Part shown: in pieces, positions 1 to 64,000 of the stretch | Numbering within the stretch: the stretch's first letter is position 1 | Layout of the letters: each line of letters begins with the position of its first letter | NCBI GenBank assembly: GCA_963741205.1 | Contig: CAVUHW010000027.1 | Location: forward strand, 96,001 to 160,000 | Source of the DNA: Nitrospirota bacterium | GTDB taxonomy: Bacteria; Nitrospirota; UBA9217 | Length of the DNA stretch: 64,000 bases | Direction: 5' to 3' | Notes under the pieces: model-generated | Database searches by the model: none | The model's input: only the letters and a program-made list of their open reading frames with translations | What the model was told of the DNA's origin: nothing | Translations under genes and position numbers: made by a program

Positions 1-470
1 CAAAAAGAAAAAACGACCTGCCAGGCGGAGATCGTCGGTAGTGCGGCGTTCACCCTGCACTCGCGCGAGCACTCGTCAGCGCTGGGTGCAGGCGGAGTGC
101 CGAGTGGAGAGTGGAATGGCAGTGAAGCACTATGGGCTACGAGATCCACATGGGCACGAGCACTGGCGACATCGGATTATTCAAGGTAAGAAGGCTGTCT
201 TCAGACTCCGCACTCCCAACTCCTAACTTCGAGCTGATTTTGGACGGTTCGATGAACGGCAACTGCTGGGGGACCTATCTGCATGGCATATTTGAAAACG
301 ATTCGTTCCGCAACGTTATTATCAATTCCGTCAGGGAACGAAAGGGTTTGCCCCCCGTGCAATCATTTGTGAGTTATTCAGGCTTAAAGGACCGGGCGCT
401 TGACAGACTCGCGGAAACAGTCAGGGAAAACCTTGATATGAGATTTATCGAAGGAATGATCGGGCTATGA
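1..470 (+). CDS. cobQ: Cobyric acid synthase, 3' part (truncated by window start; one frameshift near 130)
   Basis: EKTTCQ...GYEIHMG...[11 protein letters not shown]...[13 protein letters not shown] motifs of the CobQ glutaminase domain. Confidence 0.9.
51..93 (+). repeat. 43-bp hairpin mini-element, copy 1 (inside cobQ, within a heptamer array)
   Basis: CACCCTGCACTCGCGCGAGCACTCGTCAGCGCTGGGTGCAGGC; closely similar copies at 36087, 39312 and 55411. Confidence 0.85.
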
Positions 471-1892
471 ACCAGGCGAGGGGGCGGGGCATAATCATCG
501 CCGGGACCCACAGCGGCTGCGGCAAGACGACGGTGACGCTCGGCATCCTTGCGGCCTTCGAGGAAAAAGGGCCTCGCGGTGCAGCCCTTCAAGGCCGGCC
601 CCGATTTCATCGACTCGGGCCTTCACCGGCTTGTATCGGACAGACCGTCGCGAAACCTCGATCAATGGATGTGCGGGCCGGAGTATGTGCTCGAGTGTTT
701 CAGGAGGCATGCGGCGGGCGCCGACATCGCGGTGGTCGAGGGCGTGATGGGCATGTATGACGGCGATTCGAGCACGGCAAGCCTGGCCAGCCTTCTGCAT
801 GTGCCGGTCATTCTCGTGGTCGACGCGTACGGCATGGCCGAGAGCGCGGGGGCGGTGGTCGAAGGATTTGTCAATTTCGGATTGCGGATTCCGGAATGCG
901 GAATGGAGACGGTAAAATCCGAAATTCGCAGATTCGAAATCCGCACTGAAATTCGCCGGTGTGATCTTCAACCGGGTCGCTTCGGAGAACCATTACAAGA
1001 GGCTCAGCGACAGCGTCCGTGACGTGCCGGTCCTGGGTTATCTCCCGAGGGAACTGAACTTCGAGATCCCGCACCGCCATCTCGGCCTCAGCATTGCGGA
1101 AGAAAACCCGATCTGCCGGGGAGAATATCGACAGGCTTGCCGATGCGGTCATCCGTCACGTCGATATCGATGCGATCATTCGAGTCAGGCAGACATCCCG
1201 GACGCGGAACATCACGCACCACCCACAGTCAAGGGGCCGGACAAGGAGGGATCCGGGAGCATTCAGGCTCGCCGTTGCCTATGACAAGGCGTTCAGTTTT
1301 TATTATGAGGACAACCTGGATCTGATGCGCGATGCAGGTGCGGAGATCATCCGGTTCAGTCCGCTCGTTGACCGGGCCATCCCGGACCGGGCCGATGCCG
1401 TCTATATCGGAGGCGGGTATCCCGAGCTCCATGCCGAAGCGCTGTCCCGCAACAGGTCCATGCTCGCGTCGGTCCATGCATGGGCCAATGCCGGAAAACC
1501 GCTGTATGCCGAATGCGGCGGGATGATGTACCTTTCGAAGGGCATCCGTGATTTCGACAACAGGTTCTTCGCCATGGCCGGCGTGTTCCCCTTCGAAACG
1601 AGAATGACGAAGAAACCGCGCCTCGGCTACCGCGAGATCCTGCTGAACGAGGACTGCATCATCGGCGCCCGGGGCGAGAGATGCCGGGGGCACGAGTTCC
1701 ACTATTCGGAGATCCGGGAAGGCGCGCCGGGGCAGGTCTATTCGCTGTGCGACAGCCGCGGCAAGGTTCTCCCGGCCGAGGGGTTCCGGTACAAGAACAC
1801 CCTCGCCAGCTACGTCCATGTCCATTTCGGCAGCAACCGGCGTATCGTCGGAACATTTTGCAGGTTTTGGCAAGGGAGAAAGAATCGCATGA
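467..1892 (+). CDS. cbiA: Cobyrinate a,c-diamide synthase (split by several frameshifts)
   Basis: [74 protein letters not shown] across ORFs 467/549/961/1094. Confidence 0.9.
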
Positions 1893-2893
1893 AGGAAAGC
1901 ATCCTGCTTCTTGGGCACGGAAGCCCGAAAAAAGACGCCAACAATCTGGAGCGCGTCGGAAAGATGCTGCACGGCATGCTGCATGCCGGGTGCACGGAGG
2001 ATTGCGTCAAGGTCGCCTACCTGCAGTTTGCCGAGCCTGGCATCATCGGAGACCATCAAGACTTGCGTGGAGCGGGGTGCGAAAAAGATCATTCTTCATC
2101 CTTTTTTCCTGAGCGCGGGCATGCATGTGACCAAGGACATTCCCGGGATGATCGAGGAGGCGCGGGGGCTTTATCCCGGCGTGAACTTTATCTATACCGA
2201 GCCGCTCGGCGATCCATGAGAAACTGGCCCACATCGTAATGGAACGGATCAGCGCAGCGGAGGATCTCGCGCCGGCTGAAATAGAAAAGAGGAGTTTCGA
2301 TATCCTGTCCGCCGAGGCCGATCTGAGCGCTATTCCTTCCGACCGCCTGCCTATCGTCCAGCGCGTGATCCATGCAACCGCGGATTTTGAGTTCAAGAAC
2401 ACGCTGACATTCCACCCGGACGCCGTCGCCTGCGGGACTCAATGCGATCAAGTCGGGAAAGGACATTCTGACCGACGTGGAAATGGTAAGAACAGGGATC
2501 AACAAGAAGCTGCTGTCCCGATGGGGAGGAAAGGTCATCTGCGGAATACAGGAGTCCGGAACCGGGAGCCAGGAGTCAGGAAACAAAGACCAGAGCGGAA
2601 CGAGGGGATCGAAAAGGCGTTACAGGAGAATGACAACATCGGCATCATCGCCATTGGAAACGCGCCTACGGCGCTGATCAGGGCGATAGAGATTTTAAAC
2701 AACCCGGAACTCGCGACGCCGTCTCGCAACCGCTTGTTGTCGGTGTCCCCGTGGGCTTCGTGAAGGCCGTTGAATCAAAGGCACTCCTGGCGTCCCAGCG
2801 GTTTCCGTTCATCACTGCCCTGGGAGGAAAGGCGGCACGCCCGTGGCCGTGGCGATCGTGAACGCATTATTGAAAATGGCAGGCGAGAAGTGA
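1889..2893 (+). CDS. cbiC: CbiX cobaltochelatase - CbiC precorrin-8X methylmutase fusion (frameshifted)
   Basis: LLGHGS, AYLQFAEP, PFFLSAGMHVTKDIP (CbiX), then IEKRSFDI, RVIHATADF, IAIGNAPTAL, PVGFV (CbiC). Confidence 0.8.
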
Positions 2894-2996
2894 AGAATTC
2901 AACATTCACGATTCAAAGTATGAACAGCTGCGGGATTTTGCTTGTTTCCTGACTACTGGCTACTGGCTGCTGGCCACTGCCTCCGACGCTCATGCC

Positions 2997-3672
2997 ATGC
3001 ACATATCTGAAGGCATTTTGCCTTTTAACTGGGCGGCGCTCTGGTTTCTCGTTGCCCTGCCGTTTGTCGCGATATGGATTAAACCGGTTGAAGAAGATGT
3101 CTTCGGCCGACCTGTCGTTCAAGCCCCTCGTCGGCCTCATGGCTGCGGTCGTCTTTATCATCTCCTGCATGCCGGTACCGGTGCCTACCGCCGGAACCTG
3201 CTCCCATCCCTGCGGGACGGGAATATCAGGGATACTGCTTGGTCCTGCTATCAGCGTACTGATCACGGCTGCGGCTCTCCTGATTCAGGCGCTTTTTCTC
3301 GCCCACGGGGGGTTGAGCACCTGGGGTGCGGATATCGTGTCCATGGGCGTGGTCGGTTCCTTTGCCGGATACTTCACCTTCAAGGCTTTGCGCGCTTTAA
3401 AAATAAACATGGCGGTTGCGGGATTCGCGGCGGGGCTCTTTGCCGACTGGGCGACCTATCTTACCACGTCCGTGGAACTTGCCTCGGGCATACGGGGGGA
3501 CTCGCCGTTTCTCCCGCTCTTCTGGAAAATCGTGATCGCTTTTATCCCGACTCAGCTTCCGCTGGGGATACTGGAAGGAGCGATGACATCCGGCATGGTC
3601 GTCCTCCTGTATAAAAAGCGGCCTGATCTTCTCGTCAAAATGGGCGTGGTAAAAGCGGGGGAAGCGATATGA
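2997..3672 (+). CDS. cbiM: ECF cobalt transporter substrate-binding component; probable signal peptide from about 2890; one frameshift
   Basis: MHISEGILP N-terminus, GTCSHPCGTG, QALFLAHGGLSTWGA, PTQLPLGILEG. Confidence 0.9.
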
Positions 3673-4056
3673 AGGGCCAAAGGTCAGAGGTCAAGGGTCA
3701 GAGGTACAGAAACAATACGGCAATTTAGCGGTGCTACGTTTCGTCTGTCTTGCTGCTTGCTACTTCTGTCATCGATGCCTTCCGCCGCTGAAAAATGGCA
3801 GGGCGCCGACGAAGCCGTGGTCGAGAAGTTCGCAAAGGAACACGGCAGGGAGGCGCGGGAACCGTTCATCAATACCAACCAGGGAGATCTTCTTCTTTTC
3901 GTTTTTCTGACCGCGGGAGCGATCGGAGGTTTTGCTGCGGGTTATTATTGGAGAAAACTGACAGAGGCCGGGACAGAGAAAGATAACAGCCATGGACATG
4001 CTGACCGAATATCCAAGAAAAAGATCATATCCTTTCAAGGGTCGATGCGCGGTTAA
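3669..4056 (+). CDS. cbiN: Cobalt transporter accessory membrane protein (ends approximate, frameshifted)
   Basis: KWQGADEAVVEKFA...GDLLLFVFLTAGAIGGFAAGYYWR; lies between cbiM and cbiQ. Confidence 0.7.
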
Positions 4057-4745
4057 AATACTGCTTGCCCTGGTCCTTTTGGCAATGGTCTTGAGTTGCC
4101 GCGGATTCATGTTTCCCGCCGCAACGGCGGGGCTCGCGTTTTTATTGTGCATCACGATAAGGGTCCCTTTGCGGATTTTTGTTCTCAGATTTTCCGAGCC
4201 TCTGTTTATCGCCGCTATCGTGCTCGTCCTGAAGCTATTTTCCTCCGGACATGACGCGCTATTTTCCCTGAACATCTTCGGCCTCCATCTTGTCGGGCAC
4301 CGGGACGGCCTTCTTGAAGGACTTATCATCTGCAACAGGATCATCGGCGCTGTTTCCATCGTTGCCCTGCTCGGATTTTCCACTCCCTTTACCGAAATCA
4401 TGGCAGGCCCTTTCCTGGCTCAGGGTCCCGAAGGGTTTCATAGAGATTCTAATGTTCGCCTACCGATATATCTTCATGCTTTTTGAGGACGCGATGGTCA
4501 TCTACCAGGCTCAGAAAAACCGTCTCGGTTATTCTACGATCAGGAGAGGGCTGAGCTCATTCGGTACACTGGCGGGGTCTCTGATAATCAAGGCTTTTGA
4601 CCACAGCCAGAGCACCACCGTCTCAATGGTCCAGCGGGGGTACGACGGCACCATCCCGACGCTCCGGCACAAGCCTTTCCGGTCTTCGGAGGTGCTGGCG
4701 TCCGCGCTCTTTCTGCTTGTCATGGGGTTTGTATGGAGGCTATAA
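3992..4745 (+). CDS. cbiQ: ECF cobalt transporter T component (frameshifted)
   Basis: Multi-TM protein; FAYRYIFML, AQKNRLGY, MVQRGYDG. Confidence 0.85.
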
Positions 4746-5571
4746 TCAGGCTCTCGGTCGTCCTGAGTTCCTTTTCCTACGCCGACGGGACAGAAGCCCT
4801 GAGCGATATCAGGCTTGACATCAGAAAAGGCGAGTTCACAGGCATTCTAGGCTCGAACGGCTCGGGTAAAACGACGCTCCTCAAGGTGATGGACGGGCTG
4901 ATTAAGGATTACCAGGGCAGCGTTCTCCTCGACGGGGCCGACATCAGGAAACTGTCTCCGAAGGAGATCTACCGGAAAGTCGGCCTCGTGTTCCAGAATC
5001 CCGATGACCAGCTCTTCGCCCCGACCGTGCTGGAAGACGTCTCCTTCGGCCCCATCAATATGGGCTTTTCCGAAGATGAGGTCGTCGGCGGGTAAAGGCG
5101 GCACTGCAGGACGTGGAGATGGAGGGCTTCGCGAAGAAGTCCATCCATAACCTGAGCTTCGGCCAGAAAAAACGAATCTGCATCGCCGGTCTCCTGGCGA
5201 TGGGGCATGAGATCCTGCTCCTGGATGAGCCGACAGCCGGACTGGACCCCATGGGCGAATACAGGATGATGGACCTTTTGACAAGGTTGAACAGGGAAAA
5301 AGGCGTAACCGTGGTCATGGCGACCCACAGCGTCGACCTTGTTCCGTTGTTTCTCGACCGCCTTTATATCCTCAGCAAAGGACGCATCGCACGCAGCGGG
5401 CCTCCGGAAGAGGTTTTTACGGCGCCCGAGGACATGGCCCAGGTGAAACTCAGGCTGCCCCGGATCGCGGAGCTGATTTACCGGCTCAAGCATGAGGACG
5501 GGATGCCGTTCGGAAAAATCCCGCTTACCGTCGGCGAGGCGCGGCGGGAGATTCTGAGAATTGCGAAATGA
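4733..5571 (+). CDS. cbiO: ECF cobalt transporter ATPase (frameshift near 5090)
   Basis: GSNGSGKTT, VFQNPDDQLF, LSFGQKKR, LLLDEPTAGLDP. Confidence 0.9.
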
Positions 5572-5637
5572 AAATTGAAATGTTTAAATTAGAAATTACC
5601 CATCTGCAATTTCCCATTTACAATCGAGCGAAGCGAC

Positions 5638-6156
5638 ATGCGTAGAGGATACATTCAGGTCTATACCGGAAACGGAAAAGGCAAGACTACCGCCGCGCTT
5701 GGACTTGCCATTCGGGCGGCGGGCGCAGGGCTCAGGATATTCATAGCCCAGTTCATCAAAAAACGAAAATGCAGTGAACATGTCCTCCTTGAGGAGCTAA
5801 GCGACCGCATAACCGTCAAGCAATACGGCAAGGGTTTCATCATGCGGGCAAAGCCGTCAAAAGCGGATTTTCAGGCCGCGCGGGACGGGTATGAGGAAGT
5901 CCGGAACGTGATGCTCTCGAAACAGTACGACGTCGTTGTCCTCGATGAGGCAAACGTGGCCGTGCATTACGGGTTGATTTCGGAACATGACCTTCTGGAG
6001 CTTATGACGGAAAAGCCCAAGAGCGTGGAACTGGTTATTACCGGCCGGTACGCGGGCGAAAAGGTCATGCAGGCGGCGGACCTCGTAACGGAGATGCGAG
6101 AGATCAAACATTACCGGGAACAGGGAGTAACGGCGAGGCGTGGAATCGAAAAATAA
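5638..6156 (+). CDS. cobO: Cob(I)yrinic acid a,c-diamide adenosyltransferase (BtuR/CobO family)
   Basis: QVYTGNGKGKTTAALG, AQFIK, VLDE, ELVITGRYA, ADLVTEM. Confidence 0.92.
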   Translation: MRRGYIQVYTGNGKGKTTAALGLAIRAAGAGLRIFIAQFIKKRKCSEHVLLEELSDRITVKQYGKGFIMRAKPSKADFQAARDGYEEVRNVMLSKQYDVVVLDEANVAVHYGLISEHDLLELMTEKPKSVELVITGRYAGEKVMQAADLVTEMREIKHYREQGVTARRGIEK

Positions 6157-7258
6157 AAAACTCCGGTCCGGATTTACGACCGGCGCCTGCGCTGCGGCGG
6201 CTGCCAAAGCGGCGGCGATGCTTTTGTTGCGGAATGAAAAACAGATCGAACAGGTGGAGATTCCGTTTCCGGATGGGAGCAGGTTTACGTTCAAGATTCA
6301 TGATGCAGGATGCAGGATTCAAGATAATACCGCATTCGCCTCGGTCATCAAGGATGCCGGAGACGATCCCGATGTAACGAATGGCGCGGAGATAGTGGCT
6401 ACTGTTCAGGGTTCAGAGTTCGGAGTTCACAATGAAATAATGCCCCTAATCATCATCAATGGCGGCAAGGGAGTAGGGACGGTTACCAAACCGGGTCTCG
6501 CCATCCCTGTTGGTGAGCCGGCAATTAACCCGGTTCCGCGGAAGATGATCACAGAAGCCGTAGCCGAAGCGATGAGAGAGCTCAATCCGCAATCCGCAAT
6601 CCGAAATCCGCAATTGGAAGTCACCATCTCCGTCCCGGCAGGCGAAGAGCTGGCAAAGAAAACCTTGAACCACCGGCTTGGCATTGTCGGCGGCATCTCG
6701 ATCCTCGGTACCACGGGTATCGTACGCCCCGTATCCGCCGAGGCCTGGACAGCGACCATCACGGCGTCCATGGACGTGGCAAAGGCGGCCGGTCTCAGCG
6801 CAGTGGTCATCTCTTCGGGGCGGACTTCCGAAAAGGCGCACATGAAGAAATATCATTTCCCCGAGGAAGCTTATGCGATGATGGGCGATTACCTTGAATT
6901 TTCGCTGAAAGACGCGAAACAGCACGGATTCCGCGAGGTCCATCTCTGCGCTCAGTGGGCCAAGATGCTCAAAGCCGCCATGGGCACGCCGCAGACCCAT
7001 GTACGGAACGGCGCCCTGGAAGCGGCCGAGGCCGCGGATTTTTTATTGCGTCTCGGAATCGATCTCCCCCGTGATAAGACGTTCAACACGTCACGAGAGA
7101 TCTTCGATTACATTCAATCCGCAGTCCGCAATCCCCAATCCGCAATGAAAACGGTTTGTACTGCGGCGAAGCGCTATGCCGAGGGGATCACCTTGGGGAT
7201 CCCGGTCATCGCCCATCTCGTATCCTATGAGGGAGACATCCTTGCAGAAAGCGAATAA
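6140..7258 (+). CDS. cbiD: Cobalt-precorrin-5B C1-methyltransferase
   Basis: LRSGFTTGACAAAAAKAA, KDAGDDPDVTNG, AINPVPR, LGIVGGISILGTTG. Confidence 0.95.
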   Translation: MESKNKKLRSGFTTGACAAAAAKAAAMLLLRNEKQIEQVEIPFPDGSRFTFKIHDAGCRIQDNTAFASVIKDAGDDPDVTNGAEIVATVQGSEFGVHNEIMPLIIINGGKGVGTVTKPGLAIPVGEPAINPVPRKMITEAVAEAMRELNPQSAIRNPQLEVTISVPAGEELAKKTLNHRLGIVGGISILGTTGIVRPVSAEAWTATITASMDVAKAAGLSAVVISSGRTSEKAHMKKYHFPEEAYAMMGDYLEFSLKDAKQHGFREVHLCAQWAKMLKAAMGTPQTHVRNGALEAAEAADFLLRLGIDLPRDKTFNTSREIFDYIQSAVRNPQSAMKTVCTAAKRYAEGITLGIPVIAHLVSYEGDILAESE

Positions 7259-8531
7259 ACTCTCCGTCGTCGGTATTGGCTATCGCCCCCTCGGAAAGCG
7301 CGCGCAAGAGCTCGTGCGCGCAGCAGACGTCATTCTTGCATCATCCCGGCTCTTTGAGGTCTTTCAACAATACGCTGAATTCGAGGCGGTCAAAGACCGC
7401 ATCAAAGTAATCAACAAGGTGCCTGATACAATCGCCTTTATCCGGGAATGGTTTTCACAACCGGCTGTGCGACCCTTCGTACTTCTCGCGTCGGGAGACC
7501 CCTTTTTCTTCGGGATCGGCAGGAGGATGATCGAGGAGTTCGGGAGCGAACTCGTGGAGATCTTCCCTGACCTTTCGAGCGTTCAAACGGCCTTTGCCCG
7601 GATCAACGTACCGTGGGACGACGCTTTCTTCATCAGCCTGCACGGCGGGCCTGACATCGCAAAGAGGCGCAAGCTTCCCTACGAGATTTCGGACATTCCA
7701 TGGCTGATCGAGCGCCACGGCAAGATGGGAATTCTTACCGACAGGGAAAATAATCCCTCAGTCGTGGCGAAGGCCTTGCACTCAGCACGACGAACCCCGC
7801 ACTCCGAACTGATCATGCACGTCTGCGAACGGCTCGGCTACCCCGATGAAAAGATCACCCGGGGAACCCCCGGCGAGATAGCGGGCAAGTCTTTTCCCGA
7901 TCCGAATGTGGTGATTATTATACGACAGGAGTCAGGTGCCCCCGACCGGGGGGCAGGCAGAAGAGTACGATTCGGATTGAAAGAGGATGATATTCAACAT
8001 GAACGGGGATTGATAACCAAGGACGAAGTTCGGGCAGTGACAATTCACAAACTTTGTCTCCCTCAGGACGGCGTTCTCTGGGACATCGGGTCCGGTTCGG
8101 GCGCGGTTTCGCTCGAGGCCGCGCGTCTCTGCCCGGGACTTCGGGTGATTGCCGTCGAGAAAGAGCGAGAACGGACCGAGACGATCAGAACGAACATAAG
8201 ACGCTACCATGCAGGAAACGTGGAGATCGTCCACGGCCCCGCGCCCGATGCGCTGAGGGACCTGCCCGCTCCGGACCGGGTATTCATCGGAGGCAGCGGA
8301 GGGAACCTGGGCGATATCATCAGGCGTGTGAATGAGAAGATGTCTGCGGGGATAGTCGTGATCAATGCGGCAAGCCTTGATACGCTGGGCGCCGCACTGG
8401 CAGCCCTGGATGCGAACGGGTTCTCAGCGGAGGTGGCCGAGATATCGGTGTCCCGGTCGAAGGTCGTTGCAGGCAAACGGTTGATGAGCGCGCTTAATCC
8501 CGTGTTCATCATACGGGGAGAGAAAGGCTGA
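7242..8531 (+). CDS. cbiE: Bifunctional precorrin-6Y C5,15-methyltransferase CbiE/CbiT
   Basis: VLLASGDPFFFGIG, VCERLGYPDE, then GLITKDEVR, WDIGSGSGAV, PDRVFIGGSGG. Confidence 0.92.
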   Translation: MQKANKLSVVGIGYRPLGKRAQELVRAADVILASSRLFEVFQQYAEFEAVKDRIKVINKVPDTIAFIREWFSQPAVRPFVLLASGDPFFFGIGRRMIEEFGSELVEIFPDLSSVQTAFARINVPWDDAFFISLHGGPDIAKRRKLPYEISDIPWLIERHGKMGILTDRENNPSVVAKALHSARRTPHSELIMHVCERLGYPDEKITRGTPGEIAGKSFPDPNVVIIIRQESGAPDRGAGRRVRFGLKEDDIQHERGLITKDEVRAVTIHKLCLPQDGVLWDIGSGSGAVSLEAARLCPGLRVIAVEKERERTETIRTNIRRYHAGNVEIVHGPAPDALRDLPAPDRVFIGGSGGNLGDIIRRVNEKMSAGIVVINAASLDTLGAALAALDANGFSAEVAEISVSRSKVVAGKRLMSALNPVFIIRGEKG

Positions 8532-8532
8532 T

Positions 8533-9278
8533 ATGGCGGGAAAACTGTTTGTCCTCGGCATCGGGCCCGGCGATCCCGAACTCATGACCTTGAAGGCAGT
8601 TCGAGTCCTGAAAGAGGTCCCCTGCATCATTGTCCCGAAAGGGCGGGAAGAGGGGAGCAGCCTAGCACTTTCCATCGTCCGGAGAATCCTCCCCCTTGAG
8701 GGCAAGGAAATCGTAGAAGCGCACTTCCCGATGGTAAAAACAGTCCAGAGTTGCGGAGTCGGGAGTCCGGGGCGAGATGTGCGGACGAACTCGACTCCAA
8801 ATGGAACGAGATCGCGGAAGAGGTCTTGATGAGGGTGGAAAAGGGAACGGACGTCGCCTTCATCACCATCGGAGATCCCGGCATCTACAGCACATTCTTC
8901 TACCTGTACGACAAACTGCTCCAGCGCAAGCCGATCGCTGGAAATTGAGATTGTCCCCGGCATATCCTCCATCAATGCCGCTGCGGCAAGGGCGGGACTC
9001 TCTCTCGGGCTCGGCAACGACAGGATCGCGATCCTTCCGGTGAACTACCTGGACAGCCTGCAGGAGACGCTGGAGAAGTTCGACACCGTGGTGCTCATGA
9101 AGGTAGGCAAGGTCTTCGATACGGTCAGGGATACACTGACCAGGATGAACCTTGCAGACTGCCGCGACCTTCGTTGCGCGGGCGGGCATGGACGACGAGC
9201 GGATACGGAAGGACATCCAGACAGGTGAGGGAGGAAGACCTGAATTATTTTTCCCTGGTGATCGTGAGGAAACGATGA
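8533..9278 (+). CDS. cbiL: Precorrin-2 C20-methyltransferase (frameshifted)
   Basis: GIGPGDPELMTLKA, HFPM, AFITIGDPGIYSTF, VVLMKV, YFSLVIV. Confidence 0.88.
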
Positions 9279-10034
9279 AGACGTTCGTCTATTTCGTGGG
9301 CGCGGGGCCGGGAGATCCCGAGCTCATCACCGTGAAGGGCAGAAAGGCTCTCGATGCCGCCGACGTGGTGATCTACGCCGGAAGCCTCGTGAACCCCGCG
9401 CTCCTTGACGGGATCAAGGCAGAGATCTTCGATTCGGCCAAGATGGATCTTGGCGAGATCGTCGCGGTCGTGAGGAAGGCGGTCGCGAACGGCCAGACCG
9501 TGGTGCGGCTTCATACCGGAGATACGTCTTTCTACAGCGCCATTTCGGAACAGATCGAACGGCTCCGTGAACTGAATATTCCTTACGAGGTAATTCCCGG
9601 CGTGTCATCGGCCATGGCAGGGGCCGCGATCCTCGGACAGGAACTGACCATCCCCGAAATCAGCCAGACCGTCATCTTCACGAGGATGGAAGGCAGGACC
9701 CCGGTACCGGCATCCGAGCGGCTCGGCTCCCTCGCTTTGCATCGCGCAACCATGGCTATCTTTTTGAGCGCGGGAATGATCGAAAAAGTGCGGGACGAAC
9801 TGCTGCAGGGCTATCCTGCTGACACTCCTGTTGTGATCATCGAAAGGGCCACCTGGCCTGACCAGAAGGTTGTCCAGGGGCGCGTTGCAGGACCTCGCCT
9901 GCCTGGTGAAGGACGCGGGCATCAGGAAGACGGCGCTGATTTATGTCGGCGAGTCGCTCCGGGCTTCGGAAGAATCTCTCGGGAAAGAGTCCAAGCTTTA
10001 TCACAAGGACTTCAAGCATGAATATAGGAAATAG
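9275..10034 (+). CDS. cbiF: Precorrin-4 C11-methyltransferase (frameshift near 9895)
   Basis: [48 protein letters not shown]. Confidence 0.92.
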
Positions 10035-10040
10035 TACCCA

Positions 10041-10119
10041 TCCCCCTCTCAATCTCCCCCTTGAAGGGGGAGAAGTTTAATGCTCCTCCCCTTCAAGGGG
10101 AGGCTGGGTGGGGATGGGG
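10041..10119. repeat. Paired GC-rich palindromes (CTCCCCCTT..AAGGGGGAG family)
   Basis: CCCCCTCTCAATCTCCCCCTTGAAGGGGGAG and CTCCCCTTCAAGGGGAGGCTGGGTGGGG in inverted arrangement. Confidence 0.75.
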
Positions 10120-10134
10120 CTCACGGATTGCGGA

Positions 10135-11194
10135 ATGAAGAAAACGGCGATCATTTACATTACAGATAACGGTCTGAAATTAGCGGAGCGGCTCAAGATG
10201 TGTCTTCAGGATGCTGAGATAGTCCGGTATGCTTCCGGTCTCGTTCCTGATTTCTGGGCAGCACATGAAGCCCTGGTTTTCATCATGGCTTCCGGCATCG
10301 TCGTGCGGACGATTGCTCCTCTCTTGAAGGACAAGAAGACCGATCCGGCAGTCGTTGTTCTCGACGATGCGGGCAAGTTTGCCGTTAGCCTTGCAGGCGG
10401 ACACCTGGGAGGCGCCAACGAACTGGCGCGGGAGATCGCGCAATTCCTGGGGGGAGAGGCGGTCATCACGACAGCTTCGGACGTGAACGGTCTCCCGTCC
10501 CTTGACCTTTGGGCTAAGGACCACAATCTGATCATCGAGAATTGGCACGACCTCCCTCAGGTCGGCACGCGATACGTGAATAACGGCGGGCTGCGGATCT
10601 ATTCCGACATCCCTTTTATTTTTCCCGATGAATTCCTGAAGGTCGCCGATCCCCGGTTCGCCGATGTCATCATTACCAATCGCAGGGACGTGTACGCCGG
10701 CTCTCCGAGATGTACCATAACCGGAGAAGGATGTTCCACGGATGCCTGTCGCGTAAAAGGGCAGGTTTACCTTAGGCCGATCAACCTTGTTGTCGGCATC
10801 GGCTGCAACAGCGGCACGTCCCAGGACGAGGTCGAGAGTGCGGTGCTCTCGACGCTCGAAGAGCACAACCTTGCATTCTCGTCAGTTCATGTACATCGCC
10901 ACCATTGATATCAAACGTGATGAGCCTGGCCTAAAGGCTTTTGTTCAAAAATATAATTTCCCCCTGCGCACTTTCAATTCCCAGGAGCTGAACCGCGTAG
11001 AGGGAATTGTGAAATCGGCCACCGTAATGAGGGCGACGGGTGCTTTCGGAGTTGCGGAGCCGGCAGCGCTCCTTGCCGCAGGCGCGGACAGGCTGCTCGT
11101 ACCGAAGCAAAAAAAAGGAAATGTGACCGTGGCGATAGTTGAAACTAAGAATATGCCAAGTTCAGGGTTCGGAGTAGAGAGCGAAAAAGAAGTA
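10135..11194 (+). CDS. cbiG: Cobalt-precorrin-5A hydrolase (frameshift near 10890; reads in frame into cbiH)
   Basis: FIMASGIVVRTIAP, DPAVVV, GGHLGGAN, VITTASD, VVGIGCN, GVAEPAAL, NVTVAI. Confidence 0.88.
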
Positions 11195-11965
11195 ATGTCA
11201 GGTCCGGGAACGGGCAAGATATTCATTGTCGGTACAGGGCCGGGAAGACTGGAGCATATCACGCCTGCCGCGCGGGAAGCTATCAGGAAATCCGACGTCG
11301 TCGTGGGATACGGCACCTACCTGGATTTGATCGAGGAACTCCTGCAAGGCAAAGAGGTGCTCTCGACGGGAATGACACAGGAGGTGGACCGGTGCCGCAA
11401 GGCGATGGAACTCGCACGCTGCAACAGGACCGTATCTGTGATCAGCGGGGGTGATCCCGGCGTCTATGCCATGGCGGGGCTCGTGTTTGAACTTTTGCGC
11501 TCGGAGGAGGGAAAGGGCGGGACACTACCTGACGTTGAGGTGATTCCCGGCATCTCGGCCCTCAATGCAAGCGCATCTCGGCTCGGCGCTCCGCTCATGC
11601 ATGATTTTGCCTGCATCAGTCTGTCCGACAGATTAACGCCATGGGAAGTGATCGAGAAGCGGCTTGCGGCTGCTGCAGAGGCTGACTTCATTATTGTCCT
11701 GTACAACCCCAGAAGCAAAGGCAGGGCCGGCCATATCAACAGGGCGAGGGAGATCATCCTGAAACACCGCCGACCTTCAACGGTTGTGGGCATTGTCAAG
11801 GGCGCGATGCGGGATCATGAAACGGTCATCGTGACTGACCTGGAGAAGATGCGGGACAGTGATATAGACATGCAGACCACGGTGATCATCGGCAACTCAA
11901 AAACATTTGTATGGAACCATCTGATGGTAACGCCCAGAGGGTATGAAAACAAGTTTGAGATCTGA
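11195..11965 (+). CDS. cbiH: Precorrin-3B C17-methyltransferase (probably the C-terminal domain of a CbiG-CbiH fusion)
   Basis: VGTGPG, ISGGDPGVYAMAG, GAPLMHDF, SLSDRLTPW, LYNPRS, TPRGY. Confidence 0.92.
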   Translation: MSGPGTGKIFIVGTGPGRLEHITPAAREAIRKSDVVVGYGTYLDLIEELLQGKEVLSTGMTQEVDRCRKAMELARCNRTVSVISGGDPGVYAMAGLVFELLRSEEGKGGTLPDVEVIPGISALNASASRLGAPLMHDFACISLSDRLTPWEVIEKRLAAAAEADFIIVLYNPRSKGRAGHINRAREIILKHRRPSTVVGIVKGAMRDHETVIVTDLEKMRDSDIDMQTTVIIGNSKTFVWNHLMVTPRGYENKFEI

Positions 11966-13208
11966 TCTGCATGACCGGCACTGCAAAGCCGCGCTTCTAT
12001 GGGACGAGTCCTTCCTGTGGGGCATCATGGCATACAAGGCCCTCAACGCCTGCGGCTTGGCCTGCGACCTCGTCCGCTCGGAGGACGTAAGAAAGGGAAA
12101 GCTGTCCGATTATTCCTTGCTGTTCGTCCCGGGCGGGTGGGCGTCGAATAAAATAAAGGCCCTTGGCAACGACGGCGTTGAAGAAATAAAAAGGTTTGTG
12201 CATGACGGCGGCGCCTACCTCGGATTCTGCGGCGGGGCCGGGCTCGCGACCATGGACGGTATCGGCCTCGTGCCAGTCAAGCGAAGGCCGACGAAGGACC
12301 GGGTGCCGAGCTTCAGCGGCAGAATCGCGCTCTCTGCGTCGCCTCATCCCTTGTGGAAGGGGATATCGGAGCCCGTGTTCCATGCCTGGTGGCCGTCTCA
12401 ATTCGTGATCGATGGGCCGGTGAACGTGCTCGCTACCTATGCTGAAGCGCTTCTTGACTCCTTCAGCTCCGACGTGAACGTGGGGGACGCGGCAGCCGCC
12501 GGAAGCTGGGCCGAGCTGGAGCGCCTTTACCAGATCAATCTGGACCCGAAGCGGCTTTTTGGCGAGCCCGCCGTTATCGAGGGCCGGTTCGGAGAGGGGA
12601 AGGTGCTGCTTTCCCTTGTTCATTTCGATACGCCGGGAGACGAAAACGGGGCAAAGGTGCTCGGCAATATCTGGCGCAATCTGGGCTGCGACCAGCAAAC
12701 TACGCGTGCAGACGTGTTTCAGAGCCAGGACTGGCGTGTTCAAGGCCTATCATGTCATCCCCTTTTGACGGAACTGGAGACCGCGGTGATCGGACTCATC
12801 GGCCTTGGGCTTCGGAACTTTCTCTGGTTCCGGCGGAATTCCATGCTCCTGCAGTGGAGGCGGGGAGTGCGGGGTCTTGAATATTGTACGCTCTATGTCA
12901 TGGTGAGCGAGCTTGCAAAGCTTTTGGAAACGCATTCCCAGAAGCGGGAAATATCCGGCCTTGACAGCAGCCTGGCACGGATCAGGGAACTGCTGCTGCC
13001 TTTCGTCGAAAAAGCACAGGGCCTCCTGGTACGGGAACGCTTTGCCATGCAGAACGGGTACATTACCTATGACAAATGCGATGATCCCGAAATTCAATCG
13101 ATCAGGGAAGAACTATTTTCCCATTCCAAAAGTTACGGCGGATTGTTTAAAAAGCTTATCGATGAAATAGACGGATTGTTGTTCAGGCTGCTTGTACAAG
13201 CCGGTTGA
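11943..13208 (+). CDS. Uncharacterised class I glutamine-amidotransferase-like (BPL_N-like) protein
   Basis: LFVPGGW and YLGFCGGAG nucleophile-elbow-like motif; 421 aa intact ORF overlapping the cbiH stop. Confidence 0.65.
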   Translation: MKTSLRSDLHDRHCKAALLWDESFLWGIMAYKALNACGLACDLVRSEDVRKGKLSDYSLLFVPGGWASNKIKALGNDGVEEIKRFVHDGGAYLGFCGGAGLATMDGIGLVPVKRRPTKDRVPSFSGRIALSASPHPLWKGISEPVFHAWWPSQFVIDGPVNVLATYAEALLDSFSSDVNVGDAAAAGSWAELERLYQINLDPKRLFGEPAVIEGRFGEGKVLLSLVHFDTPGDENGAKVLGNIWRNLGCDQQTTRADVFQSQDWRVQGLSCHPLLTELETAVIGLIGLGLRNFLWFRRNSMLLQWRRGVRGLEYCTLYVMVSELAKLLETHSQKREISGLDSSLARIRELLLPFVEKAQGLLVRERFAMQNGYITYDKCDDPEIQSIREELFSHSKSYGGLFKKLIDEIDGLLFRLLVQAG

Positions 13209-13216
13209 GGAGACTG

Positions 13217-13415
13217 ATGACAGAAGACAAGCCTTCAAAAAAAATTTTGTGTCCCGATTTGCAAGAAAGAAGCGGCCTGGCGTGACAATCCGTTTCGGCC
13301 TTTCTGCTCCGAGCGGTGCAAGTTGATTGATCTCGGAAAATGGGCCGCGGAGGACTACCGGATCCCCGCAGAGAAGAAGGACCAACCTGAAAGGGAAGGG
13401 GAAGAAAATAATTAA
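13217..13415 (+). CDS. yacG: DNA gyrase inhibitor YacG (one frameshift near 13255; absent from ORF track)
   Basis: CP(I)CKK...[26 protein letters not shown]; GAGGAG RBS. Confidence 0.9.
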
Positions 13416-13587
13416 AACAGAGCGGTAGATAATTTTTAGGAAATATATTACAATAGGTCGAATATGCAGCAGAAGACGAACCACTGAACTCATCGCGAGC
13501 AGCACCAGGTTTCCCGCCGCCTTGCATTATCGTTGAACAACGAGGGGCAGGAAATTCTGCAGTAAATCCCCCAGGAGGCCGCCCAGG

Positions 13588-14946
13588 ATGGAAGTCCGGT
13601 GTGAAAGCTGTAACAAGCTTTTCCGTGTTTCAAATGACAAGATTACCGGCAAGGGCATCAAGTTCACCTGCACGCGCTGTGGTGAATATGTGAAGATCAC
13701 ACGGGAAGCGTTCGAGGACTATACGCTTGCCCAATTTACAGTCTCCGCGCTCGACGTGTTGGAGAACCGACAGGCCTCGCCTCCGGCTGGGCCGGTCCCG
13801 GGACCGGAACCGGCTGATGCCGGAATGACCGCAGCCCTTGCTTCCGTCGGGGCGGAATCGGTCGTCGCGGAAGCGATCGGATCAGAGCAGAAGACCGACG
13901 AGCTTCCGTCTCCGCTGATGCCGGATTTCCTGCAGGAGCGGGAAGAAACTCCTTCTCCCTTCGAAGACTCAACTCAGAATACCGAGTTGCAGCCTCCACA
14001 CGAGCAGGCGTTTCCCGACGAGCCGGTCCAGGAAGAACTGCGGGTAGAGCTGGAAAACGAGCCGTCGTCCCCCGTTGGGCCGGAACCGCAGCCAGAAGCA
14101 GTCATTGCAGCGGAACCGAAAAAAGAACCTGTCCCCGAACCTGAAATGAAGGAGCAAGCCCAAACGGAATCCGCGCTGAAATCCGAGCAGGTCCTGGAAC
14201 CGACGTCAGAGCAAAAACCAACGGCAAAACAGGAAGACATTGCTGGGCTTATGACGGGAGCCGCCGGTCCGGAGTTCGAGGCAAAGCCCGCGGCAACAGC
14301 CGTTCCCGTTGCCGATGTTTCGGTTGCGGCCCCCAAAAAAGAGCCTGTCCGTCAGTCTGGGACGATGCCGCAGAAAACTGTAACAGCAACAATCCCGGCT
14401 GAAGCCGCACGTTCCGGCAGTTTGGTAAAGGTACTGTTGGCGGCGCTCGTCATCCTGGGCCTCGGCGGGGGCGGAGCATATCTGTATATGCGGTCATCTC
14501 CCTCCGCAAAGCAAGAATCCCAAACCGGAATGGTTTCAGCAGAGGGTTTGCAGATCGTCAATGCGGTAGGTTCTCTGCAGGAAAACGGCGATCTTCTAGT
14601 ATCGGGCGAGCTGGAAAACACGACCGACAGGCCGCGGGACGACTGGTACATCGTCGTCGATGTTTTAGACGCCACGGGTGTGGTGCTGCACAAGATTCGC
14701 ATGCTGAACGGCAAGCAGATATATACGAGAAGCGACTACGAGATTCTGGCCAAGCGGGGCGCGAATGTGCAGGACTTGAAGGAAAAAGCGCTTCAGCCGC
14801 ATGGCGTTGTTTTACCGCCGAAGGGAAAGGCGGCCTTCGAGATGAGATACTTGCAGCCGCCGGCCAGTATAGCCAGCTTTAACGCTGCGCTTCAACCTTT
14901 CAACCCTGCACTCCTGCTCAAGGAGATCGCGGAAGATACGAAATAA
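13588..14946 (+). CDS. Zinc-ribbon (MJ0042-finger-like) membrane protein with Pro/Glu-rich linker
   Basis: MEVRCESC...FTCTRC N-terminus, acidic/Pro linker, single TM helix, C-terminal extracytoplasmic domain. Confidence 0.75.
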   Translation: MEVRCESCNKLFRVSNDKITGKGIKFTCTRCGEYVKITREAFEDYTLAQFTVSALDVLENRQASPPAGPVPGPEPADAGMTAALASVGAESVVAEAIGSEQKTDELPSPLMPDFLQEREETPSPFEDSTQNTELQPPHEQAFPDEPVQEELRVELENEPSSPVGPEPQPEAVIAAEPKKEPVPEPEMKEQAQTESALKSEQVLEPTSEQKPTAKQEDIAGLMTGAAGPEFEAKPAATAVPVADVSVAAPKKEPVRQSGTMPQKTVTATIPAEAARSGSLVKVLLAALVILGLGGGGAYLYMRSSPSAKQESQTGMVSAEGLQIVNAVGSLQENGDLLVSGELENTTDRPRDDWYIVVDVLDATGVVLHKIRMLNGKQIYTRSDYEILAKRGANVQDLKEKALQPHGVVLPPKGKAAFEMRYLQPPASIASFNAALQPFNPALLLKEIAEDTK

Positions 14947-14973
14947 CCGTATCGGCTGATTTCGCGGACAGTC

Positions 14974-15010
14974 AAAGCGCCATCCTGTCACCGCAGGGTG
15001 GCGCTTTTTT
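14974..15010 (+). terminator. Rho-independent terminator
   Basis: AAAGCGCCATCCTG-loop-CAGGGTGGCGCTTT followed by a T run. Confidence 0.8.
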
Positions 15011-15016
15011 ACTTCT

Positions 15017-16012
15017 ATGAACGGATTTATTATATTGTCGGCGTTTGTCCTTGATCGCCTCTTCGGCGATCCGCGATGGCTGCCTCACCCGATCCGGGGG
15101 ATCGGACTGCTGATCGAGCGGCTAGAGACGCTTTTCAGGCGATGGGCCAGATCGGCGTTCGCTGAAACATGCGCAGGCGTGGTCCTCGTCATAGTCACGG
15201 TATCGATCGTTTACTTCACGGCGCGGTTACTCGCACTGTCCGCCTTTCGATTATCACCGGCCTTCGGGTTCATCGTAGCGGCGATCCTGGCCTCTACGAC
15301 GATCGCGGCGCGGGGCCTTGCGGATGCCGCGCGATCCGTGTTTGACAAACTCGAAGGGGGAGATATCGCGTCGGCCAGACGCGAGCTTGCCATGATCGTG
15401 GGCAGAGACACGGCAGAGCTTGACGAACGTGAAATATCCCGAGCCGTGATCGAAACCGTTGCCGAGAACGCGTCGGACGGCGTCATTGCGCCTCTTTTGT
15501 ATCTGGCAATAGGCGGGCCTGCGCTCGCGCTCGCCTACAAGGCAGTGAACACGCTTGATTCCATGGTCGGTTACAAGAACGAACGCTACCGCCGTTTCGG
15601 CTGGGCCGCGGCGCGGCTCGACGACATAGCCAATTTCATACCTGCACGGATCACGGCGGTGTTGATATGCTTGACTGCCGATATTGCTCGCCGGTTGGCC
15701 CCCTCACCCCAACCCTCTGCCCAGGGGGAAGAGGGGGATTCCGCATTTCCGAGTCCCTGGAGCATCATGCTTCGCGACGGGAGGAACCATCCCAGCCCGA
15801 ACAGCGGGTATCCCGAAGCAGCCATGGCGGGTGCTCTCGGTGTCCGTCTTGGCGGCCCAAGCTCCTATGGGGGGCAACTGGGCGTCAAGCCGTTTATCGG
15901 CGACGCGATGTTCCCGATCGATAAAAAATACATTGAAAAGTCAGTCCGCTTAATGTATTCTACTTCCTTACTCGCCGCGTGCGGGGCGGCGTCGTTACGT
16001 TATTTCCTGTAA
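15017..16012 (+). CDS. cbiB: Adenosylcobinamide-phosphate synthase
   Basis: GDPRWLPHP, IVGRDT, ETVAENASDG, YKAVNTLDSMVGY, SPNSGYPEAAMAGAL. Confidence 0.95.
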   Translation: MNGFIILSAFVLDRLFGDPRWLPHPIRGIGLLIERLETLFRRWARSAFAETCAGVVLVIVTVSIVYFTARLLALSAFRLSPAFGFIVAAILASTTIAARGLADAARSVFDKLEGGDIASARRELAMIVGRDTAELDEREISRAVIETVAENASDGVIAPLLYLAIGGPALALAYKAVNTLDSMVGYKNERYRRFGWAAARLDDIANFIPARITAVLICLTADIARRLAPSPQPSAQGEEGDSAFPSPWSIMLRDGRNHPSPNSGYPEAAMAGALGVRLGGPSSYGGQLGVKPFIGDAMFPIDKKYIEKSVRLMYSTSLLAACGAASLRYFL

Positions 16013-16025
16013 TAGATCTTTTCAC

Positions 16026-16053
16026 TTGACAAAAACTATGACTGTGCTATAAA
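16026..16053 (+). promoter_or_regulatory. Sigma70-type promoter of metK
   Basis: TTGACA-16nt-TATAAA with TGn extended -10. Confidence 0.6.
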
Positions 16054-16093
16054 GACGGAATTTTCAAGGTCTTAAAGGCCGGGAGGACACTCG

Positions 16094-17255
16094 ATGAACA
16101 GTTGCAGCAGGAATTACCTTTTTACTTCGGAATCGGTTACCGAAGGGCATCCGGACAAGATAGCGGATCAGATTTCGGACGCCGTTCTTGACGCCCTTCT
16201 GGCGCAAGACCCCACGAGCCGTGTTGCATGCGAAACCCTTTTGACGACGGGCCTTGCAATAGTAGCCGGAGAGATCACCACGAAAGGCTACGTGGAGATT
16301 CCCGACATCGTCCGCCAGACGATCAAGGAGATCGGTTATACCAGGGCCAAGTACGGGTTCGATTACGAGACGTGCGGGGTCATCACCTCCGTCCACTCGC
16401 AGTCGCCCGACATCGCCATGGGCGTGGACACGGGAGGCGCTGGAGACCAGGGCCTCATGTTCGGCTACGCTTGCGACGAGACGCCGGAACTCATGCCCAT
16501 GACGATCATGCTCGCCCACAAACTGACGCGCCAACTCTCGGAGATGAGGAAGTCCGAGGTGCTCCCTTACCTGAGGCCCGACGGGAAATCTCAGGTTACG
16601 ATCGAGTACCGCGACGGCAAGCCGTATAGAATTCATACCATCGTGGTATCCAGCCAGCACAGCCCCGACGTCGCACTTGAAGAACCTGCGCGAGGACATC
16701 ATCGAGAAGGTGATCAAGCCGGTGGTCCCGAAGAACCTCCTCGACGAGGAGACGATCGTATACCACATCAACCCCACCGGAAGGTTCGTAACGGGCGGAC
16801 CCATGGGCGACACCGGCCTTACGGGCCGCAAGATTATCGTGGACACCTACGGCGGTGTGGGCAGCCACGGCGGCGGATGTTTCTCGGGCAAGGACCCGAC
16901 GAAGGTTGACCGATCCGCTTCGTATATGGCCCGCTATGTTGCCAAGAATATCGTGGCCGTCCGGCGTCTGCAAGCGAGGTCGAAGTGCAGCTCGCTTACG
17001 CGATCGGCGTTCCCGACCCCGTTTCGATCCACGTCGACGATTTCGGGTCCGGCAGCGTCGACCATGACAAACTGGTCGGGATCATCAGGAAGAATTTCGA
17101 CATGACGCCCAAGGGCATCATACAGACTCTTGAATCTGAGACGGCCCATTTATCAGAAAACCGCGGCCTACGGCCACTTCGGCAGGACCGAGCCCGAGTT
17201 CACCTGGGAGCATACGGACAAGGCGGCGGCGATCAAGAGAGACGCCGGACTATAG
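16094..17255 (+). CDS. metK: S-adenosylmethionine synthetase (about three frameshifts)
   Basis: [64 protein letters not shown]. Confidence 0.95.
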
Positions 17256-17371
17256 TGTCGCTGTGTGATTTATACTATTTGGCCGTGTAGAGCCGGAATT
17301 CAAGTGGGAAGCCACTGACAAGGCTGCCGCATGGAGCGCAGACGCAGGACTGTAATTCAAACATCAACACA

Positions 17372-17454
17372 CCCCGTCGAGGGGCGCTGCAGCAGTCACC
17401 GCAAGGTGGGTCTGTCAGGCTCGATGGGGGGTTCAACATGCAGCAACGGCGCCC
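17372..17454 (+). ncRNA. SAH riboswitch
   Basis: CCGTCGAGGGGCGCTGC...CAGGCTCGATGG...CAACGGCGCCC fits the SAH riboswitch core including the pseudoknot pairing; directly upstream of ahcY. Confidence 0.85.
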
Positions 17455-17468
17455 ATTCATTAACCTGA

Positions 17469-18878
17469 ATGGAGAGCTTTATGTCTAGTAAAGACTACGT
17501 TATCGCCGACATCAAACTGGCCTCATGGGGCCGCAAAGAAATCGCCATCGCCGAAACCGAGATGCCCGGTCTGATGGCGATCCGTGAAGAGTTCGCCAAG
17601 ACCCAGCCGCTGAAGGGCGCGCGCATCACCGGTTCGCTGCATATGACCATCCAGACCGCCGTGCTGATCGAGACGCTGAAGGCGCTCGGTGCGGAAGTCC
17701 GCTGGGCTTCGTGCAACATCTTCTCTACCCAGGACCACGCTGCTGCCGCCATCGCCGCGGCTGGCACGCCGGTGTTCGCTGTGAAGGGCGAATCGCTCAA
17801 GGACTACTGGGATTACACGCACCGCATATTCGAATGGCCGGACGGCGGCTACTCGGACATGATCCTGGACGACGGCGGCGACGCCACGCTGCTGCTGCAC
17901 CTCGGCAGCAAGGCCGAGAAGGACATCTCGGTGCTCGACAAGCCCGACAGCGAGGAAGCGACGGTGCTGTTCGCCAGCATCAAGGCCAAGCTCAAGCAGG
18001 ATCCGAAGTGGTACTCGACGCGCCTGGCGAAGATCAAGGGTGTCACAGAAGAGACCACCACGGGCGTGCATCGCCTCTATCAGATGCATGAGAAGGGCGA
18101 ACTCAGGTTCCCTGCGATCAACGTCAACGACTCCGTCACCAAGTCCAAGTTCGACAACCTCTACGGCTGCCGCGAATCGCTGGTGGACGGCATCAAGCGC
18201 GCCACCGACGTAATGATCGCGGGCAAGATTGCCGTCGTTTGCGGCTACGGCGACGTGGGCAAGGGCTCCGCCCAGGCGTTGCGCGCATTGTCCGCACAGG
18301 TGTGGGTCACCGAAATCGACCCGATCTGCGCGCTGCAGGCAGCGATGGAAGGCTACCGCGTCGTGACCATGGACTACGCCTGCGACAAGGCCGACATTTT
18401 CGTCACTGCCACCGGGAATTATCATGTCATCGACCACCAGCATCTGGTGAAGATGAAGAACCAGGCAATCGTTTGCAACATCGGCCACTTCGACTCCGAG
18501 ATCAACGTCGCCTCGTTGGAGAAATACCAGTGGGAAGAAATCAAGCCGCAGGTCGACCACATAATCTTCCCGGACAAGAAACGCATCATCCTGCTGGCCA
18601 AGGGCCGCCTGGTGAACCTCGGCTGTGCCACCGGCCACCCGTCGTACGTGATGTCGTCCTCCTTCGCCAATCAGACCATCGCCCAGATCGAACTGTTCAC
18701 ACAGACCGACAAGTACCCGGTGGGCGTGTACACACTGCCGAAGCACCTGGACGAAAAGGTCGCGCGCCTGCAACTGAAGAAACTGAACGTGCAGCTGACC
18801 ACACTGACCGATCAGCAGGCCGCCTATATTGGCGTGCCCAAGGAAGGTCCGTACAAGTCGGGGCACTACCGCTACTAA
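17469..18878 (+). CDS. ahcY: S-adenosyl-L-homocysteine hydrolase
   Basis: [59 protein letters not shown]. Confidence 0.98.
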
Positions 18879-18977
18879 GCGGGCTGCCGCTTCGCACGGA
18901 GCACTTCCGGGCCATGTCCCGAACAGAAGAAGTACCTCGCCTCGTGGGAAATGGGAACATAGGAAGAGCAGGAATCA

Positions 18978-19062
18978 GTAGTCTGTAGTCAGGAGCCAGG
19001 AGTTAGGAAGCGGAATTTGGAGGAAATTTATTCTGAATTCTGGCTCCTGACTACTGGCTCCT
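18978..19062. repeat. Inverted pair of heptamer arrays (AGTCAGG/CTGGCTC family); may also terminate ahcY
   Basis: GTAGTCAGGAGCCAGGAGTTAGGA ... TTCTGAATTCTGGCTCCTGACTACTGGCTCC, then a T run. Confidence 0.75.
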
Positions 19063-19072
19063 TTTTTTATCC

Positions 19073-19936
19073 ATGAATAGCTACCTTAAAATCGCGGCAT
19101 CTATGCTGATCTGGAGCACCTGGGGCCTCATGATACGCTGGATGGCGCTTCCGCCAGTCGTGGTCCTTTTCCATACGTCCCTGATCGCCGGATTTATCGT
19201 TCCCCTCGTGCTGAAGGCGAGGGGGGATTTTCCCCGCAACCTCTCCGATTTCGGGTCCTGGCGACTCTTCGCGGCGCTTTCCGCCGCATCCCTTACGAAC
19301 AATCTCACTTATTTTTATGCCCTCGGGCACACCACCGTGTCGAACGCGGTTTTTACCCATTACACGGCGCCGGTGATCGTCGCAGCCCTGGCCCCGTTGC
19401 TCATCTCTGAACGGCTCCAGCGGGTGACGCTGATCTCCCTGCCGGCAGCCGCGGCAGGCATGGCCATGATCGTTCTGGCCGGGGGAGGACTCAGCCTGAG
19501 CAGCGCGGACCTGCCCGGCATACTCGCCGGAACAGCATCCGGCGCGGCCTATGCATTCGTGATCATCTACTCCCGGAGGCTCAGCCAGCTGCACTTGCAC
19601 CACAAGGCGATCGTGCTTCTTCTCTGGATGACCGTTATCGCGACCGCGCCGGCGGTGCTTGCCGCGGATTATTCCCTCAATATCCGGACTGCCGGCCTTC
19701 TGTTGGTCACAGGAGTCATGCACTCAACCACAGCGCCGCTCATGTATTTCAGCGCGCTCCGGCGCGTCATGGCTCAGCACGCCGCCATCCTCGGGTATAT
19801 AGAGCCCCTTGCGGCAATCCCGCTGGCCTTCCTGTTTCTTTCCGAGAAGCCGCCGTTTCTCGCTCTTCTGGGCGGTGTTCTGATCATTCTGTCCGGATAC
19901 CTGGTGGTTCGTGAGCGCCGCTCGGGGCAGGCCTGA
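19073..19936 (+). CDS. DMT/EamA family transporter
   Basis: About 10 TM helices in two EamA-like repeats, HYTAPV, YIEP. Confidence 0.85.
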   Translation: MNSYLKIAASMLIWSTWGLMIRWMALPPVVVLFHTSLIAGFIVPLVLKARGDFPRNLSDFGSWRLFAALSAASLTNNLTYFYALGHTTVSNAVFTHYTAPVIVAALAPLLISERLQRVTLISLPAAAAGMAMIVLAGGGLSLSSADLPGILAGTASGAAYAFVIIYSRRLSQLHLHHKAIVLLLWMTVIATAPAVLAADYSLNIRTAGLLLVTGVMHSTTAPLMYFSALRRVMAQHAAILGYIEPLAAIPLAFLFLSEKPPFLALLGGVLIILSGYLVVRERRSGQA

Positions 19937-20185
19937 GCCTGAAAACTGCGGTATGGCCGCTAATGCTTCTCTAAAGCTGCTAGGATCATTTCCCCTTCGG
20001 GCTTTTCTTGATTTCCCACAATTGTCTTGCCAGCCTTCGATGTAATCCCGGTTTAGATTTTTCACCCAGCGCCACGACCGTCTAGCCCATAACGCTCCTG
20101 CAATGCGCTGGTCATGGTGCCGCCATGGGAAGTGACGGATCGTCTATAATGTAAAAATAAATGTCGCAACGGCGGGAGGTATTCC

Positions 20186-20452
20186 ATGATCATTGCAAAC
20201 GAAGAAATCAAGGAACTGATCGCAGAGATCCCGGAAGGACACCGGCACTTGAGGACGACGATCGTCCTTCAGGACGGAAGAGAAATCACTTTTCAGGAGG
20301 CGACTATGGCGAATATGGTCCGCGCCTATATTACCGTCAAGACCCATCCCGAACGTAATGGTTTGCGACTGCGAGGCCGACGGCTGGCTTTACGAAAGGA
20401 GGGGTTTGCCGAATGGCAGCTTCTTGAGGCCGACGATGGACTGTCTCGGTGA
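20186..20452 (+). CDS. Small hypothetical protein
   Basis: GGAGG RBS; protein-like sequence EIPEGHRHLR..FQEAT..RAYITVKTHP..RKEGFAEWQLLE. Confidence 0.65.
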   Translation: MIIANEEIKELIAEIPEGHRHLRTTIVLQDGREITFQEATMANMVRAYITVKTHPERNGLRLRGRRLALRKEGFAEWQLLEADDGLSR

Positions 20453-20467
20453 TCTTCACACATTTTT

Positions 20468-20496
20468 TTAACATTGACATTATTTTTTGCTATACT
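20468..20496 (+). promoter_or_regulatory. Sigma70-type promoter
   Basis: TTAACA-17nt-TATACT with TGn extension. Confidence 0.5.
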
Positions 20497-20664
20497 TAGC
20501 CATTAGTGAACTCCGATTGTTGCATTATCGTTTAACTAGGTGTCCGACAAGCAGAGGACTGTGGAAGAGGTTAATACCATATTGCCAAGGCCTCCGGAAC
20601 AGGTTAGCGCCATCGATTGTGCTATAATAAACCAATTAATTTTAAAACAAAGGAGAACGAAAGA

Positions 20665-20991
20665 ATGAAAAAAGTATTAGGGGGTTTCTTCATTGCACTG
20701 ATCATCTGCAGCACTGCGGCATATGTTTTCGCGGAAAAGGGATCTGATAAAACAGGTGAGGCAAAATTCAAGGCGCTTTGCTCCATGTGCCACCCCGATG
20801 GGGGAAACGTCATGAACCCGAAGAAGACCCTTCACAAACAGGACCGCGAGGCGAACAATATAAAGACCGTGGACGATATTGTCGGGAGAATGCGGAATCC
20901 CGGCCCCGGCATGACAAAGTTCGACGAAAAAACCGTCCCGAATAAAGAAGCGCACGCAATAGCCGAATATATTCTGAAGACTTTTAATTAA
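20665..20991 (+). CDS. Monoheme cytochrome c (c6-like), secreted
   Basis: Signal peptide, CSMCH, GGNVMNPKKTL, distal Met in PGPGM. Confidence 0.9.
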   Translation: MKKVLGGFFIALIICSTAAYVFAEKGSDKTGEAKFKALCSMCHPDGGNVMNPKKTLHKQDREANNIKTVDDIVGRMRNPGPGMTKFDEKTVPNKEAHAIAEYILKTFN

Positions 20992-21137
20992 CCTAAAAAA
21001 TGACCGCATAAAAATAACGAAATGCTGCCTCTATTTTAATCACACTTGAGCAGCATGCGGACAAACACGGATAAACGTCCAAGGAACTCCGAACTATGCG
21101 GCCATTCCTTGCCTCCATACAGTCGAGGTCATTCGAT

Positions 21138-21461
21138 ATGAATAAGAAAACAAGCTTCTTCATCATGTTCATCCTGATCGGAATCGGATCGTTTCTTATC
21201 ATCACCGGATGTCAAATGAACTCAAGGGGCGCAAAAGTATTTACGACAAACCGATGCCCCGAATGTCATATGATCGATGGAAAAGGAGGGAGCGTGGGGC
21301 CCAATCTCACTTATGTGGGGGGGCGGAGATCCCGTGCATTCATCATTCAGCAGATCAAAGATTCGAAAGTGAACAATCCTAATACGAATATGCCGTCATT
21401 TAGTAACCTTCCGGAACAGGACATCAATTCTCTGGCAGATTATCTTTCTGGTTTGAAGTAA
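21138..21461 (+). CDS. Monoheme cytochrome c, probable lipoprotein
   Basis: ITGC lipobox-like motif, CPECH, GPNLT, MPSF. Confidence 0.85.
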   Translation: MNKKTSFFIMFILIGIGSFLIITGCQMNSRGAKVFTTNRCPECHMIDGKGGSVGPNLTYVGGRRSRAFIIQQIKDSKVNNPNTNMPSFSNLPEQDINSLADYLSGLK

Positions 21462-21553
21462 TGTGTAAACGCGCTGTTGATCGATTTACATGGCGCCTGG
21501 TGTTCGGCCCTTTCTTGAGATTTAGAAGATATATTTTTTTTAAAAAAATCTGC

Positions 21554-21582
21554 TTGACAACACAAATATTGTATGATATTAA
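21554..21582 (+). promoter_or_regulatory. Putative promoter of the hydrogenase operon
   Basis: TTGACA-17nt-TATTAA in an AT-rich intergenic region. Confidence 0.5.
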
Positions 21583-21795
21583 CAGTTAGCTGATCTACAA
21601 GGTGTTATTAACAGCTTCCGCAGTTTATTATATTCTTATATCTTTATAAACCTTATCTGCACATCATCTCAGCCGTGAGGTCGTTCAGAGCAACCTAAAT
21701 TAATCAAATAAAAATAGACAGTTATGTGATATTTCGGCTGCACGCTGCTCTGCTAAAAAGAAATTGTTTTTTATATTCCGCTTAAGGGGGCTGGT

Positions 21796-22911
21796 ATGAA
21801 GAAAAATGATTTCGTTTTCGTCAAAAAGCGACTCGGTGTATCACGCAGAGACTTTTTGAAATACTGCAGCGTTATCGCAGTCGGGATGGGCCTCCCGTTC
21901 GAGGCTGGCGCAAAGATTGCCGAGGCTGTCGTGGCCGCGAAACGTCCTCCGGTCATCTGGCTCTCGGCCCAGGAATGCACCGGTTGTACAGAATCCCTTC
22001 TCCGTTCCTCGCATCCAACTCTTGACCACCTAATCCTCGATCTTATCTCTCTTGACTACCACGAAACGCTCAGCACTCCTTCCGGCCACCAGGCTGAAGA
22101 AGCGAGGGCGGCGTCGATCAAGGAGAACAAAGGCAAGTTCATTCTCGTTGTGGACGGCTCCATTCCGGTTAAGGACAACGGCGTTTACTGCATGATCGCC
22201 GGGAAAACAGCCTTGGAATCTCTGAAGGAAACAGCCAAGGATGCGGCCGCAATCATCGCTATTGGCTCCTGCGCCTCCTGGGGTGGAGTTCCGTCGGCGG
22301 ACCCCAATCCGACAGGAGCGACTCCCGTGCATGAGATCATTAAGGATAAGCCCATAGTTAATCTTCCGGGGTGTCCGCCCAGTCCCTATAATTTTCTCTC
22401 CACTGTACTCTACTTCCTTACGTTCAAGAAACTGCCGGATCTCGATGACAAGGGAAGGCCGAAATTCGCCTACGGAAGGCTCATTCACGAGAACTGCGAA
22501 CGTCGGCCGCATTTCGATGCAGGACGGTTCGCCACGGAGTTCGGCGATGACAACGCCCGGAAGGGATATTGTCTCTATAAACTGGGCTGTAAAGGGCCCG
22601 AGACATTCAATAATTGTCCTTCCATCCTGTATGGCGATGCCGGATCCGGAGCATGGCCGGTGGGAACGGGGCATCCCTGTTTTGGATGCAGCGAGAAGAC
22701 CATAGGCTTCAATAAACCGCTCTTTGCCAAGGCAAGCCTTCATTTGGTGACGCCGCCCGATACCTATCCCCATATTGTCGAACGGCAGGGCGCGGGCATT
22801 GGCGCCTCTCTCGGCGGAGTGGCGGTCGCAGCCGCAGCAGCAGGCGCCGCCTTTGCGGCGGTGAACACGGTCGCCAAGAAACTCGATGATAAAGAGGATA
22901 AGAAGAAATAA
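21796..22911 (+). CDS. hybO: Group 1 [NiFe] hydrogenase small subunit (Hyd-2 type)
   Basis: Tat motif SRRDFLK, AQECTGCTES, GCPP, HENCERR, CLYKLGCKGP, HPCFGC, C-terminal TM anchor. Confidence 0.93.
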   Translation: MKKNDFVFVKKRLGVSRRDFLKYCSVIAVGMGLPFEAGAKIAEAVVAAKRPPVIWLSAQECTGCTESLLRSSHPTLDHLILDLISLDYHETLSTPSGHQAEEARAASIKENKGKFILVVDGSIPVKDNGVYCMIAGKTALESLKETAKDAAAIIAIGSCASWGGVPSADPNPTGATPVHEIIKDKPIVNLPGCPPSPYNFLSTVLYFLTFKKLPDLDDKGRPKFAYGRLIHENCERRPHFDAGRFATEFGDDNARKGYCLYKLGCKGPETFNNCPSILYGDAGSGAWPVGTGHPCFGCSEKTIGFNKPLFAKASLHLVTPPDTYPHIVERQGAGIGASLGGVAVAAAAAGAAFAAVNTVAKKLDDKEDKKK

Positions 22912-22931
22912 GGCCACGGGAGAACTGACCT

Positions 22932-23883
22932 ATGGAGATCAAGAGAAGAGATTTTTTCAAAGTGGCATCAGCGGGAGGGGTTCTGCTCGCGACAGGAGCC
23001 GGTCCGGCCCACGCACGTGAGGCGAAAACCCGGATCAAGGATGCCGTGGGCATGCTGTACGATTCCACGGTTTGTACCGGATGCAAGGCGTGTGAGTCGG
23101 CGTGCAAGCAGTACAACGATATGCCCCCGAGCTTTTCCTCAAACGACAAGCTCTGGGACAATCCCCTCGACGATGACGCGAAGACGTTGAATATTATCAA
23201 GCTTTATAAAGACGGCTCCGGTGCGGTCAAAGACCGTGAGAAGGATGGTTTTGCATTTGTCAAGCGGCAGTGCATGCACTGTGTGGATCCGGCCTGCGTG
23301 TCAGCCTGTCCCGTCTCCGCCTTGAAAAAAGATGAAAAGAGCGGCGTTGTTACCTACAACAAAGACGCCTGCATCGGCTGCCGGTATTGTCAAATCGCCT
23401 GTCCGTTCAATGTCCCCAAATTCGAGTTTGACAAGGCGTTCCCGCAGATCCGGAAGTGCCAGCTCTGTTCGCATCGGCTGGCTAAAGGACAAATCGCCGC
23501 GTGCGCCGAGTTCTGTCCAACAGGTGCAAACATCTTCGGCAGGGTGGAGGACCTTCTTGCGGAGGCGAAGAAACGGCTGACGTATACACCGGGCGAGTAC
23601 CGGAAATACCCTGTTGTACGGGTTGATGGAAAGGAGATGACCGAGCGCCTCGTGACTCCCTATGTCCCGCACGTCTACGGCGAACAGGATGGCGGAGGCA
23701 CCCAGGTGTCTGATTCTTGCCGGGATCCCTTTAGAGAAAATCGGGCTTCCGAAGCTCGATCCCACGCCGATAGCACAGCGTTCGGAAACAATCCAGCATA
23801 CGATTTATAAGGGCATGGTCGCACCGATCGTGTTCCTGGGCGGCCTGGTTTATCTCGTTCATAAGAACTCGAAGGATAAATAA
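22932..23883 (+). CDS. hybA: Hydrogenase-2 ferredoxin-type subunit (frameshift near 23708)
   Basis: Tat RRDFFK, CTGCKACESAC, CMHCVDPACVSACP, CIGCRYCQIACP, YGEQDGGGTQV. Confidence 0.9.
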
Positions 23884-23904
23884 CTTACGCTTGAGGAGAG
23901 AGCT

Positions 23905-25086
23905 ATGTCGGTAGAAATAAAACCAATTGGCGGACGTATCATGACAAAGCCGTTCATTGTCCTCGTGGGGATGGCCCTTTTCGCCGGTCTGCTCGTGCTC
24001 ATCCGGTTTATCTTCGGATTGGCGTCGGTCGCGAACATGAACGACGGCTTTCCCTGGGGCATCTGGATCGCTTATGATGTGGTCGCGGGCACGGCGGTCG
24101 CCTGCGGCGGATATGCCATGGCGCTCATGGTCTACGTGATGAACAAGGGCGAGTACCATCATTTGGTGCGGCCCGCGCTGCTTGCCAGCATGTTCGGCTA
24201 TACGCTGGCAGGTGTTTCTATCTTCTTCGACGTCGGACGGTACTGGCAGGCATACAACCTGTTTCTGCCGAAGTATGCGAACTTGAACTCGATCATGTTC
24301 GAAGTGGCCTTTTGCATCACGACGTATATTTTTGTCCTCTGGATTGAATTCATCCCCGCCTTTCTGGAAGGGCTGAGAAAGCATAAATCCGGTCTGCCGA
24401 AATTCGTTCAGAATTGGGACTTCACGGGAATCGAAAAAATATGGAATAAGGTCCTGTTCTTCTTTATCGCTCTCGGTGTGCTGCTCCCGACCATGCACCA
24501 ATCCTCACTCGGCACGATGATGGTCATCGCGGGCCCCAAGCTGTCGCCGCTGTGGCAAACGAGCCTCCTGCCGCTTTTGTTCCTGATTTCGGCCATCACC
24601 ATGGGATACAGCATTGTGATTTTCGAGTCCATCTATGCGGCCCATGGGCTGAAACGTCCGATGGAAACAGCCATGCTGTCCAGGCTCTCGGCGGTGATTC
24701 CCTGGCTCCTCGGGGCGTTCCTCATTCTCAGGTTCGGCGACCTGCTCGTCCGGGGGGCCTTCGGCGCCTTGTTCTCTTTTAACTTCATCAGCTTCATGTT
24801 CGTCGTTGAAAATGCCCTGTTCATTTATGCCTTTGTCGTTCTCTTGCCGCCTGAGAAACGGACCAAACCGCGCACGATGTTTCTGGCCGCGACAGCGCTC
24901 CTCCTGGCCGGTTCCGTGTATCGTTTCAACGTGTATCTGGTCGGTCTGAGCCCGGCTCCGGGGTGGCACTATTTCCCGTCTTTCGGGGAGGTAATGGTGA
25001 CTTTCGGTCTGATCGCTTTCGAAATTCTGGCTTATCTGTATATCGTTAAAAAATTCCCGGTGCTTCCCGCGGCCGAGCGCGCATAA
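23905..25086 (+). CDS. hybB: Hydrogenase-2 NrfD-type integral membrane subunit
   Basis: PWGIWIAYDV, ACGGY, NSIMFEVAFC, LPTMHQSSLG. Confidence 0.92.
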   Translation: MSVEIKPIGGRIMTKPFIVLVGMALFAGLLVLIRFIFGLASVANMNDGFPWGIWIAYDVVAGTAVACGGYAMALMVYVMNKGEYHHLVRPALLASMFGYTLAGVSIFFDVGRYWQAYNLFLPKYANLNSIMFEVAFCITTYIFVLWIEFIPAFLEGLRKHKSGLPKFVQNWDFTGIEKIWNKVLFFFIALGVLLPTMHQSSLGTMMVIAGPKLSPLWQTSLLPLLFLISAITMGYSIVIFESIYAAHGLKRPMETAMLSRLSAVIPWLLGAFLILRFGDLLVRGAFGALFSFNFISFMFVVENALFIYAFVVLLPPEKRTKPRTMFLAATALLLAGSVYRFNVYLVGLSPAPGWHYFPSFGEVMVTFGLIAFEILAYLYIVKKFPVLPAAERA

Positions 25087-25112
25087 AAATTTATCCATAA
25101 GGAGCGTCGACA

Positions 25113-26812
25113 ATGTCAAAGAGAATTGTAATAGATCCCATTACACGTATCGAAGGTCACCTTCGGATCGAGTGTGAAGTCGACAACGGAAAAGTGTCGA
25201 AAGCTTGGACTTCGGGCCAGATGTGGCGCGGAATCGAAAACATCGTCAAAGGGCGCGATCCACGGGAAGTATGGCTGTTTACTCAACGCATCTGCGGCGT
25301 CTGAACGTCTGTCCATGCCCTGACCTCGGTGAGGTCAGTCGAAAATGCCCTGAACTTGGAAGTGCCCCTGAACGCGCAGTATATCAGGAACCTCATTATT
25401 ACGGCCCATGGGGTCCATGATCATATCGTTCATTTCTATCATTTGGCGGCGCTTGACTGGGTAGACATCGTTTCCGCTCTCAAGGCGGACCCGAAAAAGG
25501 CTTCTCAGCTCGCGGAGAGCCTTTCTTCCTGGGACCAGAACTAGTACAAGCATTTAAAGGAGGTACAGGACCGGCTCAAGACTTTTGTCGGAAGCGGTCA
25601 GTTGGGCATCTACGCCAACGGATATTGGGGACATCCGGCGATGAAGCTGCCGCCCGAGGTCAATCTTATCGCAGCGGCGCATTACCTGCAGGCGCTTTAT
25701 TTCCAGCGCCGCATCAACATGGTGGTGACCATTCTCGGCAGTAAGACACCGCATATTCAGAATCTTGCGGTCGGCGGCGTCTCCAATCCGATAAATACGG
25801 ATAATCAGTCTGCGCTCAATATGGAGCGTCTCTATTACATAAAGACGCTCATTGACGAGGTAGGCAGCTTCGTCAAGAACGCCATGCTCGTCGACGTGGC
25901 CGCCGTTGCGGCCCTGTATGCGGACTGGACAAAGTACGGTGCAGGTGTTACGAATTACCTTTCTGTGCCGGACCTCCCGATGGATACCAAGGGGACGAAG
26001 TTCGCCCTGCCAGGAGGTTATATCCCGAATGGCGATCTCAGCAGTTTCCAGCCGATCAAGAGCTTTGACGACGCCTTCTTTAAAGATGGCGTCAAGGAGA
26101 GTATCAAGCACTCCTGGTATAAGGGTGACTGGAACAAGCATCCCTGGGATGAGACGACCGACCCGAACTATACAGGCATGAAGTATGACGACAAGTATTC
26201 CTGGGTAAAGGCTCCTACGTTCAAGGGCAAGCCGGCGCAGGTCGGGCCGCTGGCGAACGTCTTATGTATGTACGCGGCAGGCCACGCCGGTGCAAAGAAA
26301 TACGTCACCGATATGCTTGGCACGATCAGCGCAATAGCAAAGACCCAGGTTGGACCCGCAGCGCTTCACTCTACCATAGGACGCATCGGAGCCAGGGCGA
26401 TTCGCTGCGCGATCCTGTACGATGAACTCACAACCAGTGGAACGCCCTTATCGCGAACATCGCAACGGGCGACGTGAAGACATTCAATAACCCGGTATTC
26501 CCGAGCGGAGAGATCAGGGGAGTGGGCTTCCATGAAGCGCCCCGCGGGGTGCTCTCGCACTGGTCCGTGATCAACAACGGAAAGGTGAAGAACTACCAGT
26601 GCGTGGTGCCGTCGACTTGGAATGCGAGTCCACGGAACGGGGACAGTGCTCCCGGACCATATGAGGCGTCGCTGGTCGGAACGCCGCTGGCGGACCCGGA
26701 AAAACCGCTGGAAGTCCTGCGGACGGTCCATTCCTTCGACCCCTGCCTTGCCTGCGCTATCCACATGGTCGATGCAAAAGGCAGTGATATTGTAACGGTC
26801 AAGGTGTTGTAA
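25113..26812 (+). CDS. hybC: Group 1 [NiFe] hydrogenase large subunit; in-frame TGA (25302) and TAG (25542) plus a frameshift near 26430
   Basis: [60 protein letters not shown]. Confidence 0.9.
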
Positions 26813-26838
26813 GAACTGTTTGCTTGAATCGAGAAACC

Positions 26839-26889
26839 AGCCCTCTGCTCCCGCAGACAGCTGTCCCCGGGGCAGAGGGCTTTTTTTTT
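26839..26889 (+). terminator. Rho-independent terminator after hybC
   Basis: AGCCCTCTGCTCC...GGGGCAGAGGGCT followed by a long T run. Confidence 0.8.
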
Positions 26890-26907
26890 AGTAGGAGGCA
26901 TTTTTTC

Positions 26908-27405
26908 ATGTCTGAGCCGACCATCACCATCATGGGCTTGGGAAACATCCTCATGATGGACGAAGGCATAGGTGTACACACCATCAGGAGGTTTCTGGAG
27001 CGCTATTCGGTGCCGGGGCACGTTGAGATCATCGACGGTGGAGCCGCAGGCCTTGACCTGCTCCCGTTCATCGAAGGCCGCGAGAAACTGCTGATGGTGG
27101 ACGCAGTCAACTTCAATGAGGCGGCGGGCTATATCGGCGTCCTGGAGAACGACGCCATACCCGCCAAATTCAGTACGAAGGCTTCCCTGCATCATCTGGG
27201 TCTTCTGGATGTCCTTTCGATCGTCAAGCTTTCAAACGCTCTGCCGAAGGACATCTGTCTCATCGGCATTCAGCCCAAGAACATGGAACTCGGCCTTGAC
27301 ATGTCTTCGGCTATGTGGGATAAAATGGATGAGCTCATCGAGCTCATGGTTGCCAAGCTGCGGGAGTGGAGTGTTCCATGTGCCTTGCTATCCCCTCAAA
27401 AGTAG
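26908..27405 (+). CDS. hybD: Hydrogenase maturation endopeptidase (HyaD/HybD family)
   Basis: GLGNILMMDEGIG, IIDGG, VDAV, SLHHLGL, IGIQP. Confidence 0.9.
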   Translation: MSEPTITIMGLGNILMMDEGIGVHTIRRFLERYSVPGHVEIIDGGAAGLDLLPFIEGREKLLMVDAVNFNEAAGYIGVLENDAIPAKFSTKASLHHLGLLDVLSIVKLSNALPKDICLIGIQPKNMELGLDMSSAMWDKMDELIELMVAKLREWSVPCALLSPQK

Positions 27406-27926
27406 TTTCCATCAATCACGGTATGGCCACGATCGACGTATACGGCGCCCGAAAGGACGTTAGCATCATTCTCCTGCCCGAGACGCCGAGACTGGGCGAT
27501 TATGTGCTGGTGCATGCCGGCTTCGCAATCCAGTCGATCAAAGCGGAAGCTTTTCAGACAGGCGAGATCATGCACGAGTCATCTATCGCACACAGCATTC
27601 TTGAAATTGTCGATGAGCAGTGCCGCGAACAAGCCTGCGCTTCGGTCACTGCGATCACGGTGAGACTCGGCAAGGCGACCGGAGTGATGCCCGAGGCGCT
27701 CCAATCCGCTTTTAACACGCTCAAGGAAAACACCGTTGCGAGGAACGCCGTATTGACCTTTGAGGTCGTTCCCGTCGGAGGGAGCTGCCATGCCTGCAAC
27801 AGAGACTTCGACGTCCCCGACATCCCCGATGCCCACCTGGTTTCCGCGTGCCCGCTTTGCGGGTCCGTGTCCTTCGAGATCAGCCGCGGCCGGGAACTGG
27901 AGATCATGGACATGGAGCTCAACTGA
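27378..27926 (+). CDS. hypC: HypC-HypA fusion ORF (HypA part starts MHE at 27570)
   Basis: MCLAIP..GDYVLVHAGFAI continuous with MHESSIA..CHAC..CPLCGS..GRELEI. Confidence 0.8.
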   Translation: MCLAIPSKVVSINHGMATIDVYGARKDVSIILLPETPRLGDYVLVHAGFAIQSIKAEAFQTGEIMHESSIAHSILEIVDEQCREQACASVTAITVRLGKATGVMPEALQSAFNTLKENTVARNAVLTFEVVPVGGSCHACNRDFDVPDIPDAHLVSACPLCGSVSFEISRGRELEIMDMELN

Positions 27927-28022
27927 CGGAAAGATCATTTTCCGCGGACGAACTGAGGGTTCGAAAGACAATGGCCCGAATAGTTACCGACCATAACGAT
28001 ACCGTCTGTTTAGAGCGCCGAT

Positions 28023-28951
28023 ATGATAAATTCGACTGTTCATAGAAAAGAGTTGCATGAAAAAGATGATTTCTTGTCCGTAGACCACATCATAGAGCAA
28101 CTGCGAAACGAAGGCTACGAAATCACCAAAAGGACCTTCCTCTATTACGTCCAACGAGGACTCCTCCCCAAGGGCACCAGAAAAGGTTACGAGAAGGGGG
28201 GGGTCCAGTTCTCGTATCCCGCCTCGACCGGCTCCCTCATCAAGATAATATTCGAGCTGAAGGCTAAGGGCCACAGTCTGAACGGCATAAAAGAATTGCT
28301 TGAGGCCCTTCGGAATTACCCGGAGGGGAAGCCACATCGTTCAGCATCCGCGGAAAAGGGGAGGAAAACGCCACGGGGTTTGTTTCACATTTCGCCGGGA
28401 AAGCGGGGTTCGATCTTCTGGACATGGTGATGCGGCAAACCCCGGGAGGCGATGCCTTGAAATCATGCTTGCAGTGCGGCACTTGCGGCGGTTCGTGCCC
28501 TTCAGCGGCCGACATGGACTACACGCCGCGCCAATTGTTTTCCCTGCTGAATGCCGGTCTGGCCCGCGAAGTGCTTTCGAGCAATACGCCCTGGTTCTGC
28601 GTCTCCTGTTATTACTGCACGGTGAGGTGCCCCCGGCAGATACCCATTACGGAAATCATGTATACGCTAAAAGAGCTGGCCGTGAAACACGGCCTGATGA
28701 AAATCACCGACGCATACGATTTTTCAAAAACCTTCGTCAATATGGTCGAAAAATACGGAAGGAGCTTCGATTTCGGCCTGTCGCTCCGGTACCATCTGAC
28801 ACACAACTCCATGAACGAGGACTCCTGGGGGACGTTGACCGTGAGGATGTATAAGAAGGAGAGGATGGTGACGGGGCCGTCGAAGATCAAGGATATCGAC
28901 GGGCTCTTCCGAATTCTGGAAAAGGCGAAGCAGATCGGGGGCGGGAAATGA
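28023..28951 (+). CDS. hdrC: Heterodisulfide reductase subunit C (core 28424-28951) with an upstream MerR-like HTH ORF, probably one gene split by a frameshift
   Basis: CLQCGTCGGSCP and WFCVSCYYCTVRCP; upstream ITKRTFLYYVQRGLLP..LKAKGHSLNGIKELL. Confidence 0.75.
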
Positions 28952-29892
28952 GGTACGCGTTTTATCCGGGATGTTCATCGGAGCATCTTGCGTCCGCGTA
29001 TCAGGATTCATGGAAGCAGGTCGCCGATTTATTTAAAATTGAACTCTCCTCCATCCCGGACTGGAACTGCTGCGGGGCGACCGAATACAGCTCAATGAAC
29101 CGGCTCGGCGCCTATGCACTGACAGCGCGGAATCTGGCCCTCGTTCCCGGCGGGTGCGATCAGGTAGTCGCCTCCTGCAGCGCGTGTTATCTGAATCTGA
29201 AAAAAACGGACAAGGTCATGTCCGAGCATCCGGATGTCGAGCGCGATGTCAACTTGGCCCTCTCGGCCGGTGGGCTCAACTACACTCCGGGGAAGTTCAA
29301 AATCAGGCATATCCTGGACGTCATCATAAACGATATAGGCCTTGAGGTCATCAAGGAAAGGGTCTCATCACCCCTCACGGGACTCCGTGTGGCCCCCTAT
29401 TACGGCTGCATGCTTGTCAGGCCGGGCAACGGCTTCGACCATCCGGAATATCCTGTTATGATGGACAGGCTGCTTTCCGTGCTTGGGGCCACGGTGGTCG
29501 ACTATTCAATGAAGGCCTATTGTTGCGGTGGCCACATGCCTCACATCAAGGCGATGACCGGATACGAAATTTTAAGGAGAATACTGAAGGACATCCGCAA
29601 CAAGAGGGCCGATATCATCGCGGTGATCTGCCCTGTCTGTCAGGTGAACCTGGATGCCTACCAGGACGATGTCAATAAAAACTTCGGAACGGATTTTAAC
29701 ATTCCCGTCCTTTTCTTTACACAACTCATGGGGCTCGCCCTCGGCATGACACAGGAGTCCATGGGGATCGGAAAGGAACTGGTATCCGCCCATGAAGTTT
29801 TGTCTGTCAAGAGGAAGACGACGGCTGTCGCCTCTCAGCCTGAAAGACCGGAGGAGGGCCTCCCTATGCCGGATTTGAAAAGGGGAGAATAA
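28948..29892 (+). CDS. hdrB: Heterodisulfide reductase subunit B
   Basis: FYPGCS, DWNCCG, YYGCML, YCCGGH, CPVCQVNLD (two CCG domains). Confidence 0.93.
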   Translation: MRYAFYPGCSSEHLASAYQDSWKQVADLFKIELSSIPDWNCCGATEYSSMNRLGAYALTARNLALVPGGCDQVVASCSACYLNLKKTDKVMSEHPDVERDVNLALSAGGLNYTPGKFKIRHILDVIINDIGLEVIKERVSSPLTGLRVAPYYGCMLVRPGNGFDHPEYPVMMDRLLSVLGATVVDYSMKAYCCGGHMPHIKAMTGYEILRRILKDIRNKRADIIAVICPVCQVNLDAYQDDVNKNFGTDFNIPVLFFTQLMGLALGMTQESMGIGKELVSAHEVLSVKRKTTAVASQPERPEEGLPMPDLKRGE

Positions 29893-31866
29893 ATGACTGA
29901 AAAGATCGGCGTCTATATCTGTCACTGCGGTTCGAATATAGCGGGAACTGTGGATGTCTCCGAGGTGGCGGAGTTTGCAAAGGGGCTTCCGGATGTCGTC
30001 GTATCGCGGGACGACAAATTCATGTGTTCCAGCGCAGGGCAGGAGCTCATCCAGCGGGACATCAAGGAGTCCGGACTGACCAGGATCGTGGTGGCCGCTT
30101 GTTCGCCCCATATGCACGAGCAGACGTTTCGCGCCGCGGCAGGCAGGGCGGGTCTCAACCCGTTTCTGTTCGAGATGTGCAACATCAGAGAACAGGATTC
30201 ATGGATTACCGACGACAGTCAAGCGGCAACGAACAAGGCGAAGGCGCTCGTTGCGGCGGCCGTTTACCGCGTCAGAAGCCACCGGCCCCTTGAGAGCGTC
30301 TCGGTCGAGATTCATCCCGAAGCACTGGTCGTAGGCGGGGGCATAGCGGGGATCCACGCCGCGCTGGAGATCGCCGACGCGGGCCATAAGGTCCACCTGA
30401 TTGAACGGGAACCGTCCCTCGGCGGTCACATGGCCCAGCTCGATACTACCTTCCCGACCCTCGACTGTTCTGCCTGCATACTCACCCCGAAGATGTTTTC
30501 CGCGGGACAGCATCCGAACATCAACCTCCTGACCTACAGCGAGGTCGTGTCGGCCAAGGGTTGTATCGGAAACTTTGAGGTGAAAATAAGACAAAAGCCC
30601 CGGTTTATCGATACCGCTCTTTGTAACGGCTGCGGCTTGTGCCAGCAGATATGTCCCCAGAAGGTCGTGGATACGGCCCATGAGGCAGGCCTCGGATACC
30701 GGAAGGCGGTGTACAGCCCCTTTATGCAGGCAGTGCCGAAATATCCCGTGATCGACACCGAAAACTGCATCTATTTCAAGACCGGGAAATGCCGACTCTG
30801 CGAAAAGATATGCCCGACCAACGCGGTCGACTTCGCTCAGGAGGAGAAGTTCATCGATCTCAAAGCGGGCGCTGTCATCCTCGCCACCGGTTTTCGTCTT
30901 TTCGACCCGAGGAGGGTCCCTCAATACGGTTACGGAAGATACCCCAATGTGTTTACGAGTCTTGAATTCGAGAGGATGCTCAACATGGCCGGCCCGACAG
31001 GCGGGAAGATCGTTCTGAGGGACGGCACGACCAGACCCGAAAGCGTCGCGATCATTCACTGCGTGGGAAGCAGGGACAAGAACTACCACGAATACTGCTC
31101 GAAGGTATGTTGCATGTATTCGCTTAAATTCGCCCACCTCATCAGGGAAAAGACCGGGGCCGAGGTCTTTAACTTTTACCTGGACATCAGGTCCGCTGGG
31201 AAAAATTACGAGGAGTTCTATCGCCGCGTGCAGGATGAGGGCGCCCATTTCATCAGGGGCAGGGCAGCCATGATCATGGACACCGCGTTTAGCCCGGCCG
31301 AGGAAGGGAAGCTTGTGGTCCAGGCAGAGGACACGCTTCTCGGCGTTCAGAGGCGGATACCGGTGGACATGGTCATCCTCAGTCCCGCGATGGAGCCTAA
31401 GGCCGACGCGCGGGAGATGGGGAGGCTGTTCGGCATGGGATGCGATGCCGCAGGTTTCTTTACGGAGAGACACCCCAAGCTTGCCCCGGTATCGACCATG
31501 ACCGAAGGGATCTTTATAGCCGGGACGTGCCAGGGACCGAAGGATATTCCCGAGAGCGTGGCCCAGGCGGGTGCTGCGGCAGCGCGCGTGCTCTCGCTCA
31601 TCTCGAAGGGCAGGGTGGAACTTGAGCCGATCAGGGCGATCATCGAGAAGGACCTGTGCAGCGGGTGCCATATCTGCAACGAGCTCTGCCCCTACCATGC
31701 CATAGATTTTGTCGAAGAGGAAAAGGTGTCGGAAATCAACCCGGCCCTCTGCACGGGGTGCGGAACGTGCGTTGCCGCCTGCCCGAGCCAGGCCATAACC
31801 GGTTGTCACTTCACCTCGGAACAAATCATGGCCGAGATCGAAGGTATCCTGTCGGATGTGAAGTAG
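29893..31866 (+). CDS. hdrA: Heterodisulfide reductase subunit A
   Basis: GVYICHCGSNI, ACSP, VVGGGIAG, TFPTLDCSACILTP, HCVGSRD, YCSKVCCMY, C-terminal ferredoxin. Confidence 0.95.
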   Translation: MTEKIGVYICHCGSNIAGTVDVSEVAEFAKGLPDVVVSRDDKFMCSSAGQELIQRDIKESGLTRIVVAACSPHMHEQTFRAAAGRAGLNPFLFEMCNIREQDSWITDDSQAATNKAKALVAAAVYRVRSHRPLESVSVEIHPEALVVGGGIAGIHAALEIADAGHKVHLIEREPSLGGHMAQLDTTFPTLDCSACILTPKMFSAGQHPNINLLTYSEVVSAKGCIGNFEVKIRQKPRFIDTALCNGCGLCQQICPQKVVDTAHEAGLGYRKAVYSPFMQAVPKYPVIDTENCIYFKTGKCRLCEKICPTNAVDFAQEEKFIDLKAGAVILATGFRLFDPRRVPQYGYGRYPNVFTSLEFERMLNMAGPTGGKIVLRDGTTRPESVAIIHCVGSRDKNYHEYCSKVCCMYSLKFAHLIREKTGAEVFNFYLDIRSAGKNYEEFYRRVQDEGAHFIRGRAAMIMDTAFSPAEEGKLVVQAEDTLLGVQRRIPVDMVILSPAMEPKADAREMGRLFGMGCDAAGFFTERHPKLAPVSTMTEGIFIAGTCQGPKDIPESVAQAGAAAARVLSLISKGRVELEPIRAIIEKDLCSGCHICNELCPYHAIDFVEEEKVSEINPALCTGCGTCVAACPSQAITGCHFTSEQIMAEIEGILSDVK

Positions 31867-31925
31867 AATCTTTTTGAGCACCAAATGACACGCGCTAAAC
31901 TCGGAATTTTTGAGGATATCAGGTC

Positions 31926-32375
31926 ATGAAACGCGAGCCGGTCATCGTAGGTTTCCTGTGTAACTGGTGCTCTTACCGGGCCGCCGATCTCGCCGGGACA
32001 TCCCGCATTCACTACGCGCCCAACCTCAGAGTGATCCGGGTCATGTGCAGCGGCAGGGTTGAGCCGCAGTTCGTGCTCAAGGCCTTCAGCGAAGGGGCTG
32101 ATGGCGTCCTGATAGCCGGGTGTCATCCCGGAGAGTGCCATTACGTTGAGGGCAATCTCAAGGCGCTTCGCCGCTTCCACCTTTTAAGAAAGACCATCGG
32201 CCAGTTCGGCATTGAAAAGGAACGAATCCAACTGCTCTGGGCCTCCGCATCGGAGGGCGCCATTCTGGCGGAGAGGATCGATGCCATGACGCACCAGTTG
32301 CGGGAAATGGGACCTCTCGGCTGGAAGGCAATCGCTTCAGCGAAGGAATTCTCTCCCATGACGGAGATGGGATGA
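31926..32375 (+). CDS. mvhD: Hydrogenase iron-sulfur subunit MvhD
   Basis: FLCNWCSY, RVMCSGRV, GCHPGECHY, WASASEG. Confidence 0.93.
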   Translation: MKREPVIVGFLCNWCSYRAADLAGTSRIHYAPNLRVIRVMCSGRVEPQFVLKAFSEGADGVLIAGCHPGECHYVEGNLKALRRFHLLRKTIGQFGIEKERIQLLWASASEGAILAERIDAMTHQLREMGPLGWKAIASAKEFSPMTEMG

Positions 32376-33388
32376 TGGCCGAAAAACCGAAATTCGCCAT
32401 GTATTGGGCTGCATCCTGCGGCGGCTGCGAGATATCCCTGCTCGGTCTCCATGAGAAAATACTCGACATTGCGGCTGCCTTTGATCCTGTTTTCTGGCCC
32501 TGCATACTGGACGGCAAGAAGAAGGACATAGAAGCGATTCCGGACCGGGGAATAGCGCTCTGTCTTTTCAATGGCGCCATCAGGAACGAGGAGAACGAAG
32601 AGATGGCACGTCTCCTGAGGAGAAAATCGGTTCTCCTCGTTGCTTACGGCTCATGCGCCCATGAGGGTTGCATACCGGGCCTCTCGAATTTTTCTACGGC
32701 AAAGGACCATTTTAGAGCGTCCTATCTCGAAAACGCTTCCACGGACAACGTAGAGGGGATAACACCGAAGAGGAAAACGTCCGTACCGGAGGGGACATTG
32801 AGTCTTCCCGGATTTTACGATACGGTACGGAGCCTGGGACAGACGGTTGAGGTGGATTATATTATTCCCGGATGCCCCCCGGAAGCCCCTCAGATCCAGG
32901 CCGTGATGGACGCGATCATCTCGGGCGCCGAGCTTCCGCCGAAGGGGTCGGTGATCGGCGCCGGGAAGACGGCGCTGTGCGAAGAATGCCCGAGGAAGAG
33001 GGACGTGATGCGCATCAAGCGTTTCCACCGCCCCCATGAGATCATCCCTGACGGGGAAACCTGTCTCCTTGAGTTGGGCATCATCTGCATGGGCCCCGCG
33101 ACACGGAGCGGGTGCGCCGCCCTTTGCCCGCGGAACAACATGCCCTGCATCGGCTGCTACGGACCTCCGCCGAACGTCATTGACCAGGGTTCGAAGATGC
33201 TTTCCGCCATAGCCTCGATCATGGAAACCGACCATGAGGGCAAGACGGAAGAGCAGATCGACCGCGAGATCGGCGATCTGGTTGATACCATAGTCGACCC
33301 GGCCGGCACGTTCTACAAGTTTAGTCTGCCCGATTCGCTTCTCCGGAGGGCCAGACCGCCGGAAGAACGGGAGGAGAAGAGGGTTTGA
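32372..33388 (+). CDS. mvhG: Group 3c [NiFe] hydrogenase small subunit
   Basis: ASCGGCEIS, YGSCAHEGCIPG, PGCPP, LCEEC, ICMGPATRSGC, CIGCYG. Confidence 0.9.
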   Translation: MMAEKPKFAMYWAASCGGCEISLLGLHEKILDIAAAFDPVFWPCILDGKKKDIEAIPDRGIALCLFNGAIRNEENEEMARLLRRKSVLLVAYGSCAHEGCIPGLSNFSTAKDHFRASYLENASTDNVEGITPKRKTSVPEGTLSLPGFYDTVRSLGQTVEVDYIIPGCPPEAPQIQAVMDAIISGAELPPKGSVIGAGKTALCEECPRKRDVMRIKRFHRPHEIIPDGETCLLELGIICMGPATRSGCAALCPRNNMPCIGCYGPPPNVIDQGSKMLSAIASIMETDHEGKTEEQIDREIGDLVDTIVDPAGTFYKFSLPDSLLRRARPPEEREEKRV

Positions 33389-34869
33389 AAAAAATAACCA
33401 TCGACCCGATCACGCGGCTGGAGGGTCACGGCAAGATAGATATATTTCTGAATGACGAAGGAGACGTGGAGAATACGTACTTCATCGTGCCCGAACTTCG
33501 CGGCTTCGAGCAATTCTGCGTGGGAAGGGCCGCGGAGGAAATGCCGAACATTACCAATCGCATCTGCGGGATCTGCCCGGAAGCCCATCACGTGGCGTCG
33601 GCAAAGGCGCTGGACGCCCTGTATAAGGTAGAGCCTCCCCCTGCCGCTCAGAAAATCCGGGAGATGTTCTATTCGGCGTTCTTCGTAACAGACCACACCA
33701 CTCACTTCTATGCCCTCGGCGGGCCGGATTTTATTGTAGGCCCGGATGCCCCTCCTGCCGAGAGAAACATACTCGGCGTCGTGAAAAAAATAGGTCTCGA
33801 GATCGGCGCACAGGTGTTCGACTGCCGAAAGCGGAACCACCAGGTTATCAAGATGTTGGGTGGCAGAGCGATCCATCCGAATGCCGGCCTTCCCGGTGGC
33901 TGGTCAAAATCCGTAACCGAAGAGGAAAGGAAGGAGATCGAGGCGATTGCCCTGAAGAACGTTGATTTCGCCCTCTTCAGCCTGCAGTTGTTCGAAGACA
34001 TCGTTCTCAAGAACCAGGCGTACGCGGATCTTATCCTGTCCGACGTCTATTATCACGAGACCTATTACATGGGCACCGTTGACGAACGGAACCGCGTCAA
34101 CTTCTATGACGGAAAGATACGGGTCGTGTCCCCGAATGGGGAGGAATTCGCAAAATACGACGCAGGAGATTACCTGCAGCATGTAGCGGAACACGTGGAG
34201 GAATGGACCTACCTTAAATTCCCTTATCTCAAAAAGATCGGCTGGAAGGGTTTTGTCGACGGACCGGAAAGCGGCGTCTACTGCGCCACTCCGCTCTCGA
34301 GGATGAATGCCTCCGACGGCATGGCCACGCCCAAGGCGCAGGAGTTCTTCGAGAAATTCTATGCTACCCTCGGCTCAAAAACAGTGAACGGGAGGCGAAA
34401 GCCCGTCCATCACCGGCTTGCAACGCATTGGGCCAGGCTGATCGAGCTCCTCTACGCGGCCGAGCGCATGCTCGAACTGGCCAGGGACCCCGAGATCACC
34501 GACCCGAACGTGAGGGTGATCCCGACCGAGAGACCGCAAGAGGGCGTCGGCTCGGTGGAGGCGCCGAGGGGGACCTTGACCCACCACTACTGGACGGATG
34601 AGCAGGGAGTGCTCACGAAGGTGAACCTGATAGTCGGCACGACGAACAATTACGCGCCGATTTCGATGTCGGTCAAAAAAGCCGCGCAGAAACTGATAAC
34701 AAAGGGCAAGGTCATCGAGGAGGGCCTTCTGAATAAGATCGAGATGGCGTTCAGGCTCTATGACCCCTGTTTCTCCTGCGCCACCCATTCGCTACCCGGT
34801 CAGATGCCGCTGATCGTGCGTATCAGAAACAGGAGGGGTGAGCTTCTGCGGACCTTGCGGCAGGATTGA
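33385..34869 (+). CDS. mvhA: Group 3c [NiFe] hydrogenase large subunit
   Basis: [36 protein letters not shown]. Confidence 0.93.
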
Positions 34870-34884
34870 GTACGCGGGAACAAT

Positions 34885-34979
34885 CGAGGGACGTAGTACG
34901 AGTGACGAGGGACGAAAAAGCAGTGAAACCATCGTCCATCGTCCTAGTGAGCTAAGCGAACGATCGTCCGTCGTCCATC
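34885..34979. repeat. Inverted heptamer arrays (GGACGA/TCGTCC family) with GAGCTAAGCGAAC insert
   Basis: Closely related element at 62620-62710 shares TCGTCCATCGTCCTAGTGAGC.AAGCGAAC. Confidence 0.75.
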
Positions 34980-34987
34980 ATGCTATT

Positions 34988-35440
34988 ATGAAGACTCTTA
35001 TAATCGGTCTCGGCAACACCATACTCAGGGATGACGGCGTGGGAATTCGGGCCGTTCGAGCACTGCGGAAACGAATCGACGACCGCCAGGACATCGAGTT
35101 CGTGGAGCTGTCGGTTGGCGGCATGCGGCTCATGGAGGAAATGGCCGGATACGACAGGGTGATGCTCATCGACGCCGTGATAACCGGCGGGAGTTTGCCG
35201 GGAGCTGTCTCCCGGCTGGATATCGATGATCTCGCCATGTCCCTGCACACGTCTTCGACCCATGACACCAGCCTCGCCTGCGCGCTGAAGGGAGGCAGAA
35301 GACTCGGCATCAAGCTTCCTTCCGAGATCGTCATCTGGGGAATCGAGGCCCGCGATGTCAACACCTTCGGTGAGAACATGACACCGGAAGTGCAAGCGGC
35401 GATACCCCGTGTTGTCGATGAGGTGCTGGAGGTGTTGTAA
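34988..35440 (+). CDS. Second hydrogenase maturation protease
   Basis: GLGNTILRDDGVG, IDAV, STHD, WGIE. Confidence 0.88.
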   Translation: MKTLIIGLGNTILRDDGVGIRAVRALRKRIDDRQDIEFVELSVGGMRLMEEMAGYDRVMLIDAVITGGSLPGAVSRLDIDDLAMSLHTSSTHDTSLACALKGGRRLGIKLPSEIVIWGIEARDVNTFGENMTPEVQAAIPRVVDEVLEVL

Positions 35441-35613
35441 GCCGCTTCTGGAGACGGGAGCCGAGGGATGAAAGGGTAAAAAGACTTTACGATAGCTGTC
35501 TCTGCGTCAAACAACGGACTTCAGCCTTGACATAACCGCAGAAATATGGGATAAAGTTAGTGTCCTTTCCGCATCCCTCCGTGGAACATTCCATCGTCGA
35601 AACGGGAAAATCA

Positions 35614-35961
35614 ATGCACGAAACATCCCTTGCCCAAAGTATCCTTGATATTGCCCTGGAAAAATGTCGTGAGGCCGGAGGCACCACGGTCGATTCGGTA
35701 AGGGTCCGGATCGGAAAAGCTGCCGGCGTCCTTCCTGACGCGCTCCAGTTCGCGTTCGATGCGGTCAAGATTGAGACCGCTGCGGAGAAGGCGCAGCTCG
35801 TTATCGAGCATGTTCCCGTAGGCGGAGTTTGCATCGACTGCAAAAAAGAGTTTACGGTCGATGACGAGCAGTATGTATTTTCCTGTCCATTCTGCGGTTC
35901 GAAAACCTTCAAGGTGACCAGCGGCCGCGAGATGGAAATGGTGGATATGGAGATCAATTGA
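35614..35961 (+). CDS. hypA: Hydrogenase nickel metallochaperone
   Basis: MHETSLA, CIDC, CPFCGS, GREM. Confidence 0.93.
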   Translation: MHETSLAQSILDIALEKCREAGGTTVDSVRVRIGKAAGVLPDALQFAFDAVKIETAAEKAQLVIEHVPVGGVCIDCKKEFTVDDEQYVFSCPFCGSKTFKVTSGREMEMVDMEIN

Positions 35962-35986
35962 AGAGAAGACGTCCACTGCTTAATTC

Positions 35987-36203
35987 CGTCATCCCCGAAA
36001 GATTCTATCGGGGATATGGTTTGCTTGGACCAAGGCAACCACGTTGCCGTGAGTTCGCCGCCACACTCTGCTCTAGCGCAGACGCACACCCTGCATTCGC
36101 GGCGTAGCACTCATACCGCTGAGCGCAGGCTCCAAAACGCTGTGTGCAGGCGGTCGGCTCGATCCATAAACACCGGATTCTCGATTGAACCTTCGGGAAT
36201 GAC
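35987..36203. repeat. CGTC-type REP-like element containing two nested copies of the 43-bp mini-element (36064-36151 outer, 36087-36130 inner)
   Basis: CGTCATCCCCGA..TCGGGGAT ... TTCGGGAATGAC termini; internal CACCCTGCA...GCAGGC. Confidence 0.75.
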
Positions 36204-36227
36204 AAGTCATCACAAGGAAGGGATATC

Positions 36228-36873
36228 ATGAAAGTCAAAGTCGTAACACGCATACTCGAAGCGAACGACAGAATCGCAGAAGAGAACCGGAGGCGGTTCC
36301 GCGAAGCCGGGGTTTATGTCGTGAACCTTATGGGCGCGCCGGGCGCGGGCAAGACCACGCTTCTTGAGCGGACGATAAGCGCGTTAAAGCCTCATCTAAA
36401 GATAGGCGTCATCGAAGGGGACATCGTCGGTTCCGACGATGCAGAACGCATCGGCGCTCTTGAACATACCGGTGGTGCAGATCAACACCGGCGGCGCCTG
36501 CCACCTGGACGCGAATATGATCAATGAGGTCCTTGGCGAACTTCCGATCAAAGACCTTGATCTGCTGATCATCGAGAACGTCGGAAATCTCGTCTGCCCC
36601 GCAGAGTTCAAGGTCGGCGAGGACATGAAAATGATGGTGCTGTCCGTAGCCGAAGGGCATGACAAACCGCTCAAATATCCCCTCATGTTCCAGGAATCCT
36701 CGGCCCTGGTTTTGAACAAGATCGATCTACTTCCCTACATGAATACGGATATGAACAAGGTCCGGAAGGACTCCCTGGCCCTGAATCCCAAACTGAAAAT
36801 ATTCGAAGTCTCCTGCGCTACGGGGGCGGGAATAGACCCATGGGTTCAATGGTTACGCGGGCTCAGATCGTAG
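36228..36873 (+). CDS. hypB: Hydrogenase nickel incorporation GTPase (frameshift near 36460)
   Basis: GAPGAGKTTLLE, IEGD, TGGACHLDA, ENVGNLVCPA, DKPLKYP, NKIDL. Confidence 0.92.
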
Positions 36874-39299
36874 TCAAAGGCGTCGTGCAGGGAGTGGGCT
36901 TCAGGCCATTCGTCTACAACCTTGCCGGATCCCTCGGGCTCAAAGGCTATGTGACCAACACGACCGAAGGAGTCTTGATCGACGTCGAGGGGCCGAGGCT
37001 GAGCGAGTTTGTCGAAAGGCTCCGGAACGAAGCCCCTCCGCTTTCGCGGATCACCGATGTTTCCGTGACCACCCTTCCGCAGAGAGGATATCCCGATTTC
37101 GCCATTCACGAGAGCACGGACCTGGCCGGCAACTCGCCGTTTACCCTCGTCTCGCCCGATATCTCGATCTGTGACGATTGCCTGAGAGAACTGCTTGATC
37201 CAGGCGACCGGCGTTATCTCTATCCGTTCATCAATTGCACGAACTGCGGACCGCGTTATTCCATCACGAGGTCCATTCCCTATGATCGCCCGAACACGAC
37301 CATGGCCGGCTTTACCCTGTGTCCCGACTGTCTCGCGGAGTATCAGGACCCCAGGAACAGAAGGTTTCATGCGCAGCCGAACGCCTGTCCTGTCTGCGGA
37401 CCGAAGGTTGAGTTTCGATTGCGGAATGCGGATTGCGGATTGCGGAATAGAGAAGCTATAACAGAGTCTGTGAATCTACTAAAAAACGGAGGCATCGTTG
37501 CCATCAAAGGCATCGGCGGGTTTCATATCGCCTGCGATGCGGCCAACGACGAGGCAGTAAGGAGATTGCGGAAGAAAAAGAGGAAGAGCAACAAACCCTT
37601 TGCCGTGATGTCGCCCGATATCGCCTCGATCGAGCAGTTTTGCGAGGTTTCCCCGGTCGAGCGGGAGACCCTGGTATCAAACAGGCGCCCGATTGTGTTG
37701 CTGCGCAAGAAAGCCGGATGTTCGCTGTCTGATGCGGTATCGCCGAACAATAAGGACATCGGCTTCATGTTGCCCTATACTCCCCTGCATTATCTTTTGT
37801 TCCGTCATCCCTGCGATTCTGGCACGGACCTCGATCGACCGCACTTTAATGCCCTGGTGATGACGAGCGGCAATCTTTCGGAAGAGCCGATCGTCCGCGA
37901 TAACGATGAGGCTATGCAGAAGCTCTCCGATATCGTCGACGGTTTTCTCCTGCATGACCGGGACATCTTCATGCGCGTCGATGATTCGGTCGTACGGATT
38001 GCGGATTTCGACAAATCTACTCCGAACTCTGAACGCGTAACCGTAAACTCTGAACTAGCATTTCTTCGCCGTTCCCGTGGTTATGCGCCTGACCCGATCA
38101 TGCTTCATGACGACGGACCTGAAGTCCTGGGCTGCGGCGCAGACCTGAAAAATACCTTTACCCTGACCAAAGGCGGGTTCGCTGTCCCCAGCCAGCATAT
38201 CGGCGACATGGAAAATTACGAGACCATGAAGTTTTTTGAAGAGTGTCTCGCCAATCTCAAGGCCGTGTACCGGGCGGAACCGGTCGCGATCGTCCATGAT
38301 CTGCATCCCGGATACCTTTCGACGCAATGGGCGATTGAAAAGGGGGGAGGTGTCAAGGGCCAGGGATCAGGAATACCCGAAACCCGGAACTCGCAACTCG
38401 CAACCCGCAACGCGCAACCAACTGTGCGTCTGTTCAGCATTCAGCACCACTACGCCCATATCGGGTCTGTGATGGCCGAACACGGACTCTCTCACAAGGT
38501 CATCGGCGTTGCCTTTGACGGCACCGGCTACGGCACTGACGGAAACCTTTGGGGAGGAGAGTTTCTCGTTGCCGATATCGAAGGATTCGAGCGGGCGGGG
38601 CACTTCGACTATGTCCCGCTTCCCGGCGGCGAATCGGCAATCCGCGAACCGTGGAAAACCGCGGTGAGTTTTATCGCAAAAGCCGGCAAGGACGGCGCGT
38701 GGGGCTTGCTCGATCAGGCCGGATTCGTCCGAAAATACGGCAGAGAAACGATCGAAAGGCTCATGATCGTCTCTCGCTCCCGTGAATTATCTCCTCTCTC
38801 ATCAGGGGCGGGCAGGCTCTTCGACGCCGTCTCAGCGCTTCTCGGCATCTGCGACCTCAATACCTTCGAAGGGGAAGCCGCCATGGCCCTTGAATCCTTT
38901 ACGCAAGAGGGAATCGACGACGAGTATCAGGTTGAGTTCACGCAGGAAAACGGTTATACTATCACGGATTTTTCTCCTGCAATCATCGGGATCATCCACG
39001 ATCTGGATCGTACGTCAAAAGCGGTCATCTCGACAAAGTTTCATAACACTGTGGCAGCTGTTGTACGAACGATGACCGGGAAGATCAGCCGACAATACGG
39101 TCTCAAGGACGTGGCCCTGAGCGGAGGCACATTCCAAAACAGGTATCTCTTGAAGAGAGTGATGCGACTTCTTTCCCAGGACGGCATGAGCGTATGGGTG
39201 AACCGCGCGATGCCGTGTAACGACGCTTGCATATCCCTGGGACAGGCGTATCTGGTGAGGGAAAGACTTAAGAAAGGCATTGAGGCACACGTCGTCTAA
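36849..39299 (+). CDS. hypF: Carbamoyltransferase HypF
   Basis: GVVQGVGFRP, CTNCGPR, RFHAQP, KGIGGFH, SQHIGD, QHHYAH, DGTGYG, SGAGRLFDA. Confidence 0.96.
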   Translation: MVTRAQIVVKGVVQGVGFRPFVYNLAGSLGLKGYVTNTTEGVLIDVEGPRLSEFVERLRNEAPPLSRITDVSVTTLPQRGYPDFAIHESTDLAGNSPFTLVSPDISICDDCLRELLDPGDRRYLYPFINCTNCGPRYSITRSIPYDRPNTTMAGFTLCPDCLAEYQDPRNRRFHAQPNACPVCGPKVEFRLRNADCGLRNREAITESVNLLKNGGIVAIKGIGGFHIACDAANDEAVRRLRKKKRKSNKPFAVMSPDIASIEQFCEVSPVERETLVSNRRPIVLLRKKAGCSLSDAVSPNNKDIGFMLPYTPLHYLLFRHPCDSGTDLDRPHFNALVMTSGNLSEEPIVRDNDEAMQKLSDIVDGFLLHDRDIFMRVDDSVVRIADFDKSTPNSERVTVNSELAFLRRSRGYAPDPIMLHDDGPEVLGCGADLKNTFTLTKGGFAVPSQHIGDMENYETMKFFEECLANLKAVYRAEPVAIVHDLHPGYLSTQWAIEKGGGVKGQGSGIPETRNSQLATRNAQPTVRLFSIQHHYAHIGSVMAEHGLSHKVIGVAFDGTGYGTDGNLWGGEFLVADIEGFERAGHFDYVPLPGGESAIREPWKTAVSFIAKAGKDGAWGLLDQAGFVRKYGRETIERLMIVSRSRELSPLSSGAGRLFDAVSALLGICDLNTFEGEAAMALESFTQEGIDDEYQVEFTQENGYTITDFSPAIIGIIHDLDRTSKAVISTKFHNTVAAVVRTMTGKISRQYGLKDVALSGGTFQNRYLLKRVMRLLSQDGMSVWVNRAMPCNDACISLGQAYLVRERLKKGIEAHVV

Positions 39300-39302
39300 G
39301 CG

Positions 39303-39438
39303 GTCATTCCCGCCTGCGCCCAGCGCTTACGAGTGCATAGCGCGAGTGCAGGGTGAAGGCCCCTATCGGGAATCCATTGTTTGTCGGTTTTTAGATGAAT
39401 TGAAGAGCCACTGGATTCCCGCCTTCGCGGGAATGACG
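39303..39438. repeat. CGTC-type REP-like element with a 44-bp mini-element inserted (39312-39355, minus strand)
   Basis: GTCATTCCCG[insert]AAGGCCCCTATCGGGAATCC ... GGATTCCCGCCTTCGCGGGAATGACG. Confidence 0.8.
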
Positions 39439-39477
39439 ATTAAAATAATATTTAGTTGTGGTTAGAGGTCGACTTAT

Positions 39478-40542
39478 ATGAAGCAGATGCTCGAAGAATT
39501 GCACAGACTTACGGCGGCCATCAACAGGCCGCTCAAACTCATGGAGGTCTGCGGCACCCATACCGTGGAAATATTCAGGCATGGCATCCGCGACGTGATC
39601 CCGAAAAGCATCACCCTTCTCTCCGGGCCCGGATGTCCGGTTTGCGTGACTTCGGTTCGTGATATCGATGCGGCCATAGCGATTGCGCAGGTCCCCGGGG
39701 TTACGATGACGACCTTCGGAGATATGATGCGCGTGCCCGGCGGAAAGGAGTCCCTCCTGGAAGCGAGATCGAAGGGAGCGGACGTGAGGGTGCTCTATTC
39801 CCCGCTCGAGGCCGTCGCTCTGGCGCAGCGGGAACCGAAACGGGAGATCGTTTTTTTCGGGACGGGTTTCGAGACAACTTCTCCGCTCATCGCCGCCAGC
39901 ATTGCCCACGCCGAGCAGATCGGCGTCAAGAATATTTCCGTATATGCTGCGTTCAAGCTTGTTCCGCCCGCACTTCGGGCGCTGCTCGATTCTCCCGACG
40001 TGCAAGTGGACGGTTTTATCCTCCCCGGCCATGTCAGTACGATCATCGGCAAAAAACCGTACGAGTTTGTCGCCGCGCAGTACCGGATACCGTCGGTCAT
40101 CACAGGGTTCGAAGCAAAGGAAATCATCGAGGGAATTCTCATGATCGTGAGGCAGATCGTGCAGAAGAGAGCGGCGGTCGAGATCCAGTACCGGAGCGTG
40201 GTACGGGAGGAAGGCAATCCCCGCGCCGTCGAACTCCTGGACCGGTATTTCGAGCCCGCTGACGCCTACTGGCGGGGGATCGGCGTTATTCCCGGGAGCG
40301 GCCTCAAACTAAGGGAGCGGTATTCCGCATTCGACGCAAATAAAAAATTCAACCCTCCTGTTTCCGATGCCGTAGAGCCGGAGCTCTGCTCCTGCGGCGA
40401 CATTCTGCGGGGCGTAAAAATACCGACGGAATGCGCGCTCTTCGGCACGGGCTGCACGCCGGACGCCCCCGTCGGACCCTGCATGGTCAGCACCGAAGGG
40501 AGCTGTGCGGCGTACTTCAAATACGGAAATTATCATGGATAG
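39478..40542 (+). CDS. hypD: Hydrogenase maturation protein HypD
   Basis: [40 protein letters not shown]. Confidence 0.96.
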
Positions 40543-41534
40543 AATTCTTCTCGGTCATGGCAGCGGCGGCAAGCTCATGCATGAGCTGATCCGCGAGCAC
40601 TTCAGCCCCGCCTTCGGCATCGCGGGGGCCGGCGATTCCGCCGTCATCAACGTTCCCACCGGCCGGCTTGCCTACACGACCGATTCCTACGTGGTAACGC
40701 CGCTGTTCTTTCCCGGCGGCAATATCGGAGAACTGGCGGTGAACGGCACGGTGAACGACCTTGCCGTCTCCGGCGCCGAACCGCTGTATCTTACGGCGGG
40801 GTTCGTCATCGAAGAAGGCTTTCTTCTGTCCGACCTTGAAAAGATCGTCTGCTTCCATGTCCGCCGCCGCTAGAAAGGCCGGCGTCAGGATCGTAGCGGG
40901 CGATACCAAAGTGGTGAACAAAGGCAAGGCGGACGGAATCTTCATCAATACCTCGGGCATTGGAACGCTCCCCGATGGCAGGAACATCTCGGCCATCCGG
41001 GATCAAAAAGGGAGACAAGGTCATCATCAGCGGAGAGATCGGCTGCCATGGCGTTGCCGTCCTCGCCGAGAGAAACGGCCTTACGTTCGAACCGCCCATC
41101 ATCAGTGACACGCGCGCTCTGAATGGGCTTGTGCGCGCCATGTACGGTGTAACCGCTGCAAATCAGGTTCATGCGCGACCCCACCCGGGGAGGTCTTGCC
41201 ACGACGCTGAAAGAAGCGGCCCTTGAATCAGGCCTCTGCATCCGCATTCGCGAACAGTCCCTGCCGGTACCCTCGGGCGTGAAGGGCGCTTGCGGCCTCC
41301 TCGGTCTCGACCCCCTGTATGTGGCGAATGAAGGGATCCTGATCGCTATTGTAGAAAACACCGTAGCCGAATCTCTTGTTGCCGCAATGAGACAACAGGA
41401 GCATGGGCGTCATGCGGCGATCATCGGAGAGGTTGCGGATACTCCCGTCCGGCATGGTCCTGCTCGAAACCGCCATCGGCGGTAACCGCATCATCGACAT
41501 GCTCCAGGGAGAACAGCTCCCCAGGATCTGCTGA
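40535..41534 (+). CDS. hypE: Hydrogenase maturation protein HypE (about three frameshifts)
   Basis: [38 protein letters not shown], terminal LPRIC. Confidence 0.92.
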
Positions 41535-41559
41535 AAAGCATCGTTTCACCACCTTTTTT

Positions 41560-41638
41560 GTCATGCCTGCGAAAGCAGGCATCCATTGGCTTTTTAAAGA
41601 TAGCTTCAAAATGGATTCCCGCTTTCGCGGGAATGACG
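41560..41638. repeat. CGTC-type REP-like doublet
   Basis: GTCATGCCTGCGAAAGCAGGCATCCA ... TGGATTCCCGCTTTCGCGGGAATGACG. Confidence 0.8.
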
Positions 41639-41674
41639 ACCTTTTGCACTTATCGTTCACTCCTTAGCTAATCT

Positions 41675-42997
41675 ATGCAGAACAACATCCGAAGACAAGT
41701 CTTCTCCCTCGCCCTCCCCGTAGTCCTTTCCAGCCTTCTCCAGCGGTCCGTCGGCATCGTGGATATCTTTCTCGTAGGCGGCCTGGGCGCGTCCTCCATC
41801 GCCGCGGTCGGGATCGCGCAGGTTATGGTTTTCGCCGTCATGAGCCTCTCCTGGGGCATCAACATCGGCGTCACCGTTCTCGTTTCTCAATTATGGGGCG
41901 CGGATAGAAAAGGCGATGCCGCAAAAGCCGCGTACCAGGCGATGCTGCTCGCAGTCGTTGCCGCCGTCTTCATTACGGCCCTCGGGCTCTTATACGGCGG
42001 TGGCGTCGCCGCGCTCCTGGGCGCCCAGGCGGAGGTCCAGGGGATTCTTTCGGACTACGCAAGTATCATCTTCACGTTCATCCTCTTTACCATTTCCATC
42101 AATGTCCTCGCAGGGATCATGCACGGTACGGGGGATACGAAAACGCCGCTCTATGCCACCTTGATAGTGAATATCCTTCACGTGGTCGTTGCCTATCCGC
42201 TGATCTACGGTTACCTGGGATTCCCGAAGCTCGGCGTTAAGGGCGCAGCCATCGCCATCGCCGTATCCGAGTGCCTGGGGGCGACGTTCCTGTTCGTCCG
42301 CTCTTTGCACAAACGGTATATCGTCGTCAGCAGAGAAATTGAAAAGAAATATACCGTCATGATCATCAAGCTGGGGTATCCTATCTTCATAGACCGGCTG
42401 CTTCAGAACGCGGGGTCCCTGGCCTTCGCGAAAGTAATCCTGCTCTACGGCACGGCCGTGTATGCGGCCCACCAGGTAGGCCTGGCCATCGAAGCGTTCT
42501 CGTTCATGCCTGGCTACGGCATCGCCGTGGCGGCAGCGACCATGGTAGGCCAGAATCTCGGGGCGGGAAAGCCGGAGCATGCGAGAATTTCCGCTTACGA
42601 GGCGAACCGGTTTGCGGTCATACTCATGGCCGCGATGGGCCTGATATTCTTTTTCTTCCCCTACGGGCTCCTCCGCGCCTTCACGAGTGACCCGGAGGTG
42701 ATCAAATACGGCATCCTCTACATGAAGATCGTGGCCTTTGCCCAGGTCCCTCTTGCTATTACCATGGTGGTCGGAGGATCGCTCCGGGGAGCAGGGGACA
42801 CGGGATTCATCATGTTCGCGACCATTGCGGGTATGTGGCTCGTGCGCATACCCGCTGCGGCGCTGCTTGCAACGGTGTTCAAGGCTGAAATCCGGTTTGT
42901 CTGGTCGGTGATGATCGTCGACTGGCTTGTAAGGATGACGTTGCTTTTCTGGCGGTACCGGAAAGAAAGCTGGGGAAGACTTGAAAATATAAAATGA
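41675..42997 (+). CDS. MATE family efflux transporter
   Basis: About 12 TM; GDTKTPL, LGVKGAAIA, VGQNLGAG, LRGAGDT. Confidence 0.92.
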   Translation: MQNNIRRQVFSLALPVVLSSLLQRSVGIVDIFLVGGLGASSIAAVGIAQVMVFAVMSLSWGINIGVTVLVSQLWGADRKGDAAKAAYQAMLLAVVAAVFITALGLLYGGGVAALLGAQAEVQGILSDYASIIFTFILFTISINVLAGIMHGTGDTKTPLYATLIVNILHVVVAYPLIYGYLGFPKLGVKGAAIAIAVSECLGATFLFVRSLHKRYIVVSREIEKKYTVMIIKLGYPIFIDRLLQNAGSLAFAKVILLYGTAVYAAHQVGLAIEAFSFMPGYGIAVAAATMVGQNLGAGKPEHARISAYEANRFAVILMAAMGLIFFFFPYGLLRAFTSDPEVIKYGILYMKIVAFAQVPLAITMVVGGSLRGAGDTGFIMFATIAGMWLVRIPAAALLATVFKAEIRFVWSVMIVDWLVRMTLLFWRYRKESWGRLENIK

Positions 42998-43048
42998 TTC
43001 GAGATTTGTCGGATTGCGGAATGACGATTGAAAGAATAAGGAGGCTCT

Positions 43049-43267
43049 ATGCCTGATATTCAGAGTATGATCGGGAAGGAAGTAGAAGTCATCGCGAACG
43101 GGATGCGTTATACCGGCGTGTTGATAGAGGTCTCGGACGTCGAGGTGCACCTCAAAGGACCCTACCAGTGGATAGCGCTTCCCGTGTCATCGGTGAGCGA
43201 GGTGAAACTCAAAGAGGGTGTGAGGCCGGAGCCCGACCGGTTTAGCGACTGGGGGAAGGGTGAGTAG
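43049..43267 (+). CDS. Small hypothetical protein, possible Sm/LSm-like fold
   Basis: AGGAGG RBS; GKEVEV..YTGVLIEV..VHL beta-strand pattern. Confidence 0.6.
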   Translation: MPDIQSMIGKEVEVIANGMRYTGVLIEVSDVEVHLKGPYQWIALPVSSVSEVKLKEGVRPEPDRFSDWGKGE

Positions 43268-43269
43268 CG

Positions 43270-44630
43270 TCACGCCGTCTCGATCCTGAGTTTCTTCAGC
43301 TTCCGGTAAAGCGTGGCAAGGTCGATCCCCAGATTGCTCGGCTGTTGCTTCTTTGTTCCCCTTATTCTCCGCGAGGCTGCGGCGAATGTACTCCCGCTCG
43401 AATTCATCAAGCGCCTGCCGGAGCGACGACGTCGAGACCCCTTCGATGTCAAGCGTTCTGAACTTGTCCGGCAGGTCGTGCATGGTGATCATCTCACCGT
43501 CGGCGAGCACGGTCGCGCGCTCGATCGTGTTCCGGAGCTCCCGGATATTTCCCGGCCAGTCGTAGGCAAGCAGGGACTGCATGGCCTCATAGTCGATGTC
43601 CTTGATATTCTTCTCCGCTTCCTTCGCGGCGATGCCCAGGTAGTGCTTGATCAGGAGCGGGATGTCGTCGCGCCGCTCGCGAAGGGAGGGCATGTGGATC
43701 TCGATCACGTTCAGCCGGTAATAGAGGTCCTCCCGAAACCGGTTCTCCTTTACCCGCTGCATCAGGTCGGCGTTCGTCGCCGCGATGATCCTGACGTCCA
43801 CGGTGATGACGCGCGTATCTCCCACGGGAGTGAGTTCCTTCGTCTGGATGACATGGAGGAGCTTTACCTGCAGCGCCTGCGGCAGCTCACCGATTTCGTC
43901 CAGGAACAGGGTGCCGCCGTTCGCCATCGTGATGAGCCCCTTCTTGTCCTCATTCGCCGAGGTGAAGGCGCCTTTCTTGTGCCCGAAAAGCTCGCTTTCC
44001 AGCAGGTTTTCCGGGATGGCCCCGCAATTGATGGAGATGAACGGTTTGTCCTTGCGCGGCCCCGCCTCGTGGATCGCCTGCGCCACGAGCCCTTTCCCGG
44101 TCCCGCTCTCGCCGGTGATCAGGATGTTGCTCTTGTTCGGGATCACCTTTTCCATGAAGGTAAAGACCTTCTGCATGGGCTCTGAGTTCCCGATGATGTT
44201 GACGAAGGCGTCGCGCCGCTGGCTCAGTTCCTGGCGCAGGATCTCGTTTTCCATCCGGAGGTCGCGGCTTTGGAGCAGGCGTTTGATCGTCAGCCTGATT
44301 TCGTCGTTGAGGAAAGGTTTCGTGATGTAATCGGCGGCGCCGGCGCGCATCGCCTCGACGGCGGATCCGACCGACGCAAAAGCGGTCATCATGATGACAG
44401 CCGTCTCGGGGCTGATCTTCTGCGCCTGCTTCAGGACCTCGAAGCCGTCCATTTTTTCCATCTTGATGTCGGTCATGACGACATCGAAGTTCTCCTGTCT
44501 TGATCCGCTCGACGGCCTGTTCGCCGTTGTACGCCTCCTTGACGGAATAACCCTCCTTGGTAAGAAGAATATTCAAGGCCATGCAGATGTCCTTCTCATC
44601 GTCGACGATCAGGATGTTCGCTTTTTCCAT
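43270..44630 (-). CDS. Sigma54-dependent response regulator (NtrC family; two frameshifts)
   Basis: Receiver ILIVDDE, GESGTGK, ESELFGHKKGAFT, FREDLYYRL, WPGNIREL, Fis-type HTH LGIDLATLYRKL. Confidence 0.92.
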
Positions 44631-44677
44631 GGACGCTCCTTCGTATTGAGCTTCAAGCTATGCTCGATCCTCTCACG

Positions 44678-46921
44678 TTACGCATCAACTTCAACCGGGA
44701 GCACGATGGTGAAGACCGTGCCTTTTCCGACTTCGCTTTCAACCTGGATATCGCCTTTAAAACGCCTGACGATGTCGTAGCTCAGGGAAAGGCCGAGGCC
44801 GGTGCCTTTGCCGGCCTCCTTGGTCGTGTAGAAAGGATCGAAGATTTTCTGAATATCGGACCGGGGGATTCCCGTTCCGCTGTCGGCGAAGGATACCATG
44901 ATGGCTTCGTTGCCCTGGTCGTCGCGCCCCCGCCGCGTGACGACGCTCAAGGTGCCGCCGTCGGGCATGGCATCGAGGGCGTTGATGATGATATTGATGA
45001 AGACCTGGGATCATCTGTCCTTCGTCGACCAGGACTTTGGGGAGTTCCGGATCGAAGGACATGGTGATTGCAACCGAGCTTTTCATGCGTTTGTCGAGAC
45101 GCATGAGATCGAGTGTCGCATTCAGGACGTCGTTCAGCTGGACGCTCCTTGATGGTGAGCGATCCGCCCGGGCGAAGGTCGCCATGCGGCGGACGATGTC
45201 CGTTATTCTCTGGATGTGCGTGTTGATGATTTCCAGGCTTTTCTGGGTAAACTCGTCCTGTCGCCATCTCTTGCATCATCTGGGCAAAGGAGGAGATGGA
45301 AGTGAGCGGATTGCCGATCTCATGAGCCACACCGGCCGCGAGCCTGCCCAGGGCTGCGAGCTTCTCGGAATGGAGGACCTGCTGCTCCAGCTTCTTCGTC
45401 GTGGCCGTACCCTTGTCCACCTTGTCCTCGAGTTCTACGGTATATTGTTTGAGCGCCTCTTCCAGCTGCACTCGCTTGGTCACGTCGTTGCTCGTGATCA
45501 GGATGCCGGGGGTCTTTCCGTCGACCAGGAGCGGACTGATAGTCATGGTGAAATACATGGGGGACTGCTGCAGTCCCGTAACCTTGTAGTCGCGGAGTTC
45601 GAAGGTGCGGCCTTCCAGCGCTTTCTGCAGGATGGCCTCGAGCGGAATCCCTTCATAGGGGGCGAGGCCGCCGGGGAAGAGGGGGAAGAACGGTTTGCCG
45701 ATGATCTCCAGCTTGCGAAGGCCGAGGGTCCTCGCCTGCGCCGAGTTCGCCGTCCGGACGATAAGTTCCTTGTCGAGGACCATGAGGTTCGTTATGGTGT
45801 TTTCAATGATGTTTTCGAGGTAGATCTTCGAGATTTCGATCTCCCGTTCCAGCCTGCGCTGATTTTCGAGGTGTTTCTCCTTTTCCTCCACTTTGATCTT
45901 CTTTTTATACGTCACGACAATGGCTGCGGAGGCGGTGAGCGTCGTGATGAAAATGGCGAGGATCAGGAGGGAATAAAAAAGCCTGCTCTTCTGCATGAGC
46001 GCGATGACGTCCGAGTAGGGCGCGGAGACGACGACGATCCAGGATTTCAGCGCGATCGGAAATTTATAAAATGCCGCAAGCTTGTTTTCACCTCCCGGGG
46101 CTTCATAGTAGCCGAAGGTTTCCTCCCTGCCCTCGATCATCTTCTTCTCCATGTCGAAGGATTTGTGGCACTGGAAACAGGACTTGTTCGGTCCGGTAGA
46201 GATTTTTGCCCACCATCTGCGGCTGCATGGGATGGTAGAGCAGGGTGCCATCGCTGTCCATCATCCAGGCATAGCCGCGCGTGCCCGACTTGACGGGAGC
46301 AAGGTAGCGCTCCGTAATGCCTTCCATCGAGAGCACGGCAAGCACGGCCCCGTTGAATTCCGGCGCAGCTTGATTCTTCGTCTGACGGTAGATGGGGACG
46401 GCCACGATGAATTCTTTGGTATCCTCGCCGGGACTATGGATGTCGAGCAGGTCGGTGACCAGCTTTTCGTTCTTGGGGAGAACCCGCGTCTTTTTGAAGT
46501 AATCGGTCTTCGAGAGGTCCACTCGCTCCCTGCCGGGATAGGCGCTGTCGTAGCGTACGATGCCTTCACGGTCGAGTATGCGGATCGTGACGAGCGCTTC
46601 GTTCCGGAGGCTGAAGTTGATCGACTCTACGGCGCTGCGGCTTTGCTGACTGAGATGAACGCGATCGATGTCGGGAAGCTGGGCAATGATGCGGATGTTC
46701 TTGTACACGTGGTCGATGAGACTTTCGATGTTCATCGCCACTTGGCGCGACAGGAGGAGCTGCTGCGCGTTGAACTGGTCCGCCATCTCCTCCTGGAGGG
46801 ACTGATGGAAAAACTGCCCGAGGATGATAATGACGGAAAGGACAACGATGAGGGCAAAAATAAACCCGGTGGAGGCGAGGAGTTCCTTTTGCCGGAGCGA
46901 ACGGATAATGCGTTGAAACAT
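44678..46921 (-). CDS. Sensor histidine kinase with periplasmic Cache-like domain carrying CxxCH, PAS, HisKA and HATPase (frameshifted)
   Basis: Two TM helices, YAWMMDSDGTLLYHP, CFQCH, AAGVAHEIGNPL, FDPFYTTK..GTGLGL. Confidence 0.88.
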
Positions 46922-47032
46922 AGGATAATTTAAAGCTAATAACCGCGAAAGTCAAGTGGTTAACGCCGGGGTTGTGGCATGACCTCTCTCCGTCGGGAAA
47001 CGGGAACAGCCGGGGAGGTCAAGAGGGCGAAG

Positions 47033-47404
47033 TCAAGAACCGAATATTTTTTTTACCTTGGCCAGAACTTCCATGGGGCTGAAGGGCTTAATGATGTATT
47101 CATCCGCGCCGACGCTCCGGCCGCGCTCCTGTTCCGCCGACTGTCCCTTGGCGGTCAGCATGATCACGTAGATGCCTTTGAGGTCGGGGTCGCTCTTGAT
47201 GATCCGGCAAACCTCATAGCCGCTCATTTCGGGCATCATGATATCGAGAAAGAGTATATCAGGACGGATGTCGCTGGCTTTTGCCAACGCTTCAGCGCCG
47301 TCTTTGGCCAGCCAGAGCTTGTATCCTTCATCTTCGAGAAGATAGGTGAGAGCTTCCCTGATGTTTTCGTTATCGTCGGCTATGAGAATTTTTTTTTGCG
47401 TCAT
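47033..47404 (-). CDS. Single-domain response regulator
   Basis: ILIADD, FLDIMMP, MLTAKG, YIIKPFSP. Confidence 0.9.
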   Translation of the reverse strand: MTQKKILIADDNENIREALTYLLEDEGYKLWLAKDGAEALAKASDIRPDILFLDIMMPEMSGYEVCRIIKSDPDLKGIYVIMLTAKGQSAEQERGRSVGADEYIIKPFSPMEVLAKVKKIFGS

Positions 47405-47573
47405 GTGATCGAGGGAATGCCGGAAATATTTGCAAACTGAAAAAGAGATTAACGTCAAAATATTTATTTGTCAAGCGGGAAATAGCGGAAAATAGACGGA
47501 AATATTAAAGTTGCAAAGGGAAGCATTCACGTGTACAATTTTGTCGCGTTCAGATTATAACGAGGTGCATAAC

Positions 47574-48959
47574 GTGGACTTTGACGTCGATTATGCCGCA
47601 GTACTGAAAAAGGCCCTCTCCGGAGGCGGCGTATACGCCGATATTTTTATCGAGCGGAGTTCCTCCTTTTCCCTGGTCTGCGAGGACAGCAGGATCGAAA
47701 AGGCCGTTTCCGGTCTCGATCTTGGCGCGGGGGTGCGCCTGATCTTCGAACACCGGACGGCCTATGCCTACACTAACGACATCTCGACGGCATCCCTCCT
47801 TGAGACAGCCGACGCAGTTCGGCAGGCGGCGCGCGGGGAGTCTTCTCCTGACGACATCAACCTTTGCAGAAAACAGCCCCGCTTCGATTTTGCCGTATTA
47901 AAAGCACCGGAGGACGTCGATGCTGCCCGGAAGGCCGAGATGGTGCTCCGGGCGGACAGGGTGGCACGCTCGTTCGACCGGCGCATCAGACAGGCGCTCG
48001 TTTCCTATCGAGAGCATCTCCAGCAGGTCCTGATCGCGACTTCCGACGGCCTCATTGCCCAGGACGACCGCAGGTACCTGACGGCGCTCGTGCATGTCGT
48101 GGCTGCGGAAGGGGAGGCGGTGCAGACGGGATACGAACCCGTGGGGGGAAACACGGGCATGGAGCTCTTCGACCATGCTCCCCTCGAAGGAGCGGCGGAG
48201 ACGGCGGCCCGCCGCGCCGTGATGATGCTGTCCGCGCGCAAGGCGCCGGCGGGAAGAATGCCGGTGGTCCTTTCCTCCGAGGCCGGCGGCACCATGATCC
48301 ACGAGGCCGTCGGGCACGGCCTGGAGGCCGACCTTGCGCAGTCGGGGCTGTCGGTATATTCAAACCGGCTGGGCGAGCGGATTGCCTCGCCGCTTATCAC
48401 CGTGCTTGACGACGCGACGCTCCCGGGAAGGCGCGGGTCCTTTCGATTCGACGACGAGGGCATGGACGCCGAACGCACGGTTCTGGTCGATCAAGGCATC
48501 CTCAAAACATTCATGTACGACAGGCTGACGGCCATGAAAGACAGTGCCCGCTCGACCGGCAACGGCAGGCGCGAATCCTACAAGCATCGTCCGATTCCAA
48601 GGATGACAAATACCATGATCGCGCCTGGCGCGTCGGACCCCGGGGAGATCCTCCGGGAAACCCCGCGCGGCCTTTTCGTCAGAAAGATGGGAGGCGGACA
48701 GGTCAATACGGTGAATGGAGATTTTGTCTTCGAGGTGAGCGAGGGATATCTGATCGAAAACGGAAAGCTCGGCGAGCCGGTGCGGGGGGCGAACTTGACG
48801 GGGAACGGACCGCAGGTGCTCGCATCCATCGACAGAGTCGGGTCCGATCTTGGTTTTTCCATCGGCACCTGCGGAAAAGACGGGCAGGGGTCACCGGTTG
48901 GCGACGCCCAGCCGACGCTCAGGATACCGGAGATCACGGTGGGGGGAGAAGTCGCATAG
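47574..48959 (+). CDS. tldD: TldD/PmbA family metalloprotease
   Basis: IHEAVGHGLEAD, FDDEG, GNGRRES, PRMTNT, GTCGKDGQ. Confidence 0.92.
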   Translation: MDFDVDYAAVLKKALSGGGVYADIFIERSSSFSLVCEDSRIEKAVSGLDLGAGVRLIFEHRTAYAYTNDISTASLLETADAVRQAARGESSPDDINLCRKQPRFDFAVLKAPEDVDAARKAEMVLRADRVARSFDRRIRQALVSYREHLQQVLIATSDGLIAQDDRRYLTALVHVVAAEGEAVQTGYEPVGGNTGMELFDHAPLEGAAETAARRAVMMLSARKAPAGRMPVVLSSEAGGTMIHEAVGHGLEADLAQSGLSVYSNRLGERIASPLITVLDDATLPGRRGSFRFDDEGMDAERTVLVDQGILKTFMYDRLTAMKDSARSTGNGRRESYKHRPIPRMTNTMIAPGASDPGEILRETPRGLFVRKMGGGQVNTVNGDFVFEVSEGYLIENGKLGEPVRGANLTGNGPQVLASIDRVGSDLGFSIGTCGKDGQGSPVGDAQPTLRIPEITVGGEVA

Positions 48960-48984
48960 AACAAATTCTTAAGTAAGGAATCAA

Positions 48985-49085
48985 CACCTTGACGCCGCGA
49001 AGGCGCTAATGTCGCGAAGGAGAGCAAAAGATTCTTTCGGTTTTAAAAACGCGCATCAAGGATTCTCTTTGCGGCCTTCGTGCCT
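48985..49085. repeat. Degenerate inverted nonamer arrays (CGCGAAG/CTTTGCG family)
   Basis: GCCGCGAAGGCGCTAATGTCGCGAAG ... CTTTGCGGCCTTCGTG; related to the inner arrays at 54281-54388. Confidence 0.55.
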
Positions 49086-49136
49086 GGTAAATTATCTTTC
49101 CATTCTGATCTGAGTAAAAATAGCTCCTCACTGACT

Positions 49137-49625
49137 ATGATACGCACGGCAATCATAACCTTAAGCGACAAGGGCTCAAAAGGCGAGCGGGTGGACGAGA
49201 GCGGGCAAGTCATCCGCGAGATGATAGCAAGCATCGGCGCCGTCGTCAATCACTACGAAATTCTTCCCGATGTAAAAGAGCTTATCGTCGAGGAGCTGAA
49301 ACTCCTGTCCGATTCCTGCACGGTAGACCTCATCATCACCACCGGCGGCACCGGCGTGGCTCCCCGAGATGTGACGCCGGAAGCGACACTCGCCGTCATC
49401 GACCGCGAACTTCCCGGCATGGCCGAGGCCATGCGCTCCGAGAGCCTCAAGAAAACACCCAACGCCATGATTTCACGCGCCGTCGCGGGCATCAGAAGAC
49501 AGACGCTCATCGTGAACCTCCCCGGCAGCCCCAGGGCGGTGCGTGAAAACCTCGCTGTGGTTCTTCCTGCGCTTCCTCATGCGATTGAGAAAATCAAAGG
49601 CGACCCGTCTGACTGCGGGAGATAA
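49137..49625 (+). CDS. mog: Molybdopterin adenylyltransferase (MogA/MoaB family)
   Basis: TLSDKG, TTGGTG.APRDVTPEAT, NLPGSP. Confidence 0.88.
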   Translation: MIRTAIITLSDKGSKGERVDESGQVIREMIASIGAVVNHYEILPDVKELIVEELKLLSDSCTVDLIITTGGTGVAPRDVTPEATLAVIDRELPGMAEAMRSESLKKTPNAMISRAVAGIRRQTLIVNLPGSPRAVRENLAVVLPALPHAIEKIKGDPSDCGR

Positions 49626-50022
49626 TTGAAGACAGTTGTTTGGAAGATGGGGCGCGATGTGCGTGTCAGAGCCAGCCTGCTGAAACTTATCCGGACGTAA
49701 TACCTTCTAACGAGCTGAATCTTAAAAACCAAATTTGTTATCAATATGTTTAGCATATTTATCCTCCTTCGCAGCTTCATTTGGTAACTCCCAGTCCGTT
49801 TTTTTATAATTTAAATTCATTAATATCTCTTAAATAACAGTAAAATAATGGCTTTGATTTAACAACTTACTTCAACTTTATGGTCAGCCTCTACTGTCAT
49901 TAAACCCTTCTTAATTACAGTTAAAGTGCATACAATAATAAAACAAGCCGCAACTCTTCTAAGCTAAACTTTGAATCGACAAAAGAGATAAACTTTCAGC
50001 GAGCCTACGAGCCGCCTTTCCG

Positions 50023-50051
50023 TTGACAATCCAGGATAGATAGTATAAAAT
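50023..50051 (+). promoter_or_regulatory. Sigma70-type promoter
   Basis: TTGACA-17nt-TAAAAT. Confidence 0.6.
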
Positions 50052-50129
50052 TTCGACACTCAAACGCCGGATTCTGTTATGTTCCCGGTGATGCCGCTTG
50101 GCCCGTCACCATCATCATGAGGAGTTTGC

Positions 50130-50882
50130 ATGTTTTGTCCCCACTGCGGTAAAGAAATATCTGAAGGCCAGGCATTCTGCCCGCACTGCGGCATGCGGCT
50201 TGGAGAACCCGCGCCGCTCCCATCCGGAGGAAGAACAAGGACTCCCTGGGAGGACCGCGAGAACGTCGGCTTCCTCTCCGGCTTATTCAAGACCCTGAAA
50301 GAAGTCCTTTTCGCGCCCTCGGACTTCTTCAGGAAGATGCCCGTGACCGGCGGGTTGACGGACCCGCTGCTCTATGCGCTGATCATCGGCATGGCGGGCC
50401 TGATGTTTTTTTATTTTTGGGACACCCTGCTCCATGATTCCATGCAGCATTTCATGACCCGTGAACTTCGGGACGTGTCTGAGCGAGGCATGTTCAGGGA
50501 TCAGGGCCCTTTCGCGACAGCCCTGACTCCTTTTTTACTCATCCTCTGGCTCTTTGTCGCATCCGGCCTACTCCACGTGTTTCTCCTCCTGGTTCGAGGC
50601 GCAAAGGCCGGCTTTGAGGCGACATTCCGGGTTGTGGGATACAGTTTATCGCCCTTTGTCTTCCTGATTATCCCGGTCTGCGGCATGCCGGTCACGGCAT
50701 TGTGGAGCATAACGCTTGCCGTCATCGGCCTCAAGGAAGCGCACGAGACGTCGGGCGGTAAGGCGGTTGTAGCAATTCTTTTTCCCTTCCTTCTCTGCTG
50801 CGGCATTCTCACTGCGACCATAATGGTATTCATGGGCGCCATAGCGGCGTCCTTCGGCAGCATGATGCATGGGTATTGGTAG
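50130..50882 (+). CDS. Zinc-ribbon plus Yip1-like membrane protein
   Basis: CPHCG..FCPHCG, TPWEDR, P.DFF, FEATFRVVGY, about 5 TM. Confidence 0.8.
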   Translation: MFCPHCGKEISEGQAFCPHCGMRLGEPAPLPSGGRTRTPWEDRENVGFLSGLFKTLKEVLFAPSDFFRKMPVTGGLTDPLLYALIIGMAGLMFFYFWDTLLHDSMQHFMTRELRDVSERGMFRDQGPFATALTPFLLILWLFVASGLLHVFLLLVRGAKAGFEATFRVVGYSLSPFVFLIIPVCGMPVTALWSITLAVIGLKEAHETSGGKAVVAILFPFLLCCGILTATIMVFMGAIAASFGSMMHGYW

Positions 50883-50902
50883 GTAAACTCATAGTTTACG
50901 GT

Positions 50903-51310
50903 ATGCGGATCATCTTCGAAAAGAGGACCCCCGGCCAGATCGAGTTCGGCATCATCTACGGCGGGATCGCCCTGCTTGCCCTTCTTGCTGCCCGGCTCGA
51001 CCGGGCATTATCAATGGCGCCAACCTGTGTCTTCAAGGGACTCTCCGGACTTCCCTGTCCCACCTGCGGCTCCACGCGGTCGTTGGTGCATCTGTCTCAT
51101 GGCGACATCGTTTCCGCCCTGACCATGAACCCTATCGTCACCCTTGCCGTCGTTTTCGCTATCCTCTTTTTTTTCTACGCCTTGATCACGCTGATATTCA
51201 ACTTTCGGAGGATCGGATTCCTCTTAACGGAGCGTGAGAAAGACACCATAAGAATCACAGCAGTGGTCCTCCTTCTCGCCCAGTGGGGCTGGCTTATTCG
51301 AACGATCTAG
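50903..51310 (+). CDS. DUF2752-like membrane protein
   Basis: CVFKGLSGLPCPTCGSTRS..HGD...NP. Confidence 0.8.
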   Translation: MRIIFEKRTPGQIEFGIIYGGIALLALLAARLDRALSMAPTCVFKGLSGLPCPTCGSTRSLVHLSHGDIVSALTMNPIVTLAVVFAILFFFYALITLIFNFRRIGFLLTEREKDTIRITAVVLLLAQWGWLIRTI

Positions 51311-51416
51311 AAAATCACTGAAATTAATTTTTGTCCCGACTCAAGGGACACGGCTGCCATAACCGCCGGAGTTTTTGATTGCAAAGAGCCCTGAATTCCG
51401 TTACAATTCAGACCCT

Positions 51417-52886
51417 ATGGCATACGAATCACTAAGAGATTTCATATCCGTCCTGGAAAAGAACGGCGAACTCGTCCGAATCAAGGCTGAAGTGGACGCG
51501 GAACTGGAGATTGCGGAGATCACGGACCGCGTTTCGAAAGAAAAGGGGACCGCCAACAAGGCCCTTTTCTTCGAGAAGGTCAAAGGATCGAAATTCCCCG
51601 TCCTCACCAATGCCTTCGGTTCCATGAAGCGCATGTGCCTCGCCCTCGAGGTTTCGGAACTCGACGACATCGGACAGCGGGTCAAGGAGATCATCGATCC
51701 CACGAATCTCTTTCCGGGGCCGGGGGCAGGGATCATGGAAAAACTGCAGACTCTGCCGAAGCTGGCGGAACTCGCCAATTTTTTCCCCAAGACCGTGAAG
51801 AAGGCCCCCTGCCAGGAAATCGTTCTAACGGGCGAACAGGTAGACCTGTTTAAAATTCCCGTGCTCAAGTGCTGGCCCGCGGACGGGGGGCGGTTCATCA
51901 CGCTTCCCATGGTCTGCACCGTCGATCCGGCCACGAGGATCACGAACGTCGGCATGTACCGGATGCAGGTCTTCGATCACCAGACCACGGGCATGCACTG
52001 GCACAAACACAAGGACGGCGCGCGCCACTACCAGCACTACGAGGCCGCGGGCAAGCGTATGGAAGTGGCCGTTGCCATCGGCGGCGACCCCGCAATCATC
52101 TATTCCTCCACCGCGCCCCTGCCTCCGGCCATCGGCGAGTTTATCTTCGCCGGATTCCTGCGAAAGAAGCCGCTCGAGGTCGTCCCGTGCAAGACCGTAG
52201 ACATCCGGGTGCCGGCTGAGGCCGAATTCATACTTGAGGGCTTCGTCGATCCGGGTGAACGAAGGAGGGAAGGGCCGTTCGGAGACCATACCGGTTACTA
52301 TTCCGAGGCCGACCAGTACCCTGTGTTCCACATAACGGCGATCACTCACCGGAAAGACGCCATCTACCCCGCAACCCTGGTAGGGCGTCCGCCGCAGGAA
52401 GACGCCTATCTCGGCAAGGCGACCGAGCGGATATTCCTGCCGCTCCTCCAGATGGTTGCGCCCGACATCCTGGACATGGACATGCCGGTCGAGGGGGTGT
52501 TCCACAACAACGTGATCGTGAAGATCAGAAAAAGGTATGCCGGCCACGGCAAGAAGGTGATCAACACGATCTGGGGTACGGGCATGCTCATGCTCTCCAA
52601 GTTCGTCGTCGTTTGCGACGAGGACGTGAATATCCACGACTATTCCGAAGTGACGTGGAAGGTCATGAACCACGTAGACCCGCAGCGCGACGTGGTGATC
52701 GCCGACGGACCGCTCGACATCCTCGATCACTCCTGCCCGCAGATCGGCTTCGGGGGCAAGATGGGAATCGACGCCACGCGCAAAGGGCCCGGGGAAGGCT
52801 TCATGAGGCCCTGGCCGGACGAGATCAGGATGGACCCGCAAGTCCAACAGCGGGTGGAAGAGCGGTGGAAGGAGTACGGGTTCTAG
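51417..52886 (+). CDS. ubiD: UbiD-family decarboxylase (menaquinone biosynthesis type)
   Basis: NVGMYR, MHWHKHK, EGPFGDHTGYY, GRPPQED, KMGIDAT. Confidence 0.88.
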   Translation: MAYESLRDFISVLEKNGELVRIKAEVDAELEIAEITDRVSKEKGTANKALFFEKVKGSKFPVLTNAFGSMKRMCLALEVSELDDIGQRVKEIIDPTNLFPGPGAGIMEKLQTLPKLAELANFFPKTVKKAPCQEIVLTGEQVDLFKIPVLKCWPADGGRFITLPMVCTVDPATRITNVGMYRMQVFDHQTTGMHWHKHKDGARHYQHYEAAGKRMEVAVAIGGDPAIIYSSTAPLPPAIGEFIFAGFLRKKPLEVVPCKTVDIRVPAEAEFILEGFVDPGERRREGPFGDHTGYYSEADQYPVFHITAITHRKDAIYPATLVGRPPQEDAYLGKATERIFLPLLQMVAPDILDMDMPVEGVFHNNVIVKIRKRYAGHGKKVINTIWGTGMLMLSKFVVVCDEDVNIHDYSEVTWKVMNHVDPQRDVVIADGPLDILDHSCPQIGFGGKMGIDATRKGPGEGFMRPWPDEIRMDPQVQQRVEERWKEYGF

Positions 52887-52905
52887 GACAAACACCAACC
52901 CATCT

Positions 52906-54225
52906 ATGCTGGCATTCGACATCATCCTGATTTTTTCCTTGATCATCCTGAACGGATTTTTCGCCGCGTCCGAGATTTCCCTCATCTCGCTCAGAAAAAG
53001 CCGGGTCCGTCACCTCGTAAAGACCGGTCATCACGCCGCGAAGAGGGTGCAGAAGCTCCAGGAGGAGCCGGAGCGCTTCCTCAGCACGGTCCAGATCGGC
53101 GTGACGCTGATCGGGACGCTTGCCGCGGCGATAGGCGGCGTCATCGCGGTGACGCACATCAAGCCGCTCTTTCTGTCAAGCAGGTTCGTGTTTGTCCAGA
53201 AAGCGGCCGAACCTCTCTCCGTGGCAGTCGTCGTCGGCCTGATCACCTATGTGACGATCGTGATCGGGGAACTCGTCCCGAAATCGCTCGCAATCCGGCA
53301 CTCGGAGAAGATAGCGTTTTTTACGTCGGCGTTCATCGATTTTCTCTCGCGGACGCTCTCCTTCATACTGCGGGTACTCACCCTTTCGAGCAATTGCGTG
53401 CTGAGTGTTTTCGGGCTGGAGCATGGCCAGGAGCCGAACTTCATCTCCGAGGACGAGGTCAAGTACCTTATCCGGGAAGGCCGAAATACCGGCGTCTTCG
53501 AGCCGTCCGAAGAGGACCTGATCCACAGCGTCTTCCGCTTCACCGACACGGTGGTGAAAGAGGTCATGGTGCCCAGGACGGAGATCGTCGCCGTCGAGGC
53601 GGACAGCGACATCGACACCATCCTGCGCACCATGAATGAAAAAGGGTTTTCCCGGCTGCCGGTATACAGCGAGACCATCGACAACATAATCGGCATCGTG
53701 TTCCTCAAGGACATCCTGACGCTCCACATGGAGAACCGCCCGCTCACGCTTGAGGACGTGCTCAGGAAACCTTATGTCGTACCGCCGAACAAGAATGTGA
53801 GCGTTCTCCTGAAGGAGATGCGCGAAAAACACATTCATCTCGCCCTCGTGGGCGATGAATACGGCGGGACCGACGGCCTGGTCACCATGGAGGACTTGAT
53901 CGAGGAAATCGTCGGGGACATCCGCGATGAACAGGAAAAGGAACTGAGGGAGATCCATGAGATCGCAGCAAACCGGTACATCGTCGACGGCAGGACGGAC
54001 ATCGGAAAGGTGAATGAGAAACTGGGTGTCCAGCTCCCCGAGGACGAATTTGAAACCGTGGGGGGCTTTGTGCTGGGTCTCTTCGGAAGACTGCCCGCAG
54101 AGGGCGACCAGGTCCGTCACAATAATCTGCTGTTCACCGTGCTCCGGCTCCGGAGAAACCGCATTTCCCGCGTCCGGGTGCTGAAATATGCACCGGAAAA
54201 CCAGGAACCTGAAGAAGAGAGTTGA
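52906..54225 (+). CDS. Hemolysin/CNNM (TlyC-CorC) family protein
   Basis: NGFFAASE, GELVPK, VMVPR, FSRLPVY, DEYGG, EDLIEEIVG. Confidence 0.92.
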   Translation: MLAFDIILIFSLIILNGFFAASEISLISLRKSRVRHLVKTGHHAAKRVQKLQEEPERFLSTVQIGVTLIGTLAAAIGGVIAVTHIKPLFLSSRFVFVQKAAEPLSVAVVVGLITYVTIVIGELVPKSLAIRHSEKIAFFTSAFIDFLSRTLSFILRVLTLSSNCVLSVFGLEHGQEPNFISEDEVKYLIREGRNTGVFEPSEEDLIHSVFRFTDTVVKEVMVPRTEIVAVEADSDIDTILRTMNEKGFSRLPVYSETIDNIIGIVFLKDILTLHMENRPLTLEDVLRKPYVVPPNKNVSVLLKEMREKHIHLALVGDEYGGTDGLVTMEDLIEEIVGDIRDEQEKELREIHEIAANRYIVDGRTDIGKVNEKLGVQLPEDEFETVGGFVLGLFGRLPAEGDQVRHNNLLFTVLRLRRNRISRVRVLKYAPENQEPEEES

Positions 54226-54470
54226 ACCACGGGTCCCGCGCGGACGCGAGACACACGGATAGCATAAAGAAAAACAATTTGCGCGCAAAGCCGCTAAGTC
54301 ACAAAGAAAAAACAAATCATGTTTTCGGTTTAAATTCAAGATTCCAAAGATGTTGATTCTCTTTGCGTGCTTTGCGACTTTGCACGAGACAGGCCTAAGC
54401 AATTACAATTTATTTTAAGATTTAAATCCGTGTTCATCCGTGCGTCCCGTCGAAGACGGAACCCGTGGTT
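54225..54470. repeat. Composite nested inverted-repeat element (MITE-like)
   Basis: Terminal AACCACGGGTCCCG / CGGAACCCGTGGTT; ACACGGAT/ATCCGTGT units; inner CGCAAAG/CTTTGCG units. Confidence 0.75.
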
Positions 54471-54500
54471 ACATGTTTTTTAGTTGATGAAAGGGTGACA

Positions 54501-55385
54501 ATGACGACACCGCTGGTACTTGAGACAAATCTCCAAGGACTGAAACCGCCCCGCCGGGGAAAAGTCCGGGACATCTACGACTTGGGCGATACCATGCTCA
54601 TCATTGCGACGGACAGAATCTCGGCATTCGATGTCGTCCTGCCCAACGCCGTTCCGGAGAAGGGAAGGGTCCTGACCCAGATCTCGAAATACTGGTTCGG
54701 GCAGACCGAAAAGATCGTAAAGAACCATGTGATCTCCACGGCGGTAAAAGATTTTCCTCCGGCGTGCAAGCCGTACGCGGCCATCCTTGAAGGCAGAAGC
54801 ATGCTCGTAAAAAAAACGCAGCCCCTTCCCGTGGAGTGCGTTGTCCGCGGCTATCTGACCGGGTCCGGTCTGAAGGAATATAAGGTAATGGGATCGGTCA
54901 GCGGCGTCAAACTGCCCGCAGGCCTGACGGAGGCATCCCGGCTGCCGGAGCCGATCTTTACCCCATCGACCAAGGCGGAAGTCGGAGAGCACGACGAGAA
55001 CATAGATTTTAATACGGTGGTAAAGCTAATCGGCAAAGAAACGGCGGACAAGATCAAATCCTATACGCTTTCGATCTATACAAAGGCGTGCGAGATCGCG
55101 GAACCTAAAGGGATCATCATCGCCGACACGAAACTCGAATTCGGCATCTATCAGGGCGAGGTCATCCTGATCGACGAGGTGCTCACGCCGGATTCCTCCC
55201 GGTTCTGGCCCCGGAACGATTATAAAGTCGGAGTTTCGCAAAAGAGCTTCGACAAACAGTTTGTCCGCGACTATCTTCTCTCCCTCACCTGGAACCAGAA
55301 GCCGCCGGCCCCGGTCCTTCCCGACGACGTAGTCATGAGAACGAGCGAAAAGTACCTTGAAGTGCTCAAGATGCTGACGAGCTAG
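54501..55385 (+). CDS. purC: SAICAR synthetase
   Basis: [55 protein letters not shown]. Confidence 0.97.
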
Positions 55386-55396
55386 GGTTCTTTTCC

Positions 55397-55464
55397 CGTT
55401 ATTTCGGCTTGCCTGCACCTAGTGATTACGAATGCTTGGCGCGAGTGCAGGGTGTCCGGAATCG
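55397..55464. repeat. REP-like hairpin with a 44-bp mini-element inserted (55411-55454, minus strand)
   Basis: CGTTATTTCGGCTT[insert]GTCCGGAATC. Confidence 0.75.
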
Positions 55465-55486
55465 TTTCCAATTTTTATCTGTAAAT

Positions 55487-55569
55487 CCCCCTCAGGCCAA
55501 CCCTCCCCGGAGAGGCGATGGGGTCTTTAAAGTCCTCTCCCCTGGGGGGAGAGGATTGAGGTGAGGGGA
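55487..55569. repeat. CCCTCTCCC..GGGAGAGG palindrome-family element
   Basis: CCCCTCAGGCCAACCCTCCCC...CCTCTCCCCTGGGGGGAGAGGATTGAGGTGAGGGG. Confidence 0.65.
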
Positions 55570-55680
55570 TGGGATTCTCCGCCGTGCAAGACAAGAAGCG
55601 AACCATTTAACTTATAATAATACAAAGACCTACCCGTTCGGGTAGGTACCCGTTTTATCATCAATAACCGCTCATCCTGC

Positions 55681-55708
55681 TTGACAATACGCAGAGCATC
55701 CGTATAAT
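55681..55708 (+). promoter_or_regulatory. Consensus sigma70 promoter inside the IS remnant
   Basis: TTGACA-16nt-TATAAT. Confidence 0.65.
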
Positions 55709-55859
55709 CAAACTACCCTCAATGATAGCTTTTTGTCTTAACGCAAGACAGTTTCCAGCAGCTTGCTGAAAACCCTCGAATGTCCATCGAGCAATGATAA
55801 CGCGGCTACGAGACCATCAATATTAGATGCCTAGACCGTCCATATAATAACTTGTTAAT

Positions 55860-56190
55860 CTGAAAAAAAGCCACTTGCGAACGGGTCAAAGGCAAGGCCG
55901 GTCTCAACAAGTCCATACTCGAATCAGCGTGGGGCAAGGTAAAGCTCTTTACGACGTACAAAGCCTCGCGACGCAACAAGCTCGTTATCGCCATACCGCC
56001 GCACGGCACCTCACAGGAGTGTTCGAAGTGTTCGCACACTCACCCGGACAATCGTCAAAGTCACAGGCGGTGTTCGATTGCCAGAGCTGTGGCTTTACGG
56101 AAAACGCCGATACCAATGCGTCTCTGTTATCAAGAAGCGCGGCACAAAAAAATGCTCGTATCTGGCGAAATCACCGTAAAGCATAGGAAA
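55860..56190 (+). pseudogene. tnpB: TnpB C-terminal remnant
   Basis: KAGLNKSILESAWG..YKA, then PHGTSQECSKC..NR, SQAVFDCQSCGFTENADTNAS in shifting frames; N-terminal part missing. Confidence 0.85.
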
Positions 56191-56465
56191 CGCGCTATGC
56201 GGAGCTAAGGAAGAAGGAAACACTAGGCCGGGAACCGGCCGAAGTTACGCGCGGGGAGAAGCGGATAAGACAGGCAACCTGGGAACTACCCAGGGACTGC
56301 ACGCTTCTATGATCCGTGAAACCCCCACTGCAACCATGTAATTGGTTCAGTGGCGGGTAGTTCATGAGCGACATCCATTCAACCGACACGCACGGATACT
56401 CGGAAGTGACCTGGTCAAGGTGAGTTCTAGCGCATTGAGGTTGTGAAACATTTCGGCAATAACAT

Positions 56466-56552
56466 TGCTAACCAGTCAATAAACCTGACCGGAATTAAGC
56501 GCGTTCTTAAAACGGGCAGCGCATCGGTCGGCAGGTTATTTTACCGTTAGGC
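56466..56552 (+). other. Integron attC-like recombination site
   Basis: TGCTAAC...AATAAACCTGACCG / CGGCAGGTTATT...GTTAGGC with unpaired extra bases. Confidence 0.7.
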
Positions 56553-56621
56553 TTTCAATCTCGCTGGATCAAGTACTCTAAGCCCGAAGGGCATTGAGAA
56601 TAAAAAAAGGAGCAATACCTA

Positions 56622-58505
56622 ATGATGACAGTACTGATAGGAGGGATTGTCTTATGTTTAGTTGTTGTTTTAATTGTTCTGCTGGTTATCATTAAAGGTT
56701 TTTGTTTGATTGATGCCAATCAAGTCGGCATCCTTACTAAAAACATGTTTGGCAAAAAAATGCCTGAAGGACAAATAATCGCGCGTCACGGAGAAGTAGG
56801 GGTTCAGGCGAAGACTTTGATGCCAGGGCTCTACTGGAGGTTACCTATAATCTGGTCATTTACCAAAGTTCCGGTAGTGACGGTAGATATTGCCAGTGTC
56901 GGTATCGTCGAATCAATTGACGGCGAACCACTGCCGAAAGGCAGAGTGTTAGCCGATGAGGTCGAGAGTAATCAATTTCAAGACGCAGAGATGTTCTTTG
57001 CCAATCATGGGGAAAAGGGACCGCAAGTTGGGATTCTGCGTCCAGGCACCTACCGGATCAATTCCAGACTGTTCAATATTACCAAAGCTCCCGCGGTAAA
57101 AATAGATGAGAATACCATTGGTATCGCCGTTGCTAAAGATGGCATCCCCTTACCCACTGGCTATGTCATCGCTCCGAAGGCTCGCAACGATGACGGTACC
57201 GAAGCAGACCACAAGTCTTATCAAAATGGTCAGCTCTTTATCGATAGCAAAGGATACCGGGGACCGCAGTTGGATACCTTGCAACCGGGAATATATTACA
57301 TCAATCCGAACTTATTTGACATTAAAGTCACCGATGTAGCCGAGGTCCTTCCCGGATATGTGGCAGTAATCAGGTCTAATGTGGGGTTGGAGCTGGAGAG
57401 AACACCGGCAGGGCCGGAGCTGACTACCAAAGAAGGAAAACTCGGCGGTCCGATCCATGAAGATGTTGAGAAAATACTGATAACCGATAAATATACCCGA
57501 GGCATTTGGAGAGAGCCGATAGCACCTGGAAAATACAATATGAATTCGATTGCTTTCACCGCATATCAGGTGCCTACTTCCGCCGTTACCATCGATTGGG
57601 CAGGCGAGGGGAAAATCGGGACAGAGGTAAAGGGAATTAAACCAACGGAAGCCAAGGCTGCGGGGGTCCTGTACAGTTTTGATCCCTTGAAGGTGACTTC
57701 TAAAGACGGCTTTCAACTGGAAGTCAATGTTCGAATGGTGATTCGAATTCAACCCGGGAATGCGGCTTACATCATAGCTCGATTCGGGTCAGTGGCCAAT
57801 CTGATTGATCAAATCGTACATCCGCTGATCGATTCATCTTTCAGGAATAAAGCCGGCGAGAAGAAGGCGATTGACTTTTTCCAAAGCAGGACGGACCTGC
57901 AGACCGAAGCATTGGCACACGCCAAAGAAAGATTTTCTGAGTACAACGTAGAGGCCCAAAACCTGCTCATTGCTTATATCGATATACCGAAGGATTTGTT
58001 GGATACTCAAACCAAGAAGGAGATTGCCAATCAGCAGCAAGCCCAGTATGACCAGGAGGCGCTGGCTCAGGAAAAACGCATTGCGGTCATGGAAAAATCG
58101 TCCCGGGCCGATAAACAAAAAGATGTTATTGATGCCAAATTATCTATCGACATCAATAATGACAGGGCTGAGGCCATGGTTAAGGAAGCTGACGGGAAAA
58201 GGCGCTCTGCGATTCTCCAGGCTCAAGGGACTAAAGAATCTACAATACTGGTGGCTGATGGCAATTCTTACAAAAGCAAGATTGAGGGCGACGGTGTTGC
58301 CGCTGCTTACAACGCTCAGAAAGAGGCCATTGGTCAGCAGAATGTAGCGATAATCAAACTCGTTCAGGAGATAGCGGCTGGTAAGATTCAGATCGTGCCC
58401 CAGGTCCTGGTTGGGGGTGGGGAAGGCTCAACGAGCGGCAACCTATTCAATGCATGGTTATCTCAAATGATTTCTCAAAACGCACCGAAAAATGAGGAAA
58501 AATAG
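56622..58505 (+). CDS. SPFH/band 7 (flotillin-like) membrane protein
   Basis: N-terminal TM, repeated GPQ..L.PG.Y.IN units, SKDGF, coiled-coil tail, IVPQVLV; visibly lower GC than flanks. Confidence 0.85.
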   Translation: MMTVLIGGIVLCLVVVLIVLLVIIKGFCLIDANQVGILTKNMFGKKMPEGQIIARHGEVGVQAKTLMPGLYWRLPIIWSFTKVPVVTVDIASVGIVESIDGEPLPKGRVLADEVESNQFQDAEMFFANHGEKGPQVGILRPGTYRINSRLFNITKAPAVKIDENTIGIAVAKDGIPLPTGYVIAPKARNDDGTEADHKSYQNGQLFIDSKGYRGPQLDTLQPGIYYINPNLFDIKVTDVAEVLPGYVAVIRSNVGLELERTPAGPELTTKEGKLGGPIHEDVEKILITDKYTRGIWREPIAPGKYNMNSIAFTAYQVPTSAVTIDWAGEGKIGTEVKGIKPTEAKAAGVLYSFDPLKVTSKDGFQLEVNVRMVIRIQPGNAAYIIARFGSVANLIDQIVHPLIDSSFRNKAGEKKAIDFFQSRTDLQTEALAHAKERFSEYNVEAQNLLIAYIDIPKDLLDTQTKKEIANQQQAQYDQEALAQEKRIAVMEKSSRADKQKDVIDAKLSIDINNDRAEAMVKEADGKRRSAILQAQGTKESTILVADGNSYKSKIEGDGVAAAYNAQKEAIGQQNVAIIKLVQEIAAGKIQIVPQVLVGGGEGSTSGNLFNAWLSQMISQNAPKNEEK

Positions 58506-58686
58506 AAAATACCGATTGGATCATCGTGACCGGCTTGTTTCATTGTACTCGTGACCCACGAACGGTCGAGTCTAAACTGGCAGACCGGAAATGAGTTTAA
58601 CCAGCGGATCAAGATCGTCGCGGAGAAGCGCCGCATCAGACGGCTGATTGCTGGCCCGTCGCACTTGCCAGACAGGGAGGAATACA

Positions 58687-59334
58687 ATGTCGAAACTCCG
58701 CGTCCAAAGCTTCGCGATTTCCATCGACGGTTACGGTGCCGGGCCGAACCAGGATCTCCAGAATCCTCTCGGCGTTGGGGGCACTGAGTTGATGGAGTGG
58801 TTCTTCCATACGCGCGTATGGCGGAGGATGCATGGCCATGACGACGGAGAGACGGGAGTCGATAACGGAATCGCGGAACAAGGCTTTGCCGGAATCGGCG
58901 CGTGGATTCTTGGGCGCAACATGTTCGGTCCTGTCCGGGGTCCGTGGCCGGACGACAGCTGGAAGGGGTGGTGGGGCGACGAGCCGCCATATCACACGCC
59001 CGTCTTCGTGCTGACACATCACCCGCGGGCGCCGCTTCGGATGGCGGGAGGTACCGAGTTTCGCTTTGTCACCGAAGGCATTCGCGCCGCTTTGGAGCAG
59101 GCGATTGCTGCAGCAGGCGGCAACGACGTCCGCCTCGGCGGAGGTGTAGCCACTATCCGGCAGTATCTGCGCGCGGGCCTGATTGACGAGCTGCATCTCG
59201 CCGTCCGGCCGGTCTTACTCGGTTCCGGTGAGCATCTCTTGAACGGCATCGATATGCGTGCTTTGGGCTATGAATGCGCGAAGTACGTCGCGGGCGAACG
59301 TGCGGCCCACGTCTTTCTGCGAAAGCGCGCGTGA
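58687..59334 (+). CDS. Dihydrofolate reductase / RibD C-terminal family protein
   Basis: SIDGYGAGP, ILGRNMFGP, GWWGDEPPYHTPVFVLTH, GGGVATIRQYL, LIDEL. Confidence 0.9.
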   Translation: MSKLRVQSFAISIDGYGAGPNQDLQNPLGVGGTELMEWFFHTRVWRRMHGHDDGETGVDNGIAEQGFAGIGAWILGRNMFGPVRGPWPDDSWKGWWGDEPPYHTPVFVLTHHPRAPLRMAGGTEFRFVTEGIRAALEQAIAAAGGNDVRLGGGVATIRQYLRAGLIDELHLAVRPVLLGSGEHLLNGIDMRALGYECAKYVAGERAAHVFLRKRA

Positions 59335-59469
59335 TTCGTCCGGCTCGCTCGCGCCTCGACAGCGACGCGCCATGTGGCGCGCACCGGCGCCCGGTTCAGC
59401 TTTACGCAGGACTACTTCGACGCTATCTGCGGCGATCTCTCAAAGGTTACGCTGGGACGGGCCATTGCG

Positions 59470-59600
59470 CCACCTCGACGGCGCTGCCGCTGCTTACACC
59501 CGTTACGCTGGAGAACCGCGGAGGGGCCTGCGGCAGGAAGGCGCCAGCCTTCCAGAGGCTGCTCGCTGACCTGGAATCAGGACGTTAGATCTGCTGTCAG
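59470..59600 (+). pseudogene. Possible serine recombinase N-terminal remnant
   Basis: AAYTR and PAFQRLLADLESGR fragments. Confidence 0.35.
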
Positions 59601-59715
59601 CAACACGAGGTCTTGCTGCTTGATTTTCAATATCTCCACGGATAGTTAAAGAAGAATCCGGCCCTCTCTACGCACCCTGTCGACTGTTCGACTGGTGCTC
59701 GTCTACCCTTTGTTC

Positions 59716-59744
59716 TTGACGATTCCGCGCATAATCAGTATAAT
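59716..59744 (+). promoter_or_regulatory. lysS promoter
   Basis: TTGACG-17nt-TATAAT. Confidence 0.7.
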
Positions 59745-59782
59745 CCGCGTTGGTTTATTACTATGGCTTGAAAAGGAGCAGC

Positions 59783-61333
59783 ATGGAAGATTACAACGAG
59801 CTGATCCAGCAGAGGTTCAAGAAGCTTGCCGAGATCAGCGCGAGCGGCGTCAAGCCGTATGCAGGAAGGTTCGATGTCACGGCATCCGCGCAGATGCTGG
59901 CAGATACCTACGGTCAAGCGACCAAAGAAGACCTGGAGAAAGGCCGCATCGAGGTCACGGTGGCCGGCAGGATCGTCGCCATGCGAAGCTTCGGCAAGGC
60001 GTGCTTCAGCCACATCCAGGACGGCTCGGGCAGGGTCCAGCTCTATTTCCAGAAGAACACGCTCGGCGAAGACCGCTACGGCCTGTTTAAAAAGATCGAT
60101 ATCGGCGATTTCATCGGCGTAAAGGGATTCCTCTTCCGGACGAAGACGAACGAACTGACGGTGGAGGCTGAAGACTTTACCCTTCTGTCAAAATCACTCC
60201 GGCCTTTGCCGGAGAAGTGGCACGGCCTCACCGACGTCGAACTCCGCTACCGCCAGCGGTACGTGGATTTGATCGTCAACCCCGAGGTCAAGAACGTCTT
60301 TATCCTCCGCACGAAGATCGTGCAGGCTATCCGGAGCTTCCTGAACGCCCGCGGCTACCTCGAGGTGGAGACGCCCATGATGCAGACCATCCCGGGCGGG
60401 GCCACGGCCAAGCCGTTCAAGACCCATCACAACGCCCTGGACATGGACCTCTATCTCCGCATCGCGCCGGAGCTGTACTTAAAGCGGCTCCTCGTGGGCG
60501 GCTTCGAGCGGGTCTATGAGATCAACCGGAATTTCAGGAACGAGGGCATTTCCACGCGGCACAATCCCGAGTTCACGATGCTGGAGTTCTATACCGCGTA
60601 CGCCGATTACCGGGTCCTCATGGACATGACGGAAGAGATGATCAGCACGGTGGCGCGGGATGTCCTCGGCACGACTGAGCTCGAATACGAAGGCCACAAG
60701 ATCAGCCTCGCGCCGCCCTGGAAGCGGATCACCTACATGGATTCCCTGCGTGAGGCAGGGGTGTCCGAAGACGTGCTCACGGACGCGGGAAAGGCCGAGG
60801 CGTACGCCCGCAGCCTGGGCGCGTCGCTCAAGGGCGGGGAACCCCTGGGCAAAGTGCTGAACGAGATCTTCGAGGCCCTCGTGGAGCCGAAACTCATACA
60901 GCCGACCTTTGTCACGGATTACCCCACGGACATTTCGCCGCTTTCCAAGAAGTGCGACGACAACCCTGCTTTCGTTGAGCGGTTCGAGCTGTTCGTGATG
61001 GGCCGGGAGCTCGCGAACGCCTTCTCGGAGCTGAATGATCCGATCGACCAGAAGGAGCGTTTCCTGAAACAGGTCACGGAACGCGAGGCCGGGGACGAGG
61101 AAGCGCACCAGATGGACGAGGACTTTATCCGCGCCCTCGAGTACGGCATGCCTCCGGCGGCGGGAGAAGGCATCGGCATCGACCGCCTCGTGATGCTTTT
61201 GACCGGCTCCAGCTCCATCCGGGACGTGATCCTCTTCCCGCAGATGAAGAAGGAAAAAACAGTGAATACATGTTTTTGCCACAGAGCACACGGAGATCAC
61301 GGAGGGAAGAAAAGCCAGAGTGTTTGCCTGTAA
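59783..61333 (+). CDS. lysS: Lysyl-tRNA synthetase, class II (true stop may be near 61265)
   Basis: RYRQRYVD, YLRIAPELYLKR, FRNEG, HNPEFT, ERFELF, GIGIDRL, ILFP. Confidence 0.97.
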   Translation: MEDYNELIQQRFKKLAEISASGVKPYAGRFDVTASAQMLADTYGQATKEDLEKGRIEVTVAGRIVAMRSFGKACFSHIQDGSGRVQLYFQKNTLGEDRYGLFKKIDIGDFIGVKGFLFRTKTNELTVEAEDFTLLSKSLRPLPEKWHGLTDVELRYRQRYVDLIVNPEVKNVFILRTKIVQAIRSFLNARGYLEVETPMMQTIPGGATAKPFKTHHNALDMDLYLRIAPELYLKRLLVGGFERVYEINRNFRNEGISTRHNPEFTMLEFYTAYADYRVLMDMTEEMISTVARDVLGTTELEYEGHKISLAPPWKRITYMDSLREAGVSEDVLTDAGKAEAYARSLGASLKGGEPLGKVLNEIFEALVEPKLIQPTFVTDYPTDISPLSKKCDDNPAFVERFELFVMGRELANAFSELNDPIDQKERFLKQVTEREAGDEEAHQMDEDFIRALEYGMPPAAGEGIGIDRLVMLLTGSSSIRDVILFPQMKKEKTVNTCFCHRAHGDHGGKKSQSVCL

Positions 61334-61370
61334 TTTATGCTACTTCTCGTGTCTCTGTGACCTCTGTGGC
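61278..61370. repeat. Inverted nonamer arrays (CACAGAG/CTCTGTG family)
   Basis: GCCACAGAGCACACGGAGATCACGGAG ... TCTCTGTGACCTCTGTGGC. Confidence 0.75.
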
Positions 61371-61382
61371 TAACGATCTTTC

Positions 61383-62618
61383 ATGAAAATTCCCTACGAA
61401 ATATTCATCAGCCTTCGCTATCTGAAGACAAAAAAGCGTTACGGCACCGTTTCCCTTAATACGTTCATCTCCATAGCCGGGGTCGTCATCGGCGTCGCCA
61501 CGTCCATCATCACGCTTGCGGTCATGAGCGGCTTCCAGGGCTATTTTCGCGACAAGATCCTCTCCGCCATGCCGCATATCGTCGTCATGGAATTTTCCGG
61601 CTCCGGGGTGAAGGACGAGAAGGCCCTCCAGGAAAAGGTCGAGAAGGTCCCCCATGTCCTGGCAACGACCCCGTTCGTCTACGGCCAGTCGATGGTCACG
61701 ACGAAGGAGCGCATGCAGGGCGTCGTCGTCCGGGGCATCGACCCCGCCACGGAAGCGAAGGTCACGGACCTCGCGAAGAACATGACCGCGGGAACGCTCA
61801 AGGACCTTGAGCGCCCCGAGGGGAAGCTGCCCGGCATCATCATCGGCGAAGACCTTGCCCGCAAGTTGGGCGCGTCGGTGGGAGACCCCGTCACCATGGT
61901 CAACCCCCTCGGCGAAGAGACCGCGATGGGCATTGTCCCCAGGATGAAAAAATTCGAGGTGGCCGGGCTTTTTGACGCGGGCATGTACGATTACAACACG
62001 GGGTTCGTGTATATCTCTCTGCCGGCGGCGCAAAAATTCTTCGACATGCCGGGCAAGGTGAGCGGCGTCCAGGTCAAGGTTGATGAGATCTATCAGGCCG
62101 ACAAGATTTCCTCGCTCATTCAGACGGCGGTAGGCTATCCGTTCTATACGCGGAACTGGATGGAGATGAACAAAAACTTTTTTTCGGCGCTCCTGCTCGA
62201 GAAAATCGGCATGTCGCTGATTCTCGTCGTCATCATCATCGTGGCGTCCTTCAACATCGTCGGGACCCTGACCATGATCGTCATGGAAAAGAACCGCGAG
62301 ATCGCCATCCTCAAATCCATGGGCTCTCCGTCGCCGAGCATCGTGAAGATCTTCATGTTCGCCGGGCTGGTGATCGGCTTTGTGGGAACGGCGCTCGGCG
62401 TCGTTATCGGTTACGGCGCGGTAGCGGTCCTGACGAAAACGGACATCGTGTCACTCCCGAAGGACGTTTACCAGGTGAGCCACTTGCCGCTTGCGACCTC
62501 CGGCCTCGATGTCCTGTTCGTTTCTCTGACCGCGCTGGGAATCAGCTTTCTCGCCACGCTTTATCCGTCCTGGCAGGCGGCAAGGCAGGACCCTGTGGAA
62601 GTGCTGAGGTATGAGTAG
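61383..62618 (+). CDS. lolE: Lipoprotein-releasing ABC transporter permease LolC/E
   Basis: ISIAGVVIGV, AVMSGF, GMYDY, EIAILKSMG, ATLYPSWQAA..PVEVLRYE. Confidence 0.92.
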   Translation: MKIPYEIFISLRYLKTKKRYGTVSLNTFISIAGVVIGVATSIITLAVMSGFQGYFRDKILSAMPHIVVMEFSGSGVKDEKALQEKVEKVPHVLATTPFVYGQSMVTTKERMQGVVVRGIDPATEAKVTDLAKNMTAGTLKDLERPEGKLPGIIIGEDLARKLGASVGDPVTMVNPLGEETAMGIVPRMKKFEVAGLFDAGMYDYNTGFVYISLPAAQKFFDMPGKVSGVQVKVDEIYQADKISSLIQTAVGYPFYTRNWMEMNKNFFSALLLEKIGMSLILVVIIIVASFNIVGTLTMIVMEKNREIAILKSMGSPSPSIVKIFMFAGLVIGFVGTALGVVIGYGAVAVLTKTDIVSLPKDVYQVSHLPLATSGLDVLFVSLTALGISFLATLYPSWQAARQDPVEVLRYE

Positions 62619-62619
62619 G

Positions 62620-62710
62620 GGCACGAGGGACGAGAGACGAAGGAGGAGGGACGATAAGCACTTTCGTCCATCGTCCTAGTGAGCGAAGCGAACAGTCGTC
62701 TATCGTCCGT
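62620..62710. repeat. Inverted heptamer arrays (GGACGA/TCGTCC family) with GAGCGAAGCGAAC insert
   Basis: Homologous to 34885-34979. Confidence 0.75.
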
Positions 62711-62733
62711 CATTAACTTAAAGGGAGGCCCTC

Positions 62734-62973
62734 ATGGCCGGAAAAGGCGGAAAAATGAAACGAATTTTATTGACACTGATATTGCTTGCTCTTGTTGTCG
62801 TCGTTTTTGTTCTCTTCGGCGGCGGGACCTGGCTCAGGTCCGCCGGGAAATGGCTCGGCGGCATGGGGACGAAGGCGGATGACGTAAAACAAACGATTGA
62901 GAAGAAGGCCGCGACCATCGAGAAGACCGTGGAAAAGGGCATCGATGCCGTGAAGCCGGGAGATAAGAAATAA
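62734..62973 (+). CDS. Small membrane-anchored hypothetical protein
   Basis: GGGAGG RBS, hydrophobic N-terminal segment, Lys-rich helix. Confidence 0.65.
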   Translation: MAGKGGKMKRILLTLILLALVVVVFVLFGGGTWLRSAGKWLGGMGTKADDVKQTIEKKAATIEKTVEKGIDAVKPGDKK

Positions 62974-63015
62974 CTCAGGCACCTTATACATATTCAACAA
63001 CTCCGAAAGACGTTC

Positions 63016-63653
63016 ATGAGCGGACCGGAAGCGCTTCACGTGCTTGACGGCATCGACCTCGATATCGGGAAAGGGGAGATGCTTGCCATCGTGGGCGCAT
63101 CGGGAGTTGGCAAGAGCACGTTTCTCCATATCCTCGGGGGGCTGGACCGTCCCACGTCCGGCAGCGTCGTGTTCGGGGACGTGGATGTCTTTGCGCTCGA
63201 TCCCAACCGGCTTGCCCGGTTCCGCAACGAGCGCGTAGGGTTCGTGTTCCAGTTCCATCATCTGCTCCCCGAGTTTTCAGCACTTGAAAACGTCATGATG
63301 CCGGCGCTCATTCGCAGAACCGGGCGGGACGAGGCGGCCGAGACGGCCTCGGGCATCCTTGCCGAGGTGGGACTCGGCGGAAGGCTTCATCACCGGCCCG
63401 GCGAACTCTCGGGAGGGGAACAGCAGCGAGTGGCAGTGGCCCGGGCGCTTATCTGAGGCCTGACGTCGTGCTGGCAGACGAACCGACGGGGAACCTTGAT
63501 ACGCATACCGGGGAGGCGGTTCACGACCTCCTTCTTTCCATCAACAAGCAGAAGGGGACGACCTTCGTGATCGTGACCCATAACGATAAACTTGCCCTCC
63601 GGGCTGACCGCGTGCTCCGGATGACCGAGGGCAGACTGATGCCAGAAAAATGA
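63016..63653 (+). CDS. lolD: Lipoprotein-releasing ABC transporter ATPase (frameshift near 63453; start may lie upstream)
   Basis: GASGVGKST, GFVFQFHHLL, LSGGEQQR, LADEPTGNLD. Confidence 0.9.
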
Positions 63654-63858
63654 TGCAGCTTTTTTGGGTCCGGCATCTCTTGCCTTGTCAGGCCGTAGGC
63701 CAATGACCACTGTCCGATCAAACCGGTTTCTGGCAAGGACATTCGGGAATGACAACTGTTTGCCATGTCATATCGACCTTTTTCCCTTGACTTTATCGGG
63801 GGTTAAAAAGTATTATTCAAAAATGTCAACGAGCGCATCATTCACGGGGAACGACCGC

Positions 63859-64000
63859 ATGAATCTTATTTTTTTTCAGGCAGCAACGGGCGCCTATATT
63901 CTGGCGGCGGCGGGCTATATCACCTATATCTTTAAACCGGAGCAGAAATGGTCGGCCGGTGCGTCGCTTTGGGCGCCGCTCGCGGGGTTTCTCTGCCATA
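63859..64000 (+). CDS. Membrane protein N-terminus, possibly cytochrome c biogenesis CcsA (truncated by window end)
   Basis: MNLIFFQAATGAYILAAAGY...AGFLCH hydrophobic start; TTGACT..TATTAT promoter at 63787-63816. Confidence 0.45.
   Translation, partial: MNLIFFQAATGAYILAAAGYITYIFKPEQKWSAGASLWAPLAGFLCH

Follow-up and report, generated by a model that had tools for sequence, protein, structure and literature searches.

Several copies of a hairpin-forming sequence are present, mostly inside other repeats, in a stretch of DNA from a Nitrospirota bacterium (MAG GCA_963741205.1, contig CAVUHW010000027.1, forward strand positions 96,001-160,000); this 64,000-nt stretch is referred to below as the window. 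We wanted to know whether this sequence is a mobile element, as the original prediction proposed, by which rule it enters its hosts, and what moves it. All four predicted copies, as well as an older degenerate copy in which one of them is nested, were indeed found (Table 1). Screening the window with the 16-nt 5' arm resulted in six matches at three mismatches or fewer, against 0.78 expected, and none of 100 shuffles reached six; one of the six matches, at position 14902, is probably due to chance.

Table 1. Element copies and adjoining host features in the window
Feature	Position	Strand	Remarks
43-nt copy in variable linker of cobQ	51..93	+	target GTT^C^GGA in degenerate 7-mer run
cobQ C-terminal part (GYEIHMG...)	132..470	+	N-terminal part (start upstream of the window, end at 189) is in another frame
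5' half of older degenerate outer copy, ending ..GCA	36064..36086	+	5'-arm match, 3 mismatches
44-nt inner copy, CAT..CTCATA subfamily	36087..36130	+	nested in loop of older copy
3' half of older outer copy	36131..36151	+	3' half-model match C27:132135-132151 = window 36135-36151
Host REP 3' arm	39302..39311	-	GGGAATGACC on minus strand
44-nt copy at loop / 3'-arm junction of REP hairpin	39312..39355	-	ATTCCCGA..TT^C^GGGAAT
Host REP 5' arm and loop	39356..39376	-	GGATTCCCGATAGGGGCCTT on minus strand
Host REP arm	55401..55410	-	AAGCCGAAAT on minus strand
44-nt copy in loop of degenerate ATTCCGG..CCGGAAT-type REP	55411..55454	-	GGA^C^AAG
Host REP arm	55455..55462	-	ATTCCGGA on minus strand

A genome-wide search identified 71 full-length copies in the 4.27 Mb of the source MAG, and 111 further copies, in 104 loci and all sharp-ended, were found in other Nitrospirota MAGs. 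Statistics on junctions and ends were pooled over 181 copies, and most tests on the source genome were performed on 70. The exact element pattern is present in 33 of the 63 other genomes analyzed of the same Nitrospirota family and in none of 337 genomes that represent 43 other families of this phylum; among the genomes searched, the element family is restricted to one Nitrospirota family. Its presence is patchy even inside a genus, where 8 of 14 genomes carry it. Copies in other genera are 85-93% identical, while the adjoining coding DNA is about 68% identical, and the element also occurs in viral contigs, in one coding gene and in at least six unrelated host types. According to crude ORF calls, 52 of the 70 copies are intergenic, and there is no bias with respect to the sense of transcription (18 sense, 13 antisense, 12 between divergent and 9 between convergent genes). 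Only one of the 70, the cobQ copy, is located convincingly inside a gene.

The element is 43-45 nt long, non-coding, and forms a single hairpin over its whole length, in which a 5' tag of three unpaired nt is followed by a bulged stem (about 12 bp) that carries a conserved loop of 13-14 nt (..GCACTCRTAA..). The predicted hairpin was borne out by a real inverted repeat, CCTGCAC/GTGCAGG plus GCGC/GCGC. Predicted single-stranded DNA folds give the same hairpin with weak z-scores (-0.7 to -2.4), and compensatory changes backing it are almost absent (3 cells in 13 pairs). The 5' tag is CAC in 101 of 181 copies, CGC in 44 and TAC in 13, the 3' end is GGC, and the ends are identical to the base in about 170 of the 181 copies. 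Pair 11-36 is a T.G wobble, which pairs on the top strand only, in 67 of 70 copies. Two linked subfamily haplotypes could be distinguished, C10-G26 (40 copies) and T10-A26 (24 copies), with only 6 copies having other combinations (Fisher p=6e-14 over the four C/T x G/A classes). For the top strand of the element, location on the G-rich strand was more frequent than location on the other one (40 versus 20 copies, p=0.0135; 38 versus 24 in genome G019, p=0.098). This bias is weak, GC skew measured locally stands in poorly for the replication strand, and copies that occur in clusters cannot be counted as independent.

In silico excision was used to analyze the junctions. The proposed rule, that removing the element while keeping one C restores the host, holds both for the hosts in the window and genome-wide. 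Excision keeping one C restored an uninterrupted paralogous repeat for 32 of the 70 copies (382 matches), versus 7 (8 matches) when no C and 9 (24 matches) when two Cs were kept, and for a single copy when 3+3 nt of the element were left behind. Under strict criteria, these numbers were 13, 0 and 3 of 70 for one, no and two Cs, respectively. When the copy at 39312 is excised in this way, the site equals three uninterrupted paralogs; its host belongs to an ATTCCCG..CGGGAAT REP family with 210 matches on two strands, corresponding to about 105 loci. The host of the copy at 55411 is a degenerate ATTCCGGGTCAAGCCCGGAAT REP, the intact form of which is present at 19 loci in the source genome, and sites of this type are also filled in other genomes (loci L067, L069, L144, L145 and L110). 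In addition, a repeat of about 170 nt is present at four loci, two of them filled and two empty.

The original prediction left open whether insertion duplicates no base or one. The first base of the element is linked to a subfamily marker, with 17 of 20 T-first copies having A39 and 141 of 151 C-first copies having G39, and in 19 of 20 copies ending in AAGA, AAGT, GAGA or ACGA the next base is a C. Because the first base is passed on within the subfamily, the host C is the one at the 3' side, and insertion takes place directly 5' of it. Hence, the value of zero stands, and the alternative of a 1-nt duplication is dismissed by the subfamily markers. This C is the only base fixed at the junction; the flanks show only weak preferences for Y, not-C and R, giving a weak target consensus Y-[A/T/G]^C-R-R-R, which on the other strand is 3' of a G.

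An orthologous empty site was found for the cobQ copy, since cobQ in seven relatives, with about 23 codons at this position, is free of the element. Together with the paralogous empty sites, this supports the view that we are dealing with a dispersed, insertion-type element with precise ends. Filled-versus-empty polymorphism was not seen between close strains, two 'allelic' contig pairs in the MAG being both filled, and no clean empty joint was found in public contigs. As predicted, the cobQ copy adds a net 42 nt, and the reading frame stays open across the element; the supposed heptamer array, however, turned out to be only a degenerate run of five 7-mers. As assembled, cobQ contains a separate 1-nt frameshift near window positions 130-134, and GYEIHMG is encoded in a different frame, which has a TGA at 123-125.

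A preference for repetitive or structured DNA had also been proposed, and a strong enrichment in repeats was observed both for flanking 15-mers and for period-7 context. A flanking 15-mer occurring at least three times was found for 20 of 70 copies, compared with 3.6-4.0% of random positions, and period-7 context for 7 of 70 and 12 of 107 copies, compared with 1 and 5, respectively, of 2000 random C positions. As hosts, we found REP hairpins, heptamer arrays and the loop of the element itself. Nine of the 70 copies are flanked by both halves of an outer copy, and 14 by at least one half under a looser rule. Three near-identical TGGCCTGTA-type copies occupy the site GCA^CTCR, each in a different outer copy, and represent independent hits at one site. 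Among copies hosted by REP-A (ATTCCCGA..TCGGGAAT), 8 of 11 have the 45-nt form, versus none of the 15 hosted by GCGGATT heptamers. The variant form tracks the host class, and therefore part of the copy number may come from spread of composite units.

The proposed mover, a HUH/Y1 (RAYT-like) enzyme, gained no support from tests of proximity or co-occurrence. In the source genome, none of the three Y1 genes has a copy within 400 nt, and the surroundings of 30 RAYT-like genes in relatives contain only one element in 93,864 bases. The RAYT-like gene, a TIRYT, has 14-bp inverted repeats of its own that are unrelated to the element. Across 63 genomes, TIRYT and element are both present in 20, the element only in 13, the gene only in 14 and neither in 16; the two are not associated (odds ratio 1.76, p=0.32). 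Any Y1_Tnp (PF01797) match was found in 26 of 33 element-bearing and in 27 of 30 element-free genomes, leaving 7 of the 33 bearers without a match. Genome G192, which is 88% complete, has 12 pattern matches and no Y1, and genomes G001 and G002 have 28 and 22 Y1_Tnp matches, respectively, and no element. The ends of the IS200/IS605 copies of the source genome are unrelated to the element. Among the Y1 genes tested, no candidate for the enzyme moving the element was identified.

The explanation that we prefer, with a probability of roughly 0.55 and leaving the enzyme aside, is that these sequences constitute a family of 43-45-nt single-hairpin mobile DNA elements that obey the junction rule given above. 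Integration would occur in one orientation, directly 5' of a host C and without duplication of the target. Insertion would favour Cs left unpaired in or next to other hairpin repeats, such as those in REP loops, at loop/stem junctions, a few nucleotides 5' of a REP stem, or at GCA^CTCR in the loop of the element itself. Heptamer arrays would provide further Cs as targets. Some of the filled host repeats then probably spread further as composite units. It is possible, but doubtful, that a trans-acting HUH nuclease/transferase of the 'peel-and-paste' type cuts the ends and rejoins them on single-stranded DNA; we keep this step tentative, as no Y1 gene that was tested tracks the element. The lack of target duplication is consistent with a single-strand mechanism, as are the one conserved base per junction, which resembles the C^T and C^A sites of RAYTs, the T.G wobble pairing on the top strand only, and the excess on the G-rich strand. 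Somewhat less probable is that the mover is an enzyme other than a Y1/HUH transposase, or a new single-hairpin mode of such a transposase, which would recognise the folded 44-nt hairpin and insert it 5' of whichever C is exposed in single-stranded DNA; such chemistry would then also account for the cyanobacterial SDRs that are reportedly nested in heptamer arrays and in each other.

Other explanations do not require an element that transposes independently. Each host repeat family may have acquired the hairpin in one or a few events, after which mobile hosts multiplied while carrying it, so that it is not currently an independent transposon. The distribution of the 45-nt form over REP-A and GCGGATT hosts argues for this, as do three TACCC..CACAGG copies in one common host repeat (GACGACCG..) and the recurrence of near-identical filled hosts in other genomes (loci L065/L102/L129/L136 and L148/L149/L157). 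However, filled REP-A loops are as diverse as empty ones, ATAGAGGCATT exists both filled and empty, near-identical inner copies are located within clearly different outer copies, and the same element is found in the unrelated host types, the coding gene and the viral contigs mentioned above. Moreover, first insertions would still be required, and these follow one junction rule. We therefore consider this explanation unlikely as a full account. Template switching during replication could copy the hairpin into a stalled hairpin or a slipped heptamer array without any dedicated enzyme, in line with the hairpins and slippage-prone arrays that serve as targets and with the fact that no enzyme tracks the element. 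Such copying errors are nonetheless quite improbable as the source of ends that are constant to the base in most copies, of an orientation that is fixed relative to asymmetric hosts, and of subfamily haplotypes that are passed on intact, the more so as one common base, the C, is the only microhomology available.

High conservation across genera, loop included, and the mostly intergenic location might suggest a functional hairpin motif, i.e., a protein-binding site, RNA stabiliser or terminator, that is kept by selection and moved by recombination or gene conversion rather than by transposition. This is very improbable: the copies are not biased in sense with respect to their neighbouring genes and 12 of 70 lie between divergent genes, the distribution is patchy within a genus, one copy is inside cobQ, no Rfam family is matched, and a copy inserted into the loop of another would disrupt the latter. 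We give hardly more than a slight chance to a classical MITE, a deleted derivative of a DDE-type IS with TIRs CCTGCA../..TGCAGG and a 1-bp (C) target duplication that is moved by the transposase of the parent IS. The inverted-repeat ends, the C on both sides in 141+10 of 181 copies, and the dispersed, non-coding nature of the element would fit, but the first base follows the subfamily and is thus not a duplicated target base. Of the MITE hallmarks, we found neither a target duplication of at least 2 bp nor, in the source genome, a parent IS with the same TIRs: no longer element bearing these termini was found there, the only pairs of 5' and 3' halves more than 100 nt apart being separate full copies, and the half-sites of G019 include, among the matches listed, only nested pairs about 85-90 nt apart. 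Besides, 43-45 nt is far below the 70-300 bp that PMC3733652 gives in its treatment of bacterial MITEs.

In our reading, the element is a very small mobile element resembling REPs or SDRs. The statement that it belongs to no named family stands within the searches made, including Rfam, in which it matches no family, but the kind is already known. The SDR4-6 repeats of Nostocaceae are reportedly very small, nested in each other and in heptamer arrays, and without a known mover; SDRs are 21-27 nt long. To our knowledge, no mover has ever been identified for nested, heptamer-seeking tiny repeats. By their general description, SDRs resemble our element in being nested in their own kind and in heptamer arrays, and differ in length, taxon (a Nitrospirota family for our element) and sequence. 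A citing paper (PMC5861425) names the HIP1 palindrome as an insertion site of SDR5 and reports that SDRs were not found outside the Nostocaceae. With REPs the element shares a short imperfect palindrome, a high copy number (71), a mainly extragenic location (52/70) and a short unpaired 5' tag. It differs from REPs, which are 20-40 bp, in its length of 43-45 nt with a conserved 13-14-nt loop, in its frequent and position-exact nesting in its own loop, and in its tag, which is CAC, CGC or TAC instead of the conserved GTAG or CGTC tetranucleotide found at one foot of REP hairpins (PMC3733652). The same source describes some REP families that are inserted inside other palindromes and some that are in frame in ORFs. 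RAYTs cleave single-stranded DNA to the left or right of the hairpin at dinucleotides, C^T or C^A, which they select with a 5' tag (PMC3479197; PMC8266576). Unlike in REPtrons, no Y1 gene is flanked by copies of the element, and co-occurrence with Y1 genes is absent.

IS200/IS605 elements are described as inserting next to a short fixed motif with no target duplication, as having hairpin ends of which one strand is read, and as being biased in orientation with respect to replication (PMC3479197; PMC6006769). Our element likewise duplicates no target base and shows a weak strand bias, but only a single base, the C, is fixed beside it, as opposed to their 4-5-nt target, and it has one hairpin where they have two different subterminal ones. 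In addition, it is lacking from genomes with abundant IS200-type tnpA (G001, G002), and the IS ends of the source genome are unrelated. The cobQ copy parallels insertions of Rickettsia palindromic elements (RPEs), which, as PMC3733652 notes where it deals with them, can sit in frame in protein-coding genes. Our element is convincingly inside a gene in only 1 of 70 copies, and its taxon and sequence are unrelated to those of RPEs. RPE-1 is larger than 43-45 nt.

How very short palindromic repeats such as REPs and SDRs multiply is still poorly understood. The element described here is a clean case, with base-exact ends, a one-base junction rule, several defined target types, two haplotypes, and 64 related genomes with and without it, which makes it directly feasible to search for the responsible gene and to set up a simple assay of cleavage and joining with oligonucleotides. 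Annotation is affected as well, since such inserts can sit in frame in genes, as in cobQ, and can inflate and fragment repeat families in MAGs.

The four copies of the 43-45 nt element proposed for the window, and the split older copy around one of them, lie exactly where the original prediction had placed them. At three or fewer mismatches, the 16-nt 5' arm has six matches in the window versus 0.78 expected, and none of 100 shuffles reached six. A profile made from the four window copies detected 71 full-length copies in the source metagenome-assembled genome (MAG), which has 50 contigs (4.27 Mb, 56% G+C, 84% completeness) and contains the window as C27:96001-160000; a loose threshold gave 99 5' halves and 86 3' halves. 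About 0.6 Mb of this MAG consists of paired contigs with 88-97% identity (C19/C21, C28/C46/C47, C36/C37, C16/C17, C24/C25/C26 and others), which are probably co-binned related strains or possibly large duplications; because of these pairs, the copy counts and the repeat controls are inflated.

Analysis of one genome per species revealed at least 104 loci and at least 111 full copies of the exact pattern and, among the matches listed, nearly all are from Nitrospirota MAGs. In a sample of the phylum, 33 of the 63 other genomes of the same family contain the exact pattern, and none of 337 genomes from 43 other families does; the reversed pattern, used as a control, gave no match in any genome scanned. 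Within the source genus, the element is present in 8 of 14 genomes. Copies from other genera share 85-93% identity with the window copy, and the adjoining coding DNA is about 68% identical. Viral-classified contigs also contain the element, at four loci in two records, all in AAGACAC-type heptamers; no gene of the Y1 class of HUH transposases was found in these two records.

As predicted, the copy in cobQ keeps the frame: it adds a net 42 nt (14 codons), and the frame is open through the element up to ..NGSEAL, which aligns with ..QGAL-K-GYEIHMG of the relatives. The conserved GYEIHMG is in a different frame, with a TGA at window positions 123-125, and a separate 1-nt frameshift is located near 130-134, about 40 nt downstream of the element and just before GYEIHMG. 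This frameshift, which is not due to the element, may be an assembly error or a site of recoding, or may mark a true pseudogene. The closest CobQ relatives belong to MAGs labelled Nitrospirota/Thermodesulfovibrionales (identity 75% or less). Empty sites in relatives were indeed found, since the cobQ genes of all seven relatives lack the element, and the site spans about 23 codons there versus 34 plus the frameshift in the source genome.

Other loci provide evidence for insertion as well. In a strict excision test, in which the element was removed in silico keeping one C, swapping this C for G, A or T made the number of spanning matches fall from 60 to 34-36; for random windows, the duplicated contigs inflate the spanning-match controls to 10-15%. 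Of the four loci that share a repeat of about 170 nt, two contain the element and two lack it. Moreover, three near-identical copies of the TGGCCTGTA..GGCCACAGG subfamily share the loop position GCA^CTCR in three different outer copies, i.e., older copies with another copy nested in their loop, and these must be separate events. Contigs from four public runs (Logan contigs, shares of 0.13 or less, no RNA) are short and pile up over 39310-39357; their joints are few and of low confidence (e.g., 36020 to 36169 with two letters between), and no clean empty-site joint was found in these short contigs from low-share runs.

The junctions follow one rule. The target has the weak consensus Y-[A/T/G]^C-R-R-R, with C nearly excluded at -1 and +1. 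When the profile ends in a non-C sequence (AAGA, AAGT, GAGA, ACGA), C comes next in 19 of 20 copies. T is the first base in 20 of 181 copies, 17 of which have the subfamily marker A39, and 141 of the 151 C-first copies have G39. In T-first copies the 3' C still restores the host repeat (nested TGGCCTGTA-type copies and loci L073 and L117). This restoration and the linkage of the first base to the marker indicate that the first base is borne by the element and that the host C is the 3' one. Thus, of the proposed target duplication of 0-1 nt, the 0-nt version holds and the 1-nt version does not.

In the source genome, 11 of 70 copies are located at the junction between loop and 3' arm of a ATTCCCGA..TCGGGAAT REP (REP-A), and seven are just 5' of TGGAT-type REPs, within a few bases. 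Nine copies are flanked by the two halves of an outer copy, and 14 by at least one half. The remaining copies are in heptamer arrays (GCGGATT, CACGGAG, GAACACA and others), other repeats or unique sites, and the host types were seen again in other genomes and in the two viral contigs. Empty hosts are abundant: about 105 loci for the ATTCCCG..CGGGAAT REP, 19 for the ATTCCGGGTCAAGCCCGGAAT REP, and about 14 period-7 arrays in the window alone. The suggested preference for repetitive DNA was borne out, as 20 of 70 copies have a flanking 15-mer that is found at least three times in the genome, versus 108 and 119 of 3000 random positions. The same is true for the heptamer-type context: a period-7 score of at least 12/14 was obtained for 7/70 and 12/107 copies, versus 1/2000 and 5/2000 random C positions. 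The background of the multiplicity of flanking 12-mers was too high to be informative, and 14-15% of random sites also qualify as a junction within any perfect 6-bp hairpin.

Crude gene calls place 52 of 70 copies between genes, with no bias towards the sense orientation (co-directional gaps: 18 sense, 13 antisense; 12 in divergent and nine in convergent gaps). For the 18 "in-ORF" copies, five ORFs were inspected and all five look spurious; the cobQ copy is the sole one convincingly within a gene. The window is very rich in short intergenic arrays of tandem heptamers (ATTGCGG, CAATCCG, ACCCGCA, GTTCAGA and others), which resemble the cyanobacterial STRR heptamers. Several other REP families with a common TGG..GAC frame occur genome-wide (ATTCCCG..CGGGAAT, ATTCCGGGTCAAGCCCGGAAT, TGGATACCTGCTTTCGCAGGTATGAC and GGGGAGGG-type hairpins), and no RAYT (REP-associated tyrosine transposase) flanked by these families was found.

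Features of the window, the source genome (G000) and viral-classified records
Feature	Location	Remarks
Element copies	window 51-93 (+), 36087-36130 (+), 39312-39355 (-), 55411-55454 (-)	
Split older element copy	window, around 36087-36130	
Heptamer arrays (examples)	window 874-905, 6583-6614, 7115-7146, 37417-37448, 38375-38419	
REPs with TGG..GAC frame (examples)	window 39398-39430, 36190-36215	
SAH (S-adenosyl-homocysteine) riboswitch	window 17373-17461 (+)	58.5 bits; gathering score 37
Near-identical IS200/IS605 copies	G000:C34:18326-18688, C26:373741-374103	tnpA beside tnpB-like frame
TIRYT-type Y1 transposase	G000:C23:4963-5808 (-); also L182-L210	C-terminal extension; 14-bp inverted repeats AGGGTCAGGTCTTT
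Element loci L211, L213, L214	one 38.5-kb IMG/VR record	viral; CheckV 98% complete
Element locus L212	second viral-classified record	

The element has the consensus CACCCTGCAyTCGCGC-(2-5 nt)-GCACTCrTAAnCGCTGGGyGCAGGC, which forms a stem of about 12 bp with a bulge; at 11 of 13 positions, standard pairs are retained by 60-70 of the 70 copies. At pair 9-38, 36 copies have A-T and 30 have A.C, and at pair 11-36, 67/70 copies have a T.G wobble, for which pairing is possible on the top strand only. The predicted folds of the single-stranded DNA are just 0.7-2.4 sd better than those of shuffles and true compensatory changes are almost absent (three cells); hence, the hairpin is supported by the conserved inverted repeat and not by covariation. 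Tight linkage was seen between positions 10 and 26 (40 copies with C-G, 24 with T-A, six with other combinations; Fisher p=6e-14, four C/T x G/A classes). Base pairing was rejected as the reason because neighbouring positions are unable to pair, and we therefore read the linkage as the descent of two old subfamilies, both of which are present in many genomes.

Composite spread, in which host repeats multiply while filled, certainly contributes to the copy number: the 45-nt form is found in 8 of 11 REP-A-hosted copies versus none of 15 GCGGATT-hosted ones, and some filled hosts recur nearly identically. However, it cannot account for one junction rule common to unrelated hosts, nor for the independent nested insertions. 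That the element is a classical MITE is unlikely, given that there is no target duplication and that the source genome has no longer parent element sharing its termini. A purely functional motif is also unlikely in view of the lack of sense bias, the patchy presence and the nesting of the element within itself, and ends this exact, down to the base, are difficult to reconcile with template switching in the absence of an enzyme.

As described in two studies, IS200/IS605 and RAYT enzymes read a hairpin, a 5' tag selects a cleavage site of 2-5 nt, and single-stranded DNA is cut and rejoined (PMC3479197; PMC8266576). The element resembles their products: its insertion duplicates nothing, each junction has one fixed base, the bulged hairpin is preceded on its 5' side by a short unpaired tag, and the targets would be unpaired in folded single-stranded DNA. 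The top strand is on the locally G-rich strand in 40 versus 20 copies in the source genome (p=0.0135) and in 38 versus 24 in the relative G019 (p=0.098); pooled, these are 78 versus 44 (p=0.003), with copies that are not independent and local skew as a rough proxy. This mild bias fits a single-strand mechanism.

The original prediction had named a HUH/Y1 (RAYT-like) enzyme as a possible mover, and here the flanking and co-occurrence tests were negative, both for the RAYT-like gene and for Y1_Tnp in general. The source genome encodes three Y1 proteins, two IS200/IS605 TnpA and one of 282 aa. The tnpA genes were rejected as the mover, as their ends are unrelated to the element and there is no co-occurrence. 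The 282-aa protein passes the NCBIfam model for REP-associated tyrosine transposases (87.7 bits, cut-off 80). Its gene has its own inverted repeats and occurs in several copies in relatives (G019, 30 matches; G020, 18; G003, 16), and we therefore assign it to the TIRYT type as characterized in PMC3733652 and PMC6006769; it behaves like an insertion sequence, unlike a single-copy RAYT. This gene was also rejected, since no copies of the element flank it and there is no family-wide co-occurrence. Within the genus, seven genomes contain both element and gene, one the element only, one the gene only and five neither (p=0.026); this association disappears across the whole family. Two other relatives, G001 and G002, have 28 and 22 Y1_Tnp matches, respectively, and no element. 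A HUH enzyme as the mover is thus unsupported; the failed tests are still compatible with one, because copies may outlive their enzyme and MAGs are incomplete.

Very small elements of Nostocaceae, the subject of work by Elhai in 2008, are reportedly nested in each other and in heptamer arrays. The present element differs from the Nostocaceae SDRs in size and taxon, and fails the defining tests of a REP (tag, REPtron). According to earlier papers, no SDR was found outside Nostocaceae among HIP1-rich cyanobacteria (PMC5861425), and REPs can sit inside other palindromes and inside ORFs (PMC3733652). No Rfam family matches the element. Our literature searches, which covered article text, gave no description of it, in agreement with the view that it is not a named family; the supplements of PMC3733652 and PMC6006769 may list related repeats. 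The value of the element lies in its unusually exact junction rule and in the ready comparative genome set that it offers for finding its mover.
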